Source: a candidate division WS1 bacterium (lineage in GTDB: Bacteria > Armatimonadota > Zipacnadia > Zipacnadales > UBA5352). Taken from it: a stretch of DNA of 64,000 bases. The DNA lies in the NCBI GenBank assembly GCA_012522765.1, contig JAAYJW010000331.1, positions 2,331-66,330 of the forward strand. Reading direction: 5' to 3'. The translations under genes were made by a program, and so were the position numbers. Within the stretch, counting starts at the first letter, position 1, and each line of letters opens with the position of its first letter. Positions 1 through 64,000 of this stretch are shown here, in pieces. Under the pieces are notes generated by a model that had not been told where the DNA came from, did no database searches, and worked only from the letters and a program-made list of their open reading frames with translations.

Positions 1-270
1 ATTCATCTGCAGCACAAACGGCCGCTCGGAGGCCCGCCAGCCCTGGTTGAACGCTGCGGCGAAGCCGAGGTTGTCAGGGTTCGCGATCACCCTCACGTCG
101 GGGAAGCGCTCCCGCAGCATTGCCACGGTGCGATCTGACGACGCGTTGTCAACCACCACGACCTCCAGGCCCTCGGCGGCTGCGAGCGCCTCCAGCGACG
201 CCGCGAGTTCATCGCGCGTGTTCCAGCTTACGTAGATTACGACGATGTCGTAAAAGGTTGCGGCATTCAT
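1..270 (-). CDS. Glycosyltransferase family 2 (5' part; gene starts at 270 and continues past window edge)
   Basis: Reverse-strand translation from ATG at 268-270 reads MNAATFYDIVVIYVSWNTRDELAASLEALAAAEGLEVVVVDNASSDRTVAMLRERFPDVRVIANPDNLGFAAAFNQGW. This carries the GT2 N-terminal signature (DNAS/D..T, NLGFA). Truncated by the window edge. Confidence 0.75.
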   Translation of the reverse strand, partial: MNAATFYDIVVIYVSWNTRDELAASLEALAAAEGLEVVVVDNASSDRTVAMLRERFPDVRVIANPDNLGFAAAFNQGWRASERPFVLQMN

Positions 271-448
271 CCTGCATTCGCCCCGGATAGCTGGCACTAA
301 GTCTAAGGCTCCGTTCACCCGTCCGGCCACGAACTCCTTCCCCGCACCGGCGGTGGTTCGGGTAGGAGAATAACTCCCGCCCCCGAATCCTTGAAAACGA
401 CGGACGTCAGATCATGTCTGCAGTGGATTTGAGGGAGGATGGGGTCGA

Positions 449-1330
449 ATGGGCACAACGCGTTCCACCGCGGAGTATCCGCTGGGCGAGGGCGATCTAC
501 AATGGACCTGCACGGAGTGGCTGGAGGAGCATATTGACGATGACCTTCTGCTGATTGACTGTCAGCCTAACATCCACGACTACATTCAGGAACATATTCC
601 GGGTGCGGTCTACATGAACCCGGAGCTCTTCCGCGTCTCGGAGGACGGTGTCCCGGGACGCTACATCCCCGATGATGCCGCACAGGCACTCTTCAGGCGC
701 GTCGGCGTGGATAGCAGCCGCCCTACGGTCATCTACACGGGCACCGGGCCCTTCAAGGGCTGGGGCGATGGCCTCGAGCAGACGATGGTGGCCTACTCCC
801 TGCTGCGTTTCGGTGCGAAGGATCTGTGGCTGCTCGACGGCGGCATAGACACCTGGAAGTATGAGGGCCGCCAGATGTCGCAGCTCTACCCGGAGATCAA
901 GTCGAGCCGCTTCGGCGTCGGTGTGCAGAGTGACTTGTTCGTGGAGTATGACGACTTCAAGGACATGAAGGACAATGACGACGTCATACTGCTCGACGCG
1001 CGACCGGCTGAGGTCTATCAGGGCCAGGGGCCGTGGCGCAAGCCGGGGCACATTCCCGGCGCGGTGAACCTGCCATGGAAGTCGCTCTTCCACGATGACA
1101 ACACGCGCCTCTTCAATACCGATGAGGAGATAAAGTCTATCGCCGAAGCCCATGGCGCCACGCCGGACAAGAGGATCATCTGCTCCTGCGGCACCGGCCG
1201 CGAGGCCACCGCGGAGTTCCTGATCTTCAAGTATCTGCTCGGCTATGACGACGTGCTGATCTACGAGGGCTCATACACCGAATGGCTGCATCGCCTGCAG
1301 CCGACGGTGACCGGTCCGAACCCGCGGTGA
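449..1330 (+). CDS. Tandem-rhodanese thiosulfate/3-mercaptopyruvate sulfurtransferase
   Basis: 293 aa with a two-rhodanese-domain layout. Catalytic loop CSCGTGREAT (Cys-x-x-G-x-R). GGGAGGA RBS lies 6-7 nt upstream of the ATG. Confidence 0.85.
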   Translation: MGTTRSTAEYPLGEGDLQWTCTEWLEEHIDDDLLLIDCQPNIHDYIQEHIPGAVYMNPELFRVSEDGVPGRYIPDDAAQALFRRVGVDSSRPTVIYTGTGPFKGWGDGLEQTMVAYSLLRFGAKDLWLLDGGIDTWKYEGRQMSQLYPEIKSSRFGVGVQSDLFVEYDDFKDMKDNDDVILLDARPAEVYQGQGPWRKPGHIPGAVNLPWKSLFHDDNTRLFNTDEEIKSIAEAHGATPDKRIICSCGTGREATAEFLIFKYLLGYDDVLIYEGSYTEWLHRLQPTVTGPNPR

Positions 1331-1519
1331 ACTGAAGGTCTCGCGCTCTCCGGCGGCGCACTATCCCGCAGGCGAAGCTATCGCCTGCGGGATAGGCATT
1401 GCACCATGAAGGCGTCTTCTTCACCGGCAATCGCACCCTTGGGGTCAGCGATTCCACGCTGCCCGGGGCGGGCCGCTGCGGCAAGGTGCTGATAGAACCG
1501 CCATCCGGAGGTAGCTCAG

Positions 1520-2014
1520 ATGCTGGATCGCCGGCTGATCGTGCTGATGACGCTCTGCGTGATAGTGATCCTCGCAGGCTGCGAAGGAGGCGAGACCACT
1601 GACGGACTTGAGCGGGGGACGCTGATCGGCCCCGGCGGCGGTACCATCCTCTCCCCCGATAGGAATGCGACGGTCGAGGTTCCCGATGCGGCGATAGACG
1701 AGCCCCAGCAGTTCACCTGCCAGGAGATCGGAAGCCCTGAGCCGGACCCGGGCCTCGTCGCTGACACCGCCTACCGCTTCAGCCCCGACGGCTACCTCTT
1801 CGATGCTCCGGTGACGCTGACCATCAACTACCGCGAGGCGAACATCCCAACCGGCGTTGATGAGGCGAGCCTGCAGATCGCGCGGCTGGAAGCCTCCGAA
1901 TGGGTCCCCGTTGCTGCCTCGGTGATTGATGCCACAGACAACTCCGTTTCCGCATCAATAACCGGCTTCAGCACCTTTGCGGTCGTGGGAGATGTGAGCG
2001 CGCCGGAGGAATAG
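1520..2014 (+). CDS. Lipoprotein of unknown function (lipobox LAGC)
   Basis: N-terminal signal with LAGC lipobox. GGAGG RBS. Beta-rich body with no recognised catalytic motif. Confidence 0.55.
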   Translation: MLDRRLIVLMTLCVIVILAGCEGGETTDGLERGTLIGPGGGTILSPDRNATVEVPDAAIDEPQQFTCQEIGSPEPDPGLVADTAYRFSPDGYLFDAPVTLTINYREANIPTGVDEASLQIARLEASEWVPVAASVIDATDNSVSASITGFSTFAVVGDVSAPEE

Positions 2015-2024
2015 GGGTGGCAGT

Positions 2025-3029
2025 ATGCGGGCGATGGTCCTGCACGAGCAGGCGGATATCACAAAGGCGCCTCTGCGGCTTGAGGAGGTGCCCGACCCGC
2101 AGCCCGGCGCGGGTGAGGTGCGGCTGCGGGTGAGCGCATGTGGCGTGTGCCACACCGATCTGCATGAGGTCGAGGGCGACCTTGAGCTTCACAAGCGCCC
2201 GATCATCCCCGGCCACGAGATCGTCGGCCGAGTGGATGCGCTCGGCGAGGGAGCCGGGCGTTTCAGCAAGGGCGATCGCGTCGGCGTGGCGTGGCTCTAC
2301 TCGACGCCAGAGGACTGCGAGTTTCGTGCGCGCGGGCTGGAGAACCTCTGCCCGGAGGCGAAGTTCACCGGATGGGATGTTGATGGCGGCTACGCCGAGT
2401 ACATGGTGGTGCCGGAGGAGTTCGCCTACGCAGTGCCGGAGGGGATAGATGACGCCCATGCCGCGCCGCTTCTGTGCGCGGGGATCGTCGGCTATCGCGC
2501 GCTGCGGCTGGCGGAGTACGAGGCCGCCCCAACGCTGGGCCTCTACGGCTTCGGCGCTTCTGCGCACATTGCGATTCAGATCGCCCGACACAGCGGCTGC
2601 GACGTCTATGTCTTCACGCGCAGCGACGAGCATAAGCGCCACGCCGAGAGTCTTGGCGCGGCATGGGTGGGCGAGGCGGATGAGGATCCGGGGGTGAGGC
2701 TGCGGTCCAGCATCATCTTCGCCCCGGCGGGGCACCTGGTGCCGAAGGCGCTGGCGGCGCTTGAGCGGGGCGGAACGCTGGTCTGTGCGGGCATCCACAT
2801 GTCACCGATCCCGGAGTTCCATTACGAGCTGATCTACGGCGAGCGCGTACTGCGCTCGGTCATGAACGCGACACGCGCGGACGGGGAAGGGCTAATGCGT
2901 GTAGCCGAGGAAGTATCCGTGCAGACGGATGTGACGACCTTCGGCCTCGAACAGGCGAACGAGGCGCTTCGTCGGGTGAAAGAGAGCGAGGTCTCCGGTG
3001 CGGCGGTGCTCGATCTTGCCGGAGACTGA
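2025..3029 (+). CDS. Zinc-dependent alcohol dehydrogenase (MDR family)
   Basis: Motifs GVCHTDLH, GHEIVGRV and a GxGxxG-like nucleotide fold. 334 aa. Confidence 0.88.
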   Translation: MRAMVLHEQADITKAPLRLEEVPDPQPGAGEVRLRVSACGVCHTDLHEVEGDLELHKRPIIPGHEIVGRVDALGEGAGRFSKGDRVGVAWLYSTPEDCEFRARGLENLCPEAKFTGWDVDGGYAEYMVVPEEFAYAVPEGIDDAHAAPLLCAGIVGYRALRLAEYEAAPTLGLYGFGASAHIAIQIARHSGCDVYVFTRSDEHKRHAESLGAAWVGEADEDPGVRLRSSIIFAPAGHLVPKALAALERGGTLVCAGIHMSPIPEFHYELIYGERVLRSVMNATRADGEGLMRVAEEVSVQTDVTTFGLEQANEALRRVKESEVSGAAVLDLAGD

Positions 3030-3065
3030 CGTTGGAGCCTAACACCGGGTGTGAGGGAGCATACG

Positions 3066-4160
3066 ATGCGCGGCATGCTGACCGTTCTGTTCTTCACGAT
3101 CCTCGCGGCGTCCACAGCGGCGGCCCAGGACGAGACGATCCTGCGCCATGACAACTTCCTCGTCTTCGACGGCCAGGCCGGCCAGAGCATCGCGATCGAG
3201 GTCGAATCCTTTCAGAAGTCAGCGCAGTACGGTGAGGACGTGATCGTCGAGGTGATCGACCCGGACAGCGAGCGCACTCTGCGCGAGTTGGTGCCGCTGA
3301 ACGAGACGAGAGTCATCGACTACTCCGTTGCGGCCGACGGCGCTCATGCCGTGCGCATCTCCACGGGCTGGAATACCGCGACCGCCAGCATCTCCGGCGC
3401 GGCGTGGGCGCTGGTGGCATGGCGCGACGTGCCGATCAACATCTGCGGTGGCATGGCCCCGCTGCACTTCAAGGTGCTCGAAGGCGCAACGAAGTTCGTC
3501 CTGCATCTATCTGCGAGTGTCACGAACGAGGGCGCCACAGTGAGGCTGTACGCGCCGGATGGCTCAGTTGTGCTGGACAGGACCGATGATTTCGACAACG
3601 AGGAGCGCATCGATATCGAGGTGCCGGAGGGAGCGGATGATGCCATCTGGCGGGTGACGGTGACGAATCCCGAGCACGAGCGGCTCTATCTTGACGACGT
3701 GCTGCTCTATCTCTCAGGCCCGGTGCCGCCGTATCTTGCGGAAGACCCCGAACACCTCGCCCCGTTCGTGTCCTCTGCACGCTATCAGCCGGATATCATT
3801 GACGTGACGGTTCCAGTGACCGATCGGATCGCGCTGCAGGCGAACACCAGCGAGACGGTCACATGGCAGATGCAGGAGCTTCCGCAGGATTGCACCTACG
3901 CGCTGCGCATCGGGGCCAACGATGTGGATTACCCTCGCGAACTGATTGTCTCGATCAACGGCGGCGAGGAGATCGCGGTGCCTATCACCGGCAATTCGAC
4001 CAGCGACACCTTCACATTGCTGATCCCCCGAGAGGCGCTGCACACAGGTGAAAACAGCATCAAGTTCACGCAGTACGCCGGTGGCGGGTCCAACGTCGTG
4101 GTTGTCGAGAGCGCGCAGATACTGATCGGCCAACGCATCAAGGAGTACAGGGGATACTGA
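3066..4160 (+). CDS. Secreted hypothetical protein
   Basis: Signal peptide MRGMLTVLFFTILAASTAAAQD. RBS GAGGGAG lies 7 nt upstream of the ATG at 3066. The track start at 3051 is a GTG inside the RBS. No recognisable catalytic motif. Confidence 0.55.
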   Translation: MRGMLTVLFFTILAASTAAAQDETILRHDNFLVFDGQAGQSIAIEVESFQKSAQYGEDVIVEVIDPDSERTLRELVPLNETRVIDYSVAADGAHAVRISTGWNTATASISGAAWALVAWRDVPINICGGMAPLHFKVLEGATKFVLHLSASVTNEGATVRLYAPDGSVVLDRTDDFDNEERIDIEVPEGADDAIWRVTVTNPEHERLYLDDVLLYLSGPVPPYLAEDPEHLAPFVSSARYQPDIIDVTVPVTDRIALQANTSETVTWQMQELPQDCTYALRIGANDVDYPRELIVSINGGEEIAVPITGNSTSDTFTLLIPREALHTGENSIKFTQYAGGGSNVVVVESAQILIGQRIKEYRGY

Positions 4161-4171
4161 GCGGCTTCGGT

Positions 4172-5341
4172 TCAGGAGCGGGCCGGGTTGAGTTCGCGAG
4201 CCTGCTCGTAGACCTCTTCGAGCCTCTCGCCGATGGCGCTGATCGAGCACGTCTCTGCGAAGCGCCGCCCGCCGATGAGAAGCTGCCGACGAAGTGACGG
4301 TTGATCGAGCACTCGCTCCACCGCCTCAGCTATCCCCTCTGCGCCGCGCTCAGGCGGCACGAGCAGCCCGTTCTCGCCATCCCGGATCATGTCTGCCGCT
4401 CCCGGAGTGGCATGGGCGACCAGCGGCGTACCGACATACATCGCTTCGGTGTAGGCCAGCGGCATCGTCTCGCTGCGGCTGGCGGTCATGAAGATATCCA
4501 TCGCAGCATCGTAATGCTTCACTTCGCTGTGCCGCACACTGCCCGTGAAGATCGCCCTGTCGCCGAGCGCTTTGGCGGCACGCGCCTTCAGCGCCTCTCT
4601 TCTCCCGCCGTCCCCCACGATCAGCAGCCTTATGTTCGGTCGCCGCCGGGCCAGCAGCGCAGCCGCATCCACCAGACACTCCACGTTCTTTACCGGCGAG
4701 AGGCGCCCGAGGAAGCCGAGCACGATCTCATCGCTCGCGATCCCGAGCCGGCTCCGGGTCCCGGAGCGATCCGCCCTGTCAAGCTCGGCAAGGTCCACCG
4801 GGTTATGCACGATCTCAATCGGCGAAGTGACGCCCTTGTCGATCAGCCTCTGTCGCATCCACTGAACCGGCGTGGTCACCACATCACAGAGGTTGAAGAA
4901 GCGCCCCACGTGGCGGCTGACAACGCGCTCCACCCACTTCTCCGGCAGGAAGGCTCTATCGGCGTACAGCTCATACTGGGTGTGTGCGGTGGAGACGAAG
5001 GCGTTACCACGCCGGCGTCCCCAGCGATGACCCCATGCGCCCACCCACGCGGGGTGCTGGCTGTGGACGACGTCAACCTTGAGCGTCAGCAGCTTCAACT
5101 GCTCCGACGCGTTCTTGAGCACCGGCAGGGCGAGCATGTAGTCCACCTCGCCCGGCAGCAGCACGGAGCGATAGCGGTGGACATACGGGTCGTCCGCAAA
5201 CGGATCCTCTGCGGCGGGGGCGGGGGCGAAGACATGCACCTCATGCCCGCGCTCGAGCAGGCCGCGGCGGTAGAAGTGCGTGACGTTCGCGACCCCGTTG
5301 AGGCTGGGTGGATAGGTGTTGGTGAAAAGCGCGACGCGCAT
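4172..5341 (-). CDS. Glycosyltransferase family 4 (GT-B fold)
   Basis: N-terminal MRVALFTNTYPPSLNGVA and C-terminal EXFG-like region (ETMPLAYTEAMYVGTPLVA). 389 aa. Confidence 0.85.
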   Translation of the reverse strand: MRVALFTNTYPPSLNGVANVTHFYRRGLLERGHEVHVFAPAPAAEDPFADDPYVHRYRSVLLPGEVDYMLALPVLKNASEQLKLLTLKVDVVHSQHPAWVGAWGHRWGRRRGNAFVSTAHTQYELYADRAFLPEKWVERVVSRHVGRFFNLCDVVTTPVQWMRQRLIDKGVTSPIEIVHNPVDLAELDRADRSGTRSRLGIASDEIVLGFLGRLSPVKNVECLVDAAALLARRRPNIRLLIVGDGGRREALKARAAKALGDRAIFTGSVRHSEVKHYDAAMDIFMTASRSETMPLAYTEAMYVGTPLVAHATPGAADMIRDGENGLLVPPERGAEGIAEAVERVLDQPSLRRQLLIGGRRFAETCSISAIGERLEEVYEQARELNPARS

Positions 5342-5423
5342 CGTTCACCCAAGCTTCCGTCAGATGCTGTGCGATTTGTCAGCATATCACAGCACCTGCC
5401 CCCACGACAACAGCGGAATTCTG

Positions 5424-7835
5424 TCAGTCCGCCACCGGGCCGCCGGCGGGAAGCTCGACGATACTCCTCTGGCCATCGCGAAGCACCGCCACTACCGCGC
5501 GGGCTGTGGTGTGATGGCTCTCGCCCCACGGCAGGGTTAGCGTCATTTCGCCCGCTTTGCGGCTGAAGGCGATGAGGCTGTCCCCCACCCGCACACCGCT
5601 GAACGTGTCGTCGCCCACCGGCATGACCTCCGGCAGGGGCTCACCCAACGCACCGATGATCAGCGGCACGAGGAAAGTCGCCTCCTCCACCGGATCGGTG
5701 GTCAACTCCAGCAACCCGATCTCCGCGTCCTCCTTCGGTGTCAGGTCACGCGTGGGGTGCACGTACTGCGGCAGATAGCGACTGCTCAGCACCTCAACCC
5801 CGTCCGGCTGCAGCGGCACCACCGCGAGCGTGGCCTCGCCCCGCGTTACCCGCCATCCTCCGGTCATCTCCTCCGCCTGCCCGATATGATGCAACAGCCA
5901 TGAGAACTTTCGCGGAGCGTCTGCCGCCAGCGTGTCGCGCACAACGACCAGGTCCGGCCCCGCCATGGCGACCGTGCGCTCGAAACGCTGCAGGCCCAGC
6001 TCCGGCGGATACGCGGAGGAGGGGTCGCAGGCGACGATGGTCACGTCACCGTCGCTCACGAAGCCGGTGACTCGGGCGCGCCCCGGCTTCGGCCCCGGCC
6101 ACATTTCGCCATCGCCGAACTGCCCCTGGCCGTCGATCAGTATCGTGTTGTGATTGCGCGTGCGCTTCTCATAGGTGTAACCGGGATCGTAAGCCAGCGG
6201 CTCACCGCGCGCGAAGATCGTGAAGTGCCCCTGGGCCGGGTGATTATGCCCCGTCCCGCCGATCCCGTAGCGCGCGCACAATTCAGCGTAGAAGTGCCCA
6301 CCCAGCGGCCTGCTCACCACCGCGAGATGCGTGGCGTCGTCCTGCCATGACGTGCGAGCGAAGGCCGTCTCCACGTCCGGGTAGTACTGTGCCAGCGGCA
6401 CCTCGGCAAAGGGGTCTGCGGCCTCCAGCGTATCATCGAGCCACAGCAGATTGAAGGCGCTGATGGCCGGATCGCGCCGCAAGGCCCCGGCGATCCCCAT
6501 CACTACCGGGTCCTGGTACCGCTTCGCCTCCCAGAGCAACAGGCCAATCGGCGGGCGCCCGATCCCGGCGGTGCTGTCCTCAAGCGCCACCGATCGCTCC
6601 AGCCCCGGATAGAGGTGGTGGGTCCGGAAGATCGCCTGGCCGTGCAGGCCGGTGTCGGCCCATGGCACGGGTGTCCCGCTAAGCTGCTCGTAGAGGTCCA
6701 CCAGCATGTAGAGCGTGGGCATCGAGAAGTCCCAGTAGGCGGGGCCCTCGTGGAAGGCGCCGTCGGGGCTGAAGGTGATGAAGATGCGCTCGGCACGATC
6801 CCACCCCCACGCAAGCCAGTCGCGGGCCTCGGGCACCTCGTCGTAGACCGCCGCTGCGGCCAGCACCAGCGCGAGGTGTGCGTACCAGTAGTGATTCTGC
6901 TGGAAGCTCAGGCCGCCGCCGGTGTAACCGGCAAGTGAGGCATCATACAGGCGCCGGGCATGAGCGCAGATGTTCTCCCGCAAGCGGGCCCGCAGGTCCT
7001 CGGGCAGTTCGTCGTAGAGCCAGTCGTAGCTGAGCGCCACGCCCTCGAGGAAGTACTCGGCGTCGAGGTCAACGCCGATGTCCGGGTAGGTGGTTGCCAT
7101 CTCCAGCCACTCGATCAGCGCCTCAAGCTTCTCCGGCGACGGCTCCAGCACGTGCGAGAGCGCGTAGCCGGGAAGGCTGCGAAAGGCGCCGCCGTTGCGT
7201 CCGCCGGGCCTGAATGCCGGGGGCTTGCGGGTCAGTGGCCCGGCGGGGTGGTAGTAGCGCTGAACCCGCTCGTCCTGCAGGCGCTCGCGCATCACCGGGA
7301 TTTCATCGGCGGTGAAGAACATGCGCGGTCGCGCTGCGGCCAACTCAGGCAGCATCGGCTCGATGGGCGGTCTAAGGGCGGTGCGTCGGAGGCTCACCTG
7401 GGAGATCGCACTGCCGGGCGCCTCACGCAGGATCAGCGAGACAACATGCGGCCCGGCCTCCTCAATGCGGAAGCCACCGGCCCGTTCACCGAAGGACTCA
7501 ATCGGCGGCGCGATCGGAGTGGATAGCTGCTCATCATCCACCACCAGCCAGTAGGAGTCGGCGCCGCGATTGGGCGCGGAGGCTTCGATGGACAGGACAT
7601 GCGAACCGGGTAGCAGGTCGGCGGTGAAGCTGAGGCGGAAGGTCCGTTCGGTGGTTACCAGCACCCGGCGCCCGTCGCGCTCCTCTACGACCGCGCCCTC
7701 AGCACGGGCCGCAAGCTCATCGGCGTCATAGGCGAAGATCGCCTCGGTGCCGAGGATGGGCGTATCCAGCAGGTGCTCGACATCAACGCCGGAGAAGAGG
7801 CCTGCGACCAGCGTAGCCAGCAGCAACTCCCGCAT
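5424..7835 (-). CDS. Heparinase II/III-like (polysaccharide lyase-like) secreted protein
   Basis: C-terminal Hepar_II_III-like block GHNHPAQGHFTIFARGEPLAYDPGY...NHNTILIDGQ. Alpha-helical N-terminal half. Likely start at MRELLLATLVAGLFSG (ATG 7833-7835) with GGGAGGG RBS; the upstream in-frame Met codons are probably not used. Confidence 0.7.
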   Translation of the reverse strand: MRELLLATLVAGLFSGVDVEHLLDTPILGTEAIFAYDADELAARAEGAVVEERDGRRVLVTTERTFRLSFTADLLPGSHVLSIEASAPNRGADSYWLVVDDEQLSTPIAPPIESFGERAGGFRIEEAGPHVVSLILREAPGSAISQVSLRRTALRPPIEPMLPELAAARPRMFFTADEIPVMRERLQDERVQRYYHPAGPLTRKPPAFRPGGRNGGAFRSLPGYALSHVLEPSPEKLEALIEWLEMATTYPDIGVDLDAEYFLEGVALSYDWLYDELPEDLRARLRENICAHARRLYDASLAGYTGGGLSFQQNHYWYAHLALVLAAAAVYDEVPEARDWLAWGWDRAERIFITFSPDGAFHEGPAYWDFSMPTLYMLVDLYEQLSGTPVPWADTGLHGQAIFRTHHLYPGLERSVALEDSTAGIGRPPIGLLLWEAKRYQDPVVMGIAGALRRDPAISAFNLLWLDDTLEAADPFAEVPLAQYYPDVETAFARTSWQDDATHLAVVSRPLGGHFYAELCARYGIGGTGHNHPAQGHFTIFARGEPLAYDPGYTYEKRTRNHNTILIDGQGQFGDGEMWPGPKPGRARVTGFVSDGDVTIVACDPSSAYPPELGLQRFERTVAMAGPDLVVVRDTLAADAPRKFSWLLHHIGQAEEMTGGWRVTRGEATLAVVPLQPDGVEVLSSRYLPQYVHPTRDLTPKEDAEIGLLELTTDPVEEATFLVPLIIGALGEPLPEVMPVGDDTFSGVRVGDSLIAFSRKAGEMTLTLPWGESHHTTARAVVAVLRDGQRSIVELPAGGPVAD

Positions 7836-7920
7836 ACCGAGCCCTCCCAATGAACGCATCGCGCGCATCTGAGGCAACGACAGCATCTGCTTCCGCGCGA
7901 CGGTGGCGGTCTCCTCCGCG

Positions 7921-9006
7921 TCAGCGCCCGACCACTTCAGCCACATCCGGCGCTACCGGCGTGCCATGCCGGCAGAGCACCGCCCCCGCAAGGGCCGGGC
8001 TGGTCTCGATGGCGCGATCGAAGCCCTGATCGGCGATCTGCAGCGTGTACGGCAGCGTGGCGTGCTCCAGCGCCACGGTGGCCGTCTGCGGCACCACGCC
8101 GGGGATGTTCGGCACCACGTAGTGCGTCACGCCCTCCTCGACGAAGGTCGGCGCGGCATGAGTGGTCTTGCGGACTGAGGTCTCGACGGCGCCGCAGAGG
8201 TCGGCCGTGACGTCAATGATGACTGCACCAGGGCGCATCGCTCGGACCATCTCGCGCGTGACGACGTGTTCTTCGGAGCCCTCGGGCACCGTGGCCCCAT
8301 TCACGACCAGCCACGCACCCTGCACGGCCTCAGCGACCAGCGCGGGATCGGGCGGAAGCGCCTCTATCCCCGGCAGTGCCGACATTAGCTGACTGCGACG
8401 CTCCTCGCGCAGCTCGAAGATGCTGACGCGAGCGCCAAGTGCCGATGCTACTCGCGCCGCCGCCTCGCCGACCACGCCGCCGCCGATGATGGCGACAGCG
8501 CTCTGGCCGATGCCGGGCATCTGGCCGAGCATGACACCCGGACCGCCATGGATGGTCTGCAGCAGTTGCGCTCCGATGAGCACGGACATGTGCCCGGCGA
8601 TGCGGCTCATCGGAGCGAGCAGCGGCAGCGAGCCGTCCTCAAGCCGAACGCGCTCGAACGAGATGGCGGTCATCCCCCGATCCAGCAGCGCCTCGACCAG
8701 CCACGGCCGCGTCTCGGTGTGCGTATAGCCGAAGAAGATGGCTCCGCGCGGGAATACCTCGCGCTCGGCCTCAGTAGGCTGCTTGACCTTGACGATCAGG
8801 TCGCCGGCGGCCCAGACAGACGCCGCATCTGGCGCGATCTGTGCTCCCTGCTCTTCGTAGTCGGCGTCGCTGAAGCCCGCGCCGACACCGGCGCCACTTT
8901 GCACCGTCACCTGGTGGCCCGCGGCGACAAGCTGCCGCGTGCCCTCCGGCGTCATAGCTACTCTGCTCTCCTGATCCTGCACCTCGGCGGGGACGGCGAT
9001 TCGCAT
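7921..9006 (-). CDS. ald: Alanine dehydrogenase
   Basis: AlaDH/PNT family motifs, including IGGGVVGEAAARVASALGA. Start MRIAVPAEV with GGGAGG RBS. About 361 aa. Confidence 0.88.
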   Translation of the reverse strand: MRIAVPAEVQDQESRVAMTPEGTRQLVAAGHQVTVQSGAGVGAGFSDADYEEQGAQIAPDAASVWAAGDLIVKVKQPTEAEREVFPRGAIFFGYTHTETRPWLVEALLDRGMTAISFERVRLEDGSLPLLAPMSRIAGHMSVLIGAQLLQTIHGGPGVMLGQMPGIGQSAVAIIGGGVVGEAAARVASALGARVSIFELREERRSQLMSALPGIEALPPDPALVAEAVQGAWLVVNGATVPEGSEEHVVTREMVRAMRPGAVIIDVTADLCGAVETSVRKTTHAAPTFVEEGVTHYVVPNIPGVVPQTATVALEHATLPYTLQIADQGFDRAIETSPALAGAVLCRHGTPVAPDVAEVVGR

Positions 9007-9048
9007 TTCGCGACCTCCCACTGCGTTTCGATGGCAGGAGTGTAACGT

Positions 9049-9068
9049 TTGACCTCTGCGAAGGTCAA
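9049..9068. promoter_or_regulatory. Perfect palindrome TTGACCT-N6-AGGTCAA in the ald / YARHG divergent intergenic region
   Basis: Sequence tttgacctctgcgaaggtcaa has 7-bp perfect arms and lies 43 nt upstream of the ald start. Candidate operator and/or overlapping -35 boxes (TTGACC on both strands). Confidence 0.35.
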
Positions 9069-9202
9069 GTAGAGGACGATGCGCGGCGGGAGGTGCGGGG
9101 ATGCGACAGAGGGAAAGGTACGCGCGTCATCAACAGAGGGCTTCGCGGGGGATTGCAGGGCGGGACCTGCGGGGCATGAGTCTCTCAGGGAGGTGCCGGA
9201 AG

Positions 9203-9913
9203 ATGCGACGCATGGTGACCTGTTTGTTGCTCCTCGTGCTCGTCGCCGGGATTGCGAGCGCACAGACGATCTGGACCCCTCGGGTTGAGGAGAATGGACG
9301 CTTGCTCGTGCCGGTCCGCGGGATCTTTGAGGCATTCGGGGCGACTGTGGACTGGAGCGGCTACGATCAGAGTGCCACGGTCAACTACCAGGGCCGCGCG
9401 ATTACCATGTGGGTGAACAACCCGCAGGCTTACATTGACGGGGCCGCCTACTACCTCGACGTGCCGCCGCGCAATGTCGGCGGCCGTGTGCACATCCCTC
9501 TGCGCTTTGTGGGCGAGGCGATGGGCAAGACGGTGAACTATCAGGGCGACCGGGTGGTCATATCCTCCGGCGGCAACGCGGAACTGACGATCATGCTGCA
9601 GGGCAGCACGCTGCCGCCACCGCCGCAGATGGGTGGCGAGATACTGCCGCAGAGCAATGACCGCCATCTCAACAACGCAGACCTCGCCGGGATGAGCAAC
9701 TGGCGGCTGACGCTTGCGCGGAATGAGATCTACGCCCGTCACGGCCGACCCTTTGATAACGCTAGCGTCCGCGCCTACTTCCAGTCAACGGGCTGGTACA
9801 GGCCGAACGCCAACTTCCGCGAATCGTGGCTCTCGCAGACAGAGTCGCGCAACGCGGTCTTCATCCGCGAGTATCAGGAGGGCGTCTTCGGGCGACCCGC
9901 TACCTCTCCTTGA
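9203..9913 (+). CDS. Secreted YARHG-domain protein with copper-amine-oxidase-N-like domain
   Basis: Signal peptide MRRMVTCLLLLVLVAGIASA. Literal YARHG motif (LTLARNEIYARHGRPF...YF...GWY) at the C-terminus. GGAGGTG RBS. Confidence 0.8.
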   Translation: MRRMVTCLLLLVLVAGIASAQTIWTPRVEENGRLLVPVRGIFEAFGATVDWSGYDQSATVNYQGRAITMWVNNPQAYIDGAAYYLDVPPRNVGGRVHIPLRFVGEAMGKTVNYQGDRVVISSGGNAELTIMLQGSTLPPPPQMGGEILPQSNDRHLNNADLAGMSNWRLTLARNEIYARHGRPFDNASVRAYFQSTGWYRPNANFRESWLSQTESRNAVFIREYQEGVFGRPATSP

Positions 9914-9947
9914 TGGGGCGTAAAGGTAGATGGAGCGAGGAGCGACG

Positions 9948-10541
9948 ATGAAGTGGGCTATCGGTATTGCGGCGGCATTCGCGATGATAGTGCTGGTGGG
10001 CATCGCGGTGTTCGTGGGTATGCGCATCGGCAGGTCCGGCGACGATGCAGCAGGCGGCGACGTTACTGCTACGCGGACTGAAGATACGTCTGCGGAGAGC
10101 ACACCGGCGGGCGGTCAGGGCAAACTGACCGCGGGTGCCGCTACCTCTGAGACGGGCGCGGCCACCCGCGAGCAACCCTTCACGAGCGCGGTGGAGATGC
10201 CTGACACCACACCGCCTCCACCGCCACCCGTTGCGCCTCCACCGCCGGTGCTGCCGGTGAGGAACGAACTGCTGCCGCAGAGCGACGACCGCCCGCTCAC
10301 CGGCAGCGATGTGACGGGACTGGGCAACTGGGACCTGACGCTCGCCCGGAACGAGATCTACGCGCGGCACGGGCGTCCGTTCAGCAATGCGCAGATTCGC
10401 GCCTACTTCCAGGGCACCGGTTGGTACACCGCGGATAGCGGCTACAGCGACAGGCGGCTGTCGCAGCTTGAGTCGCGCAATGCAGTCTTCATCCGCGAGT
10501 ATCAGGAGGCCGTCTTCGGCCGAGCAGCAACTGCTCCGTAA
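9948..10541 (+). CDS. Membrane-anchored YARHG-domain protein (Pro-rich linker)
   Basis: N-terminal TM helix (MKWAIGIAAAFAMIVLVGIAVFVGM), a PPPPPPVAPPPPVLP linker, and a C-terminal YARHG domain about 75% identical to the neighbour. Confidence 0.8.
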   Translation: MKWAIGIAAAFAMIVLVGIAVFVGMRIGRSGDDAAGGDVTATRTEDTSAESTPAGGQGKLTAGAATSETGAATREQPFTSAVEMPDTTPPPPPPVAPPPPVLPVRNELLPQSDDRPLTGSDVTGLGNWDLTLARNEIYARHGRPFSNAQIRAYFQGTGWYTADSGYSDRRLSQLESRNAVFIREYQEAVFGRAATAP

Positions 10542-10620
10542 GTCAGGCGACAATGACAACAAAAAGCGGCGGGTCGCAGGCAGCGGCCCGCCGCCGCAAC
10601 TATCGGGAGCATCTCAGACC

Positions 10621-11532
10621 ATGCGACTCGCTATCACACTCGCACTGCTGATCGCAAGCCTCACCGGAGTGTTTGCAGACGACGCCACCGTGGCCGTCAC
10701 GTCGCACCCCTCGGATGCGAAGGTCTACGTGAACGGCTACTACAAAGGCCGCACACCCGCTACCATCACGATTTCCTCCGCCACCGCGACTCCGGCAAAC
10801 TACCGCCTCACGCTCCACCTGCCCGGCTTCAAGCCCTATGACACTGAGATTGTGCTCGCCGCCGGGCAGAACAAGGCGCTCTATGCCACGATGGAGCGGC
10901 TTCCGTCGGCGCTGGGCGGGCGGACGATCTGCATAGATCCGGGGCATCCGTCCGAGACCAGCGCGGGCACTGCCGGCCCCACCGGGGTTAGTGAGAACCG
11001 GATGAACTGGCAGGTGGCGCTCAAGCTGCGCGACAATCTCCAGGCTGCGGGCGCTACCGTGGTGATGACCAAGCAGAGTGAGAACGAGCATGTGACCAAC
11101 CGGCGCCGCGCGGAAATCGCCAACGCTGCCAACGCGGACATCATGATCCGCCTGCACTGTGACGCGGCATCAGCGCGTGGCTTTGCGATCTTCGCGCCGG
11201 ACAGGCAGGGCACCAAGTACGGCGTGACCGGCCCGAGCCAGTCGGTGATCCAGCGAAGCACGGCCGCGATGGGCTCATTCTACGAGGGGATGAAGTCGGT
11301 GCTGAGCGGGACGCTCCCCGGGCGTGGCACGCATGGTGATTCGGCCACCTACGTCGGCTCACGGCAGGGCGCGCTGACAGGCTCGATCTTCTCGCAGGTG
11401 CCGACGCTCACGGTCGAGATGGTCGTGCTGACTAACGCGCAGGACGAGGCGTTCATCAAGAGCGCATCCGGCCAGGCGCTGATGGTGGACGCGCTGCGCG
11501 CGGGGCTGGAGTATACGTTCCGGGCGCGGTAG
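10621..11532 (+). CDS. N-acetylmuramoyl-L-alanine amidase (Amidase_3) with N-terminal PEGA domain
   Basis: Signal peptide MRLAITLALLIASLTGVFA. PEGA-like VYVNGYYKGRTP. Amidase_3 ICIDPGHPSE...MIRLHCDA. Track ORF 10387 has a spurious R/S-rich extension. Confidence 0.8.
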   Translation: MRLAITLALLIASLTGVFADDATVAVTSHPSDAKVYVNGYYKGRTPATITISSATATPANYRLTLHLPGFKPYDTEIVLAAGQNKALYATMERLPSALGGRTICIDPGHPSETSAGTAGPTGVSENRMNWQVALKLRDNLQAAGATVVMTKQSENEHVTNRRRAEIANAANADIMIRLHCDAASARGFAIFAPDRQGTKYGVTGPSQSVIQRSTAAMGSFYEGMKSVLSGTLPGRGTHGDSATYVGSRQGALTGSIFSQVPTLTVEMVVLTNAQDEAFIKSASGQALMVDALRAGLEYTFRAR

Positions 11533-11557
11533 GCGGAAGAACCGGTTTCGCTGCAAG

Positions 11558-11610
11558 AAAGGCCCCTCGACGTGGGAGAAAAAGCTCTTCCGCGTCTTCG
11601 AGGGGCCTTT
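11558..11610. terminator. Bidirectional hairpin terminator between convergent amidase and antitoxin genes
   Basis: Inverted repeat aaaggcccctcgacg...cgtcttcgaggggccttt. Confidence 0.45.
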
Positions 11611-11634
11611 GCAACTCCCATCGGTGCAGCCTGC

Positions 11635-11976
11635 TCATCTTCCCGAGGACATCGCCTCAATGATCTCAGACTGCGACAGGCTCGAATGCTTTTTCGAGTC
11701 GGCACGTTGCTTCAAACTGAACTTTATATCCAAGCCCAATGCCGTAGCCAATCGTACGAGCGTGCGCACCGTCGTGTTATGCTGCGTGTTCAGGAACCTG
11801 CTCAGCGCACTCGGCTGCATGCCCGCGAGTTCCGCCAGCTCCGCCTGCGTGTATCCCTTCTCCTCCATCGCAGCGTAGATCTTTTCCGCCAGATCGTACA
11901 ACAGACCATCGAGAATGTAATCAGGGTCGCCCTCAAACCTACGCTTGCGCTCCTGATAAGCTTCTGACTGCTTCAT
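11635..11976 (-). CDS. HTH XRE-family antitoxin (HigA-like)
   Basis: Helix-turn-helix YTQAELAELAGMQPSALSRFLN. Lies immediately downstream of the toxin gene (24-nt gap). Confidence 0.8.
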   Translation of the reverse strand: MKQSEAYQERKRRFEGDPDYILDGLLYDLAEKIYAAMEEKGYTQAELAELAGMQPSALSRFLNTQHNTTVRTLVRLATALGLDIKFSLKQRADSKKHSSLSQSEIIEAMSSGR

Positions 11977-12000
11977 GTCTTGGTCCTCCTCCGCCCGCTG

Positions 12001-12450
12001 TTATTCACCCGGATAAGTCGCCAGGTACTGCTTCTTCAAGGCAACCGCTCGGTCTATCTGAGCCTGAGGCGTCTTGTCTGTCTTCTTCGTGAAGCCATGC
12101 GTCAACACTATGAGCCCCCTGCCGTCAGGCAGTTTGCCAGCTCGAAACCAGAACACGCGTGACTGGTACTCTTTCAGTTCGAATAGATTGTTTTGCCCTT
12201 TGATCGGCCGTCCTTTCTCAAGGTTTCGAGGAGGGCCTTGATTGCACATGCGTTCAGCCGCTGCATGAATCTTCTTCTGCCCGGCTTCAGGCAGACTCTC
12301 GACAAACTGATCGAACAGAGTGAGATCGCCTTCTCGTGTGCACAGCGCGACGATCACATACAGCTTCCCTGCCGTAACAAGCTCACGTTTCAGCATGCAG
12401 TCCGCATCTCCAGCAGCCCCGGGAAGGGCATTCATTGTGTATGTTAACAT
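12001..12450 (-). CDS. Gp49-like / HigB-RelE family type II toxin
   Basis: Hallmark C-terminal region NLFELKEYQSRVFWFRAGK...IVLTHGFTKKTDKTPQAQIDRA. Start may be an internal Met, for example MLKRELV. Confidence 0.75.
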   Translation of the reverse strand: MLTYTMNALPGAAGDADCMLKRELVTAGKLYVIVALCTREGDLTLFDQFVESLPEAGQKKIHAAAERMCNQGPPRNLEKGRPIKGQNNLFELKEYQSRVFWFRAGKLPDGRGLIVLTHGFTKKTDKTPQAQIDRAVALKKQYLATYPGE

Positions 12451-12504
12451 ATATGATAACTCGGGTCAATGCGCTGAGCATTGACGCGGCTCGTGTTCCT
12501 CCGC

Positions 12505-13650
12505 TTACCCCGCCTCAAGCTCCTCGAGCAGGCCGTCAGGCACTGTCGCGGCGTAGGGGCGGGGGATGCCATCGCGGTCGGAGTTGAAGATCACGTAGCG
12601 ACAGTCAGGGCTGAAGTAGGGGTGCGGGTGGGTGTACTGCGGGCGGCCGATGGATGCCAGCGAATCGCACAGCACCCGCGAGCGGCCCGTGCGCACTGAG
12701 CCGACGATGATCGGGTGGCCTTTTTCGCGCGCGTCGGAGACGAAGAAGCGACCGTCCTTCGAGGCGTTCGGGTGGCAGTAGGTCCATCCGCCGGCGATGG
12801 CGCGCGCGGACGCATCACCCGGGCGCACCGCCAGCAGATTGCCCCTCTTCAGCGCCTCGCGGGGGTCCCTGTGCCAGACGGTGAAGAGGATCTCGCCGCT
12901 CTCCCCCAGCCACGCCTCATGACCCTGGCAACGGGGCGTATGCGGCAGCCCGATCGGCAGTCGCGTCGGGTTGCCCTGCATGTCGATCACGTAGAGCGTG
13001 GAGCCCTGCTCGCCCACATTGCGCGTCATCTGCCCGCGCTCATCCACGATGCATCCGCGATTGTGCTGCACGAGGCAAAGCTCGCCGCCGCCGGGATCGA
13101 TCTGCACATGCGCGTTGGGGATCTCCGGATCGGAGTGGATGACCTCCCACGTCCCGTCCTCGAGGTCCGCCTTCACGATGCCGAAAAGCTGCGGCTCGAG
13201 GCGGGCGGCGTAGATGTATGTGCGACCATCGGGGCTGTACGTGCCGATCGATCGCAGTCGTGGCGCGCCCTCAAGCACGATCTTCTCACGCTGAAGCGTC
13301 TCTATCTCCACCCGCACGATCGTGACCGGGAGTTCGGTGCGGGCGGAGGCGATGCAGAAGTAGCGCTGATCGGGACTCACCGCCGCCCCGCGCAGTTGCT
13401 CAACGTGCTCGGCGACCGGCTCGGACCAGCTTCGCTGCAGATCGGCCCGCCATAGCTCGAACGGTCCCTGCGGTGTATCGCCGAGCGTGTACATCACGTA
13501 GCGCGAGCCTGCATCCATGTAACGAACTTCGCAGTAGATGTTCGACCCGATCCGGCTGCCACTGGTAAGCTGCGTGACCTGCGAGCCTGAGCGCGGATCG
13601 ACCTCGCGCGGAACGAACTCGATTGCCGGACGGAAGATGTTGCTGCGCAT
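12505..13650 (-). CDS. Oligogalacturonide lyase family (PL22-like) beta-propeller protein
   Basis: C-terminal THPHPYFSPDCRYVIFNSDRDG closely matches Ogl THPHPSFTPDDKHILFTSDVDG. N-terminal QLTSG...Y pattern resembles Ogl RLTPP. Confidence 0.65.
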   Translation of the reverse strand: MRSNIFRPAIEFVPREVDPRSGSQVTQLTSGSRIGSNIYCEVRYMDAGSRYVMYTLGDTPQGPFELWRADLQRSWSEPVAEHVEQLRGAAVSPDQRYFCIASARTELPVTIVRVEIETLQREKIVLEGAPRLRSIGTYSPDGRTYIYAARLEPQLFGIVKADLEDGTWEVIHSDPEIPNAHVQIDPGGGELCLVQHNRGCIVDERGQMTRNVGEQGSTLYVIDMQGNPTRLPIGLPHTPRCQGHEAWLGESGEILFTVWHRDPREALKRGNLLAVRPGDASARAIAGGWTYCHPNASKDGRFFVSDAREKGHPIIVGSVRTGRSRVLCDSLASIGRPQYTHPHPYFSPDCRYVIFNSDRDGIPRPYAATVPDGLLEELEAG

Positions 13651-13716
13651 AGTGTGCCTCCGGGAGAAGAGCGTAGGCCATCGGTGGCAGGTTCGGGAGA
13701 GGGCGGCTGCGGACCT

Positions 13717-14615
13717 TCACGTCTTACTCTGAGGCAACGGCCGCGTGGCGAGCCAGACCGCGATGATGATCGCGACCGCTCCGGCGACGAAATGCCATGT
13801 CAGCCCCTCGCCAAGCAGCGCCCAGCCGAGAAGCATCGCCAGCGGAGGCGCAACATACTGTGTCGGCCCGAGGATGTTCGCATCTACCAGCTCCAGCGCG
13901 CGGTACCAGACCAGCATCGCGATGGTGGTCGGGAATATGCCCAGCCAGGCGACGGCAAGCCACTCACGCCAGCCGAGCATGACGTCGGGCCGCCGCGCCA
14001 GCGCCACAATGATCAGCATGAGCGCCCCGGCGATCAGCGTGACCGTTGCCGCCTCGGGACCGCCGAGGAGGCGCACGTAGCGCTTGCCCCAGACGGTGTA
14101 TGCCGCCCAGCAGATTGCCCCGCCGAGCGCGGCCAGCGAGCCGAGCACGTTGTCAATCACCGGCAGCGCCTGCGGCGCCGGTGCGCCCGTCACGATGATC
14201 GCGCAGCCGCCGAGTCCGATCAGCAGCCCGATGAAGCGCAGCAGCGGGACGCGCTCGCCGATGAGCAGCGCGAAGACGCCGATGAAGATGGCGTTCGCGT
14301 TGAGTATCAGCGCGCCATTCATCGAGGTGGTGAGGCTGGCGGAGATGAAGACGAAGATGCCCATCGCGAAGATGCCGATCGCGCCGAGGATGGTCAGCGG
14401 CACGATCTCCTCGGCGGCGCGCATCAGCCGCTGCCAGCGGCCGGTGATGGCGAGAAAGATGACCGCAACCGCCGCACCGACGGCGAAGCGGAGCGCAGCG
14501 GTGAGGATCGGGTCCACACCGCGCCCGGCGGTGGTATACCGCGCCGCAACGAAGACGCTCGACCACAGCGCGCTCGCGATCAACCCCAGCAGCAGACCCT
14601 TCGTGCGATCCGTCA
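13717..14615 (-). CDS. DMT-superfamily (EamA) transporter
   Basis: Ten predicted TM helices with a duplicated EamA pattern. Start MTDRTKGLL with GGGAG RBS. Confidence 0.8.
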
Positions 14616-14671
14616 TTCCCCGGCTCCCTCGGCTCCTTGCCTTCCCCGGCGCATTCGATCTCACTGCAGTC

Positions 14672-17242
14672 CTACGAACCCGGTCGCAGCATCTCCAGCC
14701 TTAAACGTGCCTCATCCGCTGCCGCTGACGCCGGGTACTCATCCACCACCCGCCGAAGCGCCTCCGTTGCGCCGGCGATTTCATCAAGCGGCCCGGCCAG
14801 CACTTCCGCCGCCAACAGCAGCGCCTCCGGCGCCAGCAGGCTCTCCGGGAAGCGTTCCGCCACCGACAGCCACGTCTCCGCCGCCCGGCCGGGGTCATCC
14901 TGCTCCGCCCGCATCTCCGCCAGCAGCAGCAGCGCATCATCCGCCAGCGGCTCATCGCGCGTGCCGGCGATCTCCAGCAACATCTCCTGCGCCAGCCGCC
15001 ACTCGCCACGCTCCCACAGCCCCCGCGCCTCGAGGTACTGCTTCTCCGCGCGCCCGTTGCCATCGAAGTTGGCGCGCACAAACGCTATCCGCTCCAGCGC
15101 ATCATTCGCCTCATCGCTGTGCGGATGATCGCGCGCGACCAGCAGGAAGCGCTCCCGCGCGGCATCGAAGTCCCCCCGCCGCAGAGCGATCTCAGCCAGC
15201 CTCAGTGCGGCCCGGGCAGCGAGATCGCCCGGTGCCGGTGTAAGCGATGGTACGCCGGGCATCTCCGGTAGGTGAACGAAGCCCGGTGGCAGCGGTGGGG
15301 TCTCCCACGGCGTTGCCGACTGCTGCGCCGAAAGCTCCAGCCAGGACTGCTCGGCCTCATCAAGCCGCCCCTCGGCGAAGAGACATTGCGCGATGCCCTC
15401 GCGAGCGGCAAGCGCGTAGCGTGGCTCACCACCGAAGTGTTGCTCCAGCGCCTGCCATGCCTCGCGCGCCTCGTCAATTCGCCGGGCGCGATCGGTGAGC
15501 AGACGCGCCCTGAGCAGCAGCGGCTCCGGGGATTGTTCGAGCCCGTCCAGCGTCGCCAGCGCCTCCCGCCAGTCACCTGCTTCCGCCTGCAGGCGCGCAA
15601 GCTCAGTCGCGACATCCGCCCTGTGCATCGGGGGCAGGTCCATCGTCAGCGCCATCGTGAAGAGCCGCAGCGCGAGGTCCGTCTCACTGCGACGCCGTGC
15701 ATCACGCGCAATCTCGGCGATTTCAGCGCCCGCGCCCGGCACCTCGGCAAGCAGCCCCGCCGCCCGATCGTGCATGCCCACCGCGAAGTAGACGCGAGCC
15801 AGCGCGATGCGCTGCACCGGCGCTGGATCCGCCGATGCGATGTGCTCCTCGACCGCCCGCAGCACTATCTCACCGGCGATCTCATCACGCGCCAGTCGCT
15901 CAAGCTCGATGCCTACGACATACGCCGCCTCATCCTCGCGTCCGAGTGCCGTCAGCAGCTCACGAGCGGCCTCCTCGTACTGCAGCGCCCCCTCGTAAGC
16001 GCGCGCCATCTCCGCGCCCAGCAGCCCCGGATCGCCGGTCGCCTCCCGCGCCTCCGTGATCGCCTCGATCGCCGCGCCGTGGAGCGAGCTGCGCCGCAGG
16101 AGGTTCCACAGTGACCGCACTGAAGTCTCGTCGGCCGCATTGTATCCGACTGAATCCTTGAATTGCTCGACGGCCTCATCAGTGCGCCCCTGGTGCAGAA
16201 GCGCATCGCCAAGCGAGGTGGCGGCCAGTTGGTCGTCGGGGCGCAGCCGAAGCGCCTCACGAAGCGCCTGCTCGGCATCGGCGGGGCTGTTCGCCTCCAG
16301 CGCAGCGTTGCCGAAGGCGATCAGTGTGCCGGGGTCATCCGGCCGAAGCTCCGCCAACCGCGCCCATGCCTCCAGCGCCCCCTCGGCGTCATCCTCCCAG
16401 CGCGCGATGGTGGCAATAAACTCCAGCGCGTCCTCAGGCCGATCGCCATCGGCGTCTGTCCGAAGCCGCTGCAGAAGCCGCTCACGGTCGGCAGCGCGGT
16501 AGATCAGCCGCATCGCCTGCGGCTGTCGCGGGTCGAGTTGCAGGATCTCCCAGCCGATCTCCTCGGCTTGCTGCATGGCACCCAGCCCAAGCAGGCTCTG
16601 CGCCACCTCGGCCATGAGCGAGGCCCGACGCGAAGCATCCTCGGCCGCACGGGCCGCAGCCAGCGCCTCACCGTGCTTGAGCGCGCCAAGCAGCGTCTTC
16701 ACCAGCAGGTCCCGCGCCTGGCGATGCCAGCCGCGATGCACCGGCTGAGCCAACAGGCGCTCAAGCCGGGTGATCGCGGCAGCATGATCTCCCTCATCCA
16801 ACTCAGCCTGCGCCAGCGACAGCAGTGCGTGCCCGACCAGCGGGTGATCGTCGCCCGCGACCTCCAGCAGGCGCGTGTGCGCGTCGCGCGCAAGGTCGCT
16901 GCGCCCGTGCCGGTCCGCCAGCCAGCCGAGGCGCTGCAGGCACGCTACGAGCCACTCACCGCCGCCCTGCAGTCGAAGCGCCGCCGAGAGCGCGGAGATA
17001 GCGCCGTTGCGGTCACCTGCTGTCTCGCGCGCGCCGGCCATCGCGTGCAGCACATGCGCGCGTTGATCGTCATCTGCGGCGACACGCATCGCCTGCTCGA
17101 AGGCGCGCTCGGCGGCGTCGGGCCGGCCCGCAGCGGCCTCCGCAGCCGCCTGCCGAAGCAGCGCCTCAAGGTCCGCCTGCTGTCCCAGCGCCGGCGCCGC
17201 GATCAGCGCCGCAAGCACGAGCACGATCGCCGTGCACCTCAT
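14672..17242 (-). CDS. Secreted tetratricopeptide-repeat (TPR) protein, 856 aa
   Basis: Signal peptide MRCTAIVLVLAALIAAPALG. Entire body is Ala/Leu-rich TPR-like helical repeats. Start overlaps the upstream gene stop (ATGA at 17239-17242). Confidence 0.7.
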   Translation of the reverse strand: MRCTAIVLVLAALIAAPALGQQADLEALLRQAAAEAAAGRPDAAERAFEQAMRVAADDDQRAHVLHAMAGARETAGDRNGAISALSAALRLQGGGEWLVACLQRLGWLADRHGRSDLARDAHTRLLEVAGDDHPLVGHALLSLAQAELDEGDHAAAITRLERLLAQPVHRGWHRQARDLLVKTLLGALKHGEALAAARAAEDASRRASLMAEVAQSLLGLGAMQQAEEIGWEILQLDPRQPQAMRLIYRAADRERLLQRLRTDADGDRPEDALEFIATIARWEDDAEGALEAWARLAELRPDDPGTLIAFGNAALEANSPADAEQALREALRLRPDDQLAATSLGDALLHQGRTDEAVEQFKDSVGYNAADETSVRSLWNLLRRSSLHGAAIEAITEAREATGDPGLLGAEMARAYEGALQYEEAARELLTALGREDEAAYVVGIELERLARDEIAGEIVLRAVEEHIASADPAPVQRIALARVYFAVGMHDRAAGLLAEVPGAGAEIAEIARDARRRSETDLALRLFTMALTMDLPPMHRADVATELARLQAEAGDWREALATLDGLEQSPEPLLLRARLLTDRARRIDEAREAWQALEQHFGGEPRYALAAREGIAQCLFAEGRLDEAEQSWLELSAQQSATPWETPPLPPGFVHLPEMPGVPSLTPAPGDLAARAALRLAEIALRRGDFDAARERFLLVARDHPHSDEANDALERIAFVRANFDGNGRAEKQYLEARGLWERGEWRLAQEMLLEIAGTRDEPLADDALLLLAEMRAEQDDPGRAAETWLSVAERFPESLLAPEALLLAAEVLAGPLDEIAGATEALRRVVDEYPASAAADEARLRLEMLRPGS

Positions 17243-20200
17243 CGCTCCCGCCCCAGTGCCCGGTAGTACTCCCGCACGAGGTCCTCCCAGCCCCGCGGCA
17301 GGCGGTCTGCTCCCCGCCCTCGATGCACCTCGATGCCGCGGGTACGCGTCAGGCTCGGCGACAGCGCCGGCGGGGATGGCGGCGGCTCAAACGCACTCGG
17401 GCGCTCGGCCTTGCGCTCGGGGCTCTCCCGCTCCTTCGTGTACAGCGAGCGCTGCGCCTCAAGCATCTTCTCCAGGATGCGCCCCTGCCGCTCGATCGTC
17501 TCGCGCTGCAGCCGCCCCGAACGCAGGTCGCCCTCGACCTTCTCCATCTCGCCCGGCACCCCGCCAAGCTGATCCGTCATCGAACCGGTCGCCTCACCCC
17601 CGCGACGCATCATCTCCTCCAATGCGCGGCGGATCAGCGCCTGCTCGAAGGCCATCTGCGATGGGCTCATCCCCGGCATCTGCCCCGGCTGGCGCCCCCC
17701 CTGCTCACTCCCGGCAGCCTCCTCGTTCAGAGCCTGCTGCCGCTGAGACAGAGACTTCAGTTGCTCCATGTACTGCTGCAGCGCGGACTGGGCCGACTGC
17801 TGTGAGAGCTGCTCATCCGCCTCCAGCAGCAGTTGCGCAAGCTCGTTCAGCCCGCGCATCACGTTCCGGCCGCGATCGTGCGCGGTAATGATGTCGGCGC
17901 CCTCGATCTCCCGGGCGATCTGCCCCATCTCGTCGGCAATAACGCGTGCCGCCGCCGGTAGCATCGGGTTGATCACCGGCGCCTGCCCGGCCAGCTCGTG
18001 CATCCGCTCGGCCAGCCGCCCCGCGGCCGAAGCCAGCGTGCTCTGCCTGCGTCGGAGCGGTGCCGTCGGGCGCTTGTCCAGCAACAGGTCATTGCGCGAC
18101 CGTCCGCGCGACTCCGCCACCGACCGCGTCACATCCTCCTCGCCCTGCGAGATCACGAGCGTGTCGCGCAACATCTCCGCCAACCGCTTACGCGCCTCGG
18201 CGCTGAAGTCTGACCGAAACTGCTCCTCAAGCTCGCGCAGATCAGCGGCGGCACCCTCCAGCGACCGCGAGGCCTGCTGCTGCGACTCGCCCGCATCAGA
18301 GGGCTGGCCGCGCTCGATGGCGCCCGTCGCGCGTCGCATCTGCGCAGCCGGATCCTCCCTCTGCAGCCGGTCCGCGATTGCCCCGAGCCGCGCCGCCACC
18401 TCAGCATCCACCTCTCGCGCCTGCTCCACGCCCGCCTCGACGCGCTCACTCAGCGGCGCGGTGTCCCTCGCAAGGGCGCGCTGCTCGTTTCCGGTTCGCC
18501 GGCTCTCATCGGAGCGACCATCGGGAAGTTTCGCGGTCTCCTCGGACAACTGCTGCTGGCGTGCGAGGAGCCGCTCCGCCTCCTGCCGCAACTGCCCCAG
18601 CAGCGCCTCGAGGCGCGCCCGGCGCAGCAGCGACAGCGTCTGCTCGAGCCGCTGCATGAAGCGTTCCTGCGCCTCCTGGGCACGTTCGAGGCTCATGCGC
18701 ATCTCCTCGGGCGACTGCGCCTCCATCGCCCGCTGCAGTTCATCAAGCGCCTTCCGCAACTCCTCGTCCATCACGTCGCGCATCAATTCATGAAGCTCGC
18801 GGACCTTCTCCACCAGCTCCGGCGTCATCAGTCCCGACTCGGCAAGCTGCTCCTCCGCCCTCCGCATCGCCTGCTCCAGCCGCCCCGCCTGTTCCTGCAG
18901 CCGCCGCGCAGCCTCCTGCAGTTCGAAGCCCGGACGCGTCGGCGTGGCCTCCTCATCCGCGCCGCCCGCATCCCCGCTCGCGATGCCGCGCAGCGCCTCG
19001 GTCAGTTCCCGCTGGAGCGCCTCAGCGGTCCGTTGAAGCTCCTCCAGCGCATCCGCCTCCTCACTCTGTGCCTGCTCCAGCGGCGTCTCAGGCGCGGCTT
19101 GCTCGAACTCAGCCGCGGCGCCAAGCGTGATGCGAATCGGCGCACTCACCGACGTCTTCCGCCCGCTGAAGGCGTCATTGTCCGTCGCGTATGCGCAGAG
19201 CAGCAACTCTCCGCCGGGCTTCAGCCCGAGCGCGGCCGGGTTCAACCGTGCGTTGGCGGAAGCGACGGCACCCGGCGCCGATTGCAGGGGCAGCGACCGC
19301 CACTGCTCATCCTCGCCGAGGCGGTAACGAAGCCCCAGCGTGCTGATGCCGTAGTCGTCGGAGGCCGCAATTGCCACCTCCACCGGCGCGGCCATCAGCA
19401 GCGAAAGATCGCTCTCAGGGCGCACGAGGCGCACCAGCGGCGGTTGGTCCTCGACCGGCTCCAGCGCCCGCCATGGCGTCGCGGTGGTGGCACCTGCGTC
19501 ACGCGACGTCAGCCGCCAGCGAAGCCGGCTCGTGAGCGTGAAGCTGTGCACGCGGCGGCCATCCGGCTGCGCGGCCATCTCTGCATCCCCGCCGGGCTCA
19601 GCCGTGAAGATCGCCTGTGCGCTCTCGGGGATGGCTGTTGCACTGATGGTGATGCTGCTGCCGAGAGGCGCGCGCACAGCATCAATGCCGGAGGTGGTTG
19701 TGCGACGGGGCTGGTTGCAGTAGGCGGGAGGGTCAATCACGAGGGACAGGTCGAAGATGCTCGGCGGCTGCGTCACGATCGGCTCAGCATCCTCCGCCGA
19801 AGTCAACGCTGGCGCTTCGACTGCCGGAGTTGGCGCGGAGGGAGCGGCGGCCCATGCCAGCATGGCGAGGCCCAGCGCGAGGCATGCTGTCACCGCGGGA
19901 GTCCGCAGCATCCGTACCGGCGCGGCACGCGCGATGGGGAGGTCATTCAGCGCGCAGGTCGCCTCTCGCGCCACTCGCACTACCGCGGCCTCCGAGCGCG
20001 GGGCGCGCCCGGGATCACGTGTGAGCAGGTCCACGGCGGTGGCGACGGTATCCTGCAGGAACGGGAAGGCGCGTTCGACCGCGAGTGCGGCGTCAAGCGG
20101 CCTCAGCGGCGATACGATGCGTGCGAGGGCCGGAAGCAGCGCCACCGGCAACAGCAGGAGCGCGGCAGGACTCTGCAGCACCTCGCGGCCCATCAGCAGC

Positions 20201-20328
20201 AGCGCCCCGGCCGCGATGATGGCCCCAACCGCCAGGCCCTGCAGCAGCCCGACCGCCGCCGCGAGCAGCCGGCGGCGGACCACGTAGGGCCCAAGTGCGG
20301 CCAGGAGGTCAGACCTGACGGGCGTCAC
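17239..20328 (-). CDS. Large membrane-anchored coiled-coil protein (1029 aa), function unknown
   Basis: Three N-terminal TM segments, a beta-rich region, then about 500 aa of charged E/R/Q/A coiled coil. C-terminus ...LPRGWEDLVREYYRALGRER. Coupled between the ABC and TPR genes. Confidence 0.6.
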   Translation of the reverse strand: MTPVRSDLLAALGPYVVRRRLLAAAVGLLQGLAVGAIIAAGALLLMGREVLQSPAALLLLPVALLPALARIVSPLRPLDAALAVERAFPFLQDTVATAVDLLTRDPGRAPRSEAAVVRVAREATCALNDLPIARAAPVRMLRTPAVTACLALGLAMLAWAAAPSAPTPAVEAPALTSAEDAEPIVTQPPSIFDLSLVIDPPAYCNQPRRTTTSGIDAVRAPLGSSITISATAIPESAQAIFTAEPGGDAEMAAQPDGRRVHSFTLTSRLRWRLTSRDAGATTATPWRALEPVEDQPPLVRLVRPESDLSLLMAAPVEVAIAASDDYGISTLGLRYRLGEDEQWRSLPLQSAPGAVASANARLNPAALGLKPGGELLLCAYATDNDAFSGRKTSVSAPIRITLGAAAEFEQAAPETPLEQAQSEEADALEELQRTAEALQRELTEALRGIASGDAGGADEEATPTRPGFELQEAARRLQEQAGRLEQAMRRAEEQLAESGLMTPELVEKVRELHELMRDVMDEELRKALDELQRAMEAQSPEEMRMSLERAQEAQERFMQRLEQTLSLLRRARLEALLGQLRQEAERLLARQQQLSEETAKLPDGRSDESRRTGNEQRALARDTAPLSERVEAGVEQAREVDAEVAARLGAIADRLQREDPAAQMRRATGAIERGQPSDAGESQQQASRSLEGAAADLRELEEQFRSDFSAEARKRLAEMLRDTLVISQGEEDVTRSVAESRGRSRNDLLLDKRPTAPLRRRQSTLASAAGRLAERMHELAGQAPVINPMLPAAARVIADEMGQIAREIEGADIITAHDRGRNVMRGLNELAQLLLEADEQLSQQSAQSALQQYMEQLKSLSQRQQALNEEAAGSEQGGRQPGQMPGMSPSQMAFEQALIRRALEEMMRRGGEATGSMTDQLGGVPGEMEKVEGDLRSGRLQRETIERQGRILEKMLEAQRSLYTKERESPERKAERPSAFEPPPSPPALSPSLTRTRGIEVHRGRGADRLPRGWEDLVREYYRALGRER

Positions 20329-20355
20329 AGGCGCATCCTCCGGATGCTGCTGGGT

Positions 20356-22230
20356 CTACTCCTCGGGCGGCCCCGCGAAATCCGGACGTCCCTGCCCGAA
20401 CCACACGTCCTGCAGGCGGAACTGCCGGTTGTACATCTCTGCGTAGACGCCGTTGCGGGCCATGAGCTGCTCGTGATTGTCCTCCTCGACGATCTGCCCG
20501 CCCTGAATGACGAGTATCTTGTCGGCGTCACGCACGGTAGAGAGCCGGTGGGCGATCACGAAGGTGGTCCGATTGTGTCGCAGGTTGTCCAGCGCGCGCT
20601 GGATGAGCTGCTCGGCCTCGGTGTCTACCAGTGAGGTGGCCTCGTCAAGGATCAGGATGCGCGGGTCAGCGAGCAGCGCGCGAGCAATCGCGATCCGCTG
20701 CTTCTGTCCACCGGAGAGCTTCACGCCGCGTTCGCCTATCATCGTGTCATACTGCTCGGACAGGTCCTTGATGAACTCCCAGGCGTACGCCCGCTCCGCG
20801 GCCTCTTCGATCTCCTCGTCGGTCGCGTCAATCCGGCCGTAGCGGATGTTGTTGCGCACCGTGTCATTGAACAGGAAGGTGTCCTGCAGCACGATGCCGA
20901 TCTGCGACCGTAGGCTGTCAAGCTTCACGTCGCGCACGTCATGCCCATCCACCAGCACCCGGCCCTCCTGCGGGTCGTAGAAGCGGGGGATCAGGTTCAC
21001 CAGCGAAGTCTTCCCGGCACCCGAACGGCCCACGATCGCGACCGTCTCACCGGGCTCGGCCGTCACCGACACGTGCTCCAGCACGATCTCCCCGGTGGAG
21101 TAGCGGAAGGTGATGTCGTCAAGCTCGACGTGCCCCTCGACCTCGGGCAGCTCGATGGCATCCGGCTTCTCCTTGATCTTCGGCTCCTCGTCGAGCAGTT
21201 GGAAGATGCGGGCAAGCGACGCGAGCGCGCGGTTGAATACATTATGCACACGCACGAGGCTGCCGATCGGCTGATAGAAGTGCTGCATGTAGGCGAGGAA
21301 CGCGAGGACATCGCCGCCGGTGACCAGCCCGGTGGTGGTCATCGCCGCCCCGCGCCAGATCACTAGGATCAGACCGATGGACGTGATGAAGCCCATCGCA
21401 GGAAAAAACGTGGTCCACAGCCAGATGCCCCTCACGTTAGAGCGGAAGTAGTCGGTGCTTTCGTCGGCAAAGCGCCCGTACTCGTGCTCCTCGCGATTGA
21501 AAGCCTTCACGACCTGCGTGCCCTCGAGGCTCTCCTGCAGCCGGGCGTTGATGTCGCCAAGCTTCTCCCGGATGTGCTCGTAGAGCGGACGGATGATGCG
21601 CCCGAAGATGACGATGCCAACCACGAAGATCGGCAGTGGCGCCATTCCGACGAGGGCGAGGTGCGTGTTCATCCAGAGGATGATGGCGATGGTGGCAATG
21701 ACCGTGATCGAGTCCGAGATGAGGGTGTCTACGCCATGCACCACCATGTCCTCAACTGCGTTCACATCGTTGGAGATGCGCGACATGATGTCGCCGGTGC
21801 GCCGCGTCTCGAAGAACTCCAGCGGCTGGCGCAGCAGGTGCCGGTACGCGTTGAGCCGCACATCAAGCACAAAGCGCTGACCAAGCTGGTGCATAACGTT
21901 CATCCGGACGGCGCGGAAAAGCTCCATGGCGAAGAAGGTAGCGAGCAGCAGCCAGCCGAGGCGCGGCAGCGGGCCAAGATCGCCTGCCGCTATGACGTCA
22001 TCGTATATCTGCTTGAGGATCTGAGGGTAGTAAAGCGATGCCGCGGTTGCGGCGAGCATCGAGATCAGCCCGAGCAGCAGCTTGGGCCAGTGGGGGCCGA
22101 GGTATGCGGCGAACCACGCCAGCATGCGCCGGTCCGTGATGGACAGAGGCTCAACCTGCTCCTCGTAGCGATCTGCCTCGCGATGGTGTCCGCCGCCACC
22201 GCCTCGGCCGCGTCCGTGTCCGCCTAACAT
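20356..22230 (-). CDS. ABC transporter, fused permease/ATPase (type I exporter, MsbA-like)
   Basis: Six-TM domain plus NBD. Walker A GRSGAGKTS, signature LSGGQKQRIAIARAL, Walker B ILILDEATS. True start may be the internal Met (MLAWFAAYL); the G/R-rich N-terminus is doubtful. Confidence 0.88.
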   Translation of the reverse strand: MLGGHGRGRGGGGGHHREADRYEEQVEPLSITDRRMLAWFAAYLGPHWPKLLLGLISMLAATAASLYYPQILKQIYDDVIAAGDLGPLPRLGWLLLATFFAMELFRAVRMNVMHQLGQRFVLDVRLNAYRHLLRQPLEFFETRRTGDIMSRISNDVNAVEDMVVHGVDTLISDSITVIATIAIILWMNTHLALVGMAPLPIFVVGIVIFGRIIRPLYEHIREKLGDINARLQESLEGTQVVKAFNREEHEYGRFADESTDYFRSNVRGIWLWTTFFPAMGFITSIGLILVIWRGAAMTTTGLVTGGDVLAFLAYMQHFYQPIGSLVRVHNVFNRALASLARIFQLLDEEPKIKEKPDAIELPEVEGHVELDDITFRYSTGEIVLEHVSVTAEPGETVAIVGRSGAGKTSLVNLIPRFYDPQEGRVLVDGHDVRDVKLDSLRSQIGIVLQDTFLFNDTVRNNIRYGRIDATDEEIEEAAERAYAWEFIKDLSEQYDTMIGERGVKLSGGQKQRIAIARALLADPRILILDEATSLVDTEAEQLIQRALDNLRHNRTTFVIAHRLSTVRDADKILVIQGGQIVEEDNHEQLMARNGVYAEMYNRQFRLQDVWFGQGRPDFAGPPEE

Positions 22231-22427
22231 TCAGGTCACTCCAGGGTGAACGGGCATTGCCGGTGGGAAAGCGGATTGCGCCGGTGAGGTGTGCGTAGAG
22301 CAGGGGCACATACCCTCGGGCCTCCCCCGTCGCCCCGACATCTGCAACGGGTGCATTATACCGGGAGGGTGCTGATGATGGCAAGTTCGCCGTTGGCCGA
22401 TGTGCACAGGCAGAACCCCCGTACAAG

Positions 22428-22458
22428 CGAACACCCGGCCTCAAGGACCGGGTGTTCG
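22428..22458 (-). terminator. Hairpin terminator downstream of csp
   Basis: cgaacacccggcctcaaggaccgggtgttcg has an 11-bp perfect stem and starts 23 nt after the csp stop. No U-tract follows it, which leaves the terminator call uncertain. Confidence 0.5.
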
Positions 22459-22480
22459 ATAGCTGTTTAGCTAGATGAGT

Positions 22481-22717
22481 CTACCACCGGCTGGCGGAGT
22501 CGCCACCGGGGGCGGCGTCGATCACAACGACGTTCGTGGCACGGGGGCCCTTCGCGTCCTGCTCGATGTCGAACTCGACTTTCGAACCCTCGGTCAGGCT
22601 CTTGTAGCCCTCACCAGCGATTGCGGAGTAATGCACGAATGCATCCTCGCCGTTCTCGGTCTCGATGAAGCCGAAGCCCTTGCCGTCGTCGAACCATTTG
22701 ACTGTTCCAGTCGCCAT
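22481..22717 (-). CDS. csp: Cold-shock protein (CspA family)
   Basis: [33 protein letters not shown] with RNP1/RNP2 motifs. 78 aa with a short C-terminal extension. Confidence 0.92.
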
Positions 22718-22913
22718 CTGTGTCCTGCCTCCTGTACTTCCTTCGCAGCATCTCTGCCCGTCCGCCGGGAGACAAGCTCACGAGCGACTCGAACATCGAT
22801 CCTCCGCGCGGCGTTCCGCCGCGTTTCTTCCTGTATACCCTATCACACTCGCGCCAATTGTGCAAGGCCTCTTCACAAAAACTAATTACAGGGGAAGCTT
22901 TGCGCTCTTTCGT

Positions 22914-24602
22914 TCAACGGAACCTGACCCAGCCGAACCCCGGACCGATGTACGTGCTCCCACCGCCGAGGTCGCCGGTGAGCCCGAAGCTGTGGTCCGC
23001 ATCAGCGCGCTCAAGCTGAGACCGCTCTCCCACCCGCGCCAGCAGATTCTGCGCCTCCAGCAGTCCCGGCTCGATCGAGAGCACCGCCCGCAACTGCTCC
23101 TCCGCCCCCTCAAAATCCCTCATCGCCGCGAGCGACGACGCCATCGCCATCCGCACCGGGATCAGCCCCGGGTCCTCATCCAGTACGCTTCGCCACAGCC
23201 GCAGCGCCTCATCGGTGCGCCCCTCATCCGCCGCGATCGCGCCCAGGTGCAGCCGCGCCGACAGGCGCACTTCGTCCCGCTCTGTCAGTCTCGCCGCCCG
23301 CTCCAGCGCCTCGCGTGCCTCCCTCCGCCGTTGCAGTGCCGCCAGCGACACGCCGAGGTCATGCCAGGCGTCATCGTCCTCCGCGTCCAGCCGCAGCCCC
23401 TTCTTGTATGACGCCACGGCCTCAGTGAAACGATTGCCGACCGCCAGCAGGTCCCCCAACTCATTGTGCAGTGCGGCGCTCTGTGGGTCGCGACTGATGG
23501 CTCGACGATACGCGCTCTCAGCCGCCCGCAGGTCGCCCTGCGCCAGCAGCCTCCGCGCATGCTTGTGATAGTACTCCTGCATCTCATCGGCCTCGGGCCC
23601 TTCGCTCTGCACCAGGCCGCAGGCGAGGCAGACGCGGCCGGCGGGCGATACCGGGCGACGGCATGCGGTGCAGACGCGTACGCGCGGACCCGCCGCGGTG
23701 GGTGCGACATCCGGTCCGTGGCCGATGGCGCGGGCGGGCATGGACCTGCGCGCGCGATCGCCACGGATCATGTCGCCGAAGGCGTTGACACTGAGAGGCC
23801 GCCGGTCAGCTTCATCGGAGATCGCCGCCGCGATCGCGCCGCGCAACCCGGCGGGGGTAGCCGCGGGAAGCAGGTCGATCTCCAGCGGCGGCAGTCCCTC
23901 TGAGGCCAACGCGACCCCGCCCACCTCAAGGTATGAGAAGCGCCCGACTCCCGCCGCGGGCGTCGCATCCGGCACGCCCGCAAGCGCGATGAAGAGCAGC
24001 ACACCGAGGCTGTAGATGTCCGAGAGCGGGTTGATGATGCCGCCATTGCGGAACTCGGGCGCGAAGGAAAGCTCGTGCCCCGCGGAGTAGCGCGGGCGCT
24101 TCCGGGTAGAGTTGGCGTAGAGCGCGGCGATGGCGAAGTCCGTGATCAGCACGCCACCGTCGGGCATCAGGAAGACGTTCTCGGGCCGCAGACTCGTGTG
24201 ATACACGCAGCGCTGATGGGCGTACTGCAGGCCGGCACAAAGCTGGCGCGCGATTGACAGAACCTCCTGCGGATCGAGCAAGCCGTCATGCTCCAGCACC
24301 TCGGCGAGTGAGCGCCCGCCGGCGACCTCTTCGACTATCGCGACATGCTTGCCCGCCAGCACGATGTGCCTGACGTTGCAGATGGTCGGGTGTGTCATCG
24401 CCACAACGACGCGCGCGATCCGGCTGAATGCGTCGCCGAGACTGCCCTTGACGGGCTCATGCAACCGCTTGAGCGCCAGACGCTGGTGCTTTTCCTCGTC
24501 GAGGACCGCGTACACGGTGCCGTGCGGGCCGGAGCCGATGACATCCTGCACCGCGTAGGGACCTACACGGACCGTTTCGTCGCCATGAGTGTTGTCAGGC
24601 AT
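22914..24602 (-). CDS. Hanks-type protein kinase-fold protein (predicted pseudokinase) fused to zinc ribbon and TPR repeats
   Basis: Gly-loop IGSGPHGTVY, VAIK-like LALKRL, APE SFAPEF, and DIYSLGVLL are present. The catalytic loop reads YHTSLRPEN rather than HRDLKPEN, and DFG is DFA. CxxC...CxxC (CTACRRPVSPAGRVCLACG) is followed by TPR repeats. Confidence 0.75.
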   Translation of the reverse strand: MPDNTHGDETVRVGPYAVQDVIGSGPHGTVYAVLDEEKHQRLALKRLHEPVKGSLGDAFSRIARVVVAMTHPTICNVRHIVLAGKHVAIVEEVAGGRSLAEVLEHDGLLDPQEVLSIARQLCAGLQYAHQRCVYHTSLRPENVFLMPDGGVLITDFAIAALYANSTRKRPRYSAGHELSFAPEFRNGGIINPLSDIYSLGVLLFIALAGVPDATPAAGVGRFSYLEVGGVALASEGLPPLEIDLLPAATPAGLRGAIAAAISDEADRRPLSVNAFGDMIRGDRARRSMPARAIGHGPDVAPTAAGPRVRVCTACRRPVSPAGRVCLACGLVQSEGPEADEMQEYYHKHARRLLAQGDLRAAESAYRRAISRDPQSAALHNELGDLLAVGNRFTEAVASYKKGLRLDAEDDDAWHDLGVSLAALQRRREAREALERAARLTERDEVRLSARLHLGAIAADEGRTDEALRLWRSVLDEDPGLIPVRMAMASSLAAMRDFEGAEEQLRAVLSIEPGLLEAQNLLARVGERSQLERADADHSFGLTGDLGGGSTYIGPGFGWVRFR

Positions 24603-24732
24603 CTGAGACCGACTCGCATTTCGCCGTGGCGGACACGAGTGCCTTCAAGCGAGAGGTCAGGTTCGGTGGCGTGTCGAAGATTCGCTGGAGCCAGCCGGGG
24701 CACGGCTGCATACCGATTGCAGGAGGTCAAAG

Positions 24733-25146
24733 ATGCCGATCTGCTCTATCTGCGGAACGACGATCGAAGCGGACGCCAAGTTCTGCGCTGAGTGCGGGGC
24801 CGGAGTTGGGAACGAGGAGGAGATGGATGTATCCGAGACGATGATCGCGATGGCCGCGGAGTATGAGCGCAAGGTGCGCGAGAATCCCGAAGATACCTCC
24901 GCTCGCTATGATCTCGGGTTGGCCCGGATGTACGAGCGCAAGTGGGGTCGCGCGGCGGAGCAGTTCCAGCGCGTCATTGATCTGCAGCCGGAGTTCGCCG
25001 ATGCGCATGCGAACCTCTCGGTCTGCCTCTCCAAGCTCGGTCAACCCGACCGCGCGCTCGAAGAGGCGGAGACCGCGATCGAGCTTGATCCGGGCAAGAA
25101 GCGCTACAGGAAGATCAAGCGCCAACTGACCGGCCGAACACACTGA
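24733..25146 (+). CDS. Zinc-ribbon + TPR small protein
   Basis: N-terminal MPICSICGTTIEADAKFCAECG followed by two or three TPR motifs. Divergent from the pseudokinase gene. Confidence 0.65.
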   Translation: MPICSICGTTIEADAKFCAECGAGVGNEEEMDVSETMIAMAAEYERKVRENPEDTSARYDLGLARMYERKWGRAAEQFQRVIDLQPEFADAHANLSVCLSKLGQPDRALEEAETAIELDPGKKRYRKIKRQLTGRTH

Positions 25147-25148
25147 GA

Positions 25149-26169
25149 TCAGCCGCGCGGCATCTCGGGCCTGCCGCGATTGGCCGAAGAACGATCGGCG
25201 GCGAGGCAGACGCGACTGGTGCGGATGCCGTCCGCGATATCCGGCACCGCATCGCGCCCCTCAAGCAGACACTCAACGAGGTGGTCTATCTCCTGCTGGA
25301 ACGGATGATGGGCTACGTCCCCTGAGTCAGGCGTGACGCACGGGATCTTCATGTACTCCTGCTGCTTGGGCGCCAGCACGCGTGAGTACACCTCGTTGCC
25401 CAGCGCCGTCCCCTCGCTGCCCATGACCTTCACGTTGAAACGGTAGGGCGAGACGATCTCAAGGATCGCCGACGTCTTCCCGATCGCCCCGCTCGCGTAC
25501 TCGAAGGTGCAGACCGTCGCGGTGTCATACTCAAAGCCCAGCGACGGGTTGTTGTGCGAGTGCGCAGTGACGACCGCCACCTCTCCCATGAAGTTGCGCG
25601 CCATGTCCACCGCATGACAGCCGCCGGTAAGCATCGCGCTGCCGGCGAGGTCCTTCTTCGCGATCCATCTGTCGGCGCGGATGACGCTCCCCACCCCGTG
25701 CCAGTAGTCGGTCTCGCAGTAGAACAGCTCCCCCAGCGCCCCTCGATCCACGAGGTTCTTGACGTTGATGACCTGCTGGTTCCACCGCAGCACGTAGCTC
25801 ATCACGCTCTTGATGCCGGCGCTCTCGACTGCCGCGGCCAGCTCGTCAAGCTCCTCCTCGCTGATCCCGGCGGGCTTCTCCAGCGCAATGTGCTTTCCCG
25901 CCTGCGCCGCCGCGATTGCATCCGAGGCGTGGAGGTAGTTCGGCGTGGTGACCGAGACGATCTCCACCTCATCATCGGCGAGCAGTTCGTCGTAGTCGGC
26001 GTAAATGCGGCAGTCGAGGCCAAGCTCGGCCACGAGCTTCTCCGCGCTTGAGCGCGTGCGACTGGTGACGCCCACGATCCGCGTGTGCGGGTTCGTCATG
26101 TATGCCTTCGCGTGCTCATACGCCACCCAGCCGCAGGCGTTGATTGCCGCTCCCCAGGTCTCGCTCATT
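25149..26169 (-). CDS. Gfo/Idh/MocA family oxidoreductase
   Basis: N-terminal Rossmann region AINACGWVAYEHAKAY, EKP motif IALEKPAG. Start MSETWG with AGGGAG RBS. Confidence 0.85.
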
Positions 26170-26190
26170 GTCATCTCCCTGTGCGTCAGT

Positions 26191-27798
26191 CTACTGTAGC
26201 GCCCCCGCATGTCGGCCCGCTGCCGGGTCGCCGGCCGTGTGGATCGTCCCATCTTCCTCGATCGCGAGCATCACCGGCATGGCGATGAAGCCGTCGGTCA
26301 CCGACACGTCATGCCCGCGCCCCGCAAGCTCCTGCCGCACGTCCTCCCCCACACCTGCGTTCACCTGCAGGCTGCCGGGAGCCTTGAGTGCGCGAGAGCG
26401 ATCAGGGTCGGAGTCGAACGAGTTCTCCAGGTGATCGGTGGAGAAGCGCGGGACCGTCAGCGCCTCCGCGGGAGCCATCCCGAACTCAAGATGGTTGAGC
26501 AGCACGTTGAGCGTCGTCTGGTCCTGCAGATCGCCACCCGCCACGCTGATCGCCGCCACGAGCCGCCCCTCCTGTGTCACCAGCGTCGGGGTGAGTGTCA
26601 CGCGAGGGCGCTTGCCGGGCTGGATGCGGTTCGGGTGCAGGGGGTTGGTGTTCATGCAGCGCAGGCGATTGCCCTGCGTGACGCCCGTGCGCGGGTCAGG
26701 CTGATTGCCGCACAGGTTGCAGCTTGGCGTCGCGGCGACGACGTTCCCCCACCGATCCGCGACGACGCAGGTGGTGGTGTCGGAGATCGGCGTCGTGACT
26801 TCATTCGCCGCTGCTGGCCCGCCGCCGATGAGCTGCAGCATCGCATACGGGTCGCCCGGACGCCGCTCCTGAGACGCCCGCGCCATGTCAACAAGCTGGC
26901 GGCGCATCTGCGTGTACTCGTCGCTGAGCAGCCGGGGCAGCGGCACGCCCACGAACTCCGGATCCGCGTAATACTCATCACGGTCGGCGTAGGCGAGCTT
27001 CATCGCCTCTGTCACGACATGCAGATGGTCGGGCGAGAGGTGTCCCATCGCCTGCAGATCGCGCTCCTCCAGCAGCCGCAGCGACTGGCAGAGCACCGGC
27101 CCCTGCGTCCATGGCCCGCACTTGTGCACCGCGAAGCCGCGGAAGTCCACCGACACGGGCGCCTCAAGCGCGGGCACCTGCGCGGCGAGGTCGCGTGCGG
27201 TCAGCGGTGAATCAACATCGGCGTACCACGCCAGCAGTTCCTTCGCGATGTCACCGCGGTAGAAATGATCGCGGGCGGCATGAAGCCCGGCCTCGCGCGG
27301 GCCGGAACTCCGCCGCTCGGCCTCCACCAGCCTGCGCAGCGTCTCGGCGAGCCGCGGGTGCCAGTCGGCATCGCCCGCATCGAGCAGCCGCAGCGTCGGC
27401 GCCACTGCCCGGTCAAAGCCGATTGTGCCGAAGCTGCCGAGCGCCGTCAGGCAAAGGTGCAGAGCACCCGGAACGGGCATAGCCCGGTAGTCGCCCTCGT
27501 CGAGGATCCCGTGCTCGTAGTACCACGCGATTGAGGCGGGATCGAGCGGCGCGCGGCCGATGCCGCTGAGCACACGCACCTGCTGCGACCGCGCCTCGTA
27601 GAGCATCAGCGGAATCTCGCCGCCGATGGCGAACAGGCCGTAGTCTGTGACCGCAAGCGCCAGGATCGTGGCGACCGCGGCGTCTATCGCGTTGCCGCCC
27701 TCCGCCAGCACTTCCAGGCCGGCGGCGACAGAGCCAGTGCCTCCTGCGGCCACGGCCCCGCCGGAGCCTGAGGCGCTCCAGCCAATCTGTTCGCGCAT
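26191..27798 (-). CDS. ggt: Gamma-glutamyltransferase family protein (no signal peptide)
   Basis: GGT fold with Thr nucleophile context TTTCVVADRWGNVVAATPS. 535 aa. Confidence 0.85.
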   Translation of the reverse strand: MREQIGWSASGSGGAVAAGGTGSVAAGLEVLAEGGNAIDAAVATILALAVTDYGLFAIGGEIPLMLYEARSQQVRVLSGIGRAPLDPASIAWYYEHGILDEGDYRAMPVPGALHLCLTALGSFGTIGFDRAVAPTLRLLDAGDADWHPRLAETLRRLVEAERRSSGPREAGLHAARDHFYRGDIAKELLAWYADVDSPLTARDLAAQVPALEAPVSVDFRGFAVHKCGPWTQGPVLCQSLRLLEERDLQAMGHLSPDHLHVVTEAMKLAYADRDEYYADPEFVGVPLPRLLSDEYTQMRRQLVDMARASQERRPGDPYAMLQLIGGGPAAANEVTTPISDTTTCVVADRWGNVVAATPSCNLCGNQPDPRTGVTQGNRLRCMNTNPLHPNRIQPGKRPRVTLTPTLVTQEGRLVAAISVAGGDLQDQTTLNVLLNHLEFGMAPAEALTVPRFSTDHLENSFDSDPDRSRALKAPGSLQVNAGVGEDVRQELAGRGHDVSVTDGFIAMPVMLAIEEDGTIHTAGDPAAGRHAGALQ

Positions 27799-28099
27799 CT
27801 GCTGCTTCCTCCGATCATCAATGCGTACGCACCGCTGTCGTTGCCTCGCCCCCCTCCGTTCCGGAGGGGCCTGCGAACGTTTCTCCTCCCGCGCTCATCC
27901 TGCCTGTCGCTAACACTTGAGTCCTCCCCCTCATCCCGAAGGGAGAGGGGGCCGGGGGGTGAGGCAGCCGTTGCCGCAGGAGAGGGCGGTCCTCCCGCCC
28001 GCGGGCGGGACCTCTTCGTGGTCGTTTCTGTGCAGCGGGCGCGACTGGACCGCACGGACAGGAGTGTCCGTGCCACGGAACGGCAACGTACTGCGACCC

Positions 28100-28150
28100 G
28101 CGTCGCTTCGCTCCGCCCCCTGCGAGGGCGCAGGGGTCACAACGACAACA
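28100..28150. repeat. REP-like palindromic element (copy 1)
   Basis: cgcgtcgcttcgctccgccccctgcgagggcgcaggggtcacaacgacaac, about 90% identical to the 38911-38960 copy. Core hairpin CCCCTGCG-AGG-GCGCAGGGG. The flanking 27840-28090 carries further GC hairpins. Confidence 0.6.
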
Positions 28151-28224
28151 CATTTGCGGCGCATGGACAGGGCGCATGTCGCGCGAAGGATCGAGCAGCG
28201 GGCGCATTCTGGGTTGCCGCCGCG

Positions 28225-29070
28225 CTACTGCGTCACCCGCCGGACGTCCACCGTGAAAGCGTCCTCATCCACCTTCACCAACAGGTAGTGATGGAAGCCA
28301 CCGTTCTGCGGCTCCGCGTAAAGCGATGCGCCCGCCCCGCCCGTGATGAAGTAGTGAATGCCATCCTTCTCCCTGTGATTGTACAGATGCTCGTGCCCGT
28401 GGAAGACCGCGTCAACGCCGCTTTGCACGAATAGCTGATGCAGCGCGTCGCGGTCCCTCGGGTGCTTGTCCAGCGAGTAGCCGATGTTGGCGCCAACTGG
28501 GAAGAGCGGCCGGTGCATCGCAACGAAGATGAACCTCGCGTCCTTCGCCTCCTCAAGATCCTGCTTTAGCCACTGAAGCTGTGTCCCGGTGACGCGGGCG
28601 TCGGCGCCGATGGTCTCCGAGTCGAGGATGATGAAGTGGCAGCCGGCGAAGTTGAAGGAGTGGTAGAGCTTGCGGAAGTGCTCGCAGAATATCTCCGCGT
28701 TGCGCCGGATGCCGCGGATGTCGTGGTTGCCGGGAGCGAGGGCCACGGGGATGGTTCGATTCGCCTGCAGGGGCTGGATGGCGGTGAAGAAGCCGTTCCA
28801 CTGTCGCCGCACGGTCGTCTGATTCGCTGAACCGTCAATGTAGTCACCGCAGCCGATGACGAAGGGCACCTCAAGCTGCCCGACCTCGGTGGCGATCCGC
28901 TCCATGATGGGGCTGAACTCGCGGCCGTAGGGCTGGCAGTCGCCGAAGACCGCGAAGCTGAACGGCTCGTGCCGCGGCGGCTGCTCCTCCTGTGCTGAGA
29001 CGGTGGCGATCACCAGCAGCACCATCAGGAGCGCGATCATCACAACACGCGGCGCCTTCATTGCCATCAT
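28225..29070 (-). CDS. Secreted calcineurin-like metallophosphoesterase
   Basis: Signal peptide. Motifs GDCQ, GDYID, GNHD, GHEH. Confidence 0.85.
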   Translation of the reverse strand: MMAMKAPRVVMIALLMVLLVIATVSAQEEQPPRHEPFSFAVFGDCQPYGREFSPIMERIATEVGQLEVPFVIGCGDYIDGSANQTTVRRQWNGFFTAIQPLQANRTIPVALAPGNHDIRGIRRNAEIFCEHFRKLYHSFNFAGCHFIILDSETIGADARVTGTQLQWLKQDLEEAKDARFIFVAMHRPLFPVGANIGYSLDKHPRDRDALHQLFVQSGVDAVFHGHEHLYNHREKDGIHYFITGGAGASLYAEPQNGGFHHYLLVKVDEDAFTVDVRRVTQ

Positions 29071-29094
29071 CGCCTCCCCTGCTCAACCGGCGGC

Positions 29095-30114
29095 TCAGAA
29101 CAGCTTCGCGATCTCATCCTGATCGTAACGCGGCAGGTCCATCCAGCTCAGCCCGCGGCGGATCCTGATGCCATGGCGCTCCTCCACCACCTCACCGATC
29201 TCCGCGCACTCCACGCCCTCTTCCCGGCAGGCGGTGATGATCCCTCCGGCACTGTCGGCACTCACCGCCAGCAGCAGCGAACCTGAGGCGATCAGCCCCA
29301 GCGGCTCCAGCCCCAGCACCTCGCAGAACTGCTCCGTCTCGGGGTAGACCGGGATGTCATCAAGGCGCACCGCCACCCCGTTGCCGCTGGCGATCGCCAG
29401 CTCATGCAGCCCGGTGGCGAGGCCGCCCTCGGTGGGATCGTGCATCGCATGGACCTCGCCCGCGTTGACGGCGATCTGTGCGTCGCGCAGCACGTTGATG
29501 CCCGGATCGTGCAGGAAGTGCTTCGCCCGCTCGATGGTCTCCGCCTCGAAGCCGGCGTCATTAAGCCGCTCGCCCATCTCCCGGGCGATGATCGAGGTGC
29601 CCTCCACCGCCACGCGCTTGGTGAGCAGCAGCCGGTCGCCGACCTGCGCGCCGTCGGAGCTTATCAGGGCATCCTTCGGCACCTCGCCAAGCATGAAGCC
29701 GACGAGGAGCGGACGGTCGAGGCCCCATGTCACTTCCGTGTGCCCCCCGACAAGGGCAATGCCGAGGTCGCGGCAGGCGGCGTTGATCTGATCGAAGATG
29801 GTGCGCACGAGAGCGTCGTCGCTGGCGTCGTCGGGCAGAAGCAGCGTGGCGAGGAACCAGCGCGGCACGCCACCTGACGTGGCCACGTCGTTGGCATTGA
29901 CTGCAACCGCGTAGTAGCCGATTTCGTCGGTGGCGAAGGTGATCGGGTCGGTCTTGGCGATGAGGTAGCTGTCGCCCGTGCCCCACTCCAGCACCGTCAC
30001 ATCGCGCCCCACGCCGGGGCCGACGATGACCGCCGGGTCAGTGATGCTCAGACCGCCGAGTAGTTCGGCGAGGAACTCCGGTTCGAGCTTGCCAACCGGC
30101 AGCCGGCGTTGCAA
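29095..30114 (-). CDS. AIR-synthase-related (PurM-like fold) protein, HypE/ThiL/SelD superfamily
   Basis: PurM N- and C-domain pattern (VAVNANDVATSGGVP, LVGGHTEV). No C-terminal Cys, so not a canonical HypE. Confidence 0.7.
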   Translation of the reverse strand: MQRRLPVGKLEPEFLAELLGGLSITDPAVIVGPGVGRDVTVLEWGTGDSYLIAKTDPITFATDEIGYYAVAVNANDVATSGGVPRWFLATLLLPDDASDDALVRTIFDQINAACRDLGIALVGGHTEVTWGLDRPLLVGFMLGEVPKDALISSDGAQVGDRLLLTKRVAVEGTSIIAREMGERLNDAGFEAETIERAKHFLHDPGINVLRDAQIAVNAGEVHAMHDPTEGGLATGLHELAIASGNGVAVRLDDIPVYPETEQFCEVLGLEPLGLIASGSLLLAVSADSAGGIITACREEGVECAEIGEVVEERHGIRIRRGLSWMDLPRYDQDEIAKLF

Positions 30115-30117
30115 GGC

Positions 30118-30843
30118 TCAGGCCTCCTCCGCCCGCAGGCACAACACGTCCACCAGGTCGGCGACAGAGTCCAGCACGAGGTCGGCGCCAAGCTCCTCGA
30201 ACTGCTCCCGCGTGGTGCCGGCTGTAAGGACGCCCGCTGTCCATGCTCCCGCGGCCCTGCCGGTCTCGATGTCCGTGATATGATCGCCCACCATCAGCGT
30301 CTGCGCGGGCGTGGCCTCGAGCACCTCCAGCGCCAGGTGCAGGTGCTCGGGGTCGGGCTTGACGCGCACCACGTCGTCACGCGTAAGCAACACCTCGTGG
30401 TGCAGCGGGTGGCGGCTCACAACGCTCTCGACGCCGGTGCGGCAGTTACGTGTGATGATGCCCACGCGATGACCGCAGGCGCGAAGCATTTCCAGCGTCT
30501 CCGGCACTCCGGGGAAGGGCGCGGCAGTCGTGGTGGAAAGCAGTTCAACTTCCAGCATCGCCTGCTGCGCCTCTTCGTGGAAACGCTGACGATCGCTCTC
30601 ATCGAGCAGCGCCATCGCGTCCTGCACGATCTCAAGGATGTAGCGCCTCGAATTAAGGTGCTCGATCAGCCGCCACCGCTCGGCGACTTCCAGCACCCGC
30701 TGCCGCATGAGGGCGAAGTCAATGTTGGTCTCCGCGAGGGTGCCGTCGAAGTCGAAGACGACGGCCCGGATCGCGGCCGGGTCGAAGATGAGTTGCTGCT
30801 GCTCGGGTTGAGTGCTCATGTGATGAAGACCGGCGAGGCCCAC
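30118..30843 (-). CDS. HAD-superfamily phosphatase (HAD-IA)
   Basis: Motif I VVFDFDGTL; motifs II-IV present (MVGDHITDIETGRAAG). Likely start at MSTQPE. Confidence 0.85.
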   Translation of the reverse strand: MGLAGLHHMSTQPEQQQLIFDPAAIRAVVFDFDGTLAETNIDFALMRQRVLEVAERWRLIEHLNSRRYILEIVQDAMALLDESDRQRFHEEAQQAMLEVELLSTTTAAPFPGVPETLEMLRACGHRVGIITRNCRTGVESVVSRHPLHHEVLLTRDDVVRVKPDPEHLHLALEVLEATPAQTLMVGDHITDIETGRAAGAWTAGVLTAGTTREQFEELGADLVLDSVADLVDVLCLRAEEA

Positions 30844-32306
30844 GCCATCTCGCCATCGGCCTGAGTGATGCGAAGGTAGTAGTAGTCGCCCGGGCGCGCC
30901 GGCTCAGCGTCGCTGAGGGTGACGCTGGCGCGGCTGTCAGCCGATGACACGGTCGCGATCTCGCGGTTGTTCTTCACGAGTTCGATGGCGCTCAGCGCTG
31001 CGGTGCCGATGATCTCGGCCTGCAACTCGGCGGGGCCGCTGATCTCCTCAGCGGCGATCTCGCCGCCCATCGGCGTGTCGCCGAGACTGAAGCGGACGAT
31101 GATCCGTGCGCCGGTGGTGGCGTAGCAGCGACGGGCACGTAGCGCGTCGAAGATGCCGTCGCGGGTGAGGCTGTCCGCCCAGACGCCGGTGATCCCGGGC
31201 GGGGCGAGGAAGTCGGTCTCTGCAATCACATGCCAGCCGTGTACCAGCGGACGCGAGGGGCGGCCGTCGTGCGACTCCGAGCCACCGGTGAAGCCGAAGC
31301 GCCAGCCGCGCGCGAGGCCGTCCTGCAGATGGTGGCCGCGAGCCTCGCCCGTCTTGAAGTAGCCACCCGAGGGCAGATACTTGATCGGGTAGGGCTCGCC
31401 GGGCTTCTCCGAGCTGCCCCAGATGGAGAACACCTCGCAGCAGCGCTCAAGCTCCGCGTCGCTGTAGTCCCAGTTCATCCACGTGTTGCCACCGCCGCGG
31501 GCGGTGTGATGCGGGAATGAGAGCACATCCGCAGTCGGCATCGCCTCGCGCAGTGCTCGGAAGAGACCCTCGGCGGTATGTGTCGCATATTCGTTTGAAC
31601 GGAAGATCGGCACCTGCTCGATGCCGCGCGCACGGTTGCGGCGGTAGATGATATGCCGGTGGCCGAAGTTGCGCGACATGTCCTGCGAGTTGCCCCACTC
31701 ATAGCCGGGGAAGGTGACGAAGCGGCCGCTCTCGTTCAGCCGCCGATGCACCTCGATCTGCTGCGCCCATTCGTCATCGGTGAGGTTGAGGTCGTGGTCG
31801 GAGACGGTGGCGAAGTGGATTGCCGCCACGTCGCGCGCCCACGCGAGTGCATCCCCGACAGTAGGCGGGCCCATCAGCAGGTCCGCATCGCTGATGAGAG
31901 CCTGTGCGGGCCGCTCGCGGATGTGCGAGTGGACATCGCCCCAGTAGAGCGACAGCGGCCCTGGTTCGACGCTTACCTCCAGCGGATCGGAGCCCGCGTG
32001 AAAGCCGCCGAGGGTGGCCTCGATGTGATAGACGCCCGCCTCAGGCGCCACGATCTCCAGGTGCCCGAGACCTTCGTCAATCTGCACACTATCGAGATCG
32101 CTGGGGCCATCTGCACCGACGAGGCTGAGAGCCGCGGTGCCTGCGCCGTCGGTGGCGGTGGCGCCGATGCCGTTAAGTGCCTGCACGGTGACCCGAACGC
32201 GGTCACCGTACGTGGCACTACTGTCGGTTACGACCCGGAGGCCTGTGACCTCCGGGTCGATGAGCCTCTGAACGACCTCAGGGAGCGGCGGGGGCTCCTG
32301 TGCCAT
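30816..32306 (-). CDS. DUF3604 family protein (paralogue 1), putative PHP-like metal-dependent phosphoesterase
   Basis: Motifs YWGDVHSHI, SGRFVTFPGYEWGN, and C-terminal DYYYLRITQADGEMAWASPVFIT. Start MAQEPP (ATG 32304-32306) with GGAGGTG RBS. Overlaps the UPF0182 gene end. Confidence 0.75.
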   Translation of the reverse strand: MAQEPPPLPEVVQRLIDPEVTGLRVVTDSSATYGDRVRVTVQALNGIGATATDGAGTAALSLVGADGPSDLDSVQIDEGLGHLEIVAPEAGVYHIEATLGGFHAGSDPLEVSVEPGPLSLYWGDVHSHIRERPAQALISDADLLMGPPTVGDALAWARDVAAIHFATVSDHDLNLTDDEWAQQIEVHRRLNESGRFVTFPGYEWGNSQDMSRNFGHRHIIYRRNRARGIEQVPIFRSNEYATHTAEGLFRALREAMPTADVLSFPHHTARGGGNTWMNWDYSDAELERCCEVFSIWGSSEKPGEPYPIKYLPSGGYFKTGEARGHHLQDGLARGWRFGFTGGSESHDGRPSRPLVHGWHVIAETDFLAPPGITGVWADSLTRDGIFDALRARRCYATTGARIIVRFSLGDTPMGGEIAAEEISGPAELQAEIIGTAALSAIELVKNNREIATVSSADSRASVTLSDAEPARPGDYYYLRITQADGEMAWASPVFIT

Positions 32307-35289
32307 TGATGGCACCTCCGGTCTCCTGCTCGATCTGCTGCCCAAGCTGGTCCAGCAACTGCGTCTGCTGCTGGTTGAGCTCGAAGTAGGTGACCACATC
32401 GCCGCGGGCACGGGCCGCCTCGGCGTCGCGATTGAGCGCGAGGATCCGATCGAGCGTCTGGCGGACCGTCTCGAGCACCCCGGACTCGGCCCCCGGTGTT
32501 GCGGCGGTGGGCGGCTCAAACGCGTCATCGGGCAGCTCCACCTCGACTCCGAGGTCGCCGAAGATCTGCGTCAGTGCGCCCTCGATGGTGTCGCTGAAGG
32601 CGATCGAATCGCCGTAGACGAGGATGACCTTGCGCAGCTCGGGAAGACCGGTATCCTCGGCCTCGAGGTAAAGCGGCTCCACGTAGAGCAGCGAGTTCTC
32701 GAGCGGGATCACGAGCAGGTTGCCACGGATCACATTCGAGCCCGCCTGGCTCCAGAGCGTTATCTGCGACGAGATTGTCGGGTCCTGCCCGATACGCGAC
32801 TCGATCATCCACGGGCCGTACACCAGTTGCCCCTTCGGGAAGTGATAGACCATAAGCTCGCCGTAGTTGGGCCCATCGCAGCGGGCGGCCATCCACGCGA
32901 CCATGTTCCGCTCCTCCTGGCCCTGCAACACCAGCGGCATCATGATCAGGAACTCGGGCTCTTCCTCTCCCGGGAGTCGCATGACCACGTAGTAGGCCTC
33001 GACCATCCGGCGGCCGAAGGAGTAGATCTCCGGCGGCATGGCCCAGCGGTCCTCACCCTGATAGAAGACCTCGGGGTCCTTCATGTGGTAGTCGGCGTAG
33101 ACGCCCACCTGAAGGGTGAAGAGAAGCTGCGGGACGCGCAGGTGGCTGCGCAGGTGATCGGACATCTCCTCGCCGCGCTTGAACAAAGTCGGGAAGATCT
33201 TGTCGTAGCACTGCACCAGCGGATCGGTGTCGTCAACGATGTAGTACTCGGGCGTCCCGTTGTAGGCGTCGCAGACAACCTTAACGGAGTTGCGGAAGTA
33301 GTTCCCCAGCGGTCGCAGTCCCTGCGAGTAGGGATACTTACCCGAGATCGTATAGGCGTCGTTGATCCACTTGAGCGAGCCGTCCTCATCAATGACGATG
33401 TAGGGGTCGGGGTCATACATCATGAACGGCGCGATGGCCTGCATCCGCTCGGGAAGAGTCCGGTTGATCTGGATGCGGCTCTCGTGCGTCGTCAGGTTCG
33501 TGAACAGGATGCGCACGTCCGGGAAGAAGCGGGCGAAGAAGGCGAAGCGCCGGAAGTAGGACGAAAGCTGCACGCCCCCGGTGCCGTCGTAGTGGATGTA
33601 GGCGTTGTCGATCTCACCAGTGCCCTCGCCACCGCGGGAGTAGTGAAGCTCCTGCTCCTTGGTGTTGACGATGACGAACTCCTGAGCGGTGATGTCCTCG
33701 GGCGTGCCGCCGTAGCCGCGTCGCGGCTGATTCGGGCCGGTTGCAGGCTGACCGGTACCCGGCCCCTCCGGAGTCTCTGCTCCGGGCTGCGCCTGCGGCT
33801 GCTGTGTCGTCAGAGGCTGCTCCGGCGGGCGCATCCGCTCAATCATCCGAGGATGCGTGGCGGTGCCGTAGTAGATCCCGAGGTTGGGCGTGTTCTCCTG
33901 CTGCGGGAGGCTCGGGATCCCGATATCCTGCGAGACGGTCAGCGGAATGCCATGCACCCAGTAGTTGGGGCGGCCCTCTGCATTAGTCTCATTGACCGGC
34001 GCGAGCGTAATGCCGTAGCCGTGGGTGTACTTCAGGTTCCTGTTGACCCATCGCTCCCGACCGGGAAGCTTATCGGCGTTGAGCTGCCGCGGCGCCAGCA
34101 TGACCTGGCGGATCCGGCCATCTACCATGTAGCGGTCAACATCCACGTCCGGGAAGTTGTAGTAAGCGCGCAGCGCCTGCTCCTGGTTGTAGGTTCGCTG
34201 CAGCGGGCGATGGTCCCACAGGCGAATGTTCTCAATCGTCGCCCAGTTATCGCGGATCGTTTCGGGGGTGATGTCGTTGCTGATCGCAATGCTTCGGTCC
34301 TCCACCTCATGCGTACCGTAGGCGAAGTTGGTTGCTTCGATGTTCCGTGCGATGTAGGGCCGCTCATACTCAAGCTCGTTCGGCACTACCACGAGCTTCT
34401 GCATGGCCAGCGGATAGACTGTGCCGCCGAGCAGCGAGAGCAGGATCAGGGCCGCGACCGCGCCTGCGGGCAGCTTGTAGTTGCGGGTGCGGATCGCCAC
34501 GATGGCGATGATTGCCGCAGCCAGCGACGCCGCCATCAGCAGATACAGCACCGGCAGGCGGGCGTGGATGTCGGTCCACCCCGCGCCGCCGCGGAAGGCG
34601 CCGGAGGCGTTGCCGAAGAGCAGATCATACTGGGCGAGCCGGTAGCTGTAGATCTTCACCAGCAGCGTGGCCGCCAGAAGGCCGAGGGCGTGTGCGCGCG
34701 CTCGCGGAATCGCCTGCACCGTGTTCCCGACGAGGCGGATGGCCTCCTGATACAGATGCACTACTACGCTGAAGACGAAGGTCACTACCAGCGCGTAGTA
34801 GAGCGACTGCCACATGTACTCAATGAAGCGCAAACGGAAGACGTAGAAGCCGGCGTCCTTGCCGAAGACCGGGTCGGCCTGGTTGAACGGGACCCAGTTG
34901 GCATACTGCAGCCACTCGATCCAGTGAGCACTCGCGACCACGCCGGCCATGACCGCGCCGACTGCGGCGAAGAGCAGCAGAGCGCGGTCGGCATACTGCT
35001 CGATCTGCTCGCGCTCCTCCTCCGGGAGCAGCCGCCGGCCGATGAACGTGACATCACCGGGCAGTGGCCTGCGCGCGAAGCGCAGGTTGGCGTAGAAGAA
35101 CGCGAAGAACAGGCCGGCCACCACCACGCCGAGCACTACGCGGTTCCAGAAGATCGTGGTGAATACCGCTTCCTGCCCGAACGAGCCGAACCACAGATAG
35201 TCGGTGTAGAGCGTCAGGCCTTTGGCGATCAGCACCAGGCCGAAGACCACAGCGAACAGATATAGAACCCAACGGTTGGAAGTTGCCAC
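32278..35289 (-). CDS. UPF0182 family membrane protein (1003 aa)
   Basis: N-terminal hallmark LTLYTDYLWFGSFGQ with multiple TM helices, then a large extracytoplasmic domain. Confidence 0.85.
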   Translation of the reverse strand: MATSNRWVLYLFAVVFGLVLIAKGLTLYTDYLWFGSFGQEAVFTTIFWNRVVLGVVVAGLFFAFFYANLRFARRPLPGDVTFIGRRLLPEEEREQIEQYADRALLLFAAVGAVMAGVVASAHWIEWLQYANWVPFNQADPVFGKDAGFYVFRLRFIEYMWQSLYYALVVTFVFSVVVHLYQEAIRLVGNTVQAIPRARAHALGLLAATLLVKIYSYRLAQYDLLFGNASGAFRGGAGWTDIHARLPVLYLLMAASLAAAIIAIVAIRTRNYKLPAGAVAALILLSLLGGTVYPLAMQKLVVVPNELEYERPYIARNIEATNFAYGTHEVEDRSIAISNDITPETIRDNWATIENIRLWDHRPLQRTYNQEQALRAYYNFPDVDVDRYMVDGRIRQVMLAPRQLNADKLPGRERWVNRNLKYTHGYGITLAPVNETNAEGRPNYWVHGIPLTVSQDIGIPSLPQQENTPNLGIYYGTATHPRMIERMRPPEQPLTTQQPQAQPGAETPEGPGTGQPATGPNQPRRGYGGTPEDITAQEFVIVNTKEQELHYSRGGEGTGEIDNAYIHYDGTGGVQLSSYFRRFAFFARFFPDVRILFTNLTTHESRIQINRTLPERMQAIAPFMMYDPDPYIVIDEDGSLKWINDAYTISGKYPYSQGLRPLGNYFRNSVKVVCDAYNGTPEYYIVDDTDPLVQCYDKIFPTLFKRGEEMSDHLRSHLRVPQLLFTLQVGVYADYHMKDPEVFYQGEDRWAMPPEIYSFGRRMVEAYYVVMRLPGEEEPEFLIMMPLVLQGQEERNMVAWMAARCDGPNYGELMVYHFPKGQLVYGPWMIESRIGQDPTISSQITLWSQAGSNVIRGNLLVIPLENSLLYVEPLYLEAEDTGLPELRKVILVYGDSIAFSDTIEGALTQIFGDLGVEVELPDDAFEPPTAATPGAESGVLETVRQTLDRILALNRDAEAARARGDVVTYFELNQQQTQLLDQLGQQIEQETGGAINGTGAPAAP

Positions 35290-35401
35290 CTATGAAGTCC
35301 TCCGATTCATTTACGGCATGTGCGGATAGGACGCATGCGGGTGCCCGAGAGCGTGGTTTCGTGCCGGGGGCATGGTTCATCGTGGCCTGTGCGGATGGCG
35401 G

Positions 35402-35884
35402 CTACTGCTCCGGCTCATCCTCGTCCAGTTCGATCCTGCCCAGCAGGTCCTTAAACTTCTCGAGGTCCTGCTCACTCTGTTCCACCGTCTCATCCACGAT
35501 CTGCGCGACTTTCAGGACATCCTCGGCCACGAAGATCGGCACGTCGGCACGTAGAGCAAGAGCTATCGCGTCAGACGGTCGTGAATCAATCTCAAGCCGC
35601 TCACCGTCGCGCGTAACCTGCAGCAGCGCGAAGAATGTGCGGTCCTCAAGTCGCGTAACCTCAATTCGGTTGAGTTCCCAGCCCGTCTCGTCGATGATCG
35701 CCAGCAGCAGGTCGTGCGTGAGCGGTCGCCCGATGTCCTCTCCGCTGATCGCCATAGCGATCGACTGCGCCTCAAAGAGCCCTATCATGATCGGCAGAAG
35801 CCGGCGCTCTTCCTCATCGGCGAGAATCACGAGTGCCTGCCGGTTCGGATCTATCCCCACACGCTGGACCGTCATCTGGACCAT
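35402..35884 (-). CDS. Bifunctional nuclease (BFN/DUF151) domain protein
   Basis: VGIDPNRQALVILADEEERRLLPIMIGLFEAQSIA matches the BFN N-terminal region. Start taken at MVQMTVQ. Confidence 0.7.
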   Translation of the reverse strand: MVQMTVQRVGIDPNRQALVILADEEERRLLPIMIGLFEAQSIAMAISGEDIGRPLTHDLLLAIIDETGWELNRIEVTRLEDRTFFALLQVTRDGERLEIDSRPSDAIALALRADVPIFVAEDVLKVAQIVDETVEQSEQDLEKFKDLLGRIELDEDEPEQ

Positions 35885-36092
35885 CGACGTCGAGCCTCCT
35901 CCACCGTGCACCGAACCCACCCTCTGCGGTTGTCGGCAATAACCGCAGTCGCACACAGCAGGGCCTGTCATCGCAAAGTTAAGCCTATCACAGGCTGTTG
36001 CCGGAAGTCAAACTTGAGGGCCGGCCAATCGGGCAGGAGGCATCCCGTAGGCGCTGTTGCGGGCCAGTCACGTTCGGTGGAACGCAGATGGT

Positions 36093-36998
36093 CTATTTCG
36101 TGCGCGAATTGCGTCTGGCAAGGTAGGTGGACAGCGCGCGGCCCAGCGGCATGTCCGTAACGAAAAGCTCGTGATCCATGCCACGCCCCACGCAGCCATC
36201 GTGCAGGCAGTCAACATGTGACCGGATCGCCGCCTGATACTGCTCCCGCACCTGTTCTGCGTCCGTGGCGAGCCGTTCCCCGGTCTCCATATCCTCGACC
36301 AGGGCCGGTCCGTGGACGCCCAACTCAATCTCAGAGCGGTGCAGCACCTGCAGGACGATCAGGTCGTGGCCTCGACGGCGCAGTGTGGCGAGGGCCCTCA
36401 GTATCGCCTCCGGGTCATCGAGCAGGTCCGAAATCAACACGATCAGGCCGCGGCGCCGGATGCTGCCGCCAAGCTGCACGAGGGCCTGGCTAAGCGCAGT
36501 CTCGCCACCTGGCCGGGCCCCCTCCAGGCGGTCGAAGACGCCCTGCAGATGCCCCCTGCGGGTCAGTGGGGGCAGTTGATCGTGGATGGCATCATCAAAG
36601 AGGCTCAGGCCGACGGCATCCCGCTGGCGCCATGCCAGCCATGCGAGCCCGGCGGCGAGATAGCAGGCGCAGTCAAGCTTGGTCACGGCCCCTTCAGGGT
36701 AGCCCATCGAGGCGGAGGAATCGACGGCCAGCCAGACGCTGAGGCTGGTTTCGGCCTCGAACTGCTTCACGAAGAAGCGGTCGCTGCGGCCGTAGAGCCG
36801 CCAGTCGAGGTGCCGAAGCTCATCGCCGTGCGAGTAGGCGCGGTGATCGGCGAATTCGATGGATGCGCCGCGGAAGTGGCTGCGGTGGCGGCCGGAGTAG
36901 TAGCCCTCTACCATCGCCCGCGCCCGAAGCTCCATTGACGGGAGCGCGGCGAGAAGTTCGGCATCAACCGTGCGTGTGACGCTCGGGGTCGGGTTCAC
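36093..36998 (-). CDS. DUF58 (vWA-like) domain protein
   Basis: HFRGASIEFADHRAYSHGDELRHLDWRLYGRSDRFFVKQFE is the DUF58 signature. No adjacent MoxR ATPase. Confidence 0.8.
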   Translation of the reverse strand: MNPTPSVTRTVDAELLAALPSMELRARAMVEGYYSGRHRSHFRGASIEFADHRAYSHGDELRHLDWRLYGRSDRFFVKQFEAETSLSVWLAVDSSASMGYPEGAVTKLDCACYLAAGLAWLAWRQRDAVGLSLFDDAIHDQLPPLTRRGHLQGVFDRLEGARPGGETALSQALVQLGGSIRRRGLIVLISDLLDDPEAILRALATLRRRGHDLIVLQVLHRSEIELGVHGPALVEDMETGERLATDAEQVREQYQAAIRSHVDCLHDGCVGRGMDHELFVTDMPLGRALSTYLARRNSRTK

Positions 36999-37456
36999 CC
37001 GCCCTCCCCATGCTCATGCACATCGAGCGCCTCAAGCCGCTTGATCTTCTCCTCGAGGCTCGCGGGAGGCGTCTTCTCCGGATGGCGCTCATAGTAGTAC
37101 TTCGCGGCTGCCGCGATGCCCTCTTCGCCCAGCACCGAACAATGCACCTTCACCGCCGGAAGGCCGTCAAGCTCACTCACGACATCTGCGTTACCGACCT
37201 TGAGGGCGTCCTCCAGGGTCTTGCCCTTGACCATCTCGGTGAGGATCGAGCTTACAGCAATGGCGGCGCCGCAGCCGAAGGTCTGGAAGTTGATGTCCTC
37301 GACGACCTCGGTATCGCCGTTGATCCGCATGGTGATCTTCATTATGTCGCCGCAGCGGGGGTTGCCCACTTCGCCAATCGCGTTGGCGTCCTCAAGCACG
37401 CCGACGTTGCGCGGGTTCTCGAAGTGATCCATGACCTTCTCGGAATATTGCATCAA
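36995..37456 (-). CDS. iscU: Fe-S cluster assembly scaffold IscU/NifU-like
   Basis: GNPRCGDIMKI, FQTFGCGAAIAVSS, HCSVL with three conserved Cys. 4-nt overlap with the DUF58 gene. Confidence 0.88.
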   Translation of the reverse strand: MMQYSEKVMDHFENPRNVGVLEDANAIGEVGNPRCGDIMKITMRINGDTEVVEDINFQTFGCGAAIAVSSILTEMVKGKTLEDALKVGNADVVSELDGLPAVKVHCSVLGEEGIAAAAKYYYERHPEKTPPASLEEKIKRLEALDVHEHGEGG

Positions 37457-37564
37457 TCGTCACTCGATTCGGTGAGATTCGTGATTTCTGGCGTGGAACC
37501 AGTCGCACGCGCGCATTATATCCTATCGGCGCGCAAAGGGGCAACATGTGGCATGGCCCAGAGA

Positions 37565-38542
37565 CTACTGCGGCGGCGGAACCGGCAGCAGTGACGGAGA
37601 CTGCGGCGGCGGTGCGCTCTGCAGCATCTCAAGCGTCGCCTCGCGCAGATTCTCGTCGTTGATCCTGATAGCCGCCCCACGGCGCGCCTCGTGGATCCAG
37701 TCGGCGCGGGCATAAGGCAGCTTCGCCCGCACGATGCGCGCCTGTATCTCGTCGCGCGCTTCCTCGAGCGGCCGATAGCCCGCCCCGGCCCGGTCCTCGA
37801 TCTTCAGGATCGCCCAGCCGTCGGGCACCTCGATTGGCCCGGAAACCTGCCCCGGCTCCATCTCGAAGGCCACGTCGGTGATGGCGCGAGTGTAGTCATC
37901 GCGCTGGAACCAGCCCATGTCGCCGCCCTGTTCGGCAGTCGCCGAGTCGATCGAAAGCGCCTGCGCCAGTCCCTCGAAATCGCCACCGGCCTTGAGCGTT
38001 TCGTCTATCGCCTCAGCGTCCTCTTTGCTCCCCACGAGGATCAGGCGGCCCTTCATCCGCTCGCCAAGTCGGTAGTCCTCCCGCTGCTCGCGGTAGAAGT
38101 CGGCGATCTCCTGGTCGGCGATGGTCATCGCCGCCCGCGCGAGCTTGTCCAGCAGCAGGTCCGTCCGAAGCTGCTCGCGGTATTGCTCGCTGCTGACATT
38201 GCGGCGCTGGAGGATCGCGAGCATGTCGGCCTCGGAGCCCGCCTCGGCCATCGCACGCTGCCAGCGGAGGTCCATCTCATCGTCGGAGGCAGTCAGATCG
38301 GCTGCGGCGGCCGCCTGGTGGATCAACTGGGTGTCTATCAGGTCAACCAGCACCGCCGGACCGCGGCGCATGCGCAGTTCATCGAGCAGGTCGCCGGCGG
38401 TGATGGCGGTGCCATCAATGCGCGCCACCACAGCCCGCTCCTCAGCGGGAGTGCATGATGTCAGTGCTGCCGCGGAGAGGACCACCGCGGCGACAAGTAG
38501 ACAGCTTCGGATCATCCTCAGTGACAGCGTCATCCGGCACAA
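37565..38542 (-). CDS. SurA/PrsA-like peptidyl-prolyl isomerase lipoprotein (parvulin)
   Basis: Lipobox LTSC. PpiC-type domain GRLILVGSKEDAE...GGDMGWFQRDDY...GQVSGPIEVPDGWAILKIEDR. Confidence 0.8.
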   Translation of the reverse strand: MCRMTLSLRMIRSCLLVAAVVLSAAALTSCTPAEERAVVARIDGTAITAGDLLDELRMRRGPAVLVDLIDTQLIHQAAAAADLTASDDEMDLRWQRAMAEAGSEADMLAILQRRNVSSEQYREQLRTDLLLDKLARAAMTIADQEIADFYREQREDYRLGERMKGRLILVGSKEDAEAIDETLKAGGDFEGLAQALSIDSATAEQGGDMGWFQRDDYTRAITDVAFEMEPGQVSGPIEVPDGWAILKIEDRAGAGYRPLEEARDEIQARIVRAKLPYARADWIHEARRGAAIRINDENLREATLEMLQSAPPPQSPSLLPVPPPQ

Positions 38543-38549
38543 CGCCCCT

Positions 38550-38828
38550 TCACGTGCCCTCTTCGCGAGAGGCCACTCGGATCAGTCTACCGTTACTCTC
38601 GTAGAACCACGCGGAGCCTCCGCCCTCCTCGACCCATTCGAGGAGGCGTTCGAGCAACTCATAGCCCCAGAAGTAGCCGGGAAGCTCCTCGGCATACTCG
38701 ATGACAACCACCGACGGCCGCACCTCTACCCAGCCGCGCAGATCGCGCTCGGGCGTGCGGACGGAGCGGACGATCAGCCGCTTGCCGACCGCCTCTTCGA
38801 CCTGGGCGATGCGGGCGTCGATATCCAC
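38550..38828 (-). CDS. Small hypothetical protein (GTG start)
   Basis: The only non-R-rich, well-composed part of track ORF 38550..39041 begins at GTG 38826-38828, which is preceded by an AGGAAG RBS. Sequence VDIDARIAQVEEAVGKRLIVRSVRTPERDLRGW... with no known motif. Confidence 0.4.
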   Translation of the reverse strand: MDIDARIAQVEEAVGKRLIVRSVRTPERDLRGWVEVRPSVVVIEYAEELPGYFWGYELLERLLEWVEEGGGSAWFYESNGRLIRVASREEGT

Positions 38829-38910
38829 AGGCGACTTCCTCGAACATTCAGGCTCCTGCGGGACGCATCTGCCGTTGAGATGCGTCGGCCGTTGCCGTTT
38901 ACAGAACAAC

Positions 38911-38960
38911 CGCGTCGCTTCGCGCCGCCCCCTGCGAGGGCGCAGGGGCCACACAACGAC
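38911..38960. repeat. REP-like palindromic element (copy 2)
   Basis: cgcgtcgcttcgcgccgccccctgcgagggcgcaggggccacacaacgac, followed by CAACGGC-rich low-complexity sequence up to about 39170. Confidence 0.6.
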
Positions 38961-39171
38961 TCCGGCAACGGCAAACGACAACTGCGACGGCACAGGTCGG
39001 CACGGGGGCCGACCTCTCCAACGGCACACGACGCATGCCAACGGCTACGGCGACGACAACGGCCCACGGGCGAGGGCGCCCGTGGCACATGATGGACGTA
39101 AGTCTGCCGCGAGCCGTCGCCGTCGCTGTCGTTTCTTTCGTTGCTTCCGCTGCCTTCGTTGCTGCCGTTCG

Positions 39172-39540
39172 CTACACCCGCACCGCCTCGGTGACCTGCG
39201 TGTCATTGTGCTCATACGGCGGCGAACAGGCGCAAAGGATCACCAGCGGCTCGATGCCGGTAGCGGTCACGCGGTGTTCGGCGCCGGGCACAATCAGTCG
39301 CGCATCGCCAGGCCCGACCTCCTCGACTTCGCCGCCGATCTCCAGCATCCCCTGCCCCGAGAGCACATAGTAAATCTCCTCCGCCTCCGCGTGCCGGTGG
39401 CGAAGAGTGCTTCTGCCACTCTCAATAACGGCCCGGGCGAGGCTGAGGTTCCGGGATCCCTCCCGCTCAGGCCGAATAAGCTCGAGAATCCGCGAACCAT
39501 CGAGGGTAGTGTACTCTTCCGCGTCGCCCGCCGCAGGCAT
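39172..39540 (-). CDS. Cupin-domain protein
   Basis: Cupin motifs HRHAEAEEIYYVLSG and PGAEHRV. Lies 7 nt downstream of DUF3604 paralogue 2. Confidence 0.8.
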   Translation of the reverse strand: MPAAGDAEEYTTLDGSRILELIRPEREGSRNLSLARAVIESGRSTLRHRHAEAEEIYYVLSGQGMLEIGGEVEEVGPGDARLIVPGAEHRVTATGIEPLVILCACSPPYEHNDTQVTEAVRV

Positions 39541-39546
39541 CGCTCT

Positions 39547-41025
39547 CTACCTCCCGACCCACACCGGCGAGGTCCACGCCATCTGCCCGTTGGCCTGCGT
39601 CACGCGCACGTAGTAGTAGTCGGCGCCCTCGCCCGAGCCCTCGTCTTCAATCTCCAGCGACGCCTCATAGCTCTCAGGCAGCACGAGGCGATCGATCTGC
39701 ACGTTCTCGGTAGTGAACGCGCCGGTGAAGGCCGTCTCAGACTGCGCCGCAAGTTCCCCGAGCGTGCGCTCGATCGTCAGCGATGAAGGCCGCGTCACCC
39801 GCAGCGTCACCTGCGCATCCGCGGGGCCTGCGATCTCGAAGTACATGCGCTTGGTCGGGTCCTCCGCCAGCGCACCCTCGCGCGCGGTGAAGGACTGCCA
39901 GCGGCACGCGCTGTCGCTTCTCTCGAGCACCCGGTCGCGGCGATATTCCTCATAGGGAGCCGCCTGCCACGCGGGCACTGCGTTGACGATGGTAGCGCCA
40001 TCGAGCCGCAGTTCCATCTCCCAGTCGCAGGTGCGCGGCATCGAGAGCGTCGCCCACGGTCCCCAGCCGTAGCGGACATGGCAGCGCGCCCTGCCGGGCC
40101 ATGGATCGAGCGCCGGCTTCTGCTTGCCGAAGGCCCGCGCGATCGGCTCCCCGTTGCGGATAAGCTCGACCATGCTGATCTCATCCCAGCCGATGACGCT
40201 CACGGCGATCTCGCGCACATCGCTCGCCTCAAGCTCGCTGCCCATCGGCTGCCCATTCACGCTGAAGTCGATCTCGATGCGGTCGCCCGAGACGGCGTAG
40301 CAGCGGCGCTTGCGCAGGGCGTCGAAGATCGCCTCGCGCGTGAGTTCCGGCGCTATCACCGCGGCTATGCCCTCGCCCCACGCTCCGGGATAACCGAGGT
40401 GATCGTCGGTCGAGCCGACGCAGCCGAGCCGCATGCCCTGATCGAGCGCCCACTGCCATGTGCTGGAAGTAGCGCGGCCGCCCATCGAGTGGCGGATGTA
40501 GTCGTGCAGGCCGCGGTCCCGCTCGGCGCCTCCGTGCTCGGAGATGATCTCAGCGATCGGCGAGAGGTCGGTATCCACGTGCTCCCACATCTGCCCGCGC
40601 CAGAGGCGGGGGTAGCCAGGGTGGTGGGGAATGAGCAGCGCGCCCATCTTCCGCGCGTAAGCCTTCAGCCCATCGAGCGTGGCGAAGTAGCGCAGTTCGC
40701 CGGAATCGTCGGGGAAGACGATGTGATAGTCGCCCCACGAGATCGAGTGGAACTCCCATCCGGGGAAGGTGACGAACTCGCCGGGACGGTAGTAGCTGCG
40801 CGTGAGGCGCTGCACCTCGGGCCACTGCGCGCGCAGATCGGCGAAGCCATGCACCCACTTCATGTGCGCGTTCTGCGGCATCACGGGCATGTCGGGCCAT
40901 TGCGAATGCCCGGCGTGCGCGAAGAAGTCGAGGTGCTCGCGGGCTATCTCAAACGATCGTGCGAGCGATCCCTTCGCGTAGCCCGCGGCATTGTGATTGT
41001 GCAGGTCGCCCCAGTAGATCGGCAT
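39547..41025 (-). CDS. DUF3604 family protein (paralogue 2)
   Basis: Starts directly at MPIYWGDLHNHN (GGGAGGA RBS). Motifs PGEFVTFPGWEFHS and GADYYYVRVTQANGQMAWTSPVWVGR. Confidence 0.75.
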   Translation of the reverse strand: MPIYWGDLHNHNAAGYAKGSLARSFEIAREHLDFFAHAGHSQWPDMPVMPQNAHMKWVHGFADLRAQWPEVQRLTRSYYRPGEFVTFPGWEFHSISWGDYHIVFPDDSGELRYFATLDGLKAYARKMGALLIPHHPGYPRLWRGQMWEHVDTDLSPIAEIISEHGGAERDRGLHDYIRHSMGGRATSSTWQWALDQGMRLGCVGSTDDHLGYPGAWGEGIAAVIAPELTREAIFDALRKRRCYAVSGDRIEIDFSVNGQPMGSELEASDVREIAVSVIGWDEISMVELIRNGEPIARAFGKQKPALDPWPGRARCHVRYGWGPWATLSMPRTCDWEMELRLDGATIVNAVPAWQAAPYEEYRRDRVLERSDSACRWQSFTAREGALAEDPTKRMYFEIAGPADAQVTLRVTRPSSLTIERTLGELAAQSETAFTGAFTTENVQIDRLVLPESYEASLEIEDEGSGEGADYYYVRVTQANGQMAWTSPVWVGR

Positions 41026-41117
41026 GTCTGGTCCTCCCGATGAATGACCGAAGGGGCCGGACTCGGCCGCTCCCATCGAGCGTCCTCGTGCGGCCCCTCC
41101 TCGTCTTCAGTCTCAGA

Positions 41118-43175
41118 CTACCCCACGTTGAGCTTCGCGATGTAATCCTGAAGCTCGCTCTGCAGATTGTTGCGCTGCGTGGTGAGGTCGTCGATCTCCT
41201 TGCGCACCCGGTCGAACTCGTCCTCCTGCTCCGTGAGCTTCGTCACGTAGCGGGTGTAGAGTTCGCTGTCACGGTCAAGCTGCTCCATGTTCTGCCGGAT
41301 GCGGTCCTGCTCCTCGCCGATCTGCTCCAGGCGTGCCTGCCGTGTCGCAATCTCGCGCTCGATGCCGGCGATCTGCTGCTTCATCTGTATGATTTGCTCC
41401 AGCGCGGCCTTCACGTCGGCCGGAAGCTCGCGCCACTGCAGATAGTAGCCGACCCGATCGATGCTCTCTGAGGTCAGCGCAACGCGCTCGGTGATCGGCT
41501 GGCGCATCTTGACGGTGAGCTTCTCAGTGGCGCCAGCAGGCACCTCGACCTCGATGCGGTAGAGGTCACGGGTGGTCTCGGCCGCCTCCGCCGGCTCAAC
41601 AAGCTCCCAGCCGCCTCGGCGCGGGTGCTCGATCAGCACCGTCCGCGCCTCTTCGGCGTTGTTCTTGATCGTATACTCGATGTCGTTTGTCTGCGTAAGC
41701 TGCGCGATCAGCACGCCGTTGACGATCTTGATCGACTCGCGAGTCTGATCGCCGCCCTTAGCCTCCGGGGCGACCTCAACCGCGGTGTCCATCGCGTAGC
41801 TGATCAGGCGCTTGTCGCCGGGGCCAAGGTCATCCACCAGCGCGTCGCCCGCGTAGGCGCCGCCGTCGAAGACGGTGATCGCCCCACCCATAAGCGCGAG
41901 GCCCGTGGAGTTGGTCAGCCGCAGTCCGTGCATCGGATACTTCGAGTTTGCCTGCGGGCTGTAGATGGAGAGCTTGTCGGTCTCGACCGGCTGGTTGACG
42001 ATCGGGATCATCGCCGAGCCCTGGCGGTTGATCGAGATCGGCTGGTTGATGGCGTAGTGGAACATCTCGCCGACTTCCTCGCCCGCCGCGGCGGCTGCGA
42101 TGCCTGTGCCCGCAAGCGCATCGGCCGCAATGCCGCCGCCGAAGCCGCCTGGTGCGCCGGGTGCGGCCATACCGACCCCGCTGTCCATCATACTCATCGA
42201 AGGCGCGGGAGCGGCCATACGCGCCATCGCACGCTCCTCTTCGGGTTCCTTGGCACCCTCGTCCGCCTCAGCTTCCTCCAGCGCCGCGCCGTACATCCGC
42301 GGACGCGCAGCCACCTGCGTCTGCACCGGGACCTCTGGCCGGTCCACGTAGACCGGCTGGTAGAGGTCCTGCGTGAAGCTCACGGGGCGGCCGGAGACGA
42401 GCGCGAGGTTGACCTGCTCCCAGTCGGTGTCGGTCGTGTTCTCCACGATCGCCCAGCCCTGCAGGAAGCTCTCGCCACGATCCGCGACGAGGCGGTACGT
42501 GGTTTTCCAGACCGGGGTCTCGAGCAGGTAGCCCACGGACACCTGCCGCGCACCCTGGCCGTTGAAATGCAGTTCCACTCCGCGCTTGGAGACGTCGCGG
42601 TTGGCGGCGATCGCGGCGAGCGCCTTGCGCAGGTCGGTGGAGAGTTCGTCGCTGATCAGCCTGGCGTCCCTGATATGCCAGATCGCGACCTGCTGCATCC
42701 CCGCGTCGGTGACGATGTTGACGACCTCGAAGCGAACCACGTTATCCTCGACCGTCTTCTCCTGCCACTCAGTGCCGAGGATCGTGCCGCGAACTTCCTT
42801 GCCATCATTTGTGGTGATGGCGACTTCCGCACCCCGCAGGCGCGAGAGAAGCTCACCGAGGGAAGGCTCATCCGCGATATCCACCGCGAAGGACCCGAGG
42901 GTGCGCTCCAGTGGGTCGCGCGGGGCGTAGGTCACGGGGCCGATTGTGCCGCCGGAAAGGTCCTGCAGCACCATCGACTTGAGGATGTCGTTGATCTGCT
43001 CGGCACGGAATGAAAGCTCGACCGACTGGTCGTCTCTCACCATGCCCTCATGCTGGAAGAACCCCACGCCGCTGGAGTAGAGCACGACGTGGCTGAGCGG
43101 CAGGTCGGCAGCGAATGCACCGCCCGCGGCAGTCGCCATTATGACCACACCTATCAACAGTGGATTGAACCTCAT
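41118..43175 (-). CDS. Secreted DUF4139-like coiled-coil protein (685 aa)
   Basis: Start MRFNPLLIGVVIMATAAGGAFA with a strong AAGGAGG RBS. The 200-aa R-rich extension in the track is rejected. VSVGYLLETPVWKTTYRLV resembles the DUF4139 core, assigned from memory and not searched. C-terminal 120-aa coiled coil. Confidence 0.55.
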   Translation of the reverse strand: MRFNPLLIGVVIMATAAGGAFAADLPLSHVVLYSSGVGFFQHEGMVRDDQSVELSFRAEQINDILKSMVLQDLSGGTIGPVTYAPRDPLERTLGSFAVDIADEPSLGELLSRLRGAEVAITTNDGKEVRGTILGTEWQEKTVEDNVVRFEVVNIVTDAGMQQVAIWHIRDARLISDELSTDLRKALAAIAANRDVSKRGVELHFNGQGARQVSVGYLLETPVWKTTYRLVADRGESFLQGWAIVENTTDTDWEQVNLALVSGRPVSFTQDLYQPVYVDRPEVPVQTQVAARPRMYGAALEEAEADEGAKEPEEERAMARMAAPAPSMSMMDSGVGMAAPGAPGGFGGGIAADALAGTGIAAAAAGEEVGEMFHYAINQPISINRQGSAMIPIVNQPVETDKLSIYSPQANSKYPMHGLRLTNSTGLALMGGAITVFDGGAYAGDALVDDLGPGDKRLISYAMDTAVEVAPEAKGGDQTRESIKIVNGVLIAQLTQTNDIEYTIKNNAEEARTVLIEHPRRGGWELVEPAEAAETTRDLYRIEVEVPAGATEKLTVKMRQPITERVALTSESIDRVGYYLQWRELPADVKAALEQIIQMKQQIAGIEREIATRQARLEQIGEEQDRIRQNMEQLDRDSELYTRYVTKLTEQEDEFDRVRKEIDDLTTQRNNLQSELQDYIAKLNVG

Positions 43176-43246
43176 GTGCAGGACCTCCTTGGTAGTGAAC
43201 GAAACCGGTGAGCCGGAACGTGACAGGCGGCAAGTGACGGCACAAC

Positions 43247-43277
43247 GGCGGCGGGGTACAAGCCCCCGCCCTATAAC
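43247..43277. repeat. REP-like hairpin GGCGGGGTACAAGCCCCCGCCC (module B)
   Basis: Near-identical to 50646-50670. Perfect 8-bp GC stem with TACAAG loop. Confidence 0.55.
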
Positions 43278-43282
43278 ATCTC

Positions 43283-44395
43283 CTACGCCCTCTTCATTGC
43301 GCCGAGGACGTTGGCGGCGCTGGCGAGATAGAGCCTCCCGTCGGCCTCCGTCTCGTTTACCCACTCGGGAGCGTCTTCCTGCTCCAGCAGGTCCGCCGCG
43401 TCCTCCAGCAGCATTACGGCCGTGGCGTGGTCGTAGCGATCCAGCACCATCGCCGCCCAGCCTGTCGCCACCGGCCAGTAGCCGCCGTTTTGATAGGTGC
43501 CGCGCGGGTAGTCGGCGAGCATCTGCTGCCAGTAGCGCGGAGCAGGCAGATGACGTACCGCGCCGCGCAGGAAGCAGCGGTCGTAGTGGTCGAAGAGCCA
43601 CTCCCCCACGCGCACGGTCTGCGTCTTGCTCAGCGCCCGGACCACTCCCGCATACGTGCTGCCCCACAGGTCGATCTGATTGCACTCGACGCTGGCGGCG
43701 TGCATCATCCCGTTGCGCTCGTCGCGGAAGTCGCTCATCCGCTGCGAGGCCTTGTCCGCCATCTCGAACCATGTGTGGGCCGCGTCATGGTCCTCGATCC
43801 GCTGGCACATCTTCGCGAGGATCATGCACGCTTCCCAGTAGAGCAGCGAGGAGTAGAGCACCTCGCCGGTCATGCCTACCGTGTCGGTGAAGCCGTAGCT
43901 TGAGTGCGGGTTGGCAGGATCTATCCAGACGAGGTGGTCGTCGGACAGCGGGAGTGTCTCCATGGCGTCCATGATGGCGTTCTTGTGCCGGTCCAGCAGC
44001 TCAAAGTCACGGGTATGATCGGTGTAGGCGTCGATGAGCTTGACCGCGAACTGCGCGTTGTCGGTGGGCGGCTTGTCGCCGTGGATGGTGTAGCGGGCGC
44101 GGCCGTCGGTGTAGACGCAGTTGGCCATCAGGCCATCCTCGCGCTGCCCAGCCATGAGGAAGTCGATCGCGGCGGCCATCTCTTCGGGCGGGATGAGCCG
44201 CCCCGCGCCCTCGACGGCGTAGCAGAAGTCGCGGAAGTAGATGCGCCCCGGGTACTTCCCCGCGCCATCGGGCTGGAAGATCCAGGTGCCGTCATCGGCC
44301 TTGATGCGGGCGGCGTCGAGACACTTCTTCGTCACTGCCTCGACGCGATCAACTACGCTGCTTTCTATCTCGACGGGTCTGAGGAAATGTTTCAT
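43283..44395 (-). CDS. Putative (alpha/alpha)6-barrel glycoside-hydrolase-like protein
   Basis: Helical repeat composition with Trp/Tyr-rich NGGYWPVATGWAAMVL, typical of six-hairpin glycosidases. Family not assignable by eye. Confidence 0.45.
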   Translation of the reverse strand: MKHFLRPVEIESSVVDRVEAVTKKCLDAARIKADDGTWIFQPDGAGKYPGRIYFRDFCYAVEGAGRLIPPEEMAAAIDFLMAGQREDGLMANCVYTDGRARYTIHGDKPPTDNAQFAVKLIDAYTDHTRDFELLDRHKNAIMDAMETLPLSDDHLVWIDPANPHSSYGFTDTVGMTGEVLYSSLLYWEACMILAKMCQRIEDHDAAHTWFEMADKASQRMSDFRDERNGMMHAASVECNQIDLWGSTYAGVVRALSKTQTVRVGEWLFDHYDRCFLRGAVRHLPAPRYWQQMLADYPRGTYQNGGYWPVATGWAAMVLDRYDHATAVMLLEDAADLLEQEDAPEWVNETEADGRLYLASAANVLGAMKRA

Positions 44396-44495
44396 GGGTG
44401 TAGCGTGAGCCTCCTGCGCGTCAATGCGCCCAACGCCACCGTGCTTGACGGAGCGACGGGCATCGGGGTTCCATGCAAGGAGCGACTACTTCTTC

Positions 44496-45425
44496 TTAAG
44501 CCTGATCCGCCGCCACTGCTCCCACGAGGTCAGCGATGCGCGCGACGTCATGGCGGCGGCAGTAGGCGGCGATGCCGTCAATGACCTGGTGCATGGCGGC
44601 CGGTTCGACGAAGTTCGCGGTGCCCACTGCGACACCGGTCGCGCCGGCGAGGATGAGCTCCAGCGCGTCGCCCGCGTTCATCACGCCGCCCATGCCGATC
44701 AGCGGCAAGTCAACCGCCCGCGCCACCTCGTAGATCATGCGGACGGCGACCGGCCGCACGGCGGGCCCGGAGAGGCCGCCGGTCACGTTACCAAGGTGCG
44801 GGAGGCGGCGCTCGACGTCAATGCTCATGCCGAGCAAAGTGTTGATGAGCGAGAGCGCGTCCGCACCGGCCTGCTCGGCGGCACGAGCGATCACGGTGAT
44901 GTCCGTCACGTTCGGCGAGAGCTTCACGATCACCGGCAGGTCAGTGGCCGCGCATACCGCCTCGGTCAGCCGCCCGGTCATGTCGCAGTCCACGCCAAAG
45001 GTCATCCCCTCTTCCTGCACGTTTGGGCAGGAGATGTTGACCTCCAGCGCGTCCACTCCGTCTATCGACAGCATCTCCGCCAGACGCGCGAACTCCTCCA
45101 CGCTCCGGCCAGAGATGTTGACGATCACCGGCACCCCGAATCGTTGCAGCGCCGGCAGCTTGTCGTCGATGAAGACTTCAGCACCGGGGTTCTGCAGGCC
45201 GATCGCGTTGAGCATCCCGGCGGGCGTCTCACGCACACGCGGCTGTGGGTTGCCCTCGCGCGGCTCAAGCGTCACGGCCTTGGTGACGATCGCGCCAAGC
45301 TGCGAAAGATCGAGGTAGGGCTCGTACTCGACACCGTAGCCGAAGGTGCCTGAGGCGGACATGACGGGATTCTGCAGATGCAATCCGGCTATCTCGACCG
45401 AGAGGTCGGGGCAGGTGACGGTCAT
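44496..45425 (-). CDS. pyrD: Dihydroorotate dehydrogenase catalytic subunit (class 1B)
   Basis: [35 protein letters not shown]. Start MTVTCPDLS overlaps the pyrK stop (ATGA). Confidence 0.9.
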
Positions 45426-46219
45426 CGGCGCTTCATCCTCTCCCAGTCGATCTCCGTGGCATCGAACACCGGCCCATCGGCGCAGACGCGGACGTAGCCG
45501 CCCGCGCTGGCCGGAACCGCGCAACCGAGGCAGGCGCCGACGCCGCAGCCCATCCACTGCTCCATCGAGACGTAGCAGGGGACGCCTGCATCGCGGCAGA
45601 TGCGGGCGACCGCGGCGAGCATGCCGTCGGGGCCGCAGGCGTAGACATGCTGAGGCCGGTCGCGCTCAAGCTCAGGCGCCAGCACATCCGTCACGAGGCC
45701 GGTCTCTCCCGCGCTGCCATCCTCTGTCACCGCGGTGAACTCATCGCAGCGAGCGGCGAACTCCGTCCAGCACACGAGGGCCTCCTGGTTCGCGGCGCCG
45801 AAGATGGAGCGCACGTAGGGCTGGCGCTCCATCAGCCGCAGGCCATCGGCGAAGAAGATCAACGGTGCGACGCCAATGCCGCCCGCGACCAGCACTACGT
45901 CTTCGCCACCCGCGGGTGCCTCCCAGCCATTGCCCAGCGGCCCGAGCAGGTCGTAAGCCACGCCCTCATCGTGGGTTGCGATGATCCCGGTTCCGCGTCC
46001 GACGGTGCGCACGAGTATCTGCACCTCGCCGGTCTCCGGCTGGGCCAGCAGGATGGAGAACGGGCGCCTCAGCAGCGGGTCCGTCCCATCGCCGATGCGC
46101 AGGTGGACGAACTGCCCCGGTTGCGCCGCCTTCGCGACTTCCGGGCAATCCAGCGTAAGCAGATAGTGACCCGAAACTACTTCCTCCCGGTGCCTCAGTA
46201 TTGCGGTCGCTCGTGGCAT
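45422..46219 (-). CDS. pyrK: Dihydroorotate dehydrogenase electron-transfer subunit
   Basis: FAD/NAD-binding ferredoxin-reductase fold (RRPFSI, GGIGVAP). C-terminal 2Fe-2S Cys cluster CGVGACLGC...C. Confidence 0.88.
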
Positions 46220-46378
46220 CTCTCACCTCGGATCGAACCGTTGCCTCCGCTGTCGCAGAAAGCCGGGCGGACTTTGCTTCTATTCGCCTCGCGCGGCCGA
46301 CAGTCCTTGCGCATGGCAGGTCTCCTCTTCCGCGGCGCGAACTGAATCCCGTTCACGAAGAACAAGGAGGCACCCATC

Positions 46379-48271
46379 ATGCGCGCTGTCGCGGCCATCT
46401 CCCCCGCTCCCCTGATTGCCGGCACACTCTCCACGTGGCATTACGAGATCGTCCTGCGCGGCGCGCCGGTGGAGACGGGCGGGTGCGTGAAGATCGCCTA
46501 CGACCTGCGCGGAGAGTCCGGCTACGACGCATTCCCACAGGCCAGCGACGCCACAGCCGCCAACTACGCCACCTGCGAGGGGCCTGAGGGTGTCACGCTG
46601 CGCCTGGAGGGCTATCGCTCGCATCACGCGCAGCATGGGGCAACCACGCTGGAGGAGAAGATCGAGAGCGAGTCCTACTTCTGGCGCGACCTGCTGGGGA
46701 TGTACTCCTCACTGAACCTGCACATCCTGCGGATCGAGGTTGCCGAGGGGCGGCTGGAGGCGGGCGACGTGCTCCGGGTGACGCTGGGCGGCACCTCCGG
46801 CGGTTCGCCGGGGATGCAGGTGCCGGGGCAGGCGAAGAGCGACTGGCGGCACTGGGTCTGTGTGGAGCGCAGCGAAGCAGCACCGCTTGAGCTTCTCGGC
46901 GGCGATGTGCTGGTGGTGGAGCCGAGTGAGCCTGAGCGGCTGGTGGTGTTGGCGCCGTCGGTGGTCGCACCGGATGAGGAGATACCGGTGGCGCACGTGG
47001 TGCTCGACGCCCACGGCAATCCGATCCGGCGCGTGCGGGCGCAGTTCCCTCCCGCACAGAACGATCCCACCGCCGCTGAGTTCGCTGAGGGCTCCTACAT
47101 CATAGACCGCGTGCGGCTTGAGGATGAGCGCGTGGGGCTGGAGGGGCAATCGAACCCGATCGGAATCGTTGAGGAGCCGCAATACCGGCTCTACTGGGGC
47201 GAGATCCACGGTCATACCTGTATCTCCGACGGCGGACAGCGCACTCCCGAGCAGTTCTACCACCACGGCCGCGACACAGCGCTGCTGGACTTCTGCGCCA
47301 TCGCCGACCACGACTTCGGTATCGGCCTGTATGACCCGGAGAAGTACTGGGCGATCATCCTTGAGGCAGCGCGTGACTTCAACGAGTCCGGGCGCTTCGT
47401 TACCCTGCCGGCGTGGGAGATTTCGCACGCCGGTCTGACCGAGGGCGCGACCTACGGCCACAAGAACGTCTACTTCCTCGACGACGATCCCCCGTTCTGG
47501 TCGTCCAGCCCCTACGGCAAGTCGCGGGCGAATCAGACCTACACCCATATCGAGGAGCTTATCGAGCGGCTGGAGGCCTGGGGCGGCGAGTTCATGCTCG
47601 TGGATCACACCTCGCATCAGATGACCGACTGGGCGAGGATCGTCGAGGGCTATACGCGCCTTGTGGAGGTCTACTCGTTCTTCGGCGGCTCGGAGGCGAT
47701 GGACGTTCCCGGGCCAACGGTTGGGCGGCTCAGTGAGGGCAGGACCTCACGCGACGGCCTCGACCTCGGGCACATGCTCGGCTTCACCGCCGGGACCGAC
47801 ACGCACATGGGCGCGCCGGCCGCCTATCAGGAGACGAGCTTCGGACACGGGCGGCTCCCCGGACTCACGGCGGTCTGGGCTACCGAGCTTTCGCGCTACG
47901 CCATCTGGGATGCACTCTGGAACCGCCGCACCTACGCCACGCGAGGCGAGCGCATTCTGCTCGATGCAACGGTGAGCGGAGCGATGATGGGTGACGAGAT
48001 AATGCTGCAGGCCCCGGATGAGCCGCGTCGAATCGATATATCGGTGGCAGGCACCGCGCCGATCGAGACGATCGAGCTTATCCACAACGGCGAGACACTG
48101 CGAAGCTGGACCGGTAAGGGCCGCTGGGACATGGCCCTCGAGTTCGAGCACGAGGGACAGATGGAGGGCCTCGGCTCGACGCCGGGACTGGGGTACTACT
48201 ACACGCGGGTGACCCAGGGAGGCGGCGGCATCGCCTGGTCAAGCCCCACATGGGTCCACTTGCCGCAGTGA
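46379..48271 (+). CDS. DUF3604 family protein (paralogue 3) with 290-aa N-terminal extension
   Basis: YWGEIHGHTCI, SGRFVTLPAWEISH, and C-terminal GYYYTRVTQGGGGIAWSSPTWVHL. AAGGAGG RBS. Confidence 0.75.
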   Translation: MRAVAAISPAPLIAGTLSTWHYEIVLRGAPVETGGCVKIAYDLRGESGYDAFPQASDATAANYATCEGPEGVTLRLEGYRSHHAQHGATTLEEKIESESYFWRDLLGMYSSLNLHILRIEVAEGRLEAGDVLRVTLGGTSGGSPGMQVPGQAKSDWRHWVCVERSEAAPLELLGGDVLVVEPSEPERLVVLAPSVVAPDEEIPVAHVVLDAHGNPIRRVRAQFPPAQNDPTAAEFAEGSYIIDRVRLEDERVGLEGQSNPIGIVEEPQYRLYWGEIHGHTCISDGGQRTPEQFYHHGRDTALLDFCAIADHDFGIGLYDPEKYWAIILEAARDFNESGRFVTLPAWEISHAGLTEGATYGHKNVYFLDDDPPFWSSSPYGKSRANQTYTHIEELIERLEAWGGEFMLVDHTSHQMTDWARIVEGYTRLVEVYSFFGGSEAMDVPGPTVGRLSEGRTSRDGLDLGHMLGFTAGTDTHMGAPAAYQETSFGHGRLPGLTAVWATELSRYAIWDALWNRRTYATRGERILLDATVSGAMMGDEIMLQAPDEPRRIDISVAGTAPIETIELIHNGETLRSWTGKGRWDMALEFEHEGQMEGLGSTPGLGYYYTRVTQGGGGIAWSSPTWVHLPQ

Positions 48272-48298
48272 GGCACCGAGGCGGAGGAGAGAGCGCTC

Positions 48299-49423
48299 AT
48301 GCACGGCTGGCATATCGGCAGGCTCTTCAACATTGCGATTGAGATCAACTTCACGTGGCTGATCATCTTTGGCCTTATACTGTGGAGCGTCACCGCCAAC
48401 ATACTTCCCGGCGCGGCGCCCGATGCCACCCCCACTGAGCTGTGGATCACCGGGCTCATCACCACGCTCCTGTTCTTCGGCTCACTGGTGGTCCATGAGC
48501 TTTCGCACTCGATCATGGCGAACCGCCTCGGCGCGGAGGTCTCGCGCATCACGCTCTTCGTCTTCGGCGGCGTGTCGCAGATGAAGCGCGAGCCCGACAC
48601 CCCGAGCAGCGAGTTTAAGATCGCAATCGTCGGCCCGCTTTCGAGCGTGATCCTCGGCGGGCTCTTCATCGGCCTGTATTTCATTGCGCGGCAGGCCGAA
48701 CTGCCGCGGCTGTGGTACTCCGCGCTGCTATGGGTCGGCCAGATCAACTTCGCTCTGGCGATCTTCAATATGCTGCCGGGCTTCCCGCTTGACGGCGGCC
48801 GCGTACTGCGCTCGATCCTCTGGAACGCATGGGACAGCCTCGACCGCGCGACACGCGTAGCGTCGAATATGGGCCGCTTCTTCGGCTACGGGATGATCGG
48901 CCTCGGCTTCTTCGCCATGCTTTTCGGCGGCATCGGCGGCCTGTGGCTGGTCGCGCTCGGCTGGCTGCTCTCCAGCGCGGCGGGGGCGAGCTATCAGCGC
49001 CTGCAGCTTGAGCGGGCGCTGGGGGATGTGTACGTGCACGATCTGATGAGCAGCCCCGTGCAGACGATACCCGCGAACGCCACGCTGCAGGAGGCGGCCG
49101 AAGAGTACTTTATGACCGCTCGCTTCAGCGCATTCGGCGTTGATGGCGAAGGCGAGCTTACCGGCATCATCCGGCTCGACGACCTGCAGCAGGTGCCGCG
49201 CGAGCAGTGGGGCATGACGACGGTCAGTCAGGCGATGCAGCAATTCGAGCCGGCGAAGATGACGGTGAACTCGGACGTTGAGGCCGTCGAGGCGATGATG
49301 AAGATGGCCGAGTATGACATGGGGCGGCTGCTGGTCACCGACCATTCGGGCAACATCATCGGGATCATCAGCCAGAGCGACATCCGCCGCCTGCTCCGCG
49401 TCAGAGGCGGGTTGGGCGTGTAG
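48299..49423 (+). CDS. Site-2 protease (M50) family metalloprotease with tandem CBS domains
   Basis: HELSH zinc motif within TM helices. Second-site motif LAIFNMLPGFPLDGGRV. Two C-terminal CBS domains. Confidence 0.85.
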   Translation: MHGWHIGRLFNIAIEINFTWLIIFGLILWSVTANILPGAAPDATPTELWITGLITTLLFFGSLVVHELSHSIMANRLGAEVSRITLFVFGGVSQMKREPDTPSSEFKIAIVGPLSSVILGGLFIGLYFIARQAELPRLWYSALLWVGQINFALAIFNMLPGFPLDGGRVLRSILWNAWDSLDRATRVASNMGRFFGYGMIGLGFFAMLFGGIGGLWLVALGWLLSSAAGASYQRLQLERALGDVYVHDLMSSPVQTIPANATLQEAAEEYFMTARFSAFGVDGEGELTGIIRLDDLQQVPREQWGMTTVSQAMQQFEPAKMTVNSDVEAVEAMMKMAEYDMGRLLVTDHSGNIIGIISQSDIRRLLRVRGGLGV

Positions 49424-49502
49424 CCCGAAAGTCGGAATCATCTGAGCGCACTCCCCGTCACTACCAGCGAACGACACATCATGGTAGCAGAGGAGTGTAT
49501 AG

Positions 49503-50240
49503 ATGAACTTGACGAAGGTGCTGATGGGTATTGCGGTGGCGGGGCTTGTGCTGGGTGGGCTGGTCTGCGGGTTCGCGACGGCTGCTGAGCACCAGTGCGA
49601 CGGACAGTGTCGCCCGGACAGTGCGAACTGGCAGGAGTACCTCGAAGCTAACGATGCCAACGGCGATGGGATGATCTCACTTGAGGAGTTCGCTGCCGAG
49701 GATCATGTCTTCATCCGCATAGACGCGGATGGCGACGGGCTGATCAGCCGCGAGGAAGCCATCGCCGCCGAGGCGACGCGACACCAGCAACAGGGGACGC
49801 GCGGGCAGTTCCAGGCGACAGTGGACCCCGCCGAGCGCTGGCAGCGGATGCTCGATCATGTGGATGCGGACAAGAGCGGGACTGTCTCGCAGGATGAGTT
49901 CTCCGGCCCCGATCACGCCTTCACCCGGCTCGATGCCGACGGCGACGGGCAGTTGACTGAGGCCGAGGTCCTCGCCGCCGCTCCGCGGATGCAGCAGCGG
50001 CAGGATGGCGAGGGCGGCGGACGAGGCGCGCGGCTCGCCCCGGCGGAGCGCTGGCAGCAGATGCTCTCCACGTGGGACGCCGATGAGAGCGGGACCATCT
50101 CCCGCGAGGAGTTCCGCGGCCAGGACCACGCGTTCGATCGCCTCGACGCCGACGCAAACGGCCAGATCACCGAAGAGGAGGCACTCGCGGCGAAGGCTGC
50201 GATGCGGCAGGGCGGACGTGGCGCCGGCAATCGCCGCTGA
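49503..50240 (+). CDS. Secreted/membrane-anchored EF-hand repeat calcium-binding protein
   Basis: Signal/TM segment, then five EF-hand loops (DANGDGMIS, DADGDGLIS, DADKSGTVS, DADGDGQLT, DADESGTIS, DADANGQIT) in an alternating internal repeat. Confidence 0.8.
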   Translation: MNLTKVLMGIAVAGLVLGGLVCGFATAAEHQCDGQCRPDSANWQEYLEANDANGDGMISLEEFAAEDHVFIRIDADGDGLISREEAIAAEATRHQQQGTRGQFQATVDPAERWQRMLDHVDADKSGTVSQDEFSGPDHAFTRLDADGDGQLTEAEVLAAAPRMQQRQDGEGGGRGARLAPAERWQQMLSTWDADESGTISREEFRGQDHAFDRLDADANGQITEEEALAAKAAMRQGGRGAGNRR

Positions 50241-50329
50241 GCGCCAGTCGCGAGACGCAAGTTCCACCAGGGTCGCGGCGGTAGCTCTCGCCGCGGCCCG
50301 TGCTGTACCCGGGCTGAATCGCGGACCGC

Positions 50330-50380
50330 CGTTACCGAACGACATCGCCACTTTGCGCCGCCCCCTGCAAGGGCGCCTCC
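50330..50380. repeat. REP-like element (degenerate copy)
   Basis: aacgacatcgccactttgcgccgccccctgcaagggcgcctcc resembles 50672-50720. Confidence 0.5.
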
Positions 50381-50611
50381 TTCACACACATCTCGCGACG
50401 AGAGGCTTTGCTTCGCGCGGCGCCGTGAAGGGGCCGCACGAAGCCTGAGCGTCGTTTGCGAGGGCTGAGGTCGGCCCTCTACGGTCGTCTCAATGGGTGG
50501 TGGACCGAACAACCGAATGGGCCGACCTCGCGCAGCTTGCTTCGCAACCTGCCCTCGCGCGGCGGTTCCACTGGCAAACGACCGCATTCCGAGATGTGCA
50601 TAAAGACCAGA

Positions 50612-50720
50612 CAAGGGCGCAGGGGCCACAATGACAACAATGGCGGGGCGGGGTACAAGCCCCCGCCCTACAACGACATCGTCACTTTGCGCCACCCCCT
50701 GCAGGGGCGCAGGGGCCGCA
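50612..50720. repeat. Composite REP-like cluster (modules A-B-A)
   Basis: caagggcgcaggggccacaatgacaac, then ggcggggtacaagcccccgccc, then tacaacgacatcgtcactttgcgcc, then accccctgcaggggcgcaggggcc. Confidence 0.6.
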
Positions 50721-50722
50721 AG

Positions 50723-50751
50723 TTGACAGTGTTTTCAGGTATCGCATATAA
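50723..50751 (+). promoter_or_regulatory. Near-consensus sigma70-type promoter (TTGACA-N17-TATAAT)
   Basis: ttgaca gtgttttcaggtatcgca tataat lies about 35 nt upstream of the Gfo/Idh/MocA gene start. Confidence 0.5.
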
Positions 50752-50787
50752 TCCGAACAGTCACCTACGGGGGCGTTCGGTATAGTA

Positions 50788-51858
50788 GTGTCCGGAACGC
50801 GTGAGCGGATTGATGCGGGTGAGGTGCTGATTGTGACCGAGAGCCGCGGCTTTGGTGTCATTGGTACGGGCGTGTGGGGAGAGACACACCTCAAGACGTA
50901 CTCCACGCACCCCGGGGCTGAGCTCGTATGCATCTGCGACCTTGATGAGCAGCTTGTCCGGCAACGCGCCGAGCAGTACGGCGCGCGCTGCTGCTGGACC
51001 ACCGATTACCACGAGTTGCTTGAGCGCGATGACGTCCACGCTGTCTCCGTCGTAACCCCTGACTTCCTCCACCGTGAGATAGCCACCGCCGCTCTTGAGG
51101 CCGGGAAGCACGTTCTGCTCGAGAAGCCGATGGCTACCACTGTCGAAGACTGCGAGGCGATGATCGCCGCCGCGGAGGCCAATGGTGTGACGCTGATGGT
51201 GGACTTCCACAACCGCTGGAACCCGGCGATGTGGGGCATCAAGCAGCGGATCGTCTCGGGAGAGATGGGCACGCCGCAGATGCTCACGGTGCGCCTCAAC
51301 GACACGATCTACGTCCCCACTGAGATGCTCAGTTGGGGCGGCAAGTCCACGGTCATCTGGTTCCTTGGCAGCCACGCCGTGGATCTGGTCCGCTGGCTCT
51401 TTGACGACGAGATCGTCCGCGTCTACTCCGTCTCGCGCTCGCGAGTGCTGGCGGAGCGTGGGGTTGACACCCCGGACTTCTTCCACACCATCTGCGAGCT
51501 TGCGGGCGGTGGAGTGGCGCACATCGAGAACTGCTGGATCATGTCCACGGAGATGCCGACGGTTTTCGACTTCAAGATGGAGGTAGTTGGCTCAGAGGGC
51601 ACCGCTTTTGTTGACGCGAGTTCGCACCGAATGCTCCAGACCTACACCCCCGAGGGACCGAGCTACCCGGATGTGGCCGTTGTTACGGACATCCACGGTC
51701 AGCCCAACGGCTTCGGGGTTCAGAGCATCCGCCATTTCGCCGACTGTGTTATTGAGGGGCGCGAGCCGGTAGTCACGCCCGCTGATGGTTTGCAGAACAC
51801 GCGCGTGCTGGTCGCCATCCACGAGTCGGCCCGCACAGGTGAGCCCGTAGAGGTCTGA
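50788..51858 (+). CDS. Gfo/Idh/MocA family oxidoreductase
   Basis: Rossmann GFGVIGTGVWG and LEKP motif. Start may be the downstream GTG (VTESRG, about 50833), given the promoter position. Confidence 0.82.
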   Translation: MSGTRERIDAGEVLIVTESRGFGVIGTGVWGETHLKTYSTHPGAELVCICDLDEQLVRQRAEQYGARCCWTTDYHELLERDDVHAVSVVTPDFLHREIATAALEAGKHVLLEKPMATTVEDCEAMIAAAEANGVTLMVDFHNRWNPAMWGIKQRIVSGEMGTPQMLTVRLNDTIYVPTEMLSWGGKSTVIWFLGSHAVDLVRWLFDDEIVRVYSVSRSRVLAERGVDTPDFFHTICELAGGGVAHIENCWIMSTEMPTVFDFKMEVVGSEGTAFVDASSHRMLQTYTPEGPSYPDVAVVTDIHGQPNGFGVQSIRHFADCVIEGREPVVTPADGLQNTRVLVAIHESARTGEPVEV

Positions 51859-51960
51859 CACACCGGCCTCTGGTGGAGCGGACAGCCGCGCCGGGCGTGA
51901 TATGCGGCTGCAAATGTATGCCGACAGACGGGACGGAGGGGGAGAAAGGTAGTCGGCTGG

Positions 51961-52767
51961 GTGCCATCGGTCAACGGTCAGCTAAGGACTGCCCTTTGTA
52001 CCATCGCGTTTCGCGAGCGGCTGCTCGAGTACAGCCTCGACATCGCCTGCGAGTCGTCCCTTGACGGAGTGGAGATATGGGGACGCGAGCCGCACATCTC
52101 CGAGGAGTACGATGCCAACCGCGTCGCCGCTGCTCGGAAGATGGTTCACGATCGCGGCCTTGAAGTAGCGGTCTTCGGCTCCTACCTCCGCCCCGGCGCG
52201 GTGGAGACGGAGAGCATGCCATTACGCGACGTCCTGCAGATAGCGGCGGGACTGGAGGCGCCCATCGTTCGCGTCTGGGCCAGCAATGTAGGGTCGGATG
52301 AAGCCGACGACGAAGTCTGGAGCAACACGATCGAGAGATGCCGGGAGGCATCTGTGGCGGCCGAGAGAATGGGTATGAGTCTGGCCGCGGAGATGCACTC
52401 GAACACTCTCGCCGATACGGCCGAAAGTGCGAAGCGGCTGGTGGAGGAGGTTGGCCGGGACAACTTCGGCCTCAACTATCAGCCACTGGCAAGGCTCGAT
52501 GACAATGCGCTGGGGCGTCTGGAAGCTGTTCTGCCGTGGGTGATCCACATGCACGCGCAGAACTACGCTGCTCTCGGCAACGGCGCTGCGAAGCTCGAAC
52601 GCGCGAGTCTGGCCGAGGGCGTCATAGACTACGCGCCGTTGATCGAGCGCCTGCGCCGGCATGGCTATGCCGGCTATGTCGCTGTCGAGTTCAGCCCCTC
52701 AAATGTCGCGGACAAGCGCGCGGCCGTGCTGCGTGACTGCATGTTCCTGCAGAACCTCAAGGGATGA
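51961..52767 (+). CDS. Sugar phosphate isomerase/epimerase (xylose-isomerase-like TIM barrel)
   Basis: AP-endonuclease-2 / TIM pattern (IHMHAQN, GYVAVEF). Start codon uncertain (GTG at 51961). Confidence 0.75.
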   Translation: MPSVNGQLRTALCTIAFRERLLEYSLDIACESSLDGVEIWGREPHISEEYDANRVAAARKMVHDRGLEVAVFGSYLRPGAVETESMPLRDVLQIAAGLEAPIVRVWASNVGSDEADDEVWSNTIERCREASVAAERMGMSLAAEMHSNTLADTAESAKRLVEEVGRDNFGLNYQPLARLDDNALGRLEAVLPWVIHMHAQNYAALGNGAAKLERASLAEGVIDYAPLIERLRRHGYAGYVAVEFSPSNVADKRAAVLRDCMFLQNLKG

Positions 52768-52910
52768 CCGGATTGCGCTGGCTCTGGCTGCCGCTGACAA
52801 TCGTCGGGATAGCAATGCTGCTCTACGGCGTAGAGATCGGCCGCCCGGACGCTGTGAAGCGGCATGCCATGACGCTGTGTACCGCCTGCATCGGCCTGAC
52901 CGTGGAGTGA
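52764..52910 (+). CDS. Unannotated 48-aa single-TM small protein, translationally coupled on both sides
   Basis: ATG 52764 overlaps the upstream TGA (ATGA), and its stop TGA 52908-52910 is 1 nt before the next ATG. Protein MTGLRWLWLPLTIVGIAMLLYGVEIGRPDAVKRHAMTLCTACIGLTVE has one TM helix plus a CTAC motif. Below the ORF-track size cutoff. Confidence 0.5.
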   Translation: MTGLRWLWLPLTIVGIAMLLYGVEIGRPDAVKRHAMTLCTACIGLTVE

Positions 52911-52911
52911 T

Positions 52912-53766
52912 ATGGTCATGGCCGACAGGAGACCTCGCCCGCCGCTCTACCTAAGAATCCGCGGATGGGTGCAGCTTGCGACTGCCCTGGCCGTCAATGC
53001 CCTGTTTCTCTACGACCTGAGACACATCTGCTTTCCGGTGCTCAACTGCTGGGCTTGCCCGGCGGCCTCCTTCGCCTGTCCGATGGGCGCACTGCAGGTG
53101 AGCATCTCCGCCATGCGTGGCGCGCTGCTGCTGCCCTTCTACGTGCTGGGCACGATTCTCGCCGTCAGCGCCATCATCGGCCGCGCGATGTGCGGCTGGC
53201 TATGCCCCTTCGGCTTTCTGCAGGACCTGCTGGCCCGCCTCGGACGCGCCCGGCACCGCATGCCCCGCGCCATGGGTTACCTGAAGTACGCGATCCTCAT
53301 CGTCCTCGGCGTCATCCTGCCCTACCTGACCTTCACGCCATGGTTCTGCGAGTTCTGCCCCCAGGGCGCGCTGCAGGGCGGCATCTTCCAGCCTCTGCTG
53401 TATCCGGAGCTTCGTGACTGGATCGGTAACTGGTGGTATCTGAAGATGGGGATACTGGCCGCCTTCGTGGTGGCCGCCATCTTCGTGCGCCGCCCCTTCT
53501 GCCACTCATTCTGCGCGCTTGGGGCGATCTTCTCGCTCTGCAACCGCTTCAGTCTGCTGCGGATGCACTACAACCGCGACAAGTGTACCGACTGCCTCTG
53601 GTGCGTGCGCGCCTGCCCGGCCGGGATCGACCCTCGCACCGATCTTGAATCGAACGCCTGCATAAGCTGTATGGAGTGCGCGAAATGTCCCTTCGATGCG
53701 ATCCATGTCACGACCGCCTTCTCATGCCCCGGCTGCCGGAAGTCCTCCGAGGGTGAGCCGTGGTGA
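52912..53766 (+). CDS. Membrane polyferredoxin (NapH/MauN/FixG-like 4Fe-4S protein)
   Basis: Repeated CxxCxxGxLQ motifs (CWACPAASFACPMGALQ, CEFCPQGALQ). TM helices. Two C-terminal ferredoxin CxxCxxCxxxCP motifs. Confidence 0.8.
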   Translation: MVMADRRPRPPLYLRIRGWVQLATALAVNALFLYDLRHICFPVLNCWACPAASFACPMGALQVSISAMRGALLLPFYVLGTILAVSAIIGRAMCGWLCPFGFLQDLLARLGRARHRMPRAMGYLKYAILIVLGVILPYLTFTPWFCEFCPQGALQGGIFQPLLYPELRDWIGNWWYLKMGILAAFVVAAIFVRRPFCHSFCALGAIFSLCNRFSLLRMHYNRDKCTDCLWCVRACPAGIDPRTDLESNACISCMECAKCPFDAIHVTTAFSCPGCRKSSEGEPW

Positions 53767-54476
53767 AGCGTAGCGAGTGGGACTCGTTGCACCGCGGCGA
53801 CATCAACCGGCTCACGGTGGAGATCCATCGCCGGGCGTGGAAGGCCCGGCCCGAGGTGCGGCATATCCGGATGGGCGGGCAGGACGCGGTGGTGAAGGAC
53901 TACGGGCGGGAGGCGAACATCTTCAAGCACCTGTTGGGCATCTTCCTCGTCGCGCGGGAGGCTGCCGCCCTGCGCCGGGCTGAGGGCCTGCCCCACATCG
54001 CGCGCGTGCTCGGCAGGCCGCGGCTGTGGATCATCGTCATCGAGTACCTCCCCGGCAAGCCCGTGACTGAGGTTGAACCGGGGGCGCTCGACGTAACGTA
54101 CTTTGACGAGCTGGAGCGGCTGGTGGACAACCTGCATATTCGCGGCGTGGCCCACGGCGACCTTGAGAAGCTCGACAACATCCTCGTCATGGATGATGGG
54201 AGCCCCGCCGTGGTGGATTTCGCCGCCGCGATCATGCCCGGCCTCAACCCGCTGGCGGCTCTGGCGCTGCCGCATGTGTGCGCGAATGACTACCGCGCGA
54301 TTGCCAAGCTGAAGGAGCGCGTTGCGCCGGAACTGCTCAGCGAGAAGGAGCGGCGGCGCCTGCACTACCGCACACCGGCGGAGCTGTGGTTCCGGCGAAT
54401 ACGCACGTATATACGTGACAGAGTGAAGCGAATGGCGGCCGGCGCCACCGAACGCGGCGCATCGCCCGGCAATTGA
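53760..54476 (+). CDS. Atypical protein-kinase-like protein (RIO/Kdo-kinase-like)
   Basis: HGDLEKLDNILVMDDGSPAVVDF resembles the HGDL...N...D catalytic and metal loop of RIO/KdkA-type kinases. GTG start overlaps the preceding gene. Confidence 0.55.
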   Translation: MVKRSEWDSLHRGDINRLTVEIHRRAWKARPEVRHIRMGGQDAVVKDYGREANIFKHLLGIFLVAREAAALRRAEGLPHIARVLGRPRLWIIVIEYLPGKPVTEVEPGALDVTYFDELERLVDNLHIRGVAHGDLEKLDNILVMDDGSPAVVDFAAAIMPGLNPLAALALPHVCANDYRAIAKLKERVAPELLSEKERRRLHYRTPAELWFRRIRTYIRDRVKRMAAGATERGASPGN

Positions 54477-54560
54477 CTCACGTTGCGGGAACCACGGACT
54501 TCACCCGTGGCGTTATTATCAGCGGAGGCCCATGCGGGCCCCGCACTGGGAGCAGCCCGG

Positions 54561-55142
54561 ATGACGCTCAGATTCATCGGCGCAGATCGCGACCAGTCCC
54601 GCCTTCGCAGGGAGTTCGAGCGACTGGTCCGCGAACACGAGCGCGACATCTTCAATGCCGCCCTGCGCATGGCCGGCAACCATGCCGATGCCGAGGACGT
54701 GGCGCAGGAGGCGCTGCTGAAGGCATACGCCGCGTTCGAGCGATTCGAGCTTGGGACGAACTTCCGGGCGTGGATCCTGCGGATCCTTACGAACACTTAC
54801 ATCAACGAGTTCCGCAGGCGGCGGCGAACGCCGGAGATGACAACGTGGGACCTGCTCCCGCGGGAGGAGCTTGGGAAGGTCTCCAGCGACGATGCGCAGG
54901 ATCGCCCGGAGGTGGCTTTGCTGGAGGATGCGCTTGACGCCGAGGTAGAGCAGGCGCTGAGCGAGATCCCGGAGGTGTTCCGCGAAGCAGTGTTGCTTTG
55001 CGACATGCAGGGGCTGGCTTACAACGAGATCGCGGAGGCGCTTGGGGTGCCGATCGGCACCGTCCGCTCTCGGATCGCGCGGGGCAGGGGGCTGTTGCAG
55101 GAGAGGTTGCGCGAATACGCGGAGGCACGAGGTCTAATCTGA
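54561..55142 (+). CDS. ECF-subfamily RNA polymerase sigma-70 factor
   Basis: Region 2 (DAEDVAQEALLKAYAAFERF) and region 4 HTH (GLAYNEIAEALGVPIGTVRSRIARGR). Start MTLRFIG. Confidence 0.88.
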   Translation: MTLRFIGADRDQSRLRREFERLVREHERDIFNAALRMAGNHADAEDVAQEALLKAYAAFERFELGTNFRAWILRILTNTYINEFRRRRRTPEMTTWDLLPREELGKVSSDDAQDRPEVALLEDALDAEVEQALSEIPEVFREAVLLCDMQGLAYNEIAEALGVPIGTVRSRIARGRGLLQERLREYAEARGLI

Positions 55143-55143
55143 C

Positions 55144-55911
55144 ATGAGGCACGAGTGTGAGGAGATCAGGGAAGCGTTTTCAGCACTGCTTGATGGCGAG
55201 TTGAGCGAGACTCGCCGCAAGCTGGTGGCCGCGCATCTGCTTGTCTGCCCCGAATGCAGCACGGAGGCGGGACGTGTGATGGCCGCGAAGGGCCTCGTGG
55301 AGCGCGAGGAGCAGCATGCGCCGGTCCCGGCGGACTTCATGACGCGACTGCGCGCAGGGCTCGATCAGGCAGATGGCGTTCGGCAGCATGTCCGCCGCTC
55401 TGCACCGGCCCGCCGTGTGACGGCACTGGCCGCGGCGGGAGCAATCGCAGTAAGCATTGCCATCATCCTCAGCACCATGTTCTTCATGAGCAACGACAAT
55501 GCGCTGGCGCTGGCGCAGATGCACCAGCAGGTCATTGGCATGCCGGGCCCGATCCCGGGCGGCGGCTTTGCCGAGATAAGCTGCAATCCCAGTCGTGATG
55601 GGTGGACTGAACTGCACCGGGCGCTGATGCGCCCTGAGGGCACACTCGTTACTTACACGCTCTACCGCGTCGGCAGTTGCCCGGTATCGGTCTTCGATGG
55701 ACCCTCGACATGGGAGCCCTACCGCTCGGGCTGGCGCGTTACCGAGCGCATCGACGGCTTCAATGTGCGGCAGGTGGGCGATCACTCCATGACATCATGG
55801 GTGACCGGCGGGCGGCGCTACGTGCTGATCGCTACCGCACCGCCCGCGGATACCGCCGCCCTTGCGCGCGTTCATGCCTCCTCAGCACAGGGAAGGTCCC
55901 CCGGGCTGTAG
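55144..55911 (+). CDS. Anti-sigma factor (zf-HC2) with TM segment and periplasmic domain
   Basis: H-x3-C-x2-C (AHLLVCPECS). Coupled to the sigma gene (TGAcATG). TM segment LAAAGAIAVSIAIILSTMFF. Confidence 0.8.
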   Translation: MRHECEEIREAFSALLDGELSETRRKLVAAHLLVCPECSTEAGRVMAAKGLVEREEQHAPVPADFMTRLRAGLDQADGVRQHVRRSAPARRVTALAAAGAIAVSIAIILSTMFFMSNDNALALAQMHQQVIGMPGPIPGGGFAEISCNPSRDGWTELHRALMRPEGTLVTYTLYRVGSCPVSVFDGPSTWEPYRSGWRVTERIDGFNVRQVGDHSMTSWVTGGRRYVLIATAPPADTAALARVHASSAQGRSPGL

Positions 55912-55963
55912 CGGCGAAAGTGCTTCCCTGCCGACCAGCAACCACGCGCAGGAGGCGCTACAG

Positions 55964-56605
55964 GTGAGACATCGGCTTGCTCTCCTCATAGTCGTGCTGA
56001 TTACGGCCGCAACGATCTGCGATGCGCAGGCACCCGTGCGCGAGCCTCTTCAGCCGGGAGCCATCGCCCCGGATTTCACCGCCACCACCCTCGAGGGCGT
56101 CCCCGTCACACTCGCGCAGTGGCAGGACAGGGTCGTAGTGCTGAACTACTTCATCACCTGGTATCGGGATGCGGCCGAGCACCTCGACATGATGGAGGAG
56201 CTTCAGGACACCTACTCCGCCGAGGGGATGCGCCTGCTCTCCATCAGCCTTGATGAGGGCGAGCGTGGCCTGCAGCAGGTACGCGATCTGCTGCGTGAGA
56301 AGCAGATCGCGCACCCGATCGTCCTCGACCCCGAGCAGTTGGTGGCGGGAGTGTACGGCGTCCGGGCGCTACCTGCCATCTTCGTGATCGGCCGCGATGG
56401 CAAGATAGTCTACTACCACGAGGGCTACTCCGAGGGCGATGAGGTGCGTCTGGCGCGCGTGATCGCGCAGGCGCTGGGCGTGGATACGCCTGAGGAGCCA
56501 ACTACCGAAGCTACTGATACCACGGCGGAGGAACCGGCGACTGCGGAAGCTGCCGAGGCGCCTGAGGAGCCTGTCTGCCGCTGCTTCCGGCAGGAGGGAC
56601 AGTAG
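55964..56605 (+). CDS. TlpA/ResA-like thioredoxin-fold protein lacking the CXXC active site
   Basis: TlpA fold (APDFTATTLEGVPVTLAQWQDRVVVLNYF...ALPAIFVIGRDGKIVY) in which the CXXC position reads ITWYRD. GTG start with GGAGG RBS. Acidic tail ending in CRCF. Confidence 0.65.
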   Translation: MRHRLALLIVVLITAATICDAQAPVREPLQPGAIAPDFTATTLEGVPVTLAQWQDRVVVLNYFITWYRDAAEHLDMMEELQDTYSAEGMRLLSISLDEGERGLQQVRDLLREKQIAHPIVLDPEQLVAGVYGVRALPAIFVIGRDGKIVYYHEGYSEGDEVRLARVIAQALGVDTPEEPTTEATDTTAEEPATAEAAEAPEEPVCRCFRQEGQ

Positions 56606-56690
56606 CGGGCGTACAATAGACACATCCGTATGAACGCGGCGGTTCCCGGAGCGGGGGCCGCCGCTTCCGCTTGAGGTAACGATGGGAGCG

Positions 56691-58085
56691 ATGACAGTGC
56701 AACCACTCGCATGCGTGATCCTCGCCGCCGGTGGCGGGACGAGGATGAAGTCCAGCACCCCGAAGCCACTGCACGAGGTCTGCGGGCGACCGATGATCGA
56801 GCATGTGCTGGATACCGTGGAGCGGCTTGGGTCCGATCCGACTGTCGTCGTGGTCGGGGTGGGCGCCGGGCTGATCCGCGAGGCGGTCTCCGGGCGCGCC
56901 ACCGATTGCGAGCAGGCCGAGCAGCTTGGCACGGGCCACGCAGTACTCTGCGCGATGCCGGAGCTGCAGGGCTTTGAGGGCGATGTGCTGGTCACCTGCG
57001 CCGATGTGCCGCTGGTGACCGAGGAGACGCTCCGGGCGCTGGTCGAGCAGCATCAGGCAGAGGACGCTGCCGCATCGGTGCTGACCACGGAGGTGCCGGA
57101 CCCCACCGGCTACGGCCGGCTTGTGCGCGAGCCATCCGGCGCGGTCGCGGCGATCGTGGAGCATCGTGACGCAACCGAAGAGCAGCGCGCGATCCGCGAG
57201 ATCAACGCAGGCATCTACGTCTTTCGCATGGACGCACTCGCCGCGGCACTCGATCAGCTTAGGCCTGACAATGACCAGGGCGAACTCTACCTGACCGACG
57301 CCATCGGCATACTCGTCGGCGCCGGCAGGCCTGTCGCCGCAGTGAAGACCGCGGATTGCGCGGAGGTCATGGGCATCAACAACCGCATTCAGCTTGCGGA
57401 GGCCGAGCGCATCGCCCGCGACCGCATCCGCGAGCGACACATGCTCGCCGGTGTGACGCTGCTCGACCCGCCATCGACCTTCATCGACGCCCGCGTCACC
57501 ATCGGCACGGACACGGTCATCGGCCCGGGCTGTCAGTTGATCGGCGCCACCAACGTGGGATCAAGCTGCGAGATTCGCTCGCATGTGGTGCTGCGCTCGG
57601 CGACCGTTGGCGACGGTGTGCTGCTGCGCGATCATACGGTAATCGAAGACAGCGCAGTCGGCGACGAGGCACAGGTGGGGCCGTTCTCGCTGGTGCGGGG
57701 CAACAGCACTGTCGGGCGCGGCTGCAAGCTGGGATCATCGGCGGAGATGAACCGCTCGCACCTTGGCGACGGCTCGAAGATGCAGCACTTCTCCTACCTC
57801 GGCGACGCAACGGTGGGCGAGGACGTCAACATCGGCGCGGGCGCGATCACCTGCAACTACGATGGCGTGGACAAGCACCCGACGACGATCGAGGATGGCG
57901 TCTTCATCGGCAGTGACACTATCCTCGTGGCGCCCGTCACCATCGGCCGCGAGGCGTATACCGCCGCCGGGTCGGTCATCACCCACGACGTGCCGCCGGG
58001 AGCGCTGGCTATCGAACGGACCGATCAGCGCACCATTGACGGCTGGGCCGAGCGGGTGCGCATTCGCAGGGAGCAGAAGCAGTAG
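56691..58085 (+). CDS. glmU: Bifunctional UDP-GlcNAc pyrophosphorylase / GlcN-1-P acetyltransferase
   Basis: N-terminal LAAGGGTRM nucleotidyltransferase fold plus C-terminal left-handed beta-helix hexapeptide repeats. Confidence 0.9.
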   Translation: MTVQPLACVILAAGGGTRMKSSTPKPLHEVCGRPMIEHVLDTVERLGSDPTVVVVGVGAGLIREAVSGRATDCEQAEQLGTGHAVLCAMPELQGFEGDVLVTCADVPLVTEETLRALVEQHQAEDAAASVLTTEVPDPTGYGRLVREPSGAVAAIVEHRDATEEQRAIREINAGIYVFRMDALAAALDQLRPDNDQGELYLTDAIGILVGAGRPVAAVKTADCAEVMGINNRIQLAEAERIARDRIRERHMLAGVTLLDPPSTFIDARVTIGTDTVIGPGCQLIGATNVGSSCEIRSHVVLRSATVGDGVLLRDHTVIEDSAVGDEAQVGPFSLVRGNSTVGRGCKLGSSAEMNRSHLGDGSKMQHFSYLGDATVGEDVNIGAGAITCNYDGVDKHPTTIEDGVFIGSDTILVAPVTIGREAYTAAGSVITHDVPPGALAIERTDQRTIDGWAERVRIRREQKQ

Positions 58086-58104
58086 GCGTTTCAGGAGGAT
58101 CAGC

Positions 58105-59001
58105 GTGATACAACTGGGCATCGTCTCGCTTGAGTCGACGCATGTGGACGCGTTCTGCCGCATCTTCAACTCCGACTCCTCAGAGCCGCTGCGCCTCGAG
58201 GGCGCTGTGATCTCGGCGTTCTGCAGTCAGGACGACGACCCGTCGCGCGTGGCGCAGCTTCAGCAACAGTGGGGCGTCGAGGTGGTGATGTCGCATCCGC
58301 GAGACCTGCTCGGCATGGTGGACGCGGTGCTGCTCTGCGCGCGCGATGGCTCGCTGCACCTCCAGCAGGCGCTCCCGTTCCTCGAGGAGGGCATGCCGGT
58401 CTTCGTGGACAAGCCACTGGCGCTATCGCTCGATGATGCGCATGACATGCTGGACCTGGCGCTGGAGAACGGCGCGCCGCTGATGTCGGCGTCGGGGCTG
58501 CGCTACTGCGAGGAACTTGAGGCGGCGCTGGCCCAGCTTGGCGACGGGGAGATCGTGCATGCGAACCTCATCGGCCCCGGCGAACTCTTCTTCTACGGCA
58601 TCCACCTCACGGACATACTCAACGCCGTCATGGGGCCGGGCGTGCAGGCGGTGGCGAACCTCGGCGAGATGGAGTTCGACCTGATCTCGGTGAGCTACGC
58701 GGACGGTCGCTCGGCCTCGCTGCAGCTTCTGCGCGATCCAGCGCCGCGGCATCAGGGCCAGCTTTTCACCAGCGAGACCTCAGTGCGCTTTGAGGTGCGT
58801 GCCGGGACCTTCTACAGGCGGATGATGCAGCAGTTCCTCGCGATGATCGAGACGGGCGAGCCGCCGATCCACTGCGAGGACATGCTGGAGGCGATCGTGG
58901 TGCTGCTGGCGGCGCAGCGTTCGCAGCAGCAGGGTGGCCGTGCAGTGCGGCTCTCGGAGATCCGCTCGGATCGCGAGTCCCTGCAGCCGACGATACACTG
59001 A
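58105..59001 (+). CDS. Gfo/Idh/MocA-like protein (divergent)
   Basis: GTG start with AGGAGGA RBS. IQLGIVSLESTHVDAFCRIF N-terminal Rossmann-like region. Follows glmU at 20 nt. Confidence 0.6.
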   Translation: MIQLGIVSLESTHVDAFCRIFNSDSSEPLRLEGAVISAFCSQDDDPSRVAQLQQQWGVEVVMSHPRDLLGMVDAVLLCARDGSLHLQQALPFLEEGMPVFVDKPLALSLDDAHDMLDLALENGAPLMSASGLRYCEELEAALAQLGDGEIVHANLIGPGELFFYGIHLTDILNAVMGPGVQAVANLGEMEFDLISVSYADGRSASLQLLRDPAPRHQGQLFTSETSVRFEVRAGTFYRRMMQQFLAMIETGEPPIHCEDMLEAIVVLLAAQRSQQQGGRAVRLSEIRSDRESLQPTIH

Positions 59002-59019
59002 CGGGGCAGCGGCCGTCGC

Positions 59020-59170
59020 CGTTCGGAGCGACGGATCTCGTCGTGTAGATGCGTCGGCCGTTCGTCGTTGTGGCCCCGGTGCCTCGCCGGGGCGCGCCGC
59101 TCTACGGGAGGGGCGAAGCCGGTGCCGCCACCTTCTCAGCCGTTGCCGTCACTTGTCGGCGGCGAAGCCG
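59020..59170. repeat. Cluster of GC-rich hairpins, REP-like
   Basis: Hairpins ccgtcgccgttcggagcgacgg, gccccggtgcctcgccggggc, ggcggcgaagccgcc, and motif gtcgttgtggccc shared with 63977-63989. Confidence 0.5.
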
Positions 59171-59328
59171 CCACCTGTGCGGCGCGATAGCGCCGCCCTG
59201 TTGAAAAAGCCGTGTGTCGTTCGCATGAGCGGGCGAGGGCGTACCCCCGCTGCTCTCTCCCGGAAGGATTCCGCCGCCTCTGCCGGAACTGACCTCCCGT
59301 GCGTACGACGCGCCCGGAGGTCTCGCTC

Positions 59329-62300
59329 ATGCGTCTAACTGCTCTGGCCGCCTTGCTGATCGTCATCGCGGCGCCGCTATTCGCCGCAGAAATGCTCCCC
59401 ACTCCCGCCGCGACTGCCGGCATGACCGACGCGCCTCCCGTCATTGACGGCGCGCTTGATGATACATGCTGGCAGAGCGCCGCGATCCTCGGTAGCTTCG
59501 TCGAGCTTGACGGCTCAGGCCTCGCGGCTCCCGCGACTGAAGCCCGCGTCTGCTGGGACGCCGAGCACCTCTACGTCGGCGTGCGCTGCGATGAGCCGAA
59601 CATGAAGGCAGTCAAAGCGCAGATGAAAGAGCGCGATGACGCAGTCTGGCGCGACGACTGCGTGGAGATCTTCATTGACACGAACCTCGACCGCAGCAGC
59701 TTCTATCACTTCGCCATCAACGCCCTCGGCACCGTCTGGGACGAGGTGCGCCCCGGGAGCGCCGAGTGGAACGCCAACGTGCAGTCCGCGGGCAGCCGCG
59801 GGGAGAAGCAGTGGACGGTGGAGGTCGCCATCCCGCTGGCCGACCTCGGTGGCGCGCAACCGGGCGACCGCTGGGGCCTCAACATCGGCCGCGAGCGCAA
59901 CATCTCCCGCACTGAACTCAGCGCGTGGTCGCCCACCTACGGCAAGTTCCTCGAGCCCGCGCGCTTCGGCGAACTCCTGCTCTCCGATCAACCCGGCGGC
60001 GTCACCTGGACACTGCTCGACCAGCCCCTCTTCGGCCCCTGCCGCGTCGCAGTAAGCTCCGCGCGCGAGGCGACTCCGTCGCTGAACGTGGTGCGCGACA
60101 CATCGGCGGGCGCCGGCACGGCAGCCTTCCCCGCGCCGACACTGGTGGCCGGCGCCGATCCGGCAGACCCGCAGCTTGCGCACCACTGGCTGGGCAGCTA
60201 CCGCATCGTTGACGGCTCCGAGCAGGGGCTGGTGATCGAGCAGCGGGCTGGCGAGGACCTGCTCTTCCGCCAGGCGGTGCCGATCACGATCACCCCCGCG
60301 CCGAAGCTCCCGCTGCTTGCTCGTGAGAGTGCGGCGCTGCAGGGCCGGGTGGCCGCGATAGAGGGCCTCGGTGACGACCTGACGCAGCTTGTCGCCGACA
60401 CGAGTGACCTCGTCACGCAGTTCGTGCAGGGAAACCTTCAGCGCGAGGAGCCGATGACGCAGGCGCAGTGGGCGACCACCGCCGCGGAGCACTCGGCGCT
60501 GCTGACGCGCATCTCCGGCATCTCCTGCGTGGTCTGGACGCAGTCCCCGCTGCTGGGCCTGCAGCGCGACGCGGTGCCACCGTCCCTGCAGCCGGATGCC
60601 TCGCTGCGCATGGTCGCGTGCGGCAATGAGGTAGAGTCCGGAGCGATCAACATCACGAACCTCGCGGATGCAACCTTCGAGGGCCGCCTGACCATCGGCG
60701 ACCTGCGCTTCAGCAGCAGCGTCGCCGCCGACCCGGCCGCGCAGAACCTCGTCGCGAACGGCGACTTCGCCACCGACGCGAACGAGGATGGCATGCCCGA
60801 TGGCTGGCAGGCGACCAGCCGCGAAGGGGCATGGGCGCTGGAGGAGCAGCCGGATGGCTCCAACTCGTTCGTGTTGTCCGGCGAGGGCGAGACGTCGGTG
60901 GTGATCCGCCGCTCCGTGGCGCTTGAGCCCGGAAAGACCTACACGGTGGCCGCCGAGATGTCCGCTGAGAGCTTGCCGGCGGGAGGCGGACAGCTTTCCA
61001 TCATCAACCGCGGGTGGACATGGTCGCGCAGCATCCAGCCGCTGACGCCGCGCTCGGCGCTGAGCGAGTACTCGACCTCGTTCGAGGCACCTGAGTCCGA
61101 CTTCTTCCAGGTGGTGCTGCGGCTGGCAAGCCCCTCCGGCGGCACCATCCGCTATCACAACGTGCGCATCGTCGAGGGCGGCGGCGGAGAGAGCAGCTTC
61201 TCACCGGATTGCATCACATTCCACGAGGCGGAGTATCAGGAACTGCTGATCGGCCAGACAGTCTGCGACCCGCTCCCGGTGATGAACGAGGCGCGGGTGA
61301 TTCGCGTCGCCCCGGGCGAGAGCCGGCAGATATTCCTCAACGTGGACACCTCGGGACTGCCACCGGGCGAGTATTCGGCGACGATGCTGCTGCGCCCGCA
61401 CGATCGGCAGTTGCCGCAGAAGTCCGTCCCGCTGCGGCTCACGGTGTTGCCGGTGCGCCTTCCCGACCGCATGCCGATCGCGACCTTCAACTGGGACTAC
61501 GCGCGCAACGAGCGCTACGTGGAGGACCTCGTGGCGCATCACACCAACAGCTTCCTGCTCAGCACCGGCCCGCGGATGAGCTTTGACGACGAGGGCAACG
61601 TGACCGGCGAGGCCGACTGGGCGGTTTACGATCAGATGCTGCAGGTGAAGCTGCGCCATGCGCGGGAGAACGGCGGCACCATCGTCTTCTCCTACGGAAT
61701 CGTGCGCGACTTCGAGACGACCATGCGCGGGCGGCATGGCTGGGAGTTCATGTCTGAGCCATGGCAGAAGGCCTTCCGCGCCTGGGTGGCCGAGTTCGAG
61801 CGACACATGCGCGAGGACATCGGCGTGTCGCACGATGAGTATGCGGTGCAGATCTGGGATGAGGCCACGCACACCAACGCGGAGCTTGCCCTCAAGGGCG
61901 CGCTGCTGATCCGCGAGGTGGTGCCGGAGATGCGCCTGTGCATGGACGGCGTACAGAACCCGGATGAGGTGCGCATGCTCGACCCGGTGGTTGACCTGTG
62001 GATACCGCATCAGAGCGCGCTGTACACCCGCGAGCGCGCGGAGGAGTTGCGGGAGGTCTACCGGCAGATCGCCGAGGCGGGCGAGCCCGTCTGGACCTAC
62101 ACCTGCTCGACGCACATGAAGTCGCTGAGCCCGCTGGACTACTACCGGCTGAAGGAGTGGCGTGTCTGGGAGCTTGGCCTCGGCGGGTCCTGCTACTGGG
62201 CGTACAACTCGTGGCGCGGTGACCCGTGGAATGACTTCGACGGAGAACTCGCCGACTGCGGCTCGATCTACGACGGCCCCGAGCAGCCGATCACCTCACG

Positions 62301-62802
62301 CCGCTGGGAAGCCACCCGCGACGGGCGTGAAGATTACAAGGCGATGCACCTGCTGCGCGAGGTCGCGCGAATGCAGGGCGCACAGGCGGCGGATGAGGCC
62401 GAGGCGCTGATTGATGAACTGGTCGCCCAGGTGCTGGAGGCGCCGGAGGACGTGGCGATCTTCGAGGACGCGCGGGCGCGACTGCTGACGAAGCTGATCG
62501 AGCACTGCGGCACCGGCGCGCCTGAGCTTGCAGGTCCGCCGGAGCTTCAGTGGACGGGAGAGGCGCTGCGGGTGCGCTGGGAGGCCGACGCGATGACGGA
62601 AGGCGTCCTGCGCTACCGCATCCCCGGCGATGCGCGCTGGCGCGAGGTGCGCTTCGACTCCGCGGGTGCGCATGAGGCGCTGCTGACGGACCTGCCGGCG
62701 CTTCGCGACGTGGAGTGGTACCTGCTGTGGTGGGATCACCGTGGCGCCACCGGCGCTGAGCTTGCAGGGCTGGCGAGAGATGGCTGGGCAAGGACGCGCT
62801 GA
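59329..62802 (+). CDS. Large secreted protein with N-terminal CBM9/DOMON-like carbohydrate-binding domain
   Basis: Signal peptide MRLTALAALLIVIAAPLFA. PPVIDGALDDTCW...LYVGVRCDEPN...CVEIFID matches the CBM9-like fold. C-terminal about 500 aa TIM-barrel-like region, family unassigned. Confidence 0.65.
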   Translation: MRLTALAALLIVIAAPLFAAEMLPTPAATAGMTDAPPVIDGALDDTCWQSAAILGSFVELDGSGLAAPATEARVCWDAEHLYVGVRCDEPNMKAVKAQMKERDDAVWRDDCVEIFIDTNLDRSSFYHFAINALGTVWDEVRPGSAEWNANVQSAGSRGEKQWTVEVAIPLADLGGAQPGDRWGLNIGRERNISRTELSAWSPTYGKFLEPARFGELLLSDQPGGVTWTLLDQPLFGPCRVAVSSAREATPSLNVVRDTSAGAGTAAFPAPTLVAGADPADPQLAHHWLGSYRIVDGSEQGLVIEQRAGEDLLFRQAVPITITPAPKLPLLARESAALQGRVAAIEGLGDDLTQLVADTSDLVTQFVQGNLQREEPMTQAQWATTAAEHSALLTRISGISCVVWTQSPLLGLQRDAVPPSLQPDASLRMVACGNEVESGAINITNLADATFEGRLTIGDLRFSSSVAADPAAQNLVANGDFATDANEDGMPDGWQATSREGAWALEEQPDGSNSFVLSGEGETSVVIRRSVALEPGKTYTVAAEMSAESLPAGGGQLSIINRGWTWSRSIQPLTPRSALSEYSTSFEAPESDFFQVVLRLASPSGGTIRYHNVRIVEGGGGESSFSPDCITFHEAEYQELLIGQTVCDPLPVMNEARVIRVAPGESRQIFLNVDTSGLPPGEYSATMLLRPHDRQLPQKSVPLRLTVLPVRLPDRMPIATFNWDYARNERYVEDLVAHHTNSFLLSTGPRMSFDDEGNVTGEADWAVYDQMLQVKLRHARENGGTIVFSYGIVRDFETTMRGRHGWEFMSEPWQKAFRAWVAEFERHMREDIGVSHDEYAVQIWDEATHTNAELALKGALLIREVVPEMRLCMDGVQNPDEVRMLDPVVDLWIPHQSALYTRERAEELREVYRQIAEAGEPVWTYTCSTHMKSLSPLDYYRLKEWRVWELGLGGSCYWAYNSWRGDPWNDFDGELADCGSIYDGPEQPITSRRWEATRDGREDYKAMHLLREVARMQGAQAADEAEALIDELVAQVLEAPEDVAIFEDARARLLTKLIEHCGTGAPELAGPPELQWTGEALRVRWEADAMTEGVLRYRIPGDARWREVRFDSAGAHEALLTDLPALRDVEWYLLWWDHRGATGAELAGLARDGWARTR

Positions 62803-62877
62803 GGCTCGGCGGAGGATACGTCCAGGCCGCTGACGAAGTGGCGGCTGCTATCATGCGGCCGCAGGGAGTGATCTGCG

Positions 62878-63921
62878 ATGGGCGACACACCGAGTATCGT
62901 CTTCATGAATCAAAACTTCGGCGTGCTCGACTGGTTCTACCGCGGGCCGTCGAAGCGACGGGCGGAGGAGCTTGGCTGGGAGATTCGGGTCAACGAGACC
63001 GGCGCGCCGCTCGATGCCGATCAGTGGGCGGAGATGATCGCCGACGCCAACGCGCTACTCACCACCTGGGGCACGCCGAAGCTCGATGAGACGGTGCTTG
63101 CGCGCAACGATTCGCTGCAGATCGTGGCGCACGTCGGCGGATCGGTCGCGGCAGTTGTGCCCGACAGCCTCTTCGACCGCGGTATCCGCGTCTGCACCGC
63201 CAACCCCCTGATGGCCCGCAGCGTGGCCGAGCATTGCATCATGCTGATGCTGATGGGCCTGCGGCGGGCGCACGATCATATCAAGCTGGGCCTGCGCTCG
63301 GAGCGCATGCAGCAGTACAAGGACTGGGCGATCCGCGTGCCGCAGGACTGCACCATCGGCATCTGGGGCTTCGGCGACATCGCCTCCTACGTGGTGGACA
63401 TGCTCGGGCCCTTCGAGCCGAAGGAGATACTGGTCGCGAGCGACCATCTCAGCAGTGAGGCCGCCGCTGAACGCGGGATGCGCAAGGTCGAGTTCGACGA
63501 CCTCTTCGGGCAGTCGGACGTGATCTTCACGCTTGCGGGAATGACCGTCGCCAACACCGGGCGCGTCGCGGAGAAGCAGCTTCGCGCGATGAAGAGCGGC
63601 TCGATCATCATCAACGTGGGCCGCGCGCCGCTGATCGACCCCGACCCCCTGCTTGCTGAGCTGCAGAAGGGCCGCATCATGGGCATCTTTGACGTTTTCG
63701 AGCAGGAACCGCTGCCGGTCGATCATCCGTACAATGACCTGCACAACGTCATCCTCAGCCCACACTTCGCCGGGACAGGCCGCGACATGCACTACATGGC
63801 GGCGATGCTCGATGAGATCGAGCGCCACTTCGCGGGCGAGGAGCTTCAGTATGAGGTACGGGCGTCGCGGGCGCGGCAGATGACGGACATGGGCGCGGTG
63901 CGCGAGGCGCAGAAGAAGTAG
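62878..63921 (+). CDS. D-isomer-specific 2-hydroxyacid dehydrogenase family
   Basis: NAD-binding GIWGFGDIASYV. Catalytic region SPHFAGTGRD. 347 aa. Confidence 0.85.
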   Translation: MGDTPSIVFMNQNFGVLDWFYRGPSKRRAEELGWEIRVNETGAPLDADQWAEMIADANALLTTWGTPKLDETVLARNDSLQIVAHVGGSVAAVVPDSLFDRGIRVCTANPLMARSVAEHCIMLMLMGLRRAHDHIKLGLRSERMQQYKDWAIRVPQDCTIGIWGFGDIASYVVDMLGPFEPKEILVASDHLSSEAAAERGMRKVEFDDLFGQSDVIFTLAGMTVANTGRVAEKQLRAMKSGSIIINVGRAPLIDPDPLLAELQKGRIMGIFDVFEQEPLPVDHPYNDLHNVILSPHFAGTGRDMHYMAAMLDEIERHFAGEELQYEVRASRARQMTDMGAVREAQKK

Positions 63922-63939
63922 CGAACGTGTCCAGGCGAG

Positions 63940-64000
63940 GGCGTCTGGACTCCGGTCGCTTGCGCGGGGCGTCGATCTGAGTCGTTGTGGCCCTCGCGCC
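63940..64000. repeat. REP-like element (reverse orientation) at window edge
   Basis: gtccaggcgagggcgtctggac hairpin plus gtcgttgtggccctcgcgcc (reverse complement of the GGCGCGAGGGCCACAACGAC module). Confidence 0.45.

What the first reader, a model, noticed from the sequence alone, without database searches (positions are those of the whole stretch)
29095..35289. Overlapping four-gene operon UPF0182 - DUF3604 - HAD phosphatase - PurM-like protein
The genes are on the same strand with overlaps or tiny gaps: 29-nt overlap at 32278-32306, 28-nt overlap at 30816-30843, and a 3-nt gap at 30114/30118. Tight coupling of a huge UPF0182 membrane protein (unknown function) with a putative phosphoesterase, a HAD phosphatase and an ATP-grasp-like PurM-fold enzyme suggests a shared, undescribed pathway, possibly an envelope-associated phosphorylated metabolite cycle. 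Neither UPF0182 nor DUF3604 has a known function.
Basis: inference. Interest (0 to 1): 0.55.

Follow-up and report, generated by a model that had tools for sequence, protein, structure and literature searches.

The report
Composite Armatimonadota operon, HAD–PurM-like core
The tightly packed gene run is real, but it looks like two older gene modules joined in one bacterial lineage, and only the HAD phosphatase and the PurM-like enzyme, which are fused into one protein in many other bacteria, are shown to work together.

Summary
Four minus-strand genes (UPF0182, a DUF3604/PHP-type metallohydrolase, a HAD phosphatase and a HypE-like PurM-superfamily protein) sit with a 29-nt overlap, a 4-nt ATGA overlap (not 28 nt) and a 3-nt gap. 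A BFN-domain gene is a constant upstream neighbour.

The source is an Armatimonadota-like digester MAG. Comparative data split the set:
- **HAD + PurM-like is the real unit.** The two are adjacent at -8 to +24 nt in every relative. They are fused in at least 14 of the 150 best 50%-identity representatives, and two fused genes looked up stand alone in unrelated contexts.
- **DUF3604 is a late insertion.** It occurs only in the subclade with PurM-like identity of about 65% or more.
- **UPF0182 is separable.** Five of six DUF3604-less relatives carry a hairpin plus T-run terminator between UPF0182 and HAD. About 57 UPF0182 loci at 40% identity or less have none of the enzymes nearby.
- **UPF0182 has a proposed role.** A 2025/26 preprint links it to FtsH-related membrane-protein quality control.

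Co-transcription in this window is likely. A single shared pathway is not supported. The chemistry of the HAD–PurM-like enzyme is still unknown, which gives the finding modest interest.

The parts
35402..35884 (-). BFN-domain (bifunctional nuclease domain) protein, 160 aa. It is the constant upstream neighbour of UPF0182, with a 112-nt spacer.
   Evidence: Pfam BFN_dom 133 bits. Called as a 160-aa gene on identical contigs. The BFN-UPF0182 pair is kept in all cluster-bearing relatives and in L155/L158, where UPF0182 is 40% identical.
32278..35289 (-). UPF0182 membrane protein, 1003 aa. It has 6-7 N-terminal TM segments followed by a large extracytoplasmic domain. The GTG start has GGAGG upstream.
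   Evidence: Pfam PF03699 818 bits. Hydrophobic segments at 8-291. Start context. No PDB relative by sequence.
30816..32306 (-). DUF3604 / CehA-McbA-like PHP-type metallohydrolase, 496 aa, with no signal peptide. The layout is N-terminal beta-sandwich, PHP-like barrel, then C-terminal beta-sandwich. It overlaps the UPF0182 stop by 29 nt. It is a lineage-specific insertion.
   Evidence: Pfam DUF3604 84.7 bits; NCBIfam CehA_McbA 70 bits, below the cut-off of 80. AF2 pLDDT 92.6. Best PDB match is 3e38, a PHP-like phosphoesterase, E 3e-8. H126/H128 (GDIHxH), E203, H266/H267 and H346 are conserved. Orthologues at 54% identity or more carry only Armatimonadota names where named, and the three whose context was read lie in this cluster. 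The gene is absent from L008, L010, L029, L092 and L150.
30118..30819 (-). HAD-IA phosphatase, 233 aa, with motif I FDFDGT. It has an ATGA 4-nt overlap with the DUF3604 stop.
   Evidence: Pfam HAD_2 92.5 bits. TIGR01549 and TIGR01509 are above their cut-offs, while all equivalog models (PpaX, PGP, MupP and others) are below theirs. It is 38% identical (E 6e-42) to the HAD domain of the fused HAD-AIRS protein P0245.
29095..30114 (-). PurM-superfamily, HypE-like ATP-utilising enzyme, 339 aa. TTG start with GAGGAGG upstream, 3 nt after the HAD stop. Substrate unknown.
   Evidence: AIRS + AIRS_C. All NCBIfam equivalogs are below cut-off: HypE 123/252, ThiL 91/184, SelD 86/125. AF2 pLDDT 92.6. Nearest folds are HypE at TM 0.82-0.84 and 22-23% identity, then ThiL and SelD. 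The family gives 1537 representatives at E<=1e-30.
28225..29067 (-). Exported calcineurin-like metallophosphoesterase, 280 aa, with an N-terminal signal peptide. It lies 27 nt after the PurM-like stop and has its own GGAGG.
   Evidence: Pfam Metallophos 57.6 bits. Signal peptide MAMKAPRVVMIALLMVLLVIATVSA. It follows the PurM-like gene at +1 to +185 nt in every cluster-bearing relative whose contig extends past the PurM-like gene.
27799..28224 (-). 426-nt hairpin-rich spacer with no convincing gene. It is the probable 3' boundary of the unit, ahead of the GGT gene (26191-27798). It contains a REP-like palindrome at 28117-28136.
   Evidence: The two ORFs inside it have no Pfam hit. The fold is strongly structured and the repeat also occurs at 38929 and 50696. 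The spacer is absent in L087, where Metallophos and GGT overlap.

Best explanation
This is a lineage-specific composite operon of an Armatimonadota-like bacterium. It was formed by joining two older units.

**Unit 1** is the BFN-domain protein plus the UPF0182 membrane protein. Actinobacterial genetics link UPF0182 to FtsH-related membrane-protein quality control.

**Unit 2** is a cytoplasmic HAD-IA phosphatase plus a HypE-like PurM-superfamily enzyme, followed by an exported metallophosphoesterase.

The HAD and PurM-like genes are the split form of a bifunctional HAD-PurM-like protein that is widespread in other phyla.

Inferred chemistry, from the known reactions of PurM, PurL, ThiL, SelD and HypE: the PurM-like part uses ATP to phosphorylate or activate an oxygen of a small-molecule substrate, and the HAD part removes a phosphate from the substrate or the product. 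The substrate is unknown.

In more distant relatives the two units are adjacent but separated by an intrinsic terminator. In the subclade that includes this window, a cytoplasmic PHP-type (DUF3604) metallohydrolase gene replaced that spacer. It now overlaps the UPF0182 stop, so all of UPF0182-DUF3604-HAD-PurM-like-metallophosphoesterase is probably read as one transcript with translational coupling.

Shown here: the anatomy, the domain identities, the pattern of synteny, the fusions, and the terminators in relatives. Inferred: co-transcription, the chemistry, and the lack of a shared pathway with UPF0182.
For: **Anatomy and ribosome-binding sites:**

**Spacing:**
- HAD to PurM-like is -8 to +24 nt in 11 independent contigs. 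In L090 the two are fused by a TGA-to-TGG change.

**Fusions:**
- A profile search of 1.84 billion representatives showed about 25 of the best 150 with N-terminal extensions. Fourteen of those 25 are HAD+AIRS+AIRS_C by Pfam.
- Among ten fused representatives looked up, clusters hold up to seven members. Several clusters have full-length fused members on different contigs, and one carries a Spirochaetales name.
- The window HAD is 38% and 33% identical over its full length to the fused HAD domains.
- Two fused genes looked up sit alone in unrelated contexts.

**DUF3604:**
- Present when PurM-like identity is about 65% or more: L087, L088, L090, L113, L166.
- Absent at 50-56%: L008, L010, L029, L092, L150.

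**Terminators:** hairpin plus T-run in the UPF0182-HAD spacer of L008, L010, L029, L150 and L091.

**UPF0182 elsewhere:** about 57 loci at 40% identity or less lack HAD, PurM-like and Metallophos within 8 kb. Seventy-one of the 80 PurM-like loci from GTDB genomes have none of UPF0182, HAD or Metallophos nearby at tblastn E<=1e-5, and only three have UPF0182.

**Proposed UPF0182 role:** bioRxiv 10.1101/2025.11.14.688347.
Against: - The five-gene block BFN-UPF0182-HAD-PurM-like-Metallophos survives down to about 48-51% UPF0182 identity while the flanking genes change. At that divergence, kept order usually reflects selection, so some functional or regulatory tie to UPF0182 cannot be excluded.
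- L092 has only 15 nt between UPF0182 and HAD and no terminator.
- Terminator calls are consensus-based and could equally be attenuators.
- No transcript data exist.
- Three putative phosphoesterases plus an ATP-using enzyme in one run is at least suggestive of a common phospho-metabolite theme.
Confidence: 0.6

Rival explanations
1. UPF0182, DUF3604, HAD, PurM-like and the metallophosphoesterase are steps of one undescribed pathway, for example an envelope-associated cycle in which a metabolite or lipid-linked compound is phosphorylated in the cytoplasm and dephosphorylated at or beyond the membrane.
For: - Overlapping or tightly packed genes.
- The block is retained across relatives with about 50% identity while the flanks change.
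- The protein set combines a membrane protein with a large periplasmic domain, an exported phosphoesterase, and cytoplasmic ATP-using and phosphatase enzymes.
- The PurM-like gene is also followed by a different, membrane-anchored Metallophos in 4 Anaerolineae loci, and by HADs in Latescibacterota and Gemmatimonadota.
Against: - DUF3604 is dispensable.
- Terminators lie between UPF0182 and HAD in 5 of 6 DUF3604-less relatives.
- UPF0182 in other lineages is never linked to these enzymes.
- Fused HAD-PurM-like genes occur as stand-alone genes.
- UPF0182 genetics in Actinobacteria point to FtsH and YccA, not metabolism.
- The window holds three DUF3604 paralogs, so one landing here need not be meaningful.
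Confidence: 0.15
2. Adjacency without co-regulation. Each module keeps its own promoter, for example inside the 3' end of UPF0182 or inside DUF3604. The overlaps are then only a by-product of genome compaction and the order is inherited by descent.
For: - Among close relatives the whole ~20-kb region is collinear, from the DUF3604 paralog, cupin, rotamase, NifU and DUF58 through to GFO, Pkinase and ABC. Conservation there is therefore not specific to these genes.
- Terminators in the distant relatives show that the units can be transcribed separately.
Against: - The 29-nt and 4-nt overlaps and the 3-nt gap, each with a GGAGG sequence, are typical of translational coupling. They leave no room for a terminator.
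- The sigma-70 scan found no promoter-like site at the junctions. This is weak evidence, because promoter rules for this phylum are unknown.
Confidence: 0.15
3. The PurM-like protein is simply a divergent member of a characterised family (HypE, ThiL or SelD). The HAD-PurM-like pair would then serve hydrogenase maturation, thiamine phosphate metabolism or selenophosphate synthesis.
For: - Source annotations call homologues 'HypE / hydrogenase maturation factor'.
- HypE is the nearest structure at TM 0.82-0.84, with ThiL and SelD next.
Against: - All equivalog scores are far below their cut-offs.
- Identity to HypE is 22-28%.
- The C-terminus is ...DEIAKLF, with no HypE C-terminal Cys motif. There is also no Cys in the N-terminal G-K loop as SelD has.
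- No hyp, thi or sel genes were seen among the window genes scanned or the neighbours surveyed.
Confidence: 0.07

Closest known systems
UPF0182 family (PF03699; e.g. M. smegmatis MSMEG1959, M. tuberculosis Rv3193c)
   Same: Full-length Pfam match at 818 bits. Same architecture of about 7 N-terminal TM helices followed by a large extracytoplasmic domain.
   Different: The protein is from an Armatimonadota-like lineage. It has an extra C-terminal region of about 90 aa that many distant homologues do not align to. The FtsH/YccA link proposed for Actinobacteria was not tested here, and no ftsH or yccA was seen among the window genes scanned.
HypE (carbamoyl dehydratase of [NiFe]-hydrogenase maturation), PurM superfamily
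   Same: Same two-domain PurM fold (TM 0.82-0.84). It shares the DPTxGG-type and GGHTE-type motifs and the N-terminal G-K loop.
   Different: - 22-28% identity.
- TIGR02124 score of 123 against a cut-off of 251.6.
- No C-terminal cysteine substrate tail.
- No hyp genes nearby.
- Partnered or fused with a HAD phosphatase, which HypE is not.
ThiL (thiamine-monophosphate kinase) and SelD (selenophosphate synthetase)
   Same: Same superfamily and ATP-dependent phosphoryl chemistry. Structural E-values are around 1e-25.
   Different: Scores are below the curated cut-offs. The SelD Cys/Sec loop is absent. The substrate pocket was not assessed.
HAD-IA small-molecule phosphatases (PpaX, phosphoglycolate phosphatase, MupP)
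   Same: The HAD subfamily-IA models TIGR01549 and TIGR01509 score above their cut-offs. Motifs FDFDGT, GIITRN, KPDP and GDhxxD are present.
   Different: No equivalog model is reached (the best is PpaX at 101 against 218). The protein belongs to a subfamily whose members are often fused N-terminally to the PurM-like enzyme.
DUF3604 / CehA-McbA PHP-type metallohydrolases; PDB 3e38 (BVU_3505)
   Same: PHP-like barrel with a conserved His/Glu metal-ligand pattern, flanked by beta-sandwich domains.
   Different: Only a partial Pfam match. The CehA_McbA domain model scores below its cut-off (70 against 80). The orthogroup is narrow and carries only Armatimonadota names. No member has been characterised, and the single paper in the searched library that mentions DUF3604 does so only in passing.

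Membership tests
UPF0182 (PF03699) | Pfam model above its gathering score over most of its length | tested here: met
   818.5 bits against a cut-off of 27, in two stretches covering the model.
UPF0182 (PF03699) | About 7 N-terminal TM helices plus a large extracytoplasmic domain | tested here: met
   Six to seven hydrophobic 19-mers between residues 8 and 291, and none afterwards. This matches the architecture described in the preprint.
UPF0182 as an FtsH-linked quality-control factor | Genetic or physical link to FtsH, YccA or a small TM partner | not testable with these tools
   No ftsH or yccA among the window genes scanned. This needs genetics.
DUF3604 (PF12228) / CehA-McbA metallohydrolase | Family models above their curated cut-offs | tested here: inconclusive
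   Pfam gives 84.7 against 20.4, but the best stretch covers only model positions 128-240 of 591. NCBIfam NF038032 gives 70 against 80, which is not reached.
DUF3604 (PF12228) / CehA-McbA metallohydrolase | PHP-type fold with conserved His/Glu metal ligands | tested here: met
   H126, H128, E203, H266, H267 and H346 are nearly invariant in 30 homologues. The AF2 model's best PDB hit is a PHP-like phosphoesterase, 3e38.
HAD superfamily, subfamily IA | Catalytic motif I DxDGT with motifs II-IV, and subfamily models above cut-off | tested here: met
   FDFDGT, GIITRN, VKPDP and VGDHITDIE are present. TIGR01549 scores 48.3 against 23.3 and TIGR01509 scores 41.2 against 29.4.
Named HAD equivalogs (PpaX, phosphoglycolate phosphatase, MupP, phosphonatase) | Equivalog model above its curated cut-off | tested here: not met
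   Best scores: PpaX 100.8 against 218, PGP 86.6 against 225, MupP 80.7 against 359.
PurM superfamily (AIRS + AIRS_C) | Both Pfam domains above cut-off, and the PurM fold | tested here: met
   AIRS 68.1 against 24 and AIRS_C 88.4 against 23.1. Foldseek TM 0.7-0.84 to HypE, ThiL and SelD, and about 0.64-0.69 to PurM.
HypE | TIGR02124 above cut-off, and a C-terminal Cys (PR[IV]C) that carries the carbamoyl/cyano group | tested here: not met
   123.4 against 251.6. The C-terminus is ...YDQDEIAKLF, and the family consensus ends DEIxKLF.
ThiL / SelD | Equivalog models above cut-off. For SelD, also a Cys/Sec in the N-terminal glycine-rich loop. | tested here: not met
   ThiL 90.6 against 184 and SelD 85.6 against 125. 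The N-terminal loop is LPVGKLEPEF with no Cys.
   The top 50 listed structural matches are all PurM-superfamily proteins.
Calcineurin-like metallophosphoesterase (PF00149) | Pfam model above cut-off, and the GD / GDxxD / GNH[DE] / GH motifs | tested here: met
   57.6 against 21.5. FGDCQ, GCGDYIDG, PGNHD and HGHEH are visible in the translation.
Operon (single transcription unit) | Same strand, with overlaps or gaps too short for a terminator plus promoter | tested here: met
   Spacings of -29, -4, +3 and +27 nt. There are no terminator-like sites at the junctions.
Operon (single transcription unit) | One transcript spanning all the genes | not testable with these tools
   No transcript data are available. 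Relatives carry terminator-like hairpins between UPF0182 and HAD.
Conserved functional gene cluster | The linkage recurs in independent lineages, or as gene fusions | tested here: inconclusive
   **HAD + PurM-like: met**
- Fused in at least 14 representative clusters.
- Also adjacent, in the other order, in Latescibacterota and Gemmatimonadota.

**UPF0182 or DUF3604 with the enzymes: not met outside one clade**.

The most novel reading that the evidence does not exclude
The HAD-PurM-like pair, fused in many uncultured lineages, may catalyse an undescribed ATP-dependent reaction on a phosphorylated small molecule. In Armatimonadota its product would be functionally tied to the UPF0182 membrane protein and the exported metallophosphoesterase. 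The operon would then mark a real envelope-linked phospho-metabolite route, and it would give a biochemical handle on UPF0182.
Probability: 0.12. Interest if true: 0.55.

Novelty: new member of a known kind. Interest (0 to 1): 0.3.

Why it matters
The operon as a whole is ordinary. It is a lineage-specific juxtaposition of genes from known superfamilies, already auto-annotated in public MAGs.

The useful by-product is the HAD + HypE-like PurM-superfamily unit. It is split here and fused elsewhere. The family is large, with 1537 50%-identity representatives at E<=1e-30, and spans many mostly uncultured phyla. It has no curated equivalog, no close solved structure and no literature in the searched library. 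That makes it a reasonable target for enzyme discovery.

The case also shows that tight overlaps in one genome can be a recent by-product of a gene insertion that erased a terminator, and need not indicate a shared pathway.

Tried and rejected
- **Rfam and tRNA.** A gathering-score scan of the whole window, an E-value scan of 27500-36300 and a tRNA scan found no riboswitch or RNA gene. The only match was a chance snoRNA hit at E 0.71.
- **Conserved partners of the PurM-like gene.** I clustered all ORFs within 6 kb in 81 loci and ran Pfam on the immediate neighbours. No universal partner emerged. There was only a recurrent minority of phosphohydrolases (Metallophos 7/47, HAD, MazG) and GGT at 5/47 by Pfam, where tblastn gave 6 loci, all in Rokubacteria/Methylomirabilota.
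- **Sequence search of solved structures.** Nothing for UPF0182. For the DUF3604 protein there was only a filamin-like Ig repeat match at its N-terminus.
- **Literature searches.**
  - DUF3604: one irrelevant paper.
  - The PurM-like family: nothing relevant.
  - HAD-AIR synthase fusions: zero papers.
- **Sigma-70 promoter scan.** It gave counts close to the shuffled expectation and nothing at the junctions. It is uninformative for this phylum.
- **Is the L090 HAD-PurM fusion an assembly artefact?** It is a single TGA-to-TGG change and would be weak evidence alone. The representative search showed that fusions are common, which settled the point.
- **Did the inserted DUF3604 arise by duplication of the paralog about 7 kb upstream?** Rejected. 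The two share only 35% identity over about 80 residues.

Full report
**1. Observation**

The minus strand of 28.2-36.0 kb carries a run of genes.

| Gene | Coordinates | Evidence |
|---|---|---|
| UPF0182 | 32278-35289 | 818 bits |
| DUF3604 / CehA-McbA-like | 30816-32306 | Pfam 84.7 bits, partial; NCBIfam 70, below the cut-off of 80 |
| HAD-IA hydrolase | 30118-30819 | subfamily models above cut-off |
| AIRS + AIRS_C (PurM-superfamily) | 29095-30114 | both domains above cut-off |

The junctions were read directly from the sequence.
- ATG 32306 is preceded by GGAGG and overlaps the UPF0182 stop by 29 nt.
- The HAD gene most likely starts at ATG 30819, in an ATGA overlap with the DUF3604 stop.
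- The PurM-like TTG 30114 lies 3 nt after the HAD stop and has GAGGAGG upstream.

Gene calls on six identical or near-identical metagenome contigs agree with these starts: 1003, 496, 233 and 339 aa. Orthologue lengths agree too.

Two things were missed. A fifth gene follows 27 nt downstream, an exported calcineurin-like metallophosphoesterase at 28225-29067 with a clear signal peptide. A BFN-domain gene at 35402-35884 lies 112 nt upstream of UPF0182. After the metallophosphoesterase comes a 426-nt hairpin-rich spacer, then GGT and a GFO/IDH/MocA oxidoreductase. No terminator-like site lies at any internal junction. There is no Rfam family or tRNA in the window.

**2. Source**

Contigs encoding an identical PurM-like protein (and near-identical neighbours) come from anaerobic-digester metagenomes. 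The closest named homologues are Armatimonadota MAG proteins, annotated as 'AIR synthase family protein' and 'DUF3604 domain-containing protein'.

**3. The proteins**

- **UPF0182.** It has 6-7 TM segments in its first 300 residues and then a large soluble domain. It has no solved relative by sequence. A 2025/26 preprint reports that knock-down phenotypes of the M. smegmatis UPF0182 gene correlate strongly with ftsH and yccA, and that related correlations hold in C. glutamicum and B. breve. It proposes a role in membrane-protein quality control and FtsH regulation. So the family is no longer entirely without a proposed function.
- **DUF3604-like protein.** The AF2 model is confident (pLDDT 92.6). 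It shows an N-terminal beta-sandwich, a PHP-like barrel and a C-terminal beta-sandwich. The best PDB match is the PHP-like phosphoesterase 3e38. The His/Glu ligands are conserved. It has no signal peptide.
- **HAD.** It has all four HAD motifs and reaches only the subfamily-IA models.
- **PurM-like protein.** The model is confident (pLDDT 92.6).
  - It is closest to HypE (TM 0.82-0.84, 22-23% identity), then ThiL and SelD.
  - Every equivalog model scores far below its cut-off.
  - It lacks the C-terminal cysteine of HypE and the Cys/Sec loop of SelD.
  - It is not ATP-grasp-like.

**4. Synteny from the PurM-like side**

I scanned one genome per GTDB species with a 28-sequence alignment and kept the best 80 loci. 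I then ran tblastn with all the window proteins against them.
- Only Armatimonadota-type loci share the neighbourhood. L008, L010 and L029 have [BFN]-UPF0182-HAD-PurM-like-Metallophos without DUF3604. L007 has HAD-PurM-like-Metallophos-GFO on a short contig.
- In Chloroflexota, Rokubacteria, Latescibacterota, archaea and others, the PurM-like gene is not near UPF0182.
- Look-ups of closer homologues (PurM-like 65-77% identical: L087, L088, L090; and L166) show BFN-UPF0182-DUF3604-HAD-PurM-like, followed by Metallophos(-GGT)-GFO wherever the contig extends that far (L090 ends at the fused gene). The same wider ~20-kb collinearity is present as well.

DUF3604 orthologues at 54% identity or more form a narrow group. 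Where they are named they are Armatimonadota, and the three whose context was read (P0127, P0129, P0148) lie in this cluster. The one looked-up homologue at about 43% identity (P0156) sits elsewhere. The window holds two more DUF3604 paralogs.

**5. Synteny from the UPF0182 side**

A metagenome scan with a UPF0182 alignment returned 75 loci, which I again tested with tblastn.
- Loci with about 48% identity or more usually keep the cluster: L091, L092 and L150 without DUF3604, and L113 with it.
- The exceptions are L151 and L160, where unrelated genes follow UPF0182.
- None of the roughly 57 loci at 40% identity or less has HAD, PurM-like or Metallophos within 8 kb.
- BFN-UPF0182 persists a little further, in L155 and L158.

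**6. Spacing and terminators**

Across the cluster-bearing loci the gaps are as follows.

| Junction | Gap (nt) |
|---|---|
| HAD to PurM-like | -8 to +24, or fused |
| UPF0182 to DUF3604 | -29 (three loci) to +22 |
| DUF3604 to HAD | -4 to +30 |
| PurM-like to Metallophos | +1 to +185 |
| UPF0182 to HAD, no DUF3604 | +15 to about +150 |

In five of the six loci of the last kind, the spacer holds a strong hairpin followed by a T-run, either detected by the terminator scan or visible in the fold. In L008, for example, GGGCGACAAT...ATTGTCGCCC TTTTATT lies 37 nt after the UPF0182 stop and 44 nt before the HAD start. L092 is the exception, with a 15-nt gap.

The simplest history is two adjacent transcription units. 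In the window's subclade, insertion of the DUF3604 gene replaced the terminator-bearing spacer.

**7. HAD and PurM-like are one functional unit**

P0014/L090 is an in-frame fusion caused by a TGA-to-TGG change. That is weak evidence alone.

The profile search of 1.84 billion 50%-identity representatives is stronger.
- It found 17,103 relatives at E<=1e-3 and 1,537 at E<=1e-30.
- About 25 of the best 150 carry N-terminal extensions.
- Fourteen of those 25 are HAD+AIRS+AIRS_C proteins.
- In several of the ten clusters looked up, full-length fused members occur on different contigs, and one member is from a Spirochaetales MAG.

The window's HAD is 38% identical (E 6e-42) and 33% identical over its full length to these fused HAD domains, so it belongs to the same subfamily. 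Two fused genes examined sit alone in unrelated, housekeeping-type contexts. A related HAD also follows the PurM-like gene in Latescibacterota and Gemmatimonadota.

The pair therefore needs none of UPF0182, DUF3604 or Metallophos. Other immediate neighbours of the PurM-like gene vary. Phosphohydrolases are a recurrent minority (Metallophos 7/47, MazG 2/47). GGT follows in 5/47 by Pfam, or 6 loci by tblastn, all Rokubacteria/Methylomirabilota.

**8. Mechanism**

Shown here: the anatomy, the domains, the fusions, the insertion and the terminators.

Inferred:
- In this window, UPF0182 through the metallophosphoesterase is probably one transcript with translational coupling.
- By analogy with PurM, PurL, ThiL, SelD and HypE, the PurM-like enzyme uses ATP to phosphorylate or activate an oxygen of a small substrate. 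The HAD domain removes a phosphate from the substrate or the product.
- The PHP-type hydrolase and the exported phosphoesterase may act on related phospho-compounds, but nothing ties them biochemically to the pair.
- UPF0182 is most likely a co-expressed neighbour and not a pathway member.

I put about 0.6 on this composite-operon reading, about 0.15 on a truly shared pathway, about 0.15 on adjacency without co-regulation, and under 0.1 on the PurM-like protein being a divergent HypE, ThiL or SelD.

**9. Novelty and score**

All five proteins belong to known superfamilies and are already auto-annotated in public MAGs. The gene order is a lineage-specific arrangement. I file it as a new member of a known kind.

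The more interesting residue is the uncharacterised HAD-PurM-like bifunctional family. It is large, phylogenetically broad, and has no curated equivalog, no close structure and no literature in the searched library. Interest: 0.3.

Noticed in passing
window 30816-32306 (-), 39547-41076 (-), 46379-48271 (+): There are three DUF3604-family paralogs within 16 kb of each other. The one at 39547-41076 is followed by a cupin gene, and that pair is conserved in relatives (L001, L166). The family is expanded in this genome.
   Followed up: partly
window 28117-28136, 38929-38948, 50696-50715 (degenerate copies near 50350-50376 and 50612-50631): A REP-like GC-rich palindrome, CCCCTGC(GA/AG)GGGCGCAGGGG, with about 15 nt of conserved flank, recurs in three intergenic regions. 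Dinucleotide-preserving shuffles give 0.02 expected matches.
   Followed up: partly
window 27799-28224: A 426-nt, 69% GC, strongly structured spacer lies between the metallophosphoesterase and GGT, with no Pfam-recognisable ORF. In relative L087 the two genes overlap instead, and L088 lacks GGT altogether.
   Followed up: partly
window 36093-36998 and 36995-37456 (-): A NifU_N (IscU-like) gene overlaps a DUF58 gene by 4 nt, and the two stay adjacent in relatives (overlapping in L001 and L087). To my knowledge DUF58 usually accompanies a MoxR ATPase, and none was seen among the genes scanned here.
   Followed up: no
loci L041, L043, L054, L072, L074, L079 (Rokubacteria/Methylomirabilota); L087 11020-12636: The PurM-like gene is directly followed by a gamma-glutamyltranspeptidase homologue in Rokubacteria. 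A GGT also follows the cluster in the window and overlaps the metallophosphoesterase in L087. This may be a second, unexplained association.
   Followed up: partly
window 38957-39064: Four imperfect 23-nt direct repeats (CGACnnCnGCAACGGCAnAnGAC-like) lie in the spacer between the cupin gene and a small 92-aa gene.
   Followed up: no
window 49503-50240 (+): A secreted-looking bacterial protein with multiple EF-hand motifs. It sits next to a CBS-domain M50 site-2 protease (48299-49423).
   Followed up: no
L155 and L158 (UPF0182 40% identical): The BFN-domain gene remains directly upstream of UPF0182 even where the HAD, PurM-like and Metallophos genes are absent. The BFN-UPF0182 pairing reaches further than the link to the enzymes.
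   Followed up: partly

Follow-up and report, generated by a model that had tools for sequence, protein, structure and literature searches.

Three diverged DUF3604 paralogues of a 'Ca. Zipacnadia' genome are probably independent PHP-superfamily metal hydrolases in an inherited gene order

The window, which is the whole stretch of 64,000 nt analyzed here, comes from an Armatimonadota MAG ('Ca. Zipacnadia'/WS1) and encodes three open reading frames, A, B, and C (Table 1). All three products exceeded the gathering threshold of 20.4 bits in an HMM search with the Pfam model PF12228 (DUF3604), and the curated cut-off of 80 bits of the NCBIfam model NF038032 (CehA/McbA metallohydrolase) was reached by C only, with B just under it. 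A fourth DUF3604 copy was not found in the window by tblastn. A and C could be aligned over 410 aa (29.3% identity, E 8e-40), B and C over 341 aa (29.3%, E 7e-26), and A and B over 275 aa (29.8%, E 8e-23), a mutual similarity that, judged from these alignments, is far above chance level. The motifs YWGD.H.H, GRFVT.P..E, and YYY.R.TQ..G..AW.SP occur in all three proteins, which share a common plan of a PHP catalytic domain followed by a beta-sandwich ending with the last of these motifs. B has an insert of about 150 additional, beta-rich residues (aa ~300-455) ahead of the C-terminal motif.

Table 1. Positions of the three DUF3604 genes, their domains, and their neighbors in the window (amino acid ranges in parentheses)
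Feature	Position	Strand	Evidence
Paralogue A, 496 aa	30816-32306	-	PF12228 85.8 bits, NF038032 70.7 bits, homologue lengths
A, N-terminal Ig-like domain (aa 1-118)	31953-32306	-	weak filamin Ig match
A, PHP catalytic domain (aa ~119-401)	31104-31952	-	
A, C-terminal beta-sandwich with DYYYLRITQ..AWASP (aa ~402-496)	30819-31103	-	
Paralogue B, 492 aa, without N-terminal extension	39547-41025	-	PF12228 44.9 bits, NF038032 79.8 bits
B, PHP domain (aa 1-~249)	40279-41025	-	
B, beta-sandwich regions including the insert, ending DYYYVRVTQ..AWTSP (aa ~250-492)	39550-40278	-	
Paralogue C, 630 aa	46379-48271	+	PF12228 44.6 bits, NF038032 85.0 bits
C, N-terminal beta-rich region (aa 1-267)	46379-47179	+	
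C, PHP domain (aa ~268-525)	47180-47953	+	
C, C-terminal beta-sandwich with GYYYTRVTQ..AWSSP (aa ~526-630)	47954-48268	+	
Calcineurin-like Metallophos, downstream of A	28225-29070	-	Pfam
AIRS/PurM-superfamily protein, downstream of A	29095-30114	-	Pfam
HAD-IA hydrolase, downstream of A	30118-30843	-	Pfam
UPF0182 membrane protein, directly upstream of A	32278-35289	-	PF03699 818 bits
Small cupin, downstream of B	39172-39540	-	Cupin_2 60.1 bits
DUF4139-like/MuiA-like protein, upstream of B	41118-43280	-	DUF4139 28.6-29.4 bits, sub-threshold
M50 (site-2 protease type) and CBS protein, downstream of C	48299-49423	+	Peptidase_M50 76 bits, CBS 65.6 bits

A sequence-only reading of the same DNA had already described three diverged DUF3604 paralogues with these core motifs and had named the PF12228 profile as a check. 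The frames proved to be real, all three passed the profile, and their mutual identity is 29-30%. The start codons chosen by this reading were also right. Homologues of A with 496-497 aa span A in full, which fixes its start, and the homologues of B begin at MPIYWGD, that is, at position 41025, which confirms the start of B. The N-terminal extensions had been recognized correctly in content but listed in the wrong order, A having about 118 aa, B none, and C about 267 aa. No signal peptide had been noticed, and a simple hydropathy check, the only one applied, likewise revealed no hydrophobic or Tat-like N-terminus in A, B, or C.

Relatives of A elsewhere are 32-45% identical to it and are nearer to A than C is; those of C are 30-43% identical to it and are nearer to C than A is; and B shares 45-51% identity with proteins from Planctomycetota, Acidobacteriota, and Bacteroidota. 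Since the mutual identity within the window is low and each protein has closer relatives elsewhere, the divergence of A, B, and C, as read from these comparisons, is ancient. The DUF3604 or CehA/McbA-like PHP family is very large and poorly characterized: a C-type profile matched 19,762 clusters at 50% identity. Relatives of A, B, and C in the public databases are annotated as "DUF3604 domain-containing protein," the closest being unnamed MAG proteins, and the NCBI entry identical to C already carries the name "CehA/McbA family metallohydrolase." A literature search found no paper discussing the function of DUF3604 or PF12228, so that the earlier description of the family as functionally uncharacterized essentially holds.

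B and C, according to their structure models, and probably also A have the distorted (beta/alpha)7-barrel fold of PHP (polymerase and histidinol phosphatase) enzymes. The predicted model of C (pLDDT 91.0) matched 3E38 in Foldseek with an E value of 1.2e-10 and the model of B matched 2ANU with 7.7e-7, a structure comparison that the earlier reading had proposed as a check. Structures of the 2ANU/3E38 type, which are structural-genomics entries with predicted functions, were the top matches by a clear margin, and RNase AM, histidinol phosphatases, and the PHP domains of PolX/PolC followed. The profile of the C/A subfamily aligned with the sequence of 3E38 through all ligand motifs (E 8.3e-5). 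The PHP ligand motifs HxH, His, Glu, His, His, and Asp-x-His are present, with variants in A and B. Alignment thus bore out the conserved His, Asp, and Glu ligands of the earlier reading. In C, residues H277, H279, D310, H311, E347, H350, H361, H410, D474, and H476 are 100% conserved. The same is true of the candidate ligands H126, H128, D170, H171, E203, H216, H266/H267, E344, and H346 of A, as counted among 39 subfamily members. A carries Glu-x-His at the position of Asp-x-His, which is the usual form in PHP enzymes. Conservation of the candidate ligands lies at 98-100% within every subfamily, with the exception of the fourth canonical His of B, H101, which just 24% of the B subfamily share; the invariant residues H93, D99, H164, and H179 may form a rebuilt metal site there. 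Invariance of ligand residues across hundreds of sequences per subfamily points to a working metal site, and A, B, and C are, on this sequence evidence, probably active metal-dependent hydrolases.

Pfam confirmed the neighboring genes UPF0182, HAD, AIRS/PurM-like, Metallophos, cupin, M50-CBS, and the EF-hand gene beside C, but not the DUF4139-like protein, which stayed below the cut-off of 31.8 bits. The start of this latter gene is uncertain because its long frame runs into the next gene (43283-44395); a 675-aa counterpart exists in the related locus L003. The HAD, AIRS, and Metallophos proteins matched no specific equivalog in NCBIfam. Spacing of the genes is tight: A overlaps both flanking genes, with the end of the UPF0182 gene reaching 29 bp into its start, the cupin gene begins 6 bp past the stop codon of B, and the M50-CBS gene 27 bp downstream of C. 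This argues for co-transcription with the neighbors in this genome, and some functional link with them may exist.

Comparison with other loci revealed how these neighborhoods are maintained. Within the class 'Ca. Zipacnadia', the block from M50-CBS to a Gfo/Idh/MocA gene is collinear in more than 10 species, the cupin gene follows B in every locus, and the HAD-AIRS-Metallophos order is kept with or without A. With pyrK/pyrD, NifU, a PPIase, a bifunctional-nuclease-domain gene, and DUF58 as further members, the collinear block has the appearance of housekeeping synteny. Two loci, L013 and L016, have no A between UPF0182 and HAD, and two others, L022 and L023, have no C between M50-CBS and pyrK; the flanking genes stayed in place, and no remnant of A or C was found in the available sequence of those loci. 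In the close relatives L003 and L005, other genes occupy the place of the EF-hand gene beside C. Outside the class, no cupin gene follows B, and the flanks usable for a survey, of 32 B-type and about 54 C/A-type loci, contained no homologue of UPF0182, HAD, AIRS, Metallophos, cupin, M50-CBS, or EF-hand. The co-occurrence of neighbors across lineages that would mark a functional operon was not seen. The closeness of A, B, and C within 18 kb is gene order inherited within the class and probably not a functional unit.

These data bear on the proposal of the sequence-only reading that a modular DUF3604 unit was recruited into three operon pathways. On this view, A would work together with UPF0182, HAD, AIRS-like, and Metallophos proteins, B with the DUF4139-like protein and the cupin, and the partners of C would be the M50-CBS protease and an EF-hand protein. 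The three sets of neighbors do differ, the gene spacing suggests co-transcription, the arrangements A-HAD-AIRS-Metallophos, B-cupin, and C-M50-CBS are found again in numerous Zipacnadia MAGs with protein identities as low as 56-67%, and phospho-transfer and phosphoesterase families are abundant in the operon of A. Collinearity, the loci that have lost A or C with all else retained, the replaced EF-hand gene, the mostly housekeeping character of the partners, and their absence around the loci outside the class leave the three-pathway interpretation unsupported, and we regard it as quite unlikely. A role as specific phosphoesterases, either mono- or diesterases, for instance of A in the turnover of phosphate or nucleotides alongside the HAD and Metallophos phosphatases, appears possible rather than probable. 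Most characterized PHP enzymes are phosphoesterases, the nearest solved structures, 2ANU and 3E38, are annotated as such, and the more remote structural matches named above point the same way. Moreover, 3E38 is structurally related to the trinuclear-zinc enzymes Sb-PDE and No-PDE (PMC11656708). However, the functions of 2ANU and 3E38 are predictions, the only relatives named by the NCBIfam model hydrolyze carbamate esters, the neighbors of A are no obligate partners, and the neighborhoods elsewhere repeatedly contain genes for sugar dehydrogenases, sulfatases, and transporters instead of phosphate-regulon genes. The earlier suggestion of PHP-type metal phosphoesterases was right for fold and ligands, while phosphoesters are one option only since the characterized relatives are split between carbamate esters and phosphodiesters.

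Alternatively, one or more copies may not be hydrolases but a dead scaffold or enzymes with other chemistry, PsfC-like or nuclease-like as EndoQ. The non-canonical ligands of B with its poorly conserved H101 and extra invariant His would fit this, and the large beta-sandwich additions could bind polymers. The invariance of the candidate ligands and the clear margin of the 2ANU/3E38 type make it very improbable, as does the Tat signal of about half of the B-type orthologues, a feature in keeping with folded metalloenzymes for small molecules of the periplasm and not with DNA nucleases. It is likely, instead, that A, B, and C are anciently diverged and probably active PHP-superfamily metal hydrolases of the DUF3604/CehA-McbA branch, independent enzymes in inherited synteny. 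By analogy with characterized PHP enzymes, two or three divalent metals would be bound by the conserved HxH, His, Glu, His, His, and Asp/Glu-x-His residues. The nucleophile would be a hydroxide bridging the metals, directed at an ester-type center such as a phosphate, a carbamate, or possibly a sulfate, and a further metal would stabilize the leaving group. A, B, and C would be cytoplasmic, each with its own small-molecule substrate, and none of them would be tied to the neighboring genes.

The neighborhood survey also yielded a lead that can be tested: across phyla, B-type genes lie next to Gfo/Idh/MocA, sulfatase, and sugar uptake or kinase genes. A Gfo/Idh/MocA gene was present within 500 bp of the B orthologue in 9 of the 32 loci, from 5 phyla, and its density near B orthologues was 2.96 per 10 kb compared to 0 in the ring 6-10 kb away. 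Sulfatases and proteins for sugar transport or phosphorylation are often encoded at these Gfo-adjacent loci as well. A Nitratireductor operon has the order regulator, Gfo, DUF3604, ABC transporter, PfkB kinase, sulfatase, and one from Victivallales combines DUF3604 with AP_endonuc_2, two Gfo genes, and an enolase-superfamily gene. In the window, Gfo genes are common (three in 64 kb) and none is adjacent to B. At least the B type might act on a carbohydrate-derived ester in pathways begun by a Gfo/Idh/MocA dehydrogenase, which we consider tentative and rather doubtful. That it is the hydrolytic partner of Gfo/Idh/MocA in an undescribed oxidative breakdown of sugar esters, possibly of sulfated or phosphorylated sugars, is a more specific and still less probable assumption. 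If true, the PHP fold would gain a new class of substrates, and A, B, and C would represent a single type of catabolic enzyme with three specificities, in an anaerobe that degrades polysaccharides. We know of no natural substrate of the DUF3604/CehA-McbA-like family, the characterized members being xenobiotic hydrolases only. One B-type/Gfo locus belongs to a cultured strain, Nitratireductor rhodophyticola L1-7-SE, and could therefore be used to seek such a substrate.

The finding is largely ordinary. The window adds three well-conserved, probably active members to a known but uncharacterized family, and a function read from the neighbors would mislead in this case. Compared to the Pfam DUF3604 model with its 591 positions, A, B, and C are divergent, shorter, and without a signal, and only partial stretches matched best, positions 128-240 for A and 379-416 for B and C. 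The alignment with the CehA/McbA model NF038032 was near end-to-end, covering model positions 3-314 of 315 for both A and C and 5-272 for B. CehA and McbA hydrolyze carbamate esters, McbA requires the His residues of its own PHP-like domain, and the Pseudomonas McbA is periplasmic, while the signal peptide of CehA is predicted only (PMC8292978). A, B, and C differ from these exported or signal-bearing proteins by the lack of a signal. An assignment as orthologues of the CehA/McbA carbaryl hydrolases found no support, given this lack of a signal-like N-terminus, plasmid-collection matches to C that contained no carbaryl hydrolase, and closest database relatives that are unnamed MAG proteins. 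Sb-PDE and No-PDE, which hydrolyze phosphodiesters at a trinuclear zinc site, are xenobiotic diesterases of Sphingomonadaceae with 3E38 as their sole structural relative (PMC11656708). The latter, BVU_3505, is a two-domain PHP-like protein of 343 aa with about 16-17% identity, without counterparts of the N-terminal domains found in A and C or of the insert of B. 2ANU, or TM0559, is a predicted PHP metal-dependent phosphoesterase with a single domain of 224 aa and 16% identity. The canonical PHP enzymes, HisK/HPP, YcdX, the PHP exonuclease of PolX/PolC, and RNase AM, are far more distant and act on other substrates in other domain contexts.

Three DUF3604 genes, designated A, B, and C, were confirmed in the window by open reading frames (ORFs), Pfam scores, and pairwise homology, and all three contain the core motifs that the sequence-only reading had quoted. 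The Pfam scores (PF12228) of 85.8, 44.9, and 44.6 bits for A, B, and C were all above the gathering score of 20.4, and the NCBIfam model of the CehA/McbA metallohydrolase domain scored 70.7, 79.8, and 85.0 bits at a cut-off of 80. Longer ORFs from a mechanical listing, reaching to 32528 for A and to 41076 for B, are not real genes. The start of A was placed at 32306 because the A homologues have 496 to 497 aa and cover A fully, and that of B at 41025 because MPIYWGD is the N-terminus of the closest B homologues. In public databases, all three already bear the annotation DUF3604 or CehA/McbA family; the NCBI protein identical to C, for instance, is named [quoted passage not shown] A fourth copy was not found by tblastn within the 64-kb window.

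The pairs A-C, A-B, and B-C were 29.3% (E 8e-40), 29.8% (E 8e-23), and 29.3% (E 7e-26) identical, respectively. A recent tandem duplication was rejected because the copies share only 29 to 30% identity, while B matches proteins from Planctomycetota, Acidobacteriota, Bacteroidota, and others at 45 to 51% identity. Judged from these identities, the three copies diverged anciently.

Positions of the DUF3604 genes and of other features in the window
Feature	Position	Strand	Length (aa)	Remark
A, DUF3604	30816-32306	-	496	
B, DUF3604	39547-41025	-	492	
C, DUF3604	46379-48271	+	630	
Heparinase II/III-like protein with DUF4962	5424-7952	-		polysaccharide-related
Oligogalacturonate-lyase-like protein	12505-13716	-		polysaccharide-related
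CBM9 + CBM4_9 + GH123-like protein	59293-62802	+	1169	polysaccharide-related
Gfo/Idh/MocA oxidoreductase gene	25149-26252	-		
Gfo/Idh/MocA oxidoreductase gene	50788-51858	+		
Gfo/Idh/MocA oxidoreductase gene	~58200-59001	+		
Xylose-isomerase-like TIM-barrel gene (AP_endonuc_2)	51961-52767	+		
EF-hand protein	49503-50240	+	245	multi-EF-hand
DUF4139-like ORF	41118-43772	-	884	
Hypothetical protein	43283-44395	-	370	
Hypothetical ORF	38550-39041		163	
Large TPR and DUF4175-like ORFs	14672-20355	-		GC 69-71%, strongly negative GC skew
Long ORFs opposite to the TPR/DUF4175-like region	14729-17266	+		high third-position GC

The assumed relationship to the superfamily named after polymerase and histidinol phosphatase (PHP) was substantiated by structure prediction. 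AlphaFold2 models, built from 47-sequence alignments, reached a pLDDT of 93.3 and a pTM of 0.92 for B and 91.0 and 0.91 for C, and Foldseek matched the B model to 2ANU (E 7.7e-7) and the C model to 3E38 (E 1.2e-10). The structural matches, with their scores in parentheses, were 2ANU (TM0559, a predicted PHP phosphoesterase; 21.0), 3E38 (BVU_3505, a two-domain PHP-like protein; 20.4), 7RTY (PsfC; 16.3), 5ZB8 (EndoQ; 14.3), 3O0F (a putative PHP phosphoesterase; 11.7), 9ETK (RNase AM; 10.1), and various histidinol phosphatases, YcdX, and PolX/PolC PHP domains (8-10). The protein 3E38 was also reached by sequence alone with the profile of the C/A-type subfamily (E 8.3e-5), in an alignment that spans HxH, (E)H, E, GH, H, and DxH, and a single-sequence search of the PDB sequences retrieved no catalytic-domain relatives of A and C.

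Alignments of the A, B, and C types revealed the conserved residues expected for a metal site, since the candidate ligands are essentially invariant inside each subfamily. These are H126, H128, D170, H171, E203, H216, H266/H267, E344, and H346 in A; H9, H11, H40, E91, H93, D99, H134/H135, E163, H164, H179, D207, and H209 in B; and H277, H279, D310, H311, E347, H350, H361, H410, D474, and H476 in C. Compared to the canonical PHP pattern, the last motif of A is Glu-x-His, whereas in B the fourth canonical histidine (H101) is kept in only 24% of the subfamily and there are additional invariant His and Asp residues. By analogy with histidinol-phosphate phosphatase, these motifs would hold the metals termed alpha, beta, and gamma in PHP enzymes. 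A, B, and C are DUF3604 members with a PHP fold and conserved ligand motifs. Outside of this shared core, the N-terminus of A forms a domain of about 118 aa that weakly matched filamin-type Ig in the single-sequence PDB search, and that of C is a beta-rich stretch of about 267 aa, the first 265 aa of which had no Pfam match even at E values up to 1. B has no N-terminal extension, but its catalytic domain is separated from the common C-terminal motif by an additional beta-rich insert of about 150 aa, likewise without a Pfam match up to E 1.

Relatives came from Armatimonadota MAGs, many labelled "Candidatus Zipacnadia," a class of anaerobic sediment bacteria (PMC10290634). When the window proteins were mapped onto 60 loci to compare the gene order, the genes formed a block that was collinear in more than 10 Zipacnadia species, down to 56-67% protein identity. 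On one side, C is followed by the M50-CBS gene; divergently from C, the block continues with pyrK, pyrD, the gene for the 370-aa hypothetical protein, the DUF4139-like gene, B, and the cupin gene, then a small hypothetical gene, PPIase, NifU, DUF58, a bifunctional-nuclease-domain gene, and UPF0182, and finally A, HAD, AIRS-like, Metallophos, and Gfo/Idh/MocA. Most of these are housekeeping genes, and the block varies in its DUF3604 genes. In locus L013 (UBA5352), UPF0182 is directly followed by HAD with a gap of 223 bp (18416-18639), and in L016 with a gap of 95 bp (13818-13913); M50-CBS abuts pyrK in L022 (4716-4896) and L023 (2642-2989). A lenient tblastn found no A-type sequence in the whole of L013 or L016 and no C-type sequence in L022 or L023, all of them loci without N runs. 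These A-less and C-less sites, in two species each, are clean differences: the intergenic gaps are short and contain no remnant. The three-copy cluster also occurs on contigs that carry the proteins P0012/P0167/P0126, and P0009 with L011. It is an inherited, lineage-specific syntenic feature in which A and C are present in some species and absent from others.

A prophage setting of an A-like gene in L001 (GCA_900198705.1 FZPS01000148.1) was rejected since its phage-like neighbors are a concatenation artefact: the "2.4 Mb contig" consists of short pieces chained by 100-N runs, and positions 9947-11839 contain a truncated A-like gene plus a HAD piece with 92.8% DNA identity to positions 29814-31706 of the window.

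Several other features of the window deserve a remark. The position of the EF-hand gene, the product of which had sub-threshold NCBIfam matches to XopAW, lanmodulin, and others, is not conserved in related MAGs, and other genes replace it downstream of M50-CBS in L003 and L005, two loci that also contain counterparts of the CBM9 + CBM4_9 + GH123-like protein near C. The DUF4139-like ORF resembles DUF4139/MuiA at sub-threshold scores and has a coiled coil at its end; because it overlaps the next gene by about 490 bp, it probably starts near 43280. The 370-aa protein and the 163-aa ORF matched no family, although both are conserved in Zipacnadia. Gene calls in the TPR/DUF4175-like region are ambiguous because the opposite strand also carries long ORFs, with high GC at third positions. 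No RNA elements were found by Rfam in the whole window.

B belongs to a broad subfamily with 988 matches at E 1e-5 or better, including, outside of Zipacnadia, proteins of Alphaproteobacteria, Latescibacterota, Gemmatimonadota, and archaea with 31-44% identity to B. Among the 118 of 120 listed B-subfamily proteins (P0161-P0280) with a locatable N-terminal motif, simple inspection assigned an RRxFLK-type twin-arginine signal to 55 and Sec or lipoprotein-like leaders to several, and 41 had no N-terminal extension. B of the window is a cytoplasmic form, and these mixed leaders indicate that the same enzyme type is used inside and outside of the cytoplasm. The C-type architecture is very common, judged from 19,762 clusters (50% identity) matching its profile at E 1e-3 or better, 5,232 at E 1e-30 or better, and more than 150 full-length cluster matches better than E 1e-147.

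Neither the cupin, the DUF4139-like gene, nor any other window neighbor was present at any of the 32 non-Zipacnadia B loci. Clustering of the neighboring ORFs of these loci revealed a Gfo/Idh/MocA oxidoreductase gene within 6 kb of the B-type gene in 16 loci and at less than 500 bp in 9 loci from five phyla (Alphaproteobacteria, Planctomycetota, Acidobacteriota, Victivallales, and Latescibacterota). Counting loci one by one irrespective of kinship, and the two Hoeflea loci separately, the density of these genes was 2.96 per 10 kb below 500 bp, 0.3-0.4 at 0.5-6 kb, and 0 at 6-10 kb. Examples among the B-type loci L008-L058 are L055 (8643-18110), L042 (4796-11479), and L030 (9950-13734). A blast cluster including one Pfam-confirmed sulfatase occurred in 7 B-type loci, and PfkB kinase, ABC transporter, and AP_endonuc_2 genes were other recurrent neighbors. 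In Nitratireductor rhodophyticola, the operon comprises a GntR/LacI-type regulator, Gfo/Idh/MocA, DUF3604, ABC transporter, PfkB kinase, and sulfatase, and a Victivallales locus comprises CN-hydrolase, AP_endonuc_2, Gfo, an enolase-superfamily gene, Gfo, and DUF3604.

In the 75 metagenome loci sampled for the C/A-type clade (L066-L140, 27-41% identity), none of the window neighbors recurred. The commonest neighbors across distinct contigs were sulfatases (11 genes in 7 loci) and Gfo/Idh/MocA (6 loci); a cluster of the Na+/H+ antiporter family in 8 loci came from apparently closely related contigs of one lineage. In several contigs, sulfatases (PF00884, with the Pfam match starting at residue 2-13) are located directly downstream of the DUF3604 gene, as in L092 (8843-10261) and L122 (9600-11003). 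DUF3604 genes on plasmids follow ABC transporter genes or are located among genes for amidohydrolases, sugar-phosphate isomerase/epimerase, and Gfo/Idh/MocA.

These data contradict the proposal that each copy works with its window neighbors in a pathway of its own. Tight spacing in this genome supports such partnerships, since A overlaps both neighbors and only 6 bp separate B from the cupin gene and 27 bp C from M50, but A and C are absent from otherwise intact blocks and no neighbor is shared outside of the class. The HAD, AIRS-like, Metallophos, cupin, and M50-CBS neighbors received no specific name from NCBIfam, and therefore no pathway can be read from them. Sugar dehydrogenases and sulfatases, together with sugar transporters and kinases, are recurrent neighbors, which hints at carbohydrate-derived esters as substrates, at least of the B type, although this assignment is doubtful. 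B of the window is not adjacent to a Gfo gene, and the lead calls for a proper background because three Gfo genes occur in these 64 kb. Together with the AP_endonuc_2 gene, this is a high local density. A PHP-fold enzyme with a new role as a Gfo/Idh/MocA-coupled sugar-ester hydrolase is rather improbable. No relevant literature tying PHP proteins to sulfatases or Gfo/Idh/MocA was found.

With respect to the chemistry, each of the three proteins would bind a two- or three-metal center, and a metal-activated hydroxide would hydrolyze an ester-type bond, as in characterized PHP enzymes. A non-hydrolytic or inactive role may be considered for B, the site of which is altered and which resembles PsfC and EndoQ, but is unlikely given the invariant candidate ligands. 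A strictly phosphoesterase role is plausible for the putative enzymes A, B, and C. DUF3604 is a known, large, and uncharacterized family, and searches for DUF3604, PF12228, and IPR022028 found no functional literature; a plasmid search with C retrieved neither CehA nor McbA, and the three proteins were likened to these enzymes through the NCBIfam domain model. The PHP-like domain of McbA contains His residues that are essential (PMC8292978), and Sb-PDE and No-PDE contain trinuclear Zn, with 3E38 as their sole structural relative (PMC11656708). Because CehA/McbA and Sb-PDE/No-PDE, the characterized relatives nearest to this branch, hydrolyze carbamate esters or phosphodiesters, "metallohydrolase" is a safer designation for A, B, and C than "phosphoesterase."

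Follow-up and report, generated by a model that had tools for sequence, protein, structure and literature searches.

A CD1871A-family CxxC membrane peptide encoded with a Fer4_5 ferredoxin-type membrane protein in Armatimonadota and its possible role in extracytoplasmic thiol redox supply

In chemistry of the ferredoxin:thioredoxin reductase (FTR) type, one-electron donors accomplish the two-electron reduction of a disulfide, and the exchange of selenocysteine (Sec) for cysteine in a UxxC motif is a hallmark of redox-active thiol/selenol chemistry. The conduits described for CcdA include CcdA-ResA in Bacillus and CcdA-Etrx-MsrAB2 in Streptococcus pneumoniae (PMC3914529). A literature search that combined polyferredoxins with CcdA or thiol-disulfide exchange returned the classical CcdA systems only. 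As to the CD1871A peptide family, which is common in gut Clostridia, no paper was found under that name and no published function was found, the literature on the Clostridioides difficile locus tag gave a mobile-element context only, and the family is mentioned neither in the selenoprotein preprint of Haft and Gwadz nor in the 2026 selenoproteome review or the deep-Sep paper. The Fer4_5 partner of the CD1871A peptides is equally uncharacterised.

The window analysed here is a stretch of 64,000 nucleotides from a candidate division WS1 bacterium of the Armatimonadota (contig JAAYJW010000331.1). A small ORF, with the maximal extent 52764..52910 on the forward strand and the product MTGLRWLWLPLTIVGIAMLLYGVEIGRPDAVKRHAMTLCTACIGLTVE (48 aa counted from ATG 52764), had been singled out as a gene for a single-TM product with a C-terminal CTAC; its sequence is as given there, and the gene is real. 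The window is GC-rich and holds 1,475 segments between stop codons that reach 20 aa or more, so that a 48-codon ORF is by itself uninformative. An HMM of the leave-clade-out type, built from 72 family members from outside the Armatimonadota, matched a single one of these segments, 52737-52907 (E 5e-11, 38.9 bits), the next best having E 3.4. The reading frame, whose conservation in orthologous loci had been set beforehand as a check, is kept in about 12 Armatimonadota orthologous loci with pairwise dN/dS of 0.35-0.58, and the median pN/pS rises from 0.63 in this frame to 1.20 and 1.33 when the frame is shifted. The small ORF is a protein-coding gene for a bitopic membrane peptide of about 45 aa.

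The original prediction placed the gene between two coupled junctions: ATG 52764-52766 overlaps TGA 52765-52767, which ends the upstream 268-aa ORF (ATGA), and the stop TGA 52908-52910 is followed after 1 nt by ATG 52912 of a 284-aa ORF (TGAtATG). Both are present in the window, but neither exact junction is conserved, although the very tight spacing is. ATG 52764 has no counterpart in the aligned orthologues, 11 of the 12 having a start codon immediately 5' of a conserved 'RW(L)W', for which the window equivalent is TTG 52773; this is the conserved start, with the 45-aa product MRWLWLPLTIVGIAMLLYGVEIGRPDAVKRHAMTLCTACIGLTVE. A Shine-Dalgarno-like AAGGGA (52758..52763, forward strand), read from the sequence, sits 9 nt upstream of this TTG, in the final codons of the preceding gene, and its AAGGA equivalent is kept in the closest orthologues (upstream DNA aligned for the window, L087, L088 and L089). 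The conserved start of the partner gene is probably ATG 52918 rather than ATG 52912, and the GGAG at 52904..52907 (forward strand), in the 3'-terminal codons of the small ORF and 10 nt before ATG 52918, is likely the ribosome-binding site of that gene; the orthologues likewise end in ...GGAGTGA, with ATGGCCGA 7-9 nt on. With the conserved starts, the gaps on the two sides of the small ORF are 5 nt and 7 nt in the window, and overlaps occur in other phyla. The gene had also been called unannotated, which is true of the ORF track used, but gene callers predict it in the NCBI, Logan and JGI records, and the JGI source record Ga0239563_000057 has a 48-aa gene called at this position. The NCBI pipeline labels the peptide of the Armatimonadota clade 'hypothetical protein' (P0003), because its score lies under the cutoff of the curated family model.

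This model is NCBIfam NF040920, 'CD1871A family CXXC motif-containing protein', to which the window peptide aligns over profile positions 3-37 of 38 with 21.7 bits (E 1.4e-4), the curated cutoff of 32 bits not being reached. The same model was matched by 68 of the 77 synteny-defined peptides (alignment A2, which includes the 72 non-Armatimonadota HMM members; best E 8.8e-20), and the family comprises at least 7,895 clusters. In its members a single TM helix is joined by a short amphipathic linker to a CxxC-[IV]-G-[IL] motif at the C-terminus, and the layout of about 40-50 aa with one N-terminal TM helix and a C-terminal CxxC-[ILVM]-G-[ILVMF] is found in the window peptide as well, with CTACIGL. 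The helix LWLPLTIVGIAMLLYGV is encoded at 52782..52832 (forward strand; hydropathy 2.05, family mean 2.44) and the CTAC at 52878..52889 (forward strand), within the family signature C-x-x-C-[ILVM]-G-[ILVMF], of which C39, C42 and G44 are invariant across the 77 aligned sequences. Within the CD1871A family, the peptide belongs to a divergent branch from the Armatimonadota. The FixS/CcoS-like character first proposed for it did not hold, since no Pfam family, PF03597 included, was matched at E<=1. The N-terminal flank carries a net charge of +3.0 versus +0.34 for the linker, and a positive-inside bias is seen in 67 of the 77 members, which predicts an N-in/C-out topology with the CxxC outside the cytoplasm; family variants with an extra TM helix fit the same orientation.

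The partner gene (52912..53766, forward strand) encodes a four-TM Fer4_5 membrane protein with CX3CP repeats (PF12801 three times, E 1.5e-18) and a C-terminal 2x[4Fe-4S] ferredoxin domain. Its description as FixG-type was not borne out: the match to the CcoG/FixG model TIGR02745 reaches 25.8 bits where the cutoff is 316.7 and covers residues 222-257 only, 35 residues of generic ferredoxin domain, the protein has 284 aa against the 435 positions of the profile, and no cco or fix genes lie nearby. The NapH/MauN model TIGR02163 gives E 2.9e-15 and 56.5 bits, with a cutoff of 213. The AF2 model has a pLDDT of 91.7; among solved structures no relatives of the membrane domain were found, and the ferredoxin domain alone has matches. 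Invariant cysteines occur on both predicted faces of the partner family in addition to the eight ferredoxin cysteines, and on the outer face, a placement given by hydropathy and charge only, these would be C44, C47, C54 and C147 together with two frequent cysteines. The outer cysteines are invariant whether the locus has a CxxC peptide, a UxxC peptide, a CPTU-protein replacement or no peptide, so they show no discriminating co-variation with the peptide type.

The tight packing with a polyferredoxin-type membrane protein, as originally noted, turned out to be a property of the family. Of 82 Fer4_5 loci drawn from many phyla, 76 have a CD1871A-family gene immediately before the Fer4_5 gene, often overlapping it, and in the window the distance is 1-7 nt, depending on the start. 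The strict motif occurs on the same strand upstream in 71/82 loci, far upstream in 1/82, and on the opposite strand or downstream in none (0/82 each); TGA variants add five loci to the 71. In the reverse test, which started from family members, all four (4/4) were in an overlapping Redoxin->peptide->Fer4_5 cassette. Natural fusions of peptide and partner were not found; of two candidates, P0124 proved to be duplicated internally, and P0067 is a Fer4_5 protein into which two helices are inserted.

Across the family, the most frequent upstream neighbour is an exported WCxxC thioredoxin-fold (TlpA/ResA-like) protein, and an AhpC-TSA/Redoxin/Thioredoxin fold was identified in 29 of the 69 genes immediately upstream of the peptide in the neighbour census (about 40-45% of loci). 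In 17 of the redoxin neighbours a motif (WCxxC or C[GPA][PYH]C) can be recognised; every one of these has a hydrophobic N-terminal segment, mostly with a lipobox-type signal, and many of their genes overlap the peptide gene by 4 nt. In the window and its own clade a CxxC redoxin adjoining the peptide is absent. The upstream gene (51961..52767, forward strand) encodes a xylose-isomerase-like TIM barrel (AP_endonuc_2, PF01261, E 3e-25), so the sugar-phosphate isomerase initially named was too specific, and its synteny with the small ORF is limited to the Armatimonadota clade (same order in L001-L005 and L109). Within +/-5 kb the window has genes for DUF3604, M50 peptidase, EF-hand, Gfo/Idh/MocA, TIM-barrel, kinase-like, ECF sigma, anti-sigma, redoxin-fold and GlmU-like proteins. 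The Redoxin/AhpC-TSA-fold gene lies four genes downstream (55994..56605, forward strand; PF00578, E 5.7e-19), and an alignment with L001 and the cassette redoxins gives its product a signal/anchor helix, an active site devoid of Cys (TWYRDA) and a conserved C-terminal CxC tail; it is possibly, but not demonstrably, related to the peptide-Fer4_5 cassette. No other CxxC thioredoxin-fold or CcdA-like gene was confirmed in the window.

Five homologues (L009, L010, L023, L024 and L045) have an in-frame TGA at the position of the first motif cysteine, with the motif running on to the true stop, and the downstream SECIS-like hairpins are stronger in the TGA loci than in the Cys loci (-8.8 vs -3.9 kcal/mol, p=0.003). 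The aligned TGA, the conservation after it and the hairpin are sequence features of a selenoprotein, and the motif was therefore taken as redox-active from the predicted Sec for the first Cys. In the window gene the codon here is TGT (Cys), so the peptide is not of the UxxC form. In PVC bacteria, a convergent small CPT-U protein appears to replace the peptide.

On balance, the peptide and the Fer4_5 protein probably act together as subunits of a transmembrane thiol-disulfide relay driven by Fe-S chemistry. In such a relay, the peptide would be inserted N-in/C-out with its CxxC at the outer face beside C44, C47, C54 and C147 of the partner; a cytoplasmic donor would pass electrons into the 2x[4Fe-4S] domain, from which they might traverse the membrane through cysteine or Fe-S sites of the CX3CP repeats and reduce the CxxC (or UxxC) disulfide of the peptide, and the resulting dithiol could reduce a disulfide outside the cytoplasm, that of an exported thioredoxin-fold protein or another one. 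A broader generalisation is put forward more tentatively: the CD1871A-type peptides and Fer4_5 proteins may form a new, widespread two-subunit Fe-S/ferredoxin-driven thiol(selenol)-disulfide reductase that feeds TlpA-like redoxins without CcdA/DsbD and has Sec versions in some lineages. Several observations speak against a relay: the assembly of an Fe-S cluster at the outer face would be unusual, a redoxin neighbour is limited to the fraction of loci given above and the nearby one in the window has no active-site Cys, the peptide scores under the NF040920 cutoff, and neither fusions nor co-variation of the partner outer cysteines were seen.

It is very improbable, and already largely refuted, that the ORF represents a chance reading frame, a leader peptide that couples the translation of its neighbours, or a RiPP precursor. 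Such readings would suit the shortness of the ORF, the abundance of spurious ORFs in a genome rich in GC, the close junctions on either side and a dN/dS that is only moderately low, but they run against protein-level conservation across phyla with three invariant residues in a family of this size. A chance ORF is ruled out by the single profile match in the window and by purifying selection specific to one frame. The leader-peptide and RiPP-precursor readings are ruled out by the conserved C-terminal motif and the lack of a consistent maturase neighbour; in the neighbour census no maturase, radical-SAM or protease genes consistently adjoin the peptide gene, and the C-terminal 'core' is what is conserved, the reverse of the RiPP expectation.

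Two other roles would leave the gene real and change its chemistry. According to one, which we regard as improbable, a thiophilic metal (Cu(I), Hg) is bound by the CxxC/UxxC on the surface of the membrane, with the Fer4_5 protein as a metal reductase and the TlpA-like neighbour reducing a metallochaperone or delivering metal. This would agree with the terminal CxxC typical of metal carriers among small membrane or periplasmic proteins (MerT, MerP, CopZ), with the role of TlpA-type proteins in copper-centre assembly, and with CcoG, reported as a cupric reductase, whose Fer4_5 and ferredoxin architecture the partner has, with a weak match. Haft and Gwadz likewise tied Sec/Cys-rich motifs to heavy-metal chemistry. 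However, the partner fails the CcoG model in score, coverage and length, the peptide motif does not have the usual GMxCxxC context, and no P-type ATPase, CopZ, MerR, Sco or PCuAC was found among the 25 commonest neighbour Pfam families or in the window locus. The other role, also rather unlikely, is that of a structural or cluster-ligand subunit, the peptide cysteines completing the Fe-S coordination (or stabilising the fold) of a NapH-like quinol/quinone-linked Fer4_5 module instead of acting as a redox-active dithiol; in the window clade, this module could work for the Gfo/Idh/MocA dehydrogenase and the TIM-barrel enzyme co-transcribed with it. NapH/MauN and NosR are the best named relatives of the partner, its four invariant and two frequent outer cysteines make eight with the two of the peptide, enough for two cubane clusters, and the operon partners in the window clade are genes for an oxidoreductase and an isomerase of sugar type instead of a redoxin. 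Against it, the first motif cysteine is exchanged for Sec in five homologues, while Sec as an Fe-S ligand is, to our knowledge, not an established pattern; the exported WCxxC thioredoxin-fold protein is the commonest neighbour family-wide, and the synteny with sugar enzymes is confined to one clade.

For the window itself the outcome is modest: a small gene was confirmed, its start corrected, and its product assigned to a named family with a curated model that does not pick up this clade. For the family, the near-obligate Fer4_5 pairing, the frequent exported thioredoxin-fold neighbour and the Sec variants suggest a testable function, the extracytoplasmic supply of thiol redox equivalents bypassing CcdA/DsbD. 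If true, this would account for the maintenance of reduced surface proteins in many anaerobes, give a role to many 'polyferredoxin / 4Fe-4S binding protein' annotations, and make the Sec versions a new small membrane selenoprotein family.

Compared with the known systems, the locus resembles FixS/CcoS with FixG/CcoG in that a small single-TM protein is encoded near a polyferredoxin-like membrane protein, but the absent PF03597 match, the profile searches on the partner and the gene context (no ccoNOQP, fixGHIS or fixHI) rule this identity out. With CD1871A of its namesake C. difficile 630 the peptide shares the length of about 45 aa, the single TM helix, the C-terminal CxxC-I-G-I/L-G and, as in other members, a gene located immediately before that of a Fer4_5 4Fe-4S binding membrane protein, while it differs in the motif, CTAC-IGL-(T-V-)E against C(L/M/T)EC-IGIG, and in having a TIM-barrel gene upstream in place of the lipoprotein redoxin. 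The partner has the four-TM CX3CP-repeat core and C-terminal 2x[4Fe-4S] domain of NapH/MauN/NosR, yet it lies far under the cutoffs of these families, has extra invariant cysteines in two predicted outward loops and has no nap, nos or mau genes near it in the window; we know of no small CxxC subunit described for NapH or NosR. The likeness to FTR and heterodisulfide reductase, an Fe-S cluster beside a redox-active Cys pair, is a mechanistic analogy only, as FTR is soluble, the cluster adjoining the peptide CxxC is hypothetical, and no kinship of sequence or fold is claimed. From CcdA/DsbD the system differs in homology, no DsbD/CcdA domain having been detected in peptide or partner by profile searches, in its proposed input of Fe-S/ferredoxin-type one-electron chemistry instead of cytoplasmic thioredoxin, and in consisting of two polypeptides whose role is read from neighbours, topology and Sec/Cys exchange. 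In this proposed role, it would nevertheless resemble CcdA/DsbD as a membrane device encoded beside an exported TlpA/ResA/Etrx-like WCxxC lipoprotein, with cysteines placed to carry reducing equivalents from the cytoplasm outward.

The small ORF, read in the sequence from ATG 52764 to TGA 52908-52910 on the forward strand, encodes a single hydrophobic stretch followed by a C-terminal CTAC motif, as described in the original prediction; its ATG overlaps the TGA (52765-52767) of the upstream 268-aa ORF, and one base separates its stop from ATG 52912 of the downstream 284-aa ORF. With 1,475 segments of 20 aa or more between stops in the GC-rich window, a 48-codon ORF is unremarkable by itself, and its reality therefore needed testing. 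A word-based search gave three close homologues, each 43-45 aa long; an Armatimonadota MAG has one of them annotated as a hypothetical protein, and the contigs of the three share the window gene order (Gfo/Idh/MocA, TIM barrel, small ORF, Fer4_5, kinase-like, ECF sigma, anti-sigma, redoxin-fold, GlmU-like). About ten further orthologous loci, obtained by a metagenome scan with the window Fer4_5 protein, all keep the small ORF in frame. The dN/dS of the window versus its orthologues is 0.35-0.58 (Nei-Gojobori), and pN/pS, taken as the median of all pairs, rises from 0.63 in the real frame to 1.20 and 1.33 when the frame is shifted. Thus, the reading frame, on whose conservation the prediction had been staked, is kept in orthologous loci with a protein-like pN/pS in the real frame only, and the small ORF is a real gene. 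It had been called unannotated; however, a 48-aa gene is already called there in the source JGI record Ga0239563_000057 (158,974 bp).

The ATGA and TGAtATG junctions, from which translational coupling had been read, are present in the window but incidental, because the conserved starts are TTG 52773 (+) and 52918. A start codon (ATG, GTG or TTG) stands immediately 5' of a conserved Arg-Trp in 11 of 12 orthologues, and TTG 52773 aligns with these starts; AAGGGA lies nine bases 5' of it, the layout AAGGA..TGA plus 5 nt plus start is common to the closest relatives, and a separate gene prediction, made on an almost identical contig, likewise chose the TTG (protein record P0001). ATG 52764 is owed to a base found only in the window, not in orthologues. 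The annotated ATG 52912 of the partner is not conserved either, the orthologues starting at the equivalent of ATG 52918 ('ATGGCCGA'), 7-9 nt past the stop of the small ORF, with GGAG within its last codons ahead of 52918. Tight packing is conserved instead, as gaps of 5-9 nt in the window's clade and overlaps of 1-8 nt in Firmicutes.

The proposed FixS/CcoS identity of the peptide was rejected, with no Pfam match at E<=1. The NCBIfam model NF040920 ('CD1871A family CXXC motif-containing protein') aligns near full length at a sub-threshold 21.7 bits (cutoff 32). As an independent test of the family, 80 genome loci that encode relatives of the partner across many phyla were scanned upstream for C-x-x-C-[ILVM]-G-[ILVMF], which was found just upstream of the Fer4_5 gene on the same strand in 71 of 82 distinct loci, vs none of the 82 on the opposite strand, none downstream on either strand, and one further upstream. 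NF040920 was matched by 68 of the 77 upstream peptides collected (best E 8.8e-20), and an HMM built solely from the 72 non-Armatimonadota peptides had one hit in the window, the small ORF (E 5e-11, against 3.4 for the next best segment). The motif scan, the NF040920 matches and this HMM together assign the peptide as a divergent member of the CD1871A family, already named in databases yet functionally uncharacterised. A profile search of public proteins gave at least 7,895 clusters, named by NCBI after the CD1871A family or, in some records, 'thioredoxin'; for the 48-49-aa members P0166 and P0206 the latter is an over-annotation of a one-helix CxxC peptide. Architectural variants occur: some members have a further TM helix at the N-terminus together with a long basic loop (L055, L077, L080, L083, L084, L085 and L058), the L023 protein has a second TM helix past its UxxC (selenocysteine) motif, and the 83-aa P0124 is an internal tandem duplication. 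The namesake locus tag lies inside the conjugative transposon CTn5 of C. difficile 630 (PMC3158075), and a literature search found no paper on the family or its Fer4_5 pairing.

The 284-aa partner contains three Fer4_5 repeats and a 2x[4Fe-4S] domain (Pfam). Among named families it comes closest to NapH/MauN and NosR, every score being far under cutoff, and CcoG/FixG was rejected at 25.8 bits (cutoff 316.7) over 35 residues. Thus, the original observation of a real gene with one TM helix and CTAC, tightly packed with its partner, was borne out, but the FixS/CcoS and FixG/CcoG labels were not. An AlphaFold2 model from 101 sequences is confident (pLDDT 91.7), and relatives with solved structures, sought by sequence or fold, cover the ferredoxin domain only. 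From its hydropathy and charge, the partner is predicted to span the membrane four times and to keep both termini in the cytoplasm. The cysteines C92, C96, C195 and C199 of the predicted inner face, the eight of the ferredoxin domain, and C44, C47, C54 and C147 of the predicted outward-facing loops are invariant; these loops also carry C38 (94%) and C144 (codon 53347-53349, numbered from ATG 52918; Cys 52%, Ser 44% in alignment A5).

In five loci of different lineages the first Cys codon is replaced by TGA (L009:2996, L010:2027, L023:2857, L024:2602, L045:2971), the motif running on in frame (L-S/D/E-C-I-G-..) to a true stop, and their Fer4_5 genes read through normally. Hairpins with G-rich loops 12-25 nt past the TGA average -8.8 kcal/mol, vs -3.9 in 71 Cys loci (Mann-Whitney p=0.003; GC-corrected p=0.02). 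The five homologues probably represent a UxxC version of the family, a small membrane selenoprotein not described before. As is established for selenoproteins, the occurrence of either Cys or Sec as the first residue of CxxC marks a redox-active nucleophile. Partner C144 is Ser in 4 of 5 UxxC loci vs 5 of 72 CxxC loci in the genome set (hypergeometric p ~4e-4, calculated by hand with kinship ignored). At L041:2920, L068:2929 and L074:2723 (Verrucomicrobia, Pirellulales, Planctomycetota) a different, longer single-TM protein precedes the Fer4_5 gene and ends in CPT-TGA-x(1-2)-stop, with TGA in all three, possibly a C-x-x-U selenoprotein in the peptide's position.

According to the Pfam census, an AhpC-TSA/Redoxin/Thioredoxin-fold gene lies directly upstream of the pair in 29 of 69 loci and directly downstream in four more. 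Of these neighbours, 17 show a WCxxC or C[GPA][PYH]C motif, and every one of the 17 opens with a hydrophobic segment, in most cases a signal of the lipobox type, so that they are regarded as exported; in many of them the gene overlaps that of the peptide by 4 nt. In reverse, four family members were picked by profile alone, and each proved to belong to a Redoxin-peptide-Fer4_5 cassette with overlapping genes; a two-component system adjoins three of these four cassettes (Firmicutes). The genes for the peptide and the Fer4_5 protein form a conserved module of two, to which an exported lipoprotein with a thioredoxin fold is often added. Within the window's clade a TIM-barrel enzyme is encoded upstream, and the redoxin/AhpC-TSA-fold gene lies four genes downstream (55994-56605, +; orthologue L001:9188-9784), its product having a signal/anchor helix, 'TWYRDA' in place of the 'TWCxPC' active site, hence no active-site Cys, and a conserved C-terminal 'EEPVC(R/H)CFR' tail, the last two features being shared with the L001 orthologue. 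Therefore, no local acceptor is assigned, and confidence is lower for the window locus. The intervening kinase-like (53760-54476; PRK12274 E 1e-21, weak RIO1/Pkinase matches; overlapping the Fer4_5 stop), ECF sigma (54561-55142) and zf-HC2 anti-sigma (55144-55911) genes, all on the forward strand, keep their order in the compared loci L001 and L002; such adjoining regulators, like the Firmicutes two-component systems, hint at a dedicated regulation of the cassette. The gene at 49503-50240 (+) encodes a protein of 245 aa, secreted or anchored, in which 'DADGDGxISxEE'-type calcium-binding motifs resembling EF-hands are repeated; its EF-hand Pfam matches in the JGI annotation are faint or weak.

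The N-flank of the peptide carries a net charge of +3.0 and the linker one of +0.34, a bias seen in 67 of 77 members, so that by the positive-inside rule an N-in/C-out insertion is predicted, with which the variants having an extra TM helix are compatible. Across the family the peptide offers a redox-type Cys/Sec site, and the partner carries cysteines at either predicted face of the membrane. The options of a RiPP precursor and of an ORF without function are essentially excluded. A purely structural or cluster-ligand role of the peptide in a NapH-like quinone-linked module is considered unlikely, and a metal-handling role slightly more so.

We favour instead a reading in which the peptide would be a subunit of the Fer4_5 protein, reducing equivalents would cross the membrane from the cytoplasmic Fe-S domain to its extracytoplasmic CxxC, and the latter may hand them to exported disulfide-containing proteins. 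The family-wide picture of near-obligate Fer4_5 pairing, exported redoxin neighbours, selenocysteine variants and a predicted outside-facing CxxC is a worthwhile, if still inferential, lead. Homologous to neither system, the proposed device would resemble CcdA/DsbD in role, as exemplified by the pneumococcal CcdA-Etrx-MsrAB2 (PMC3914529), and ferredoxin:thioredoxin reductase in chemistry.
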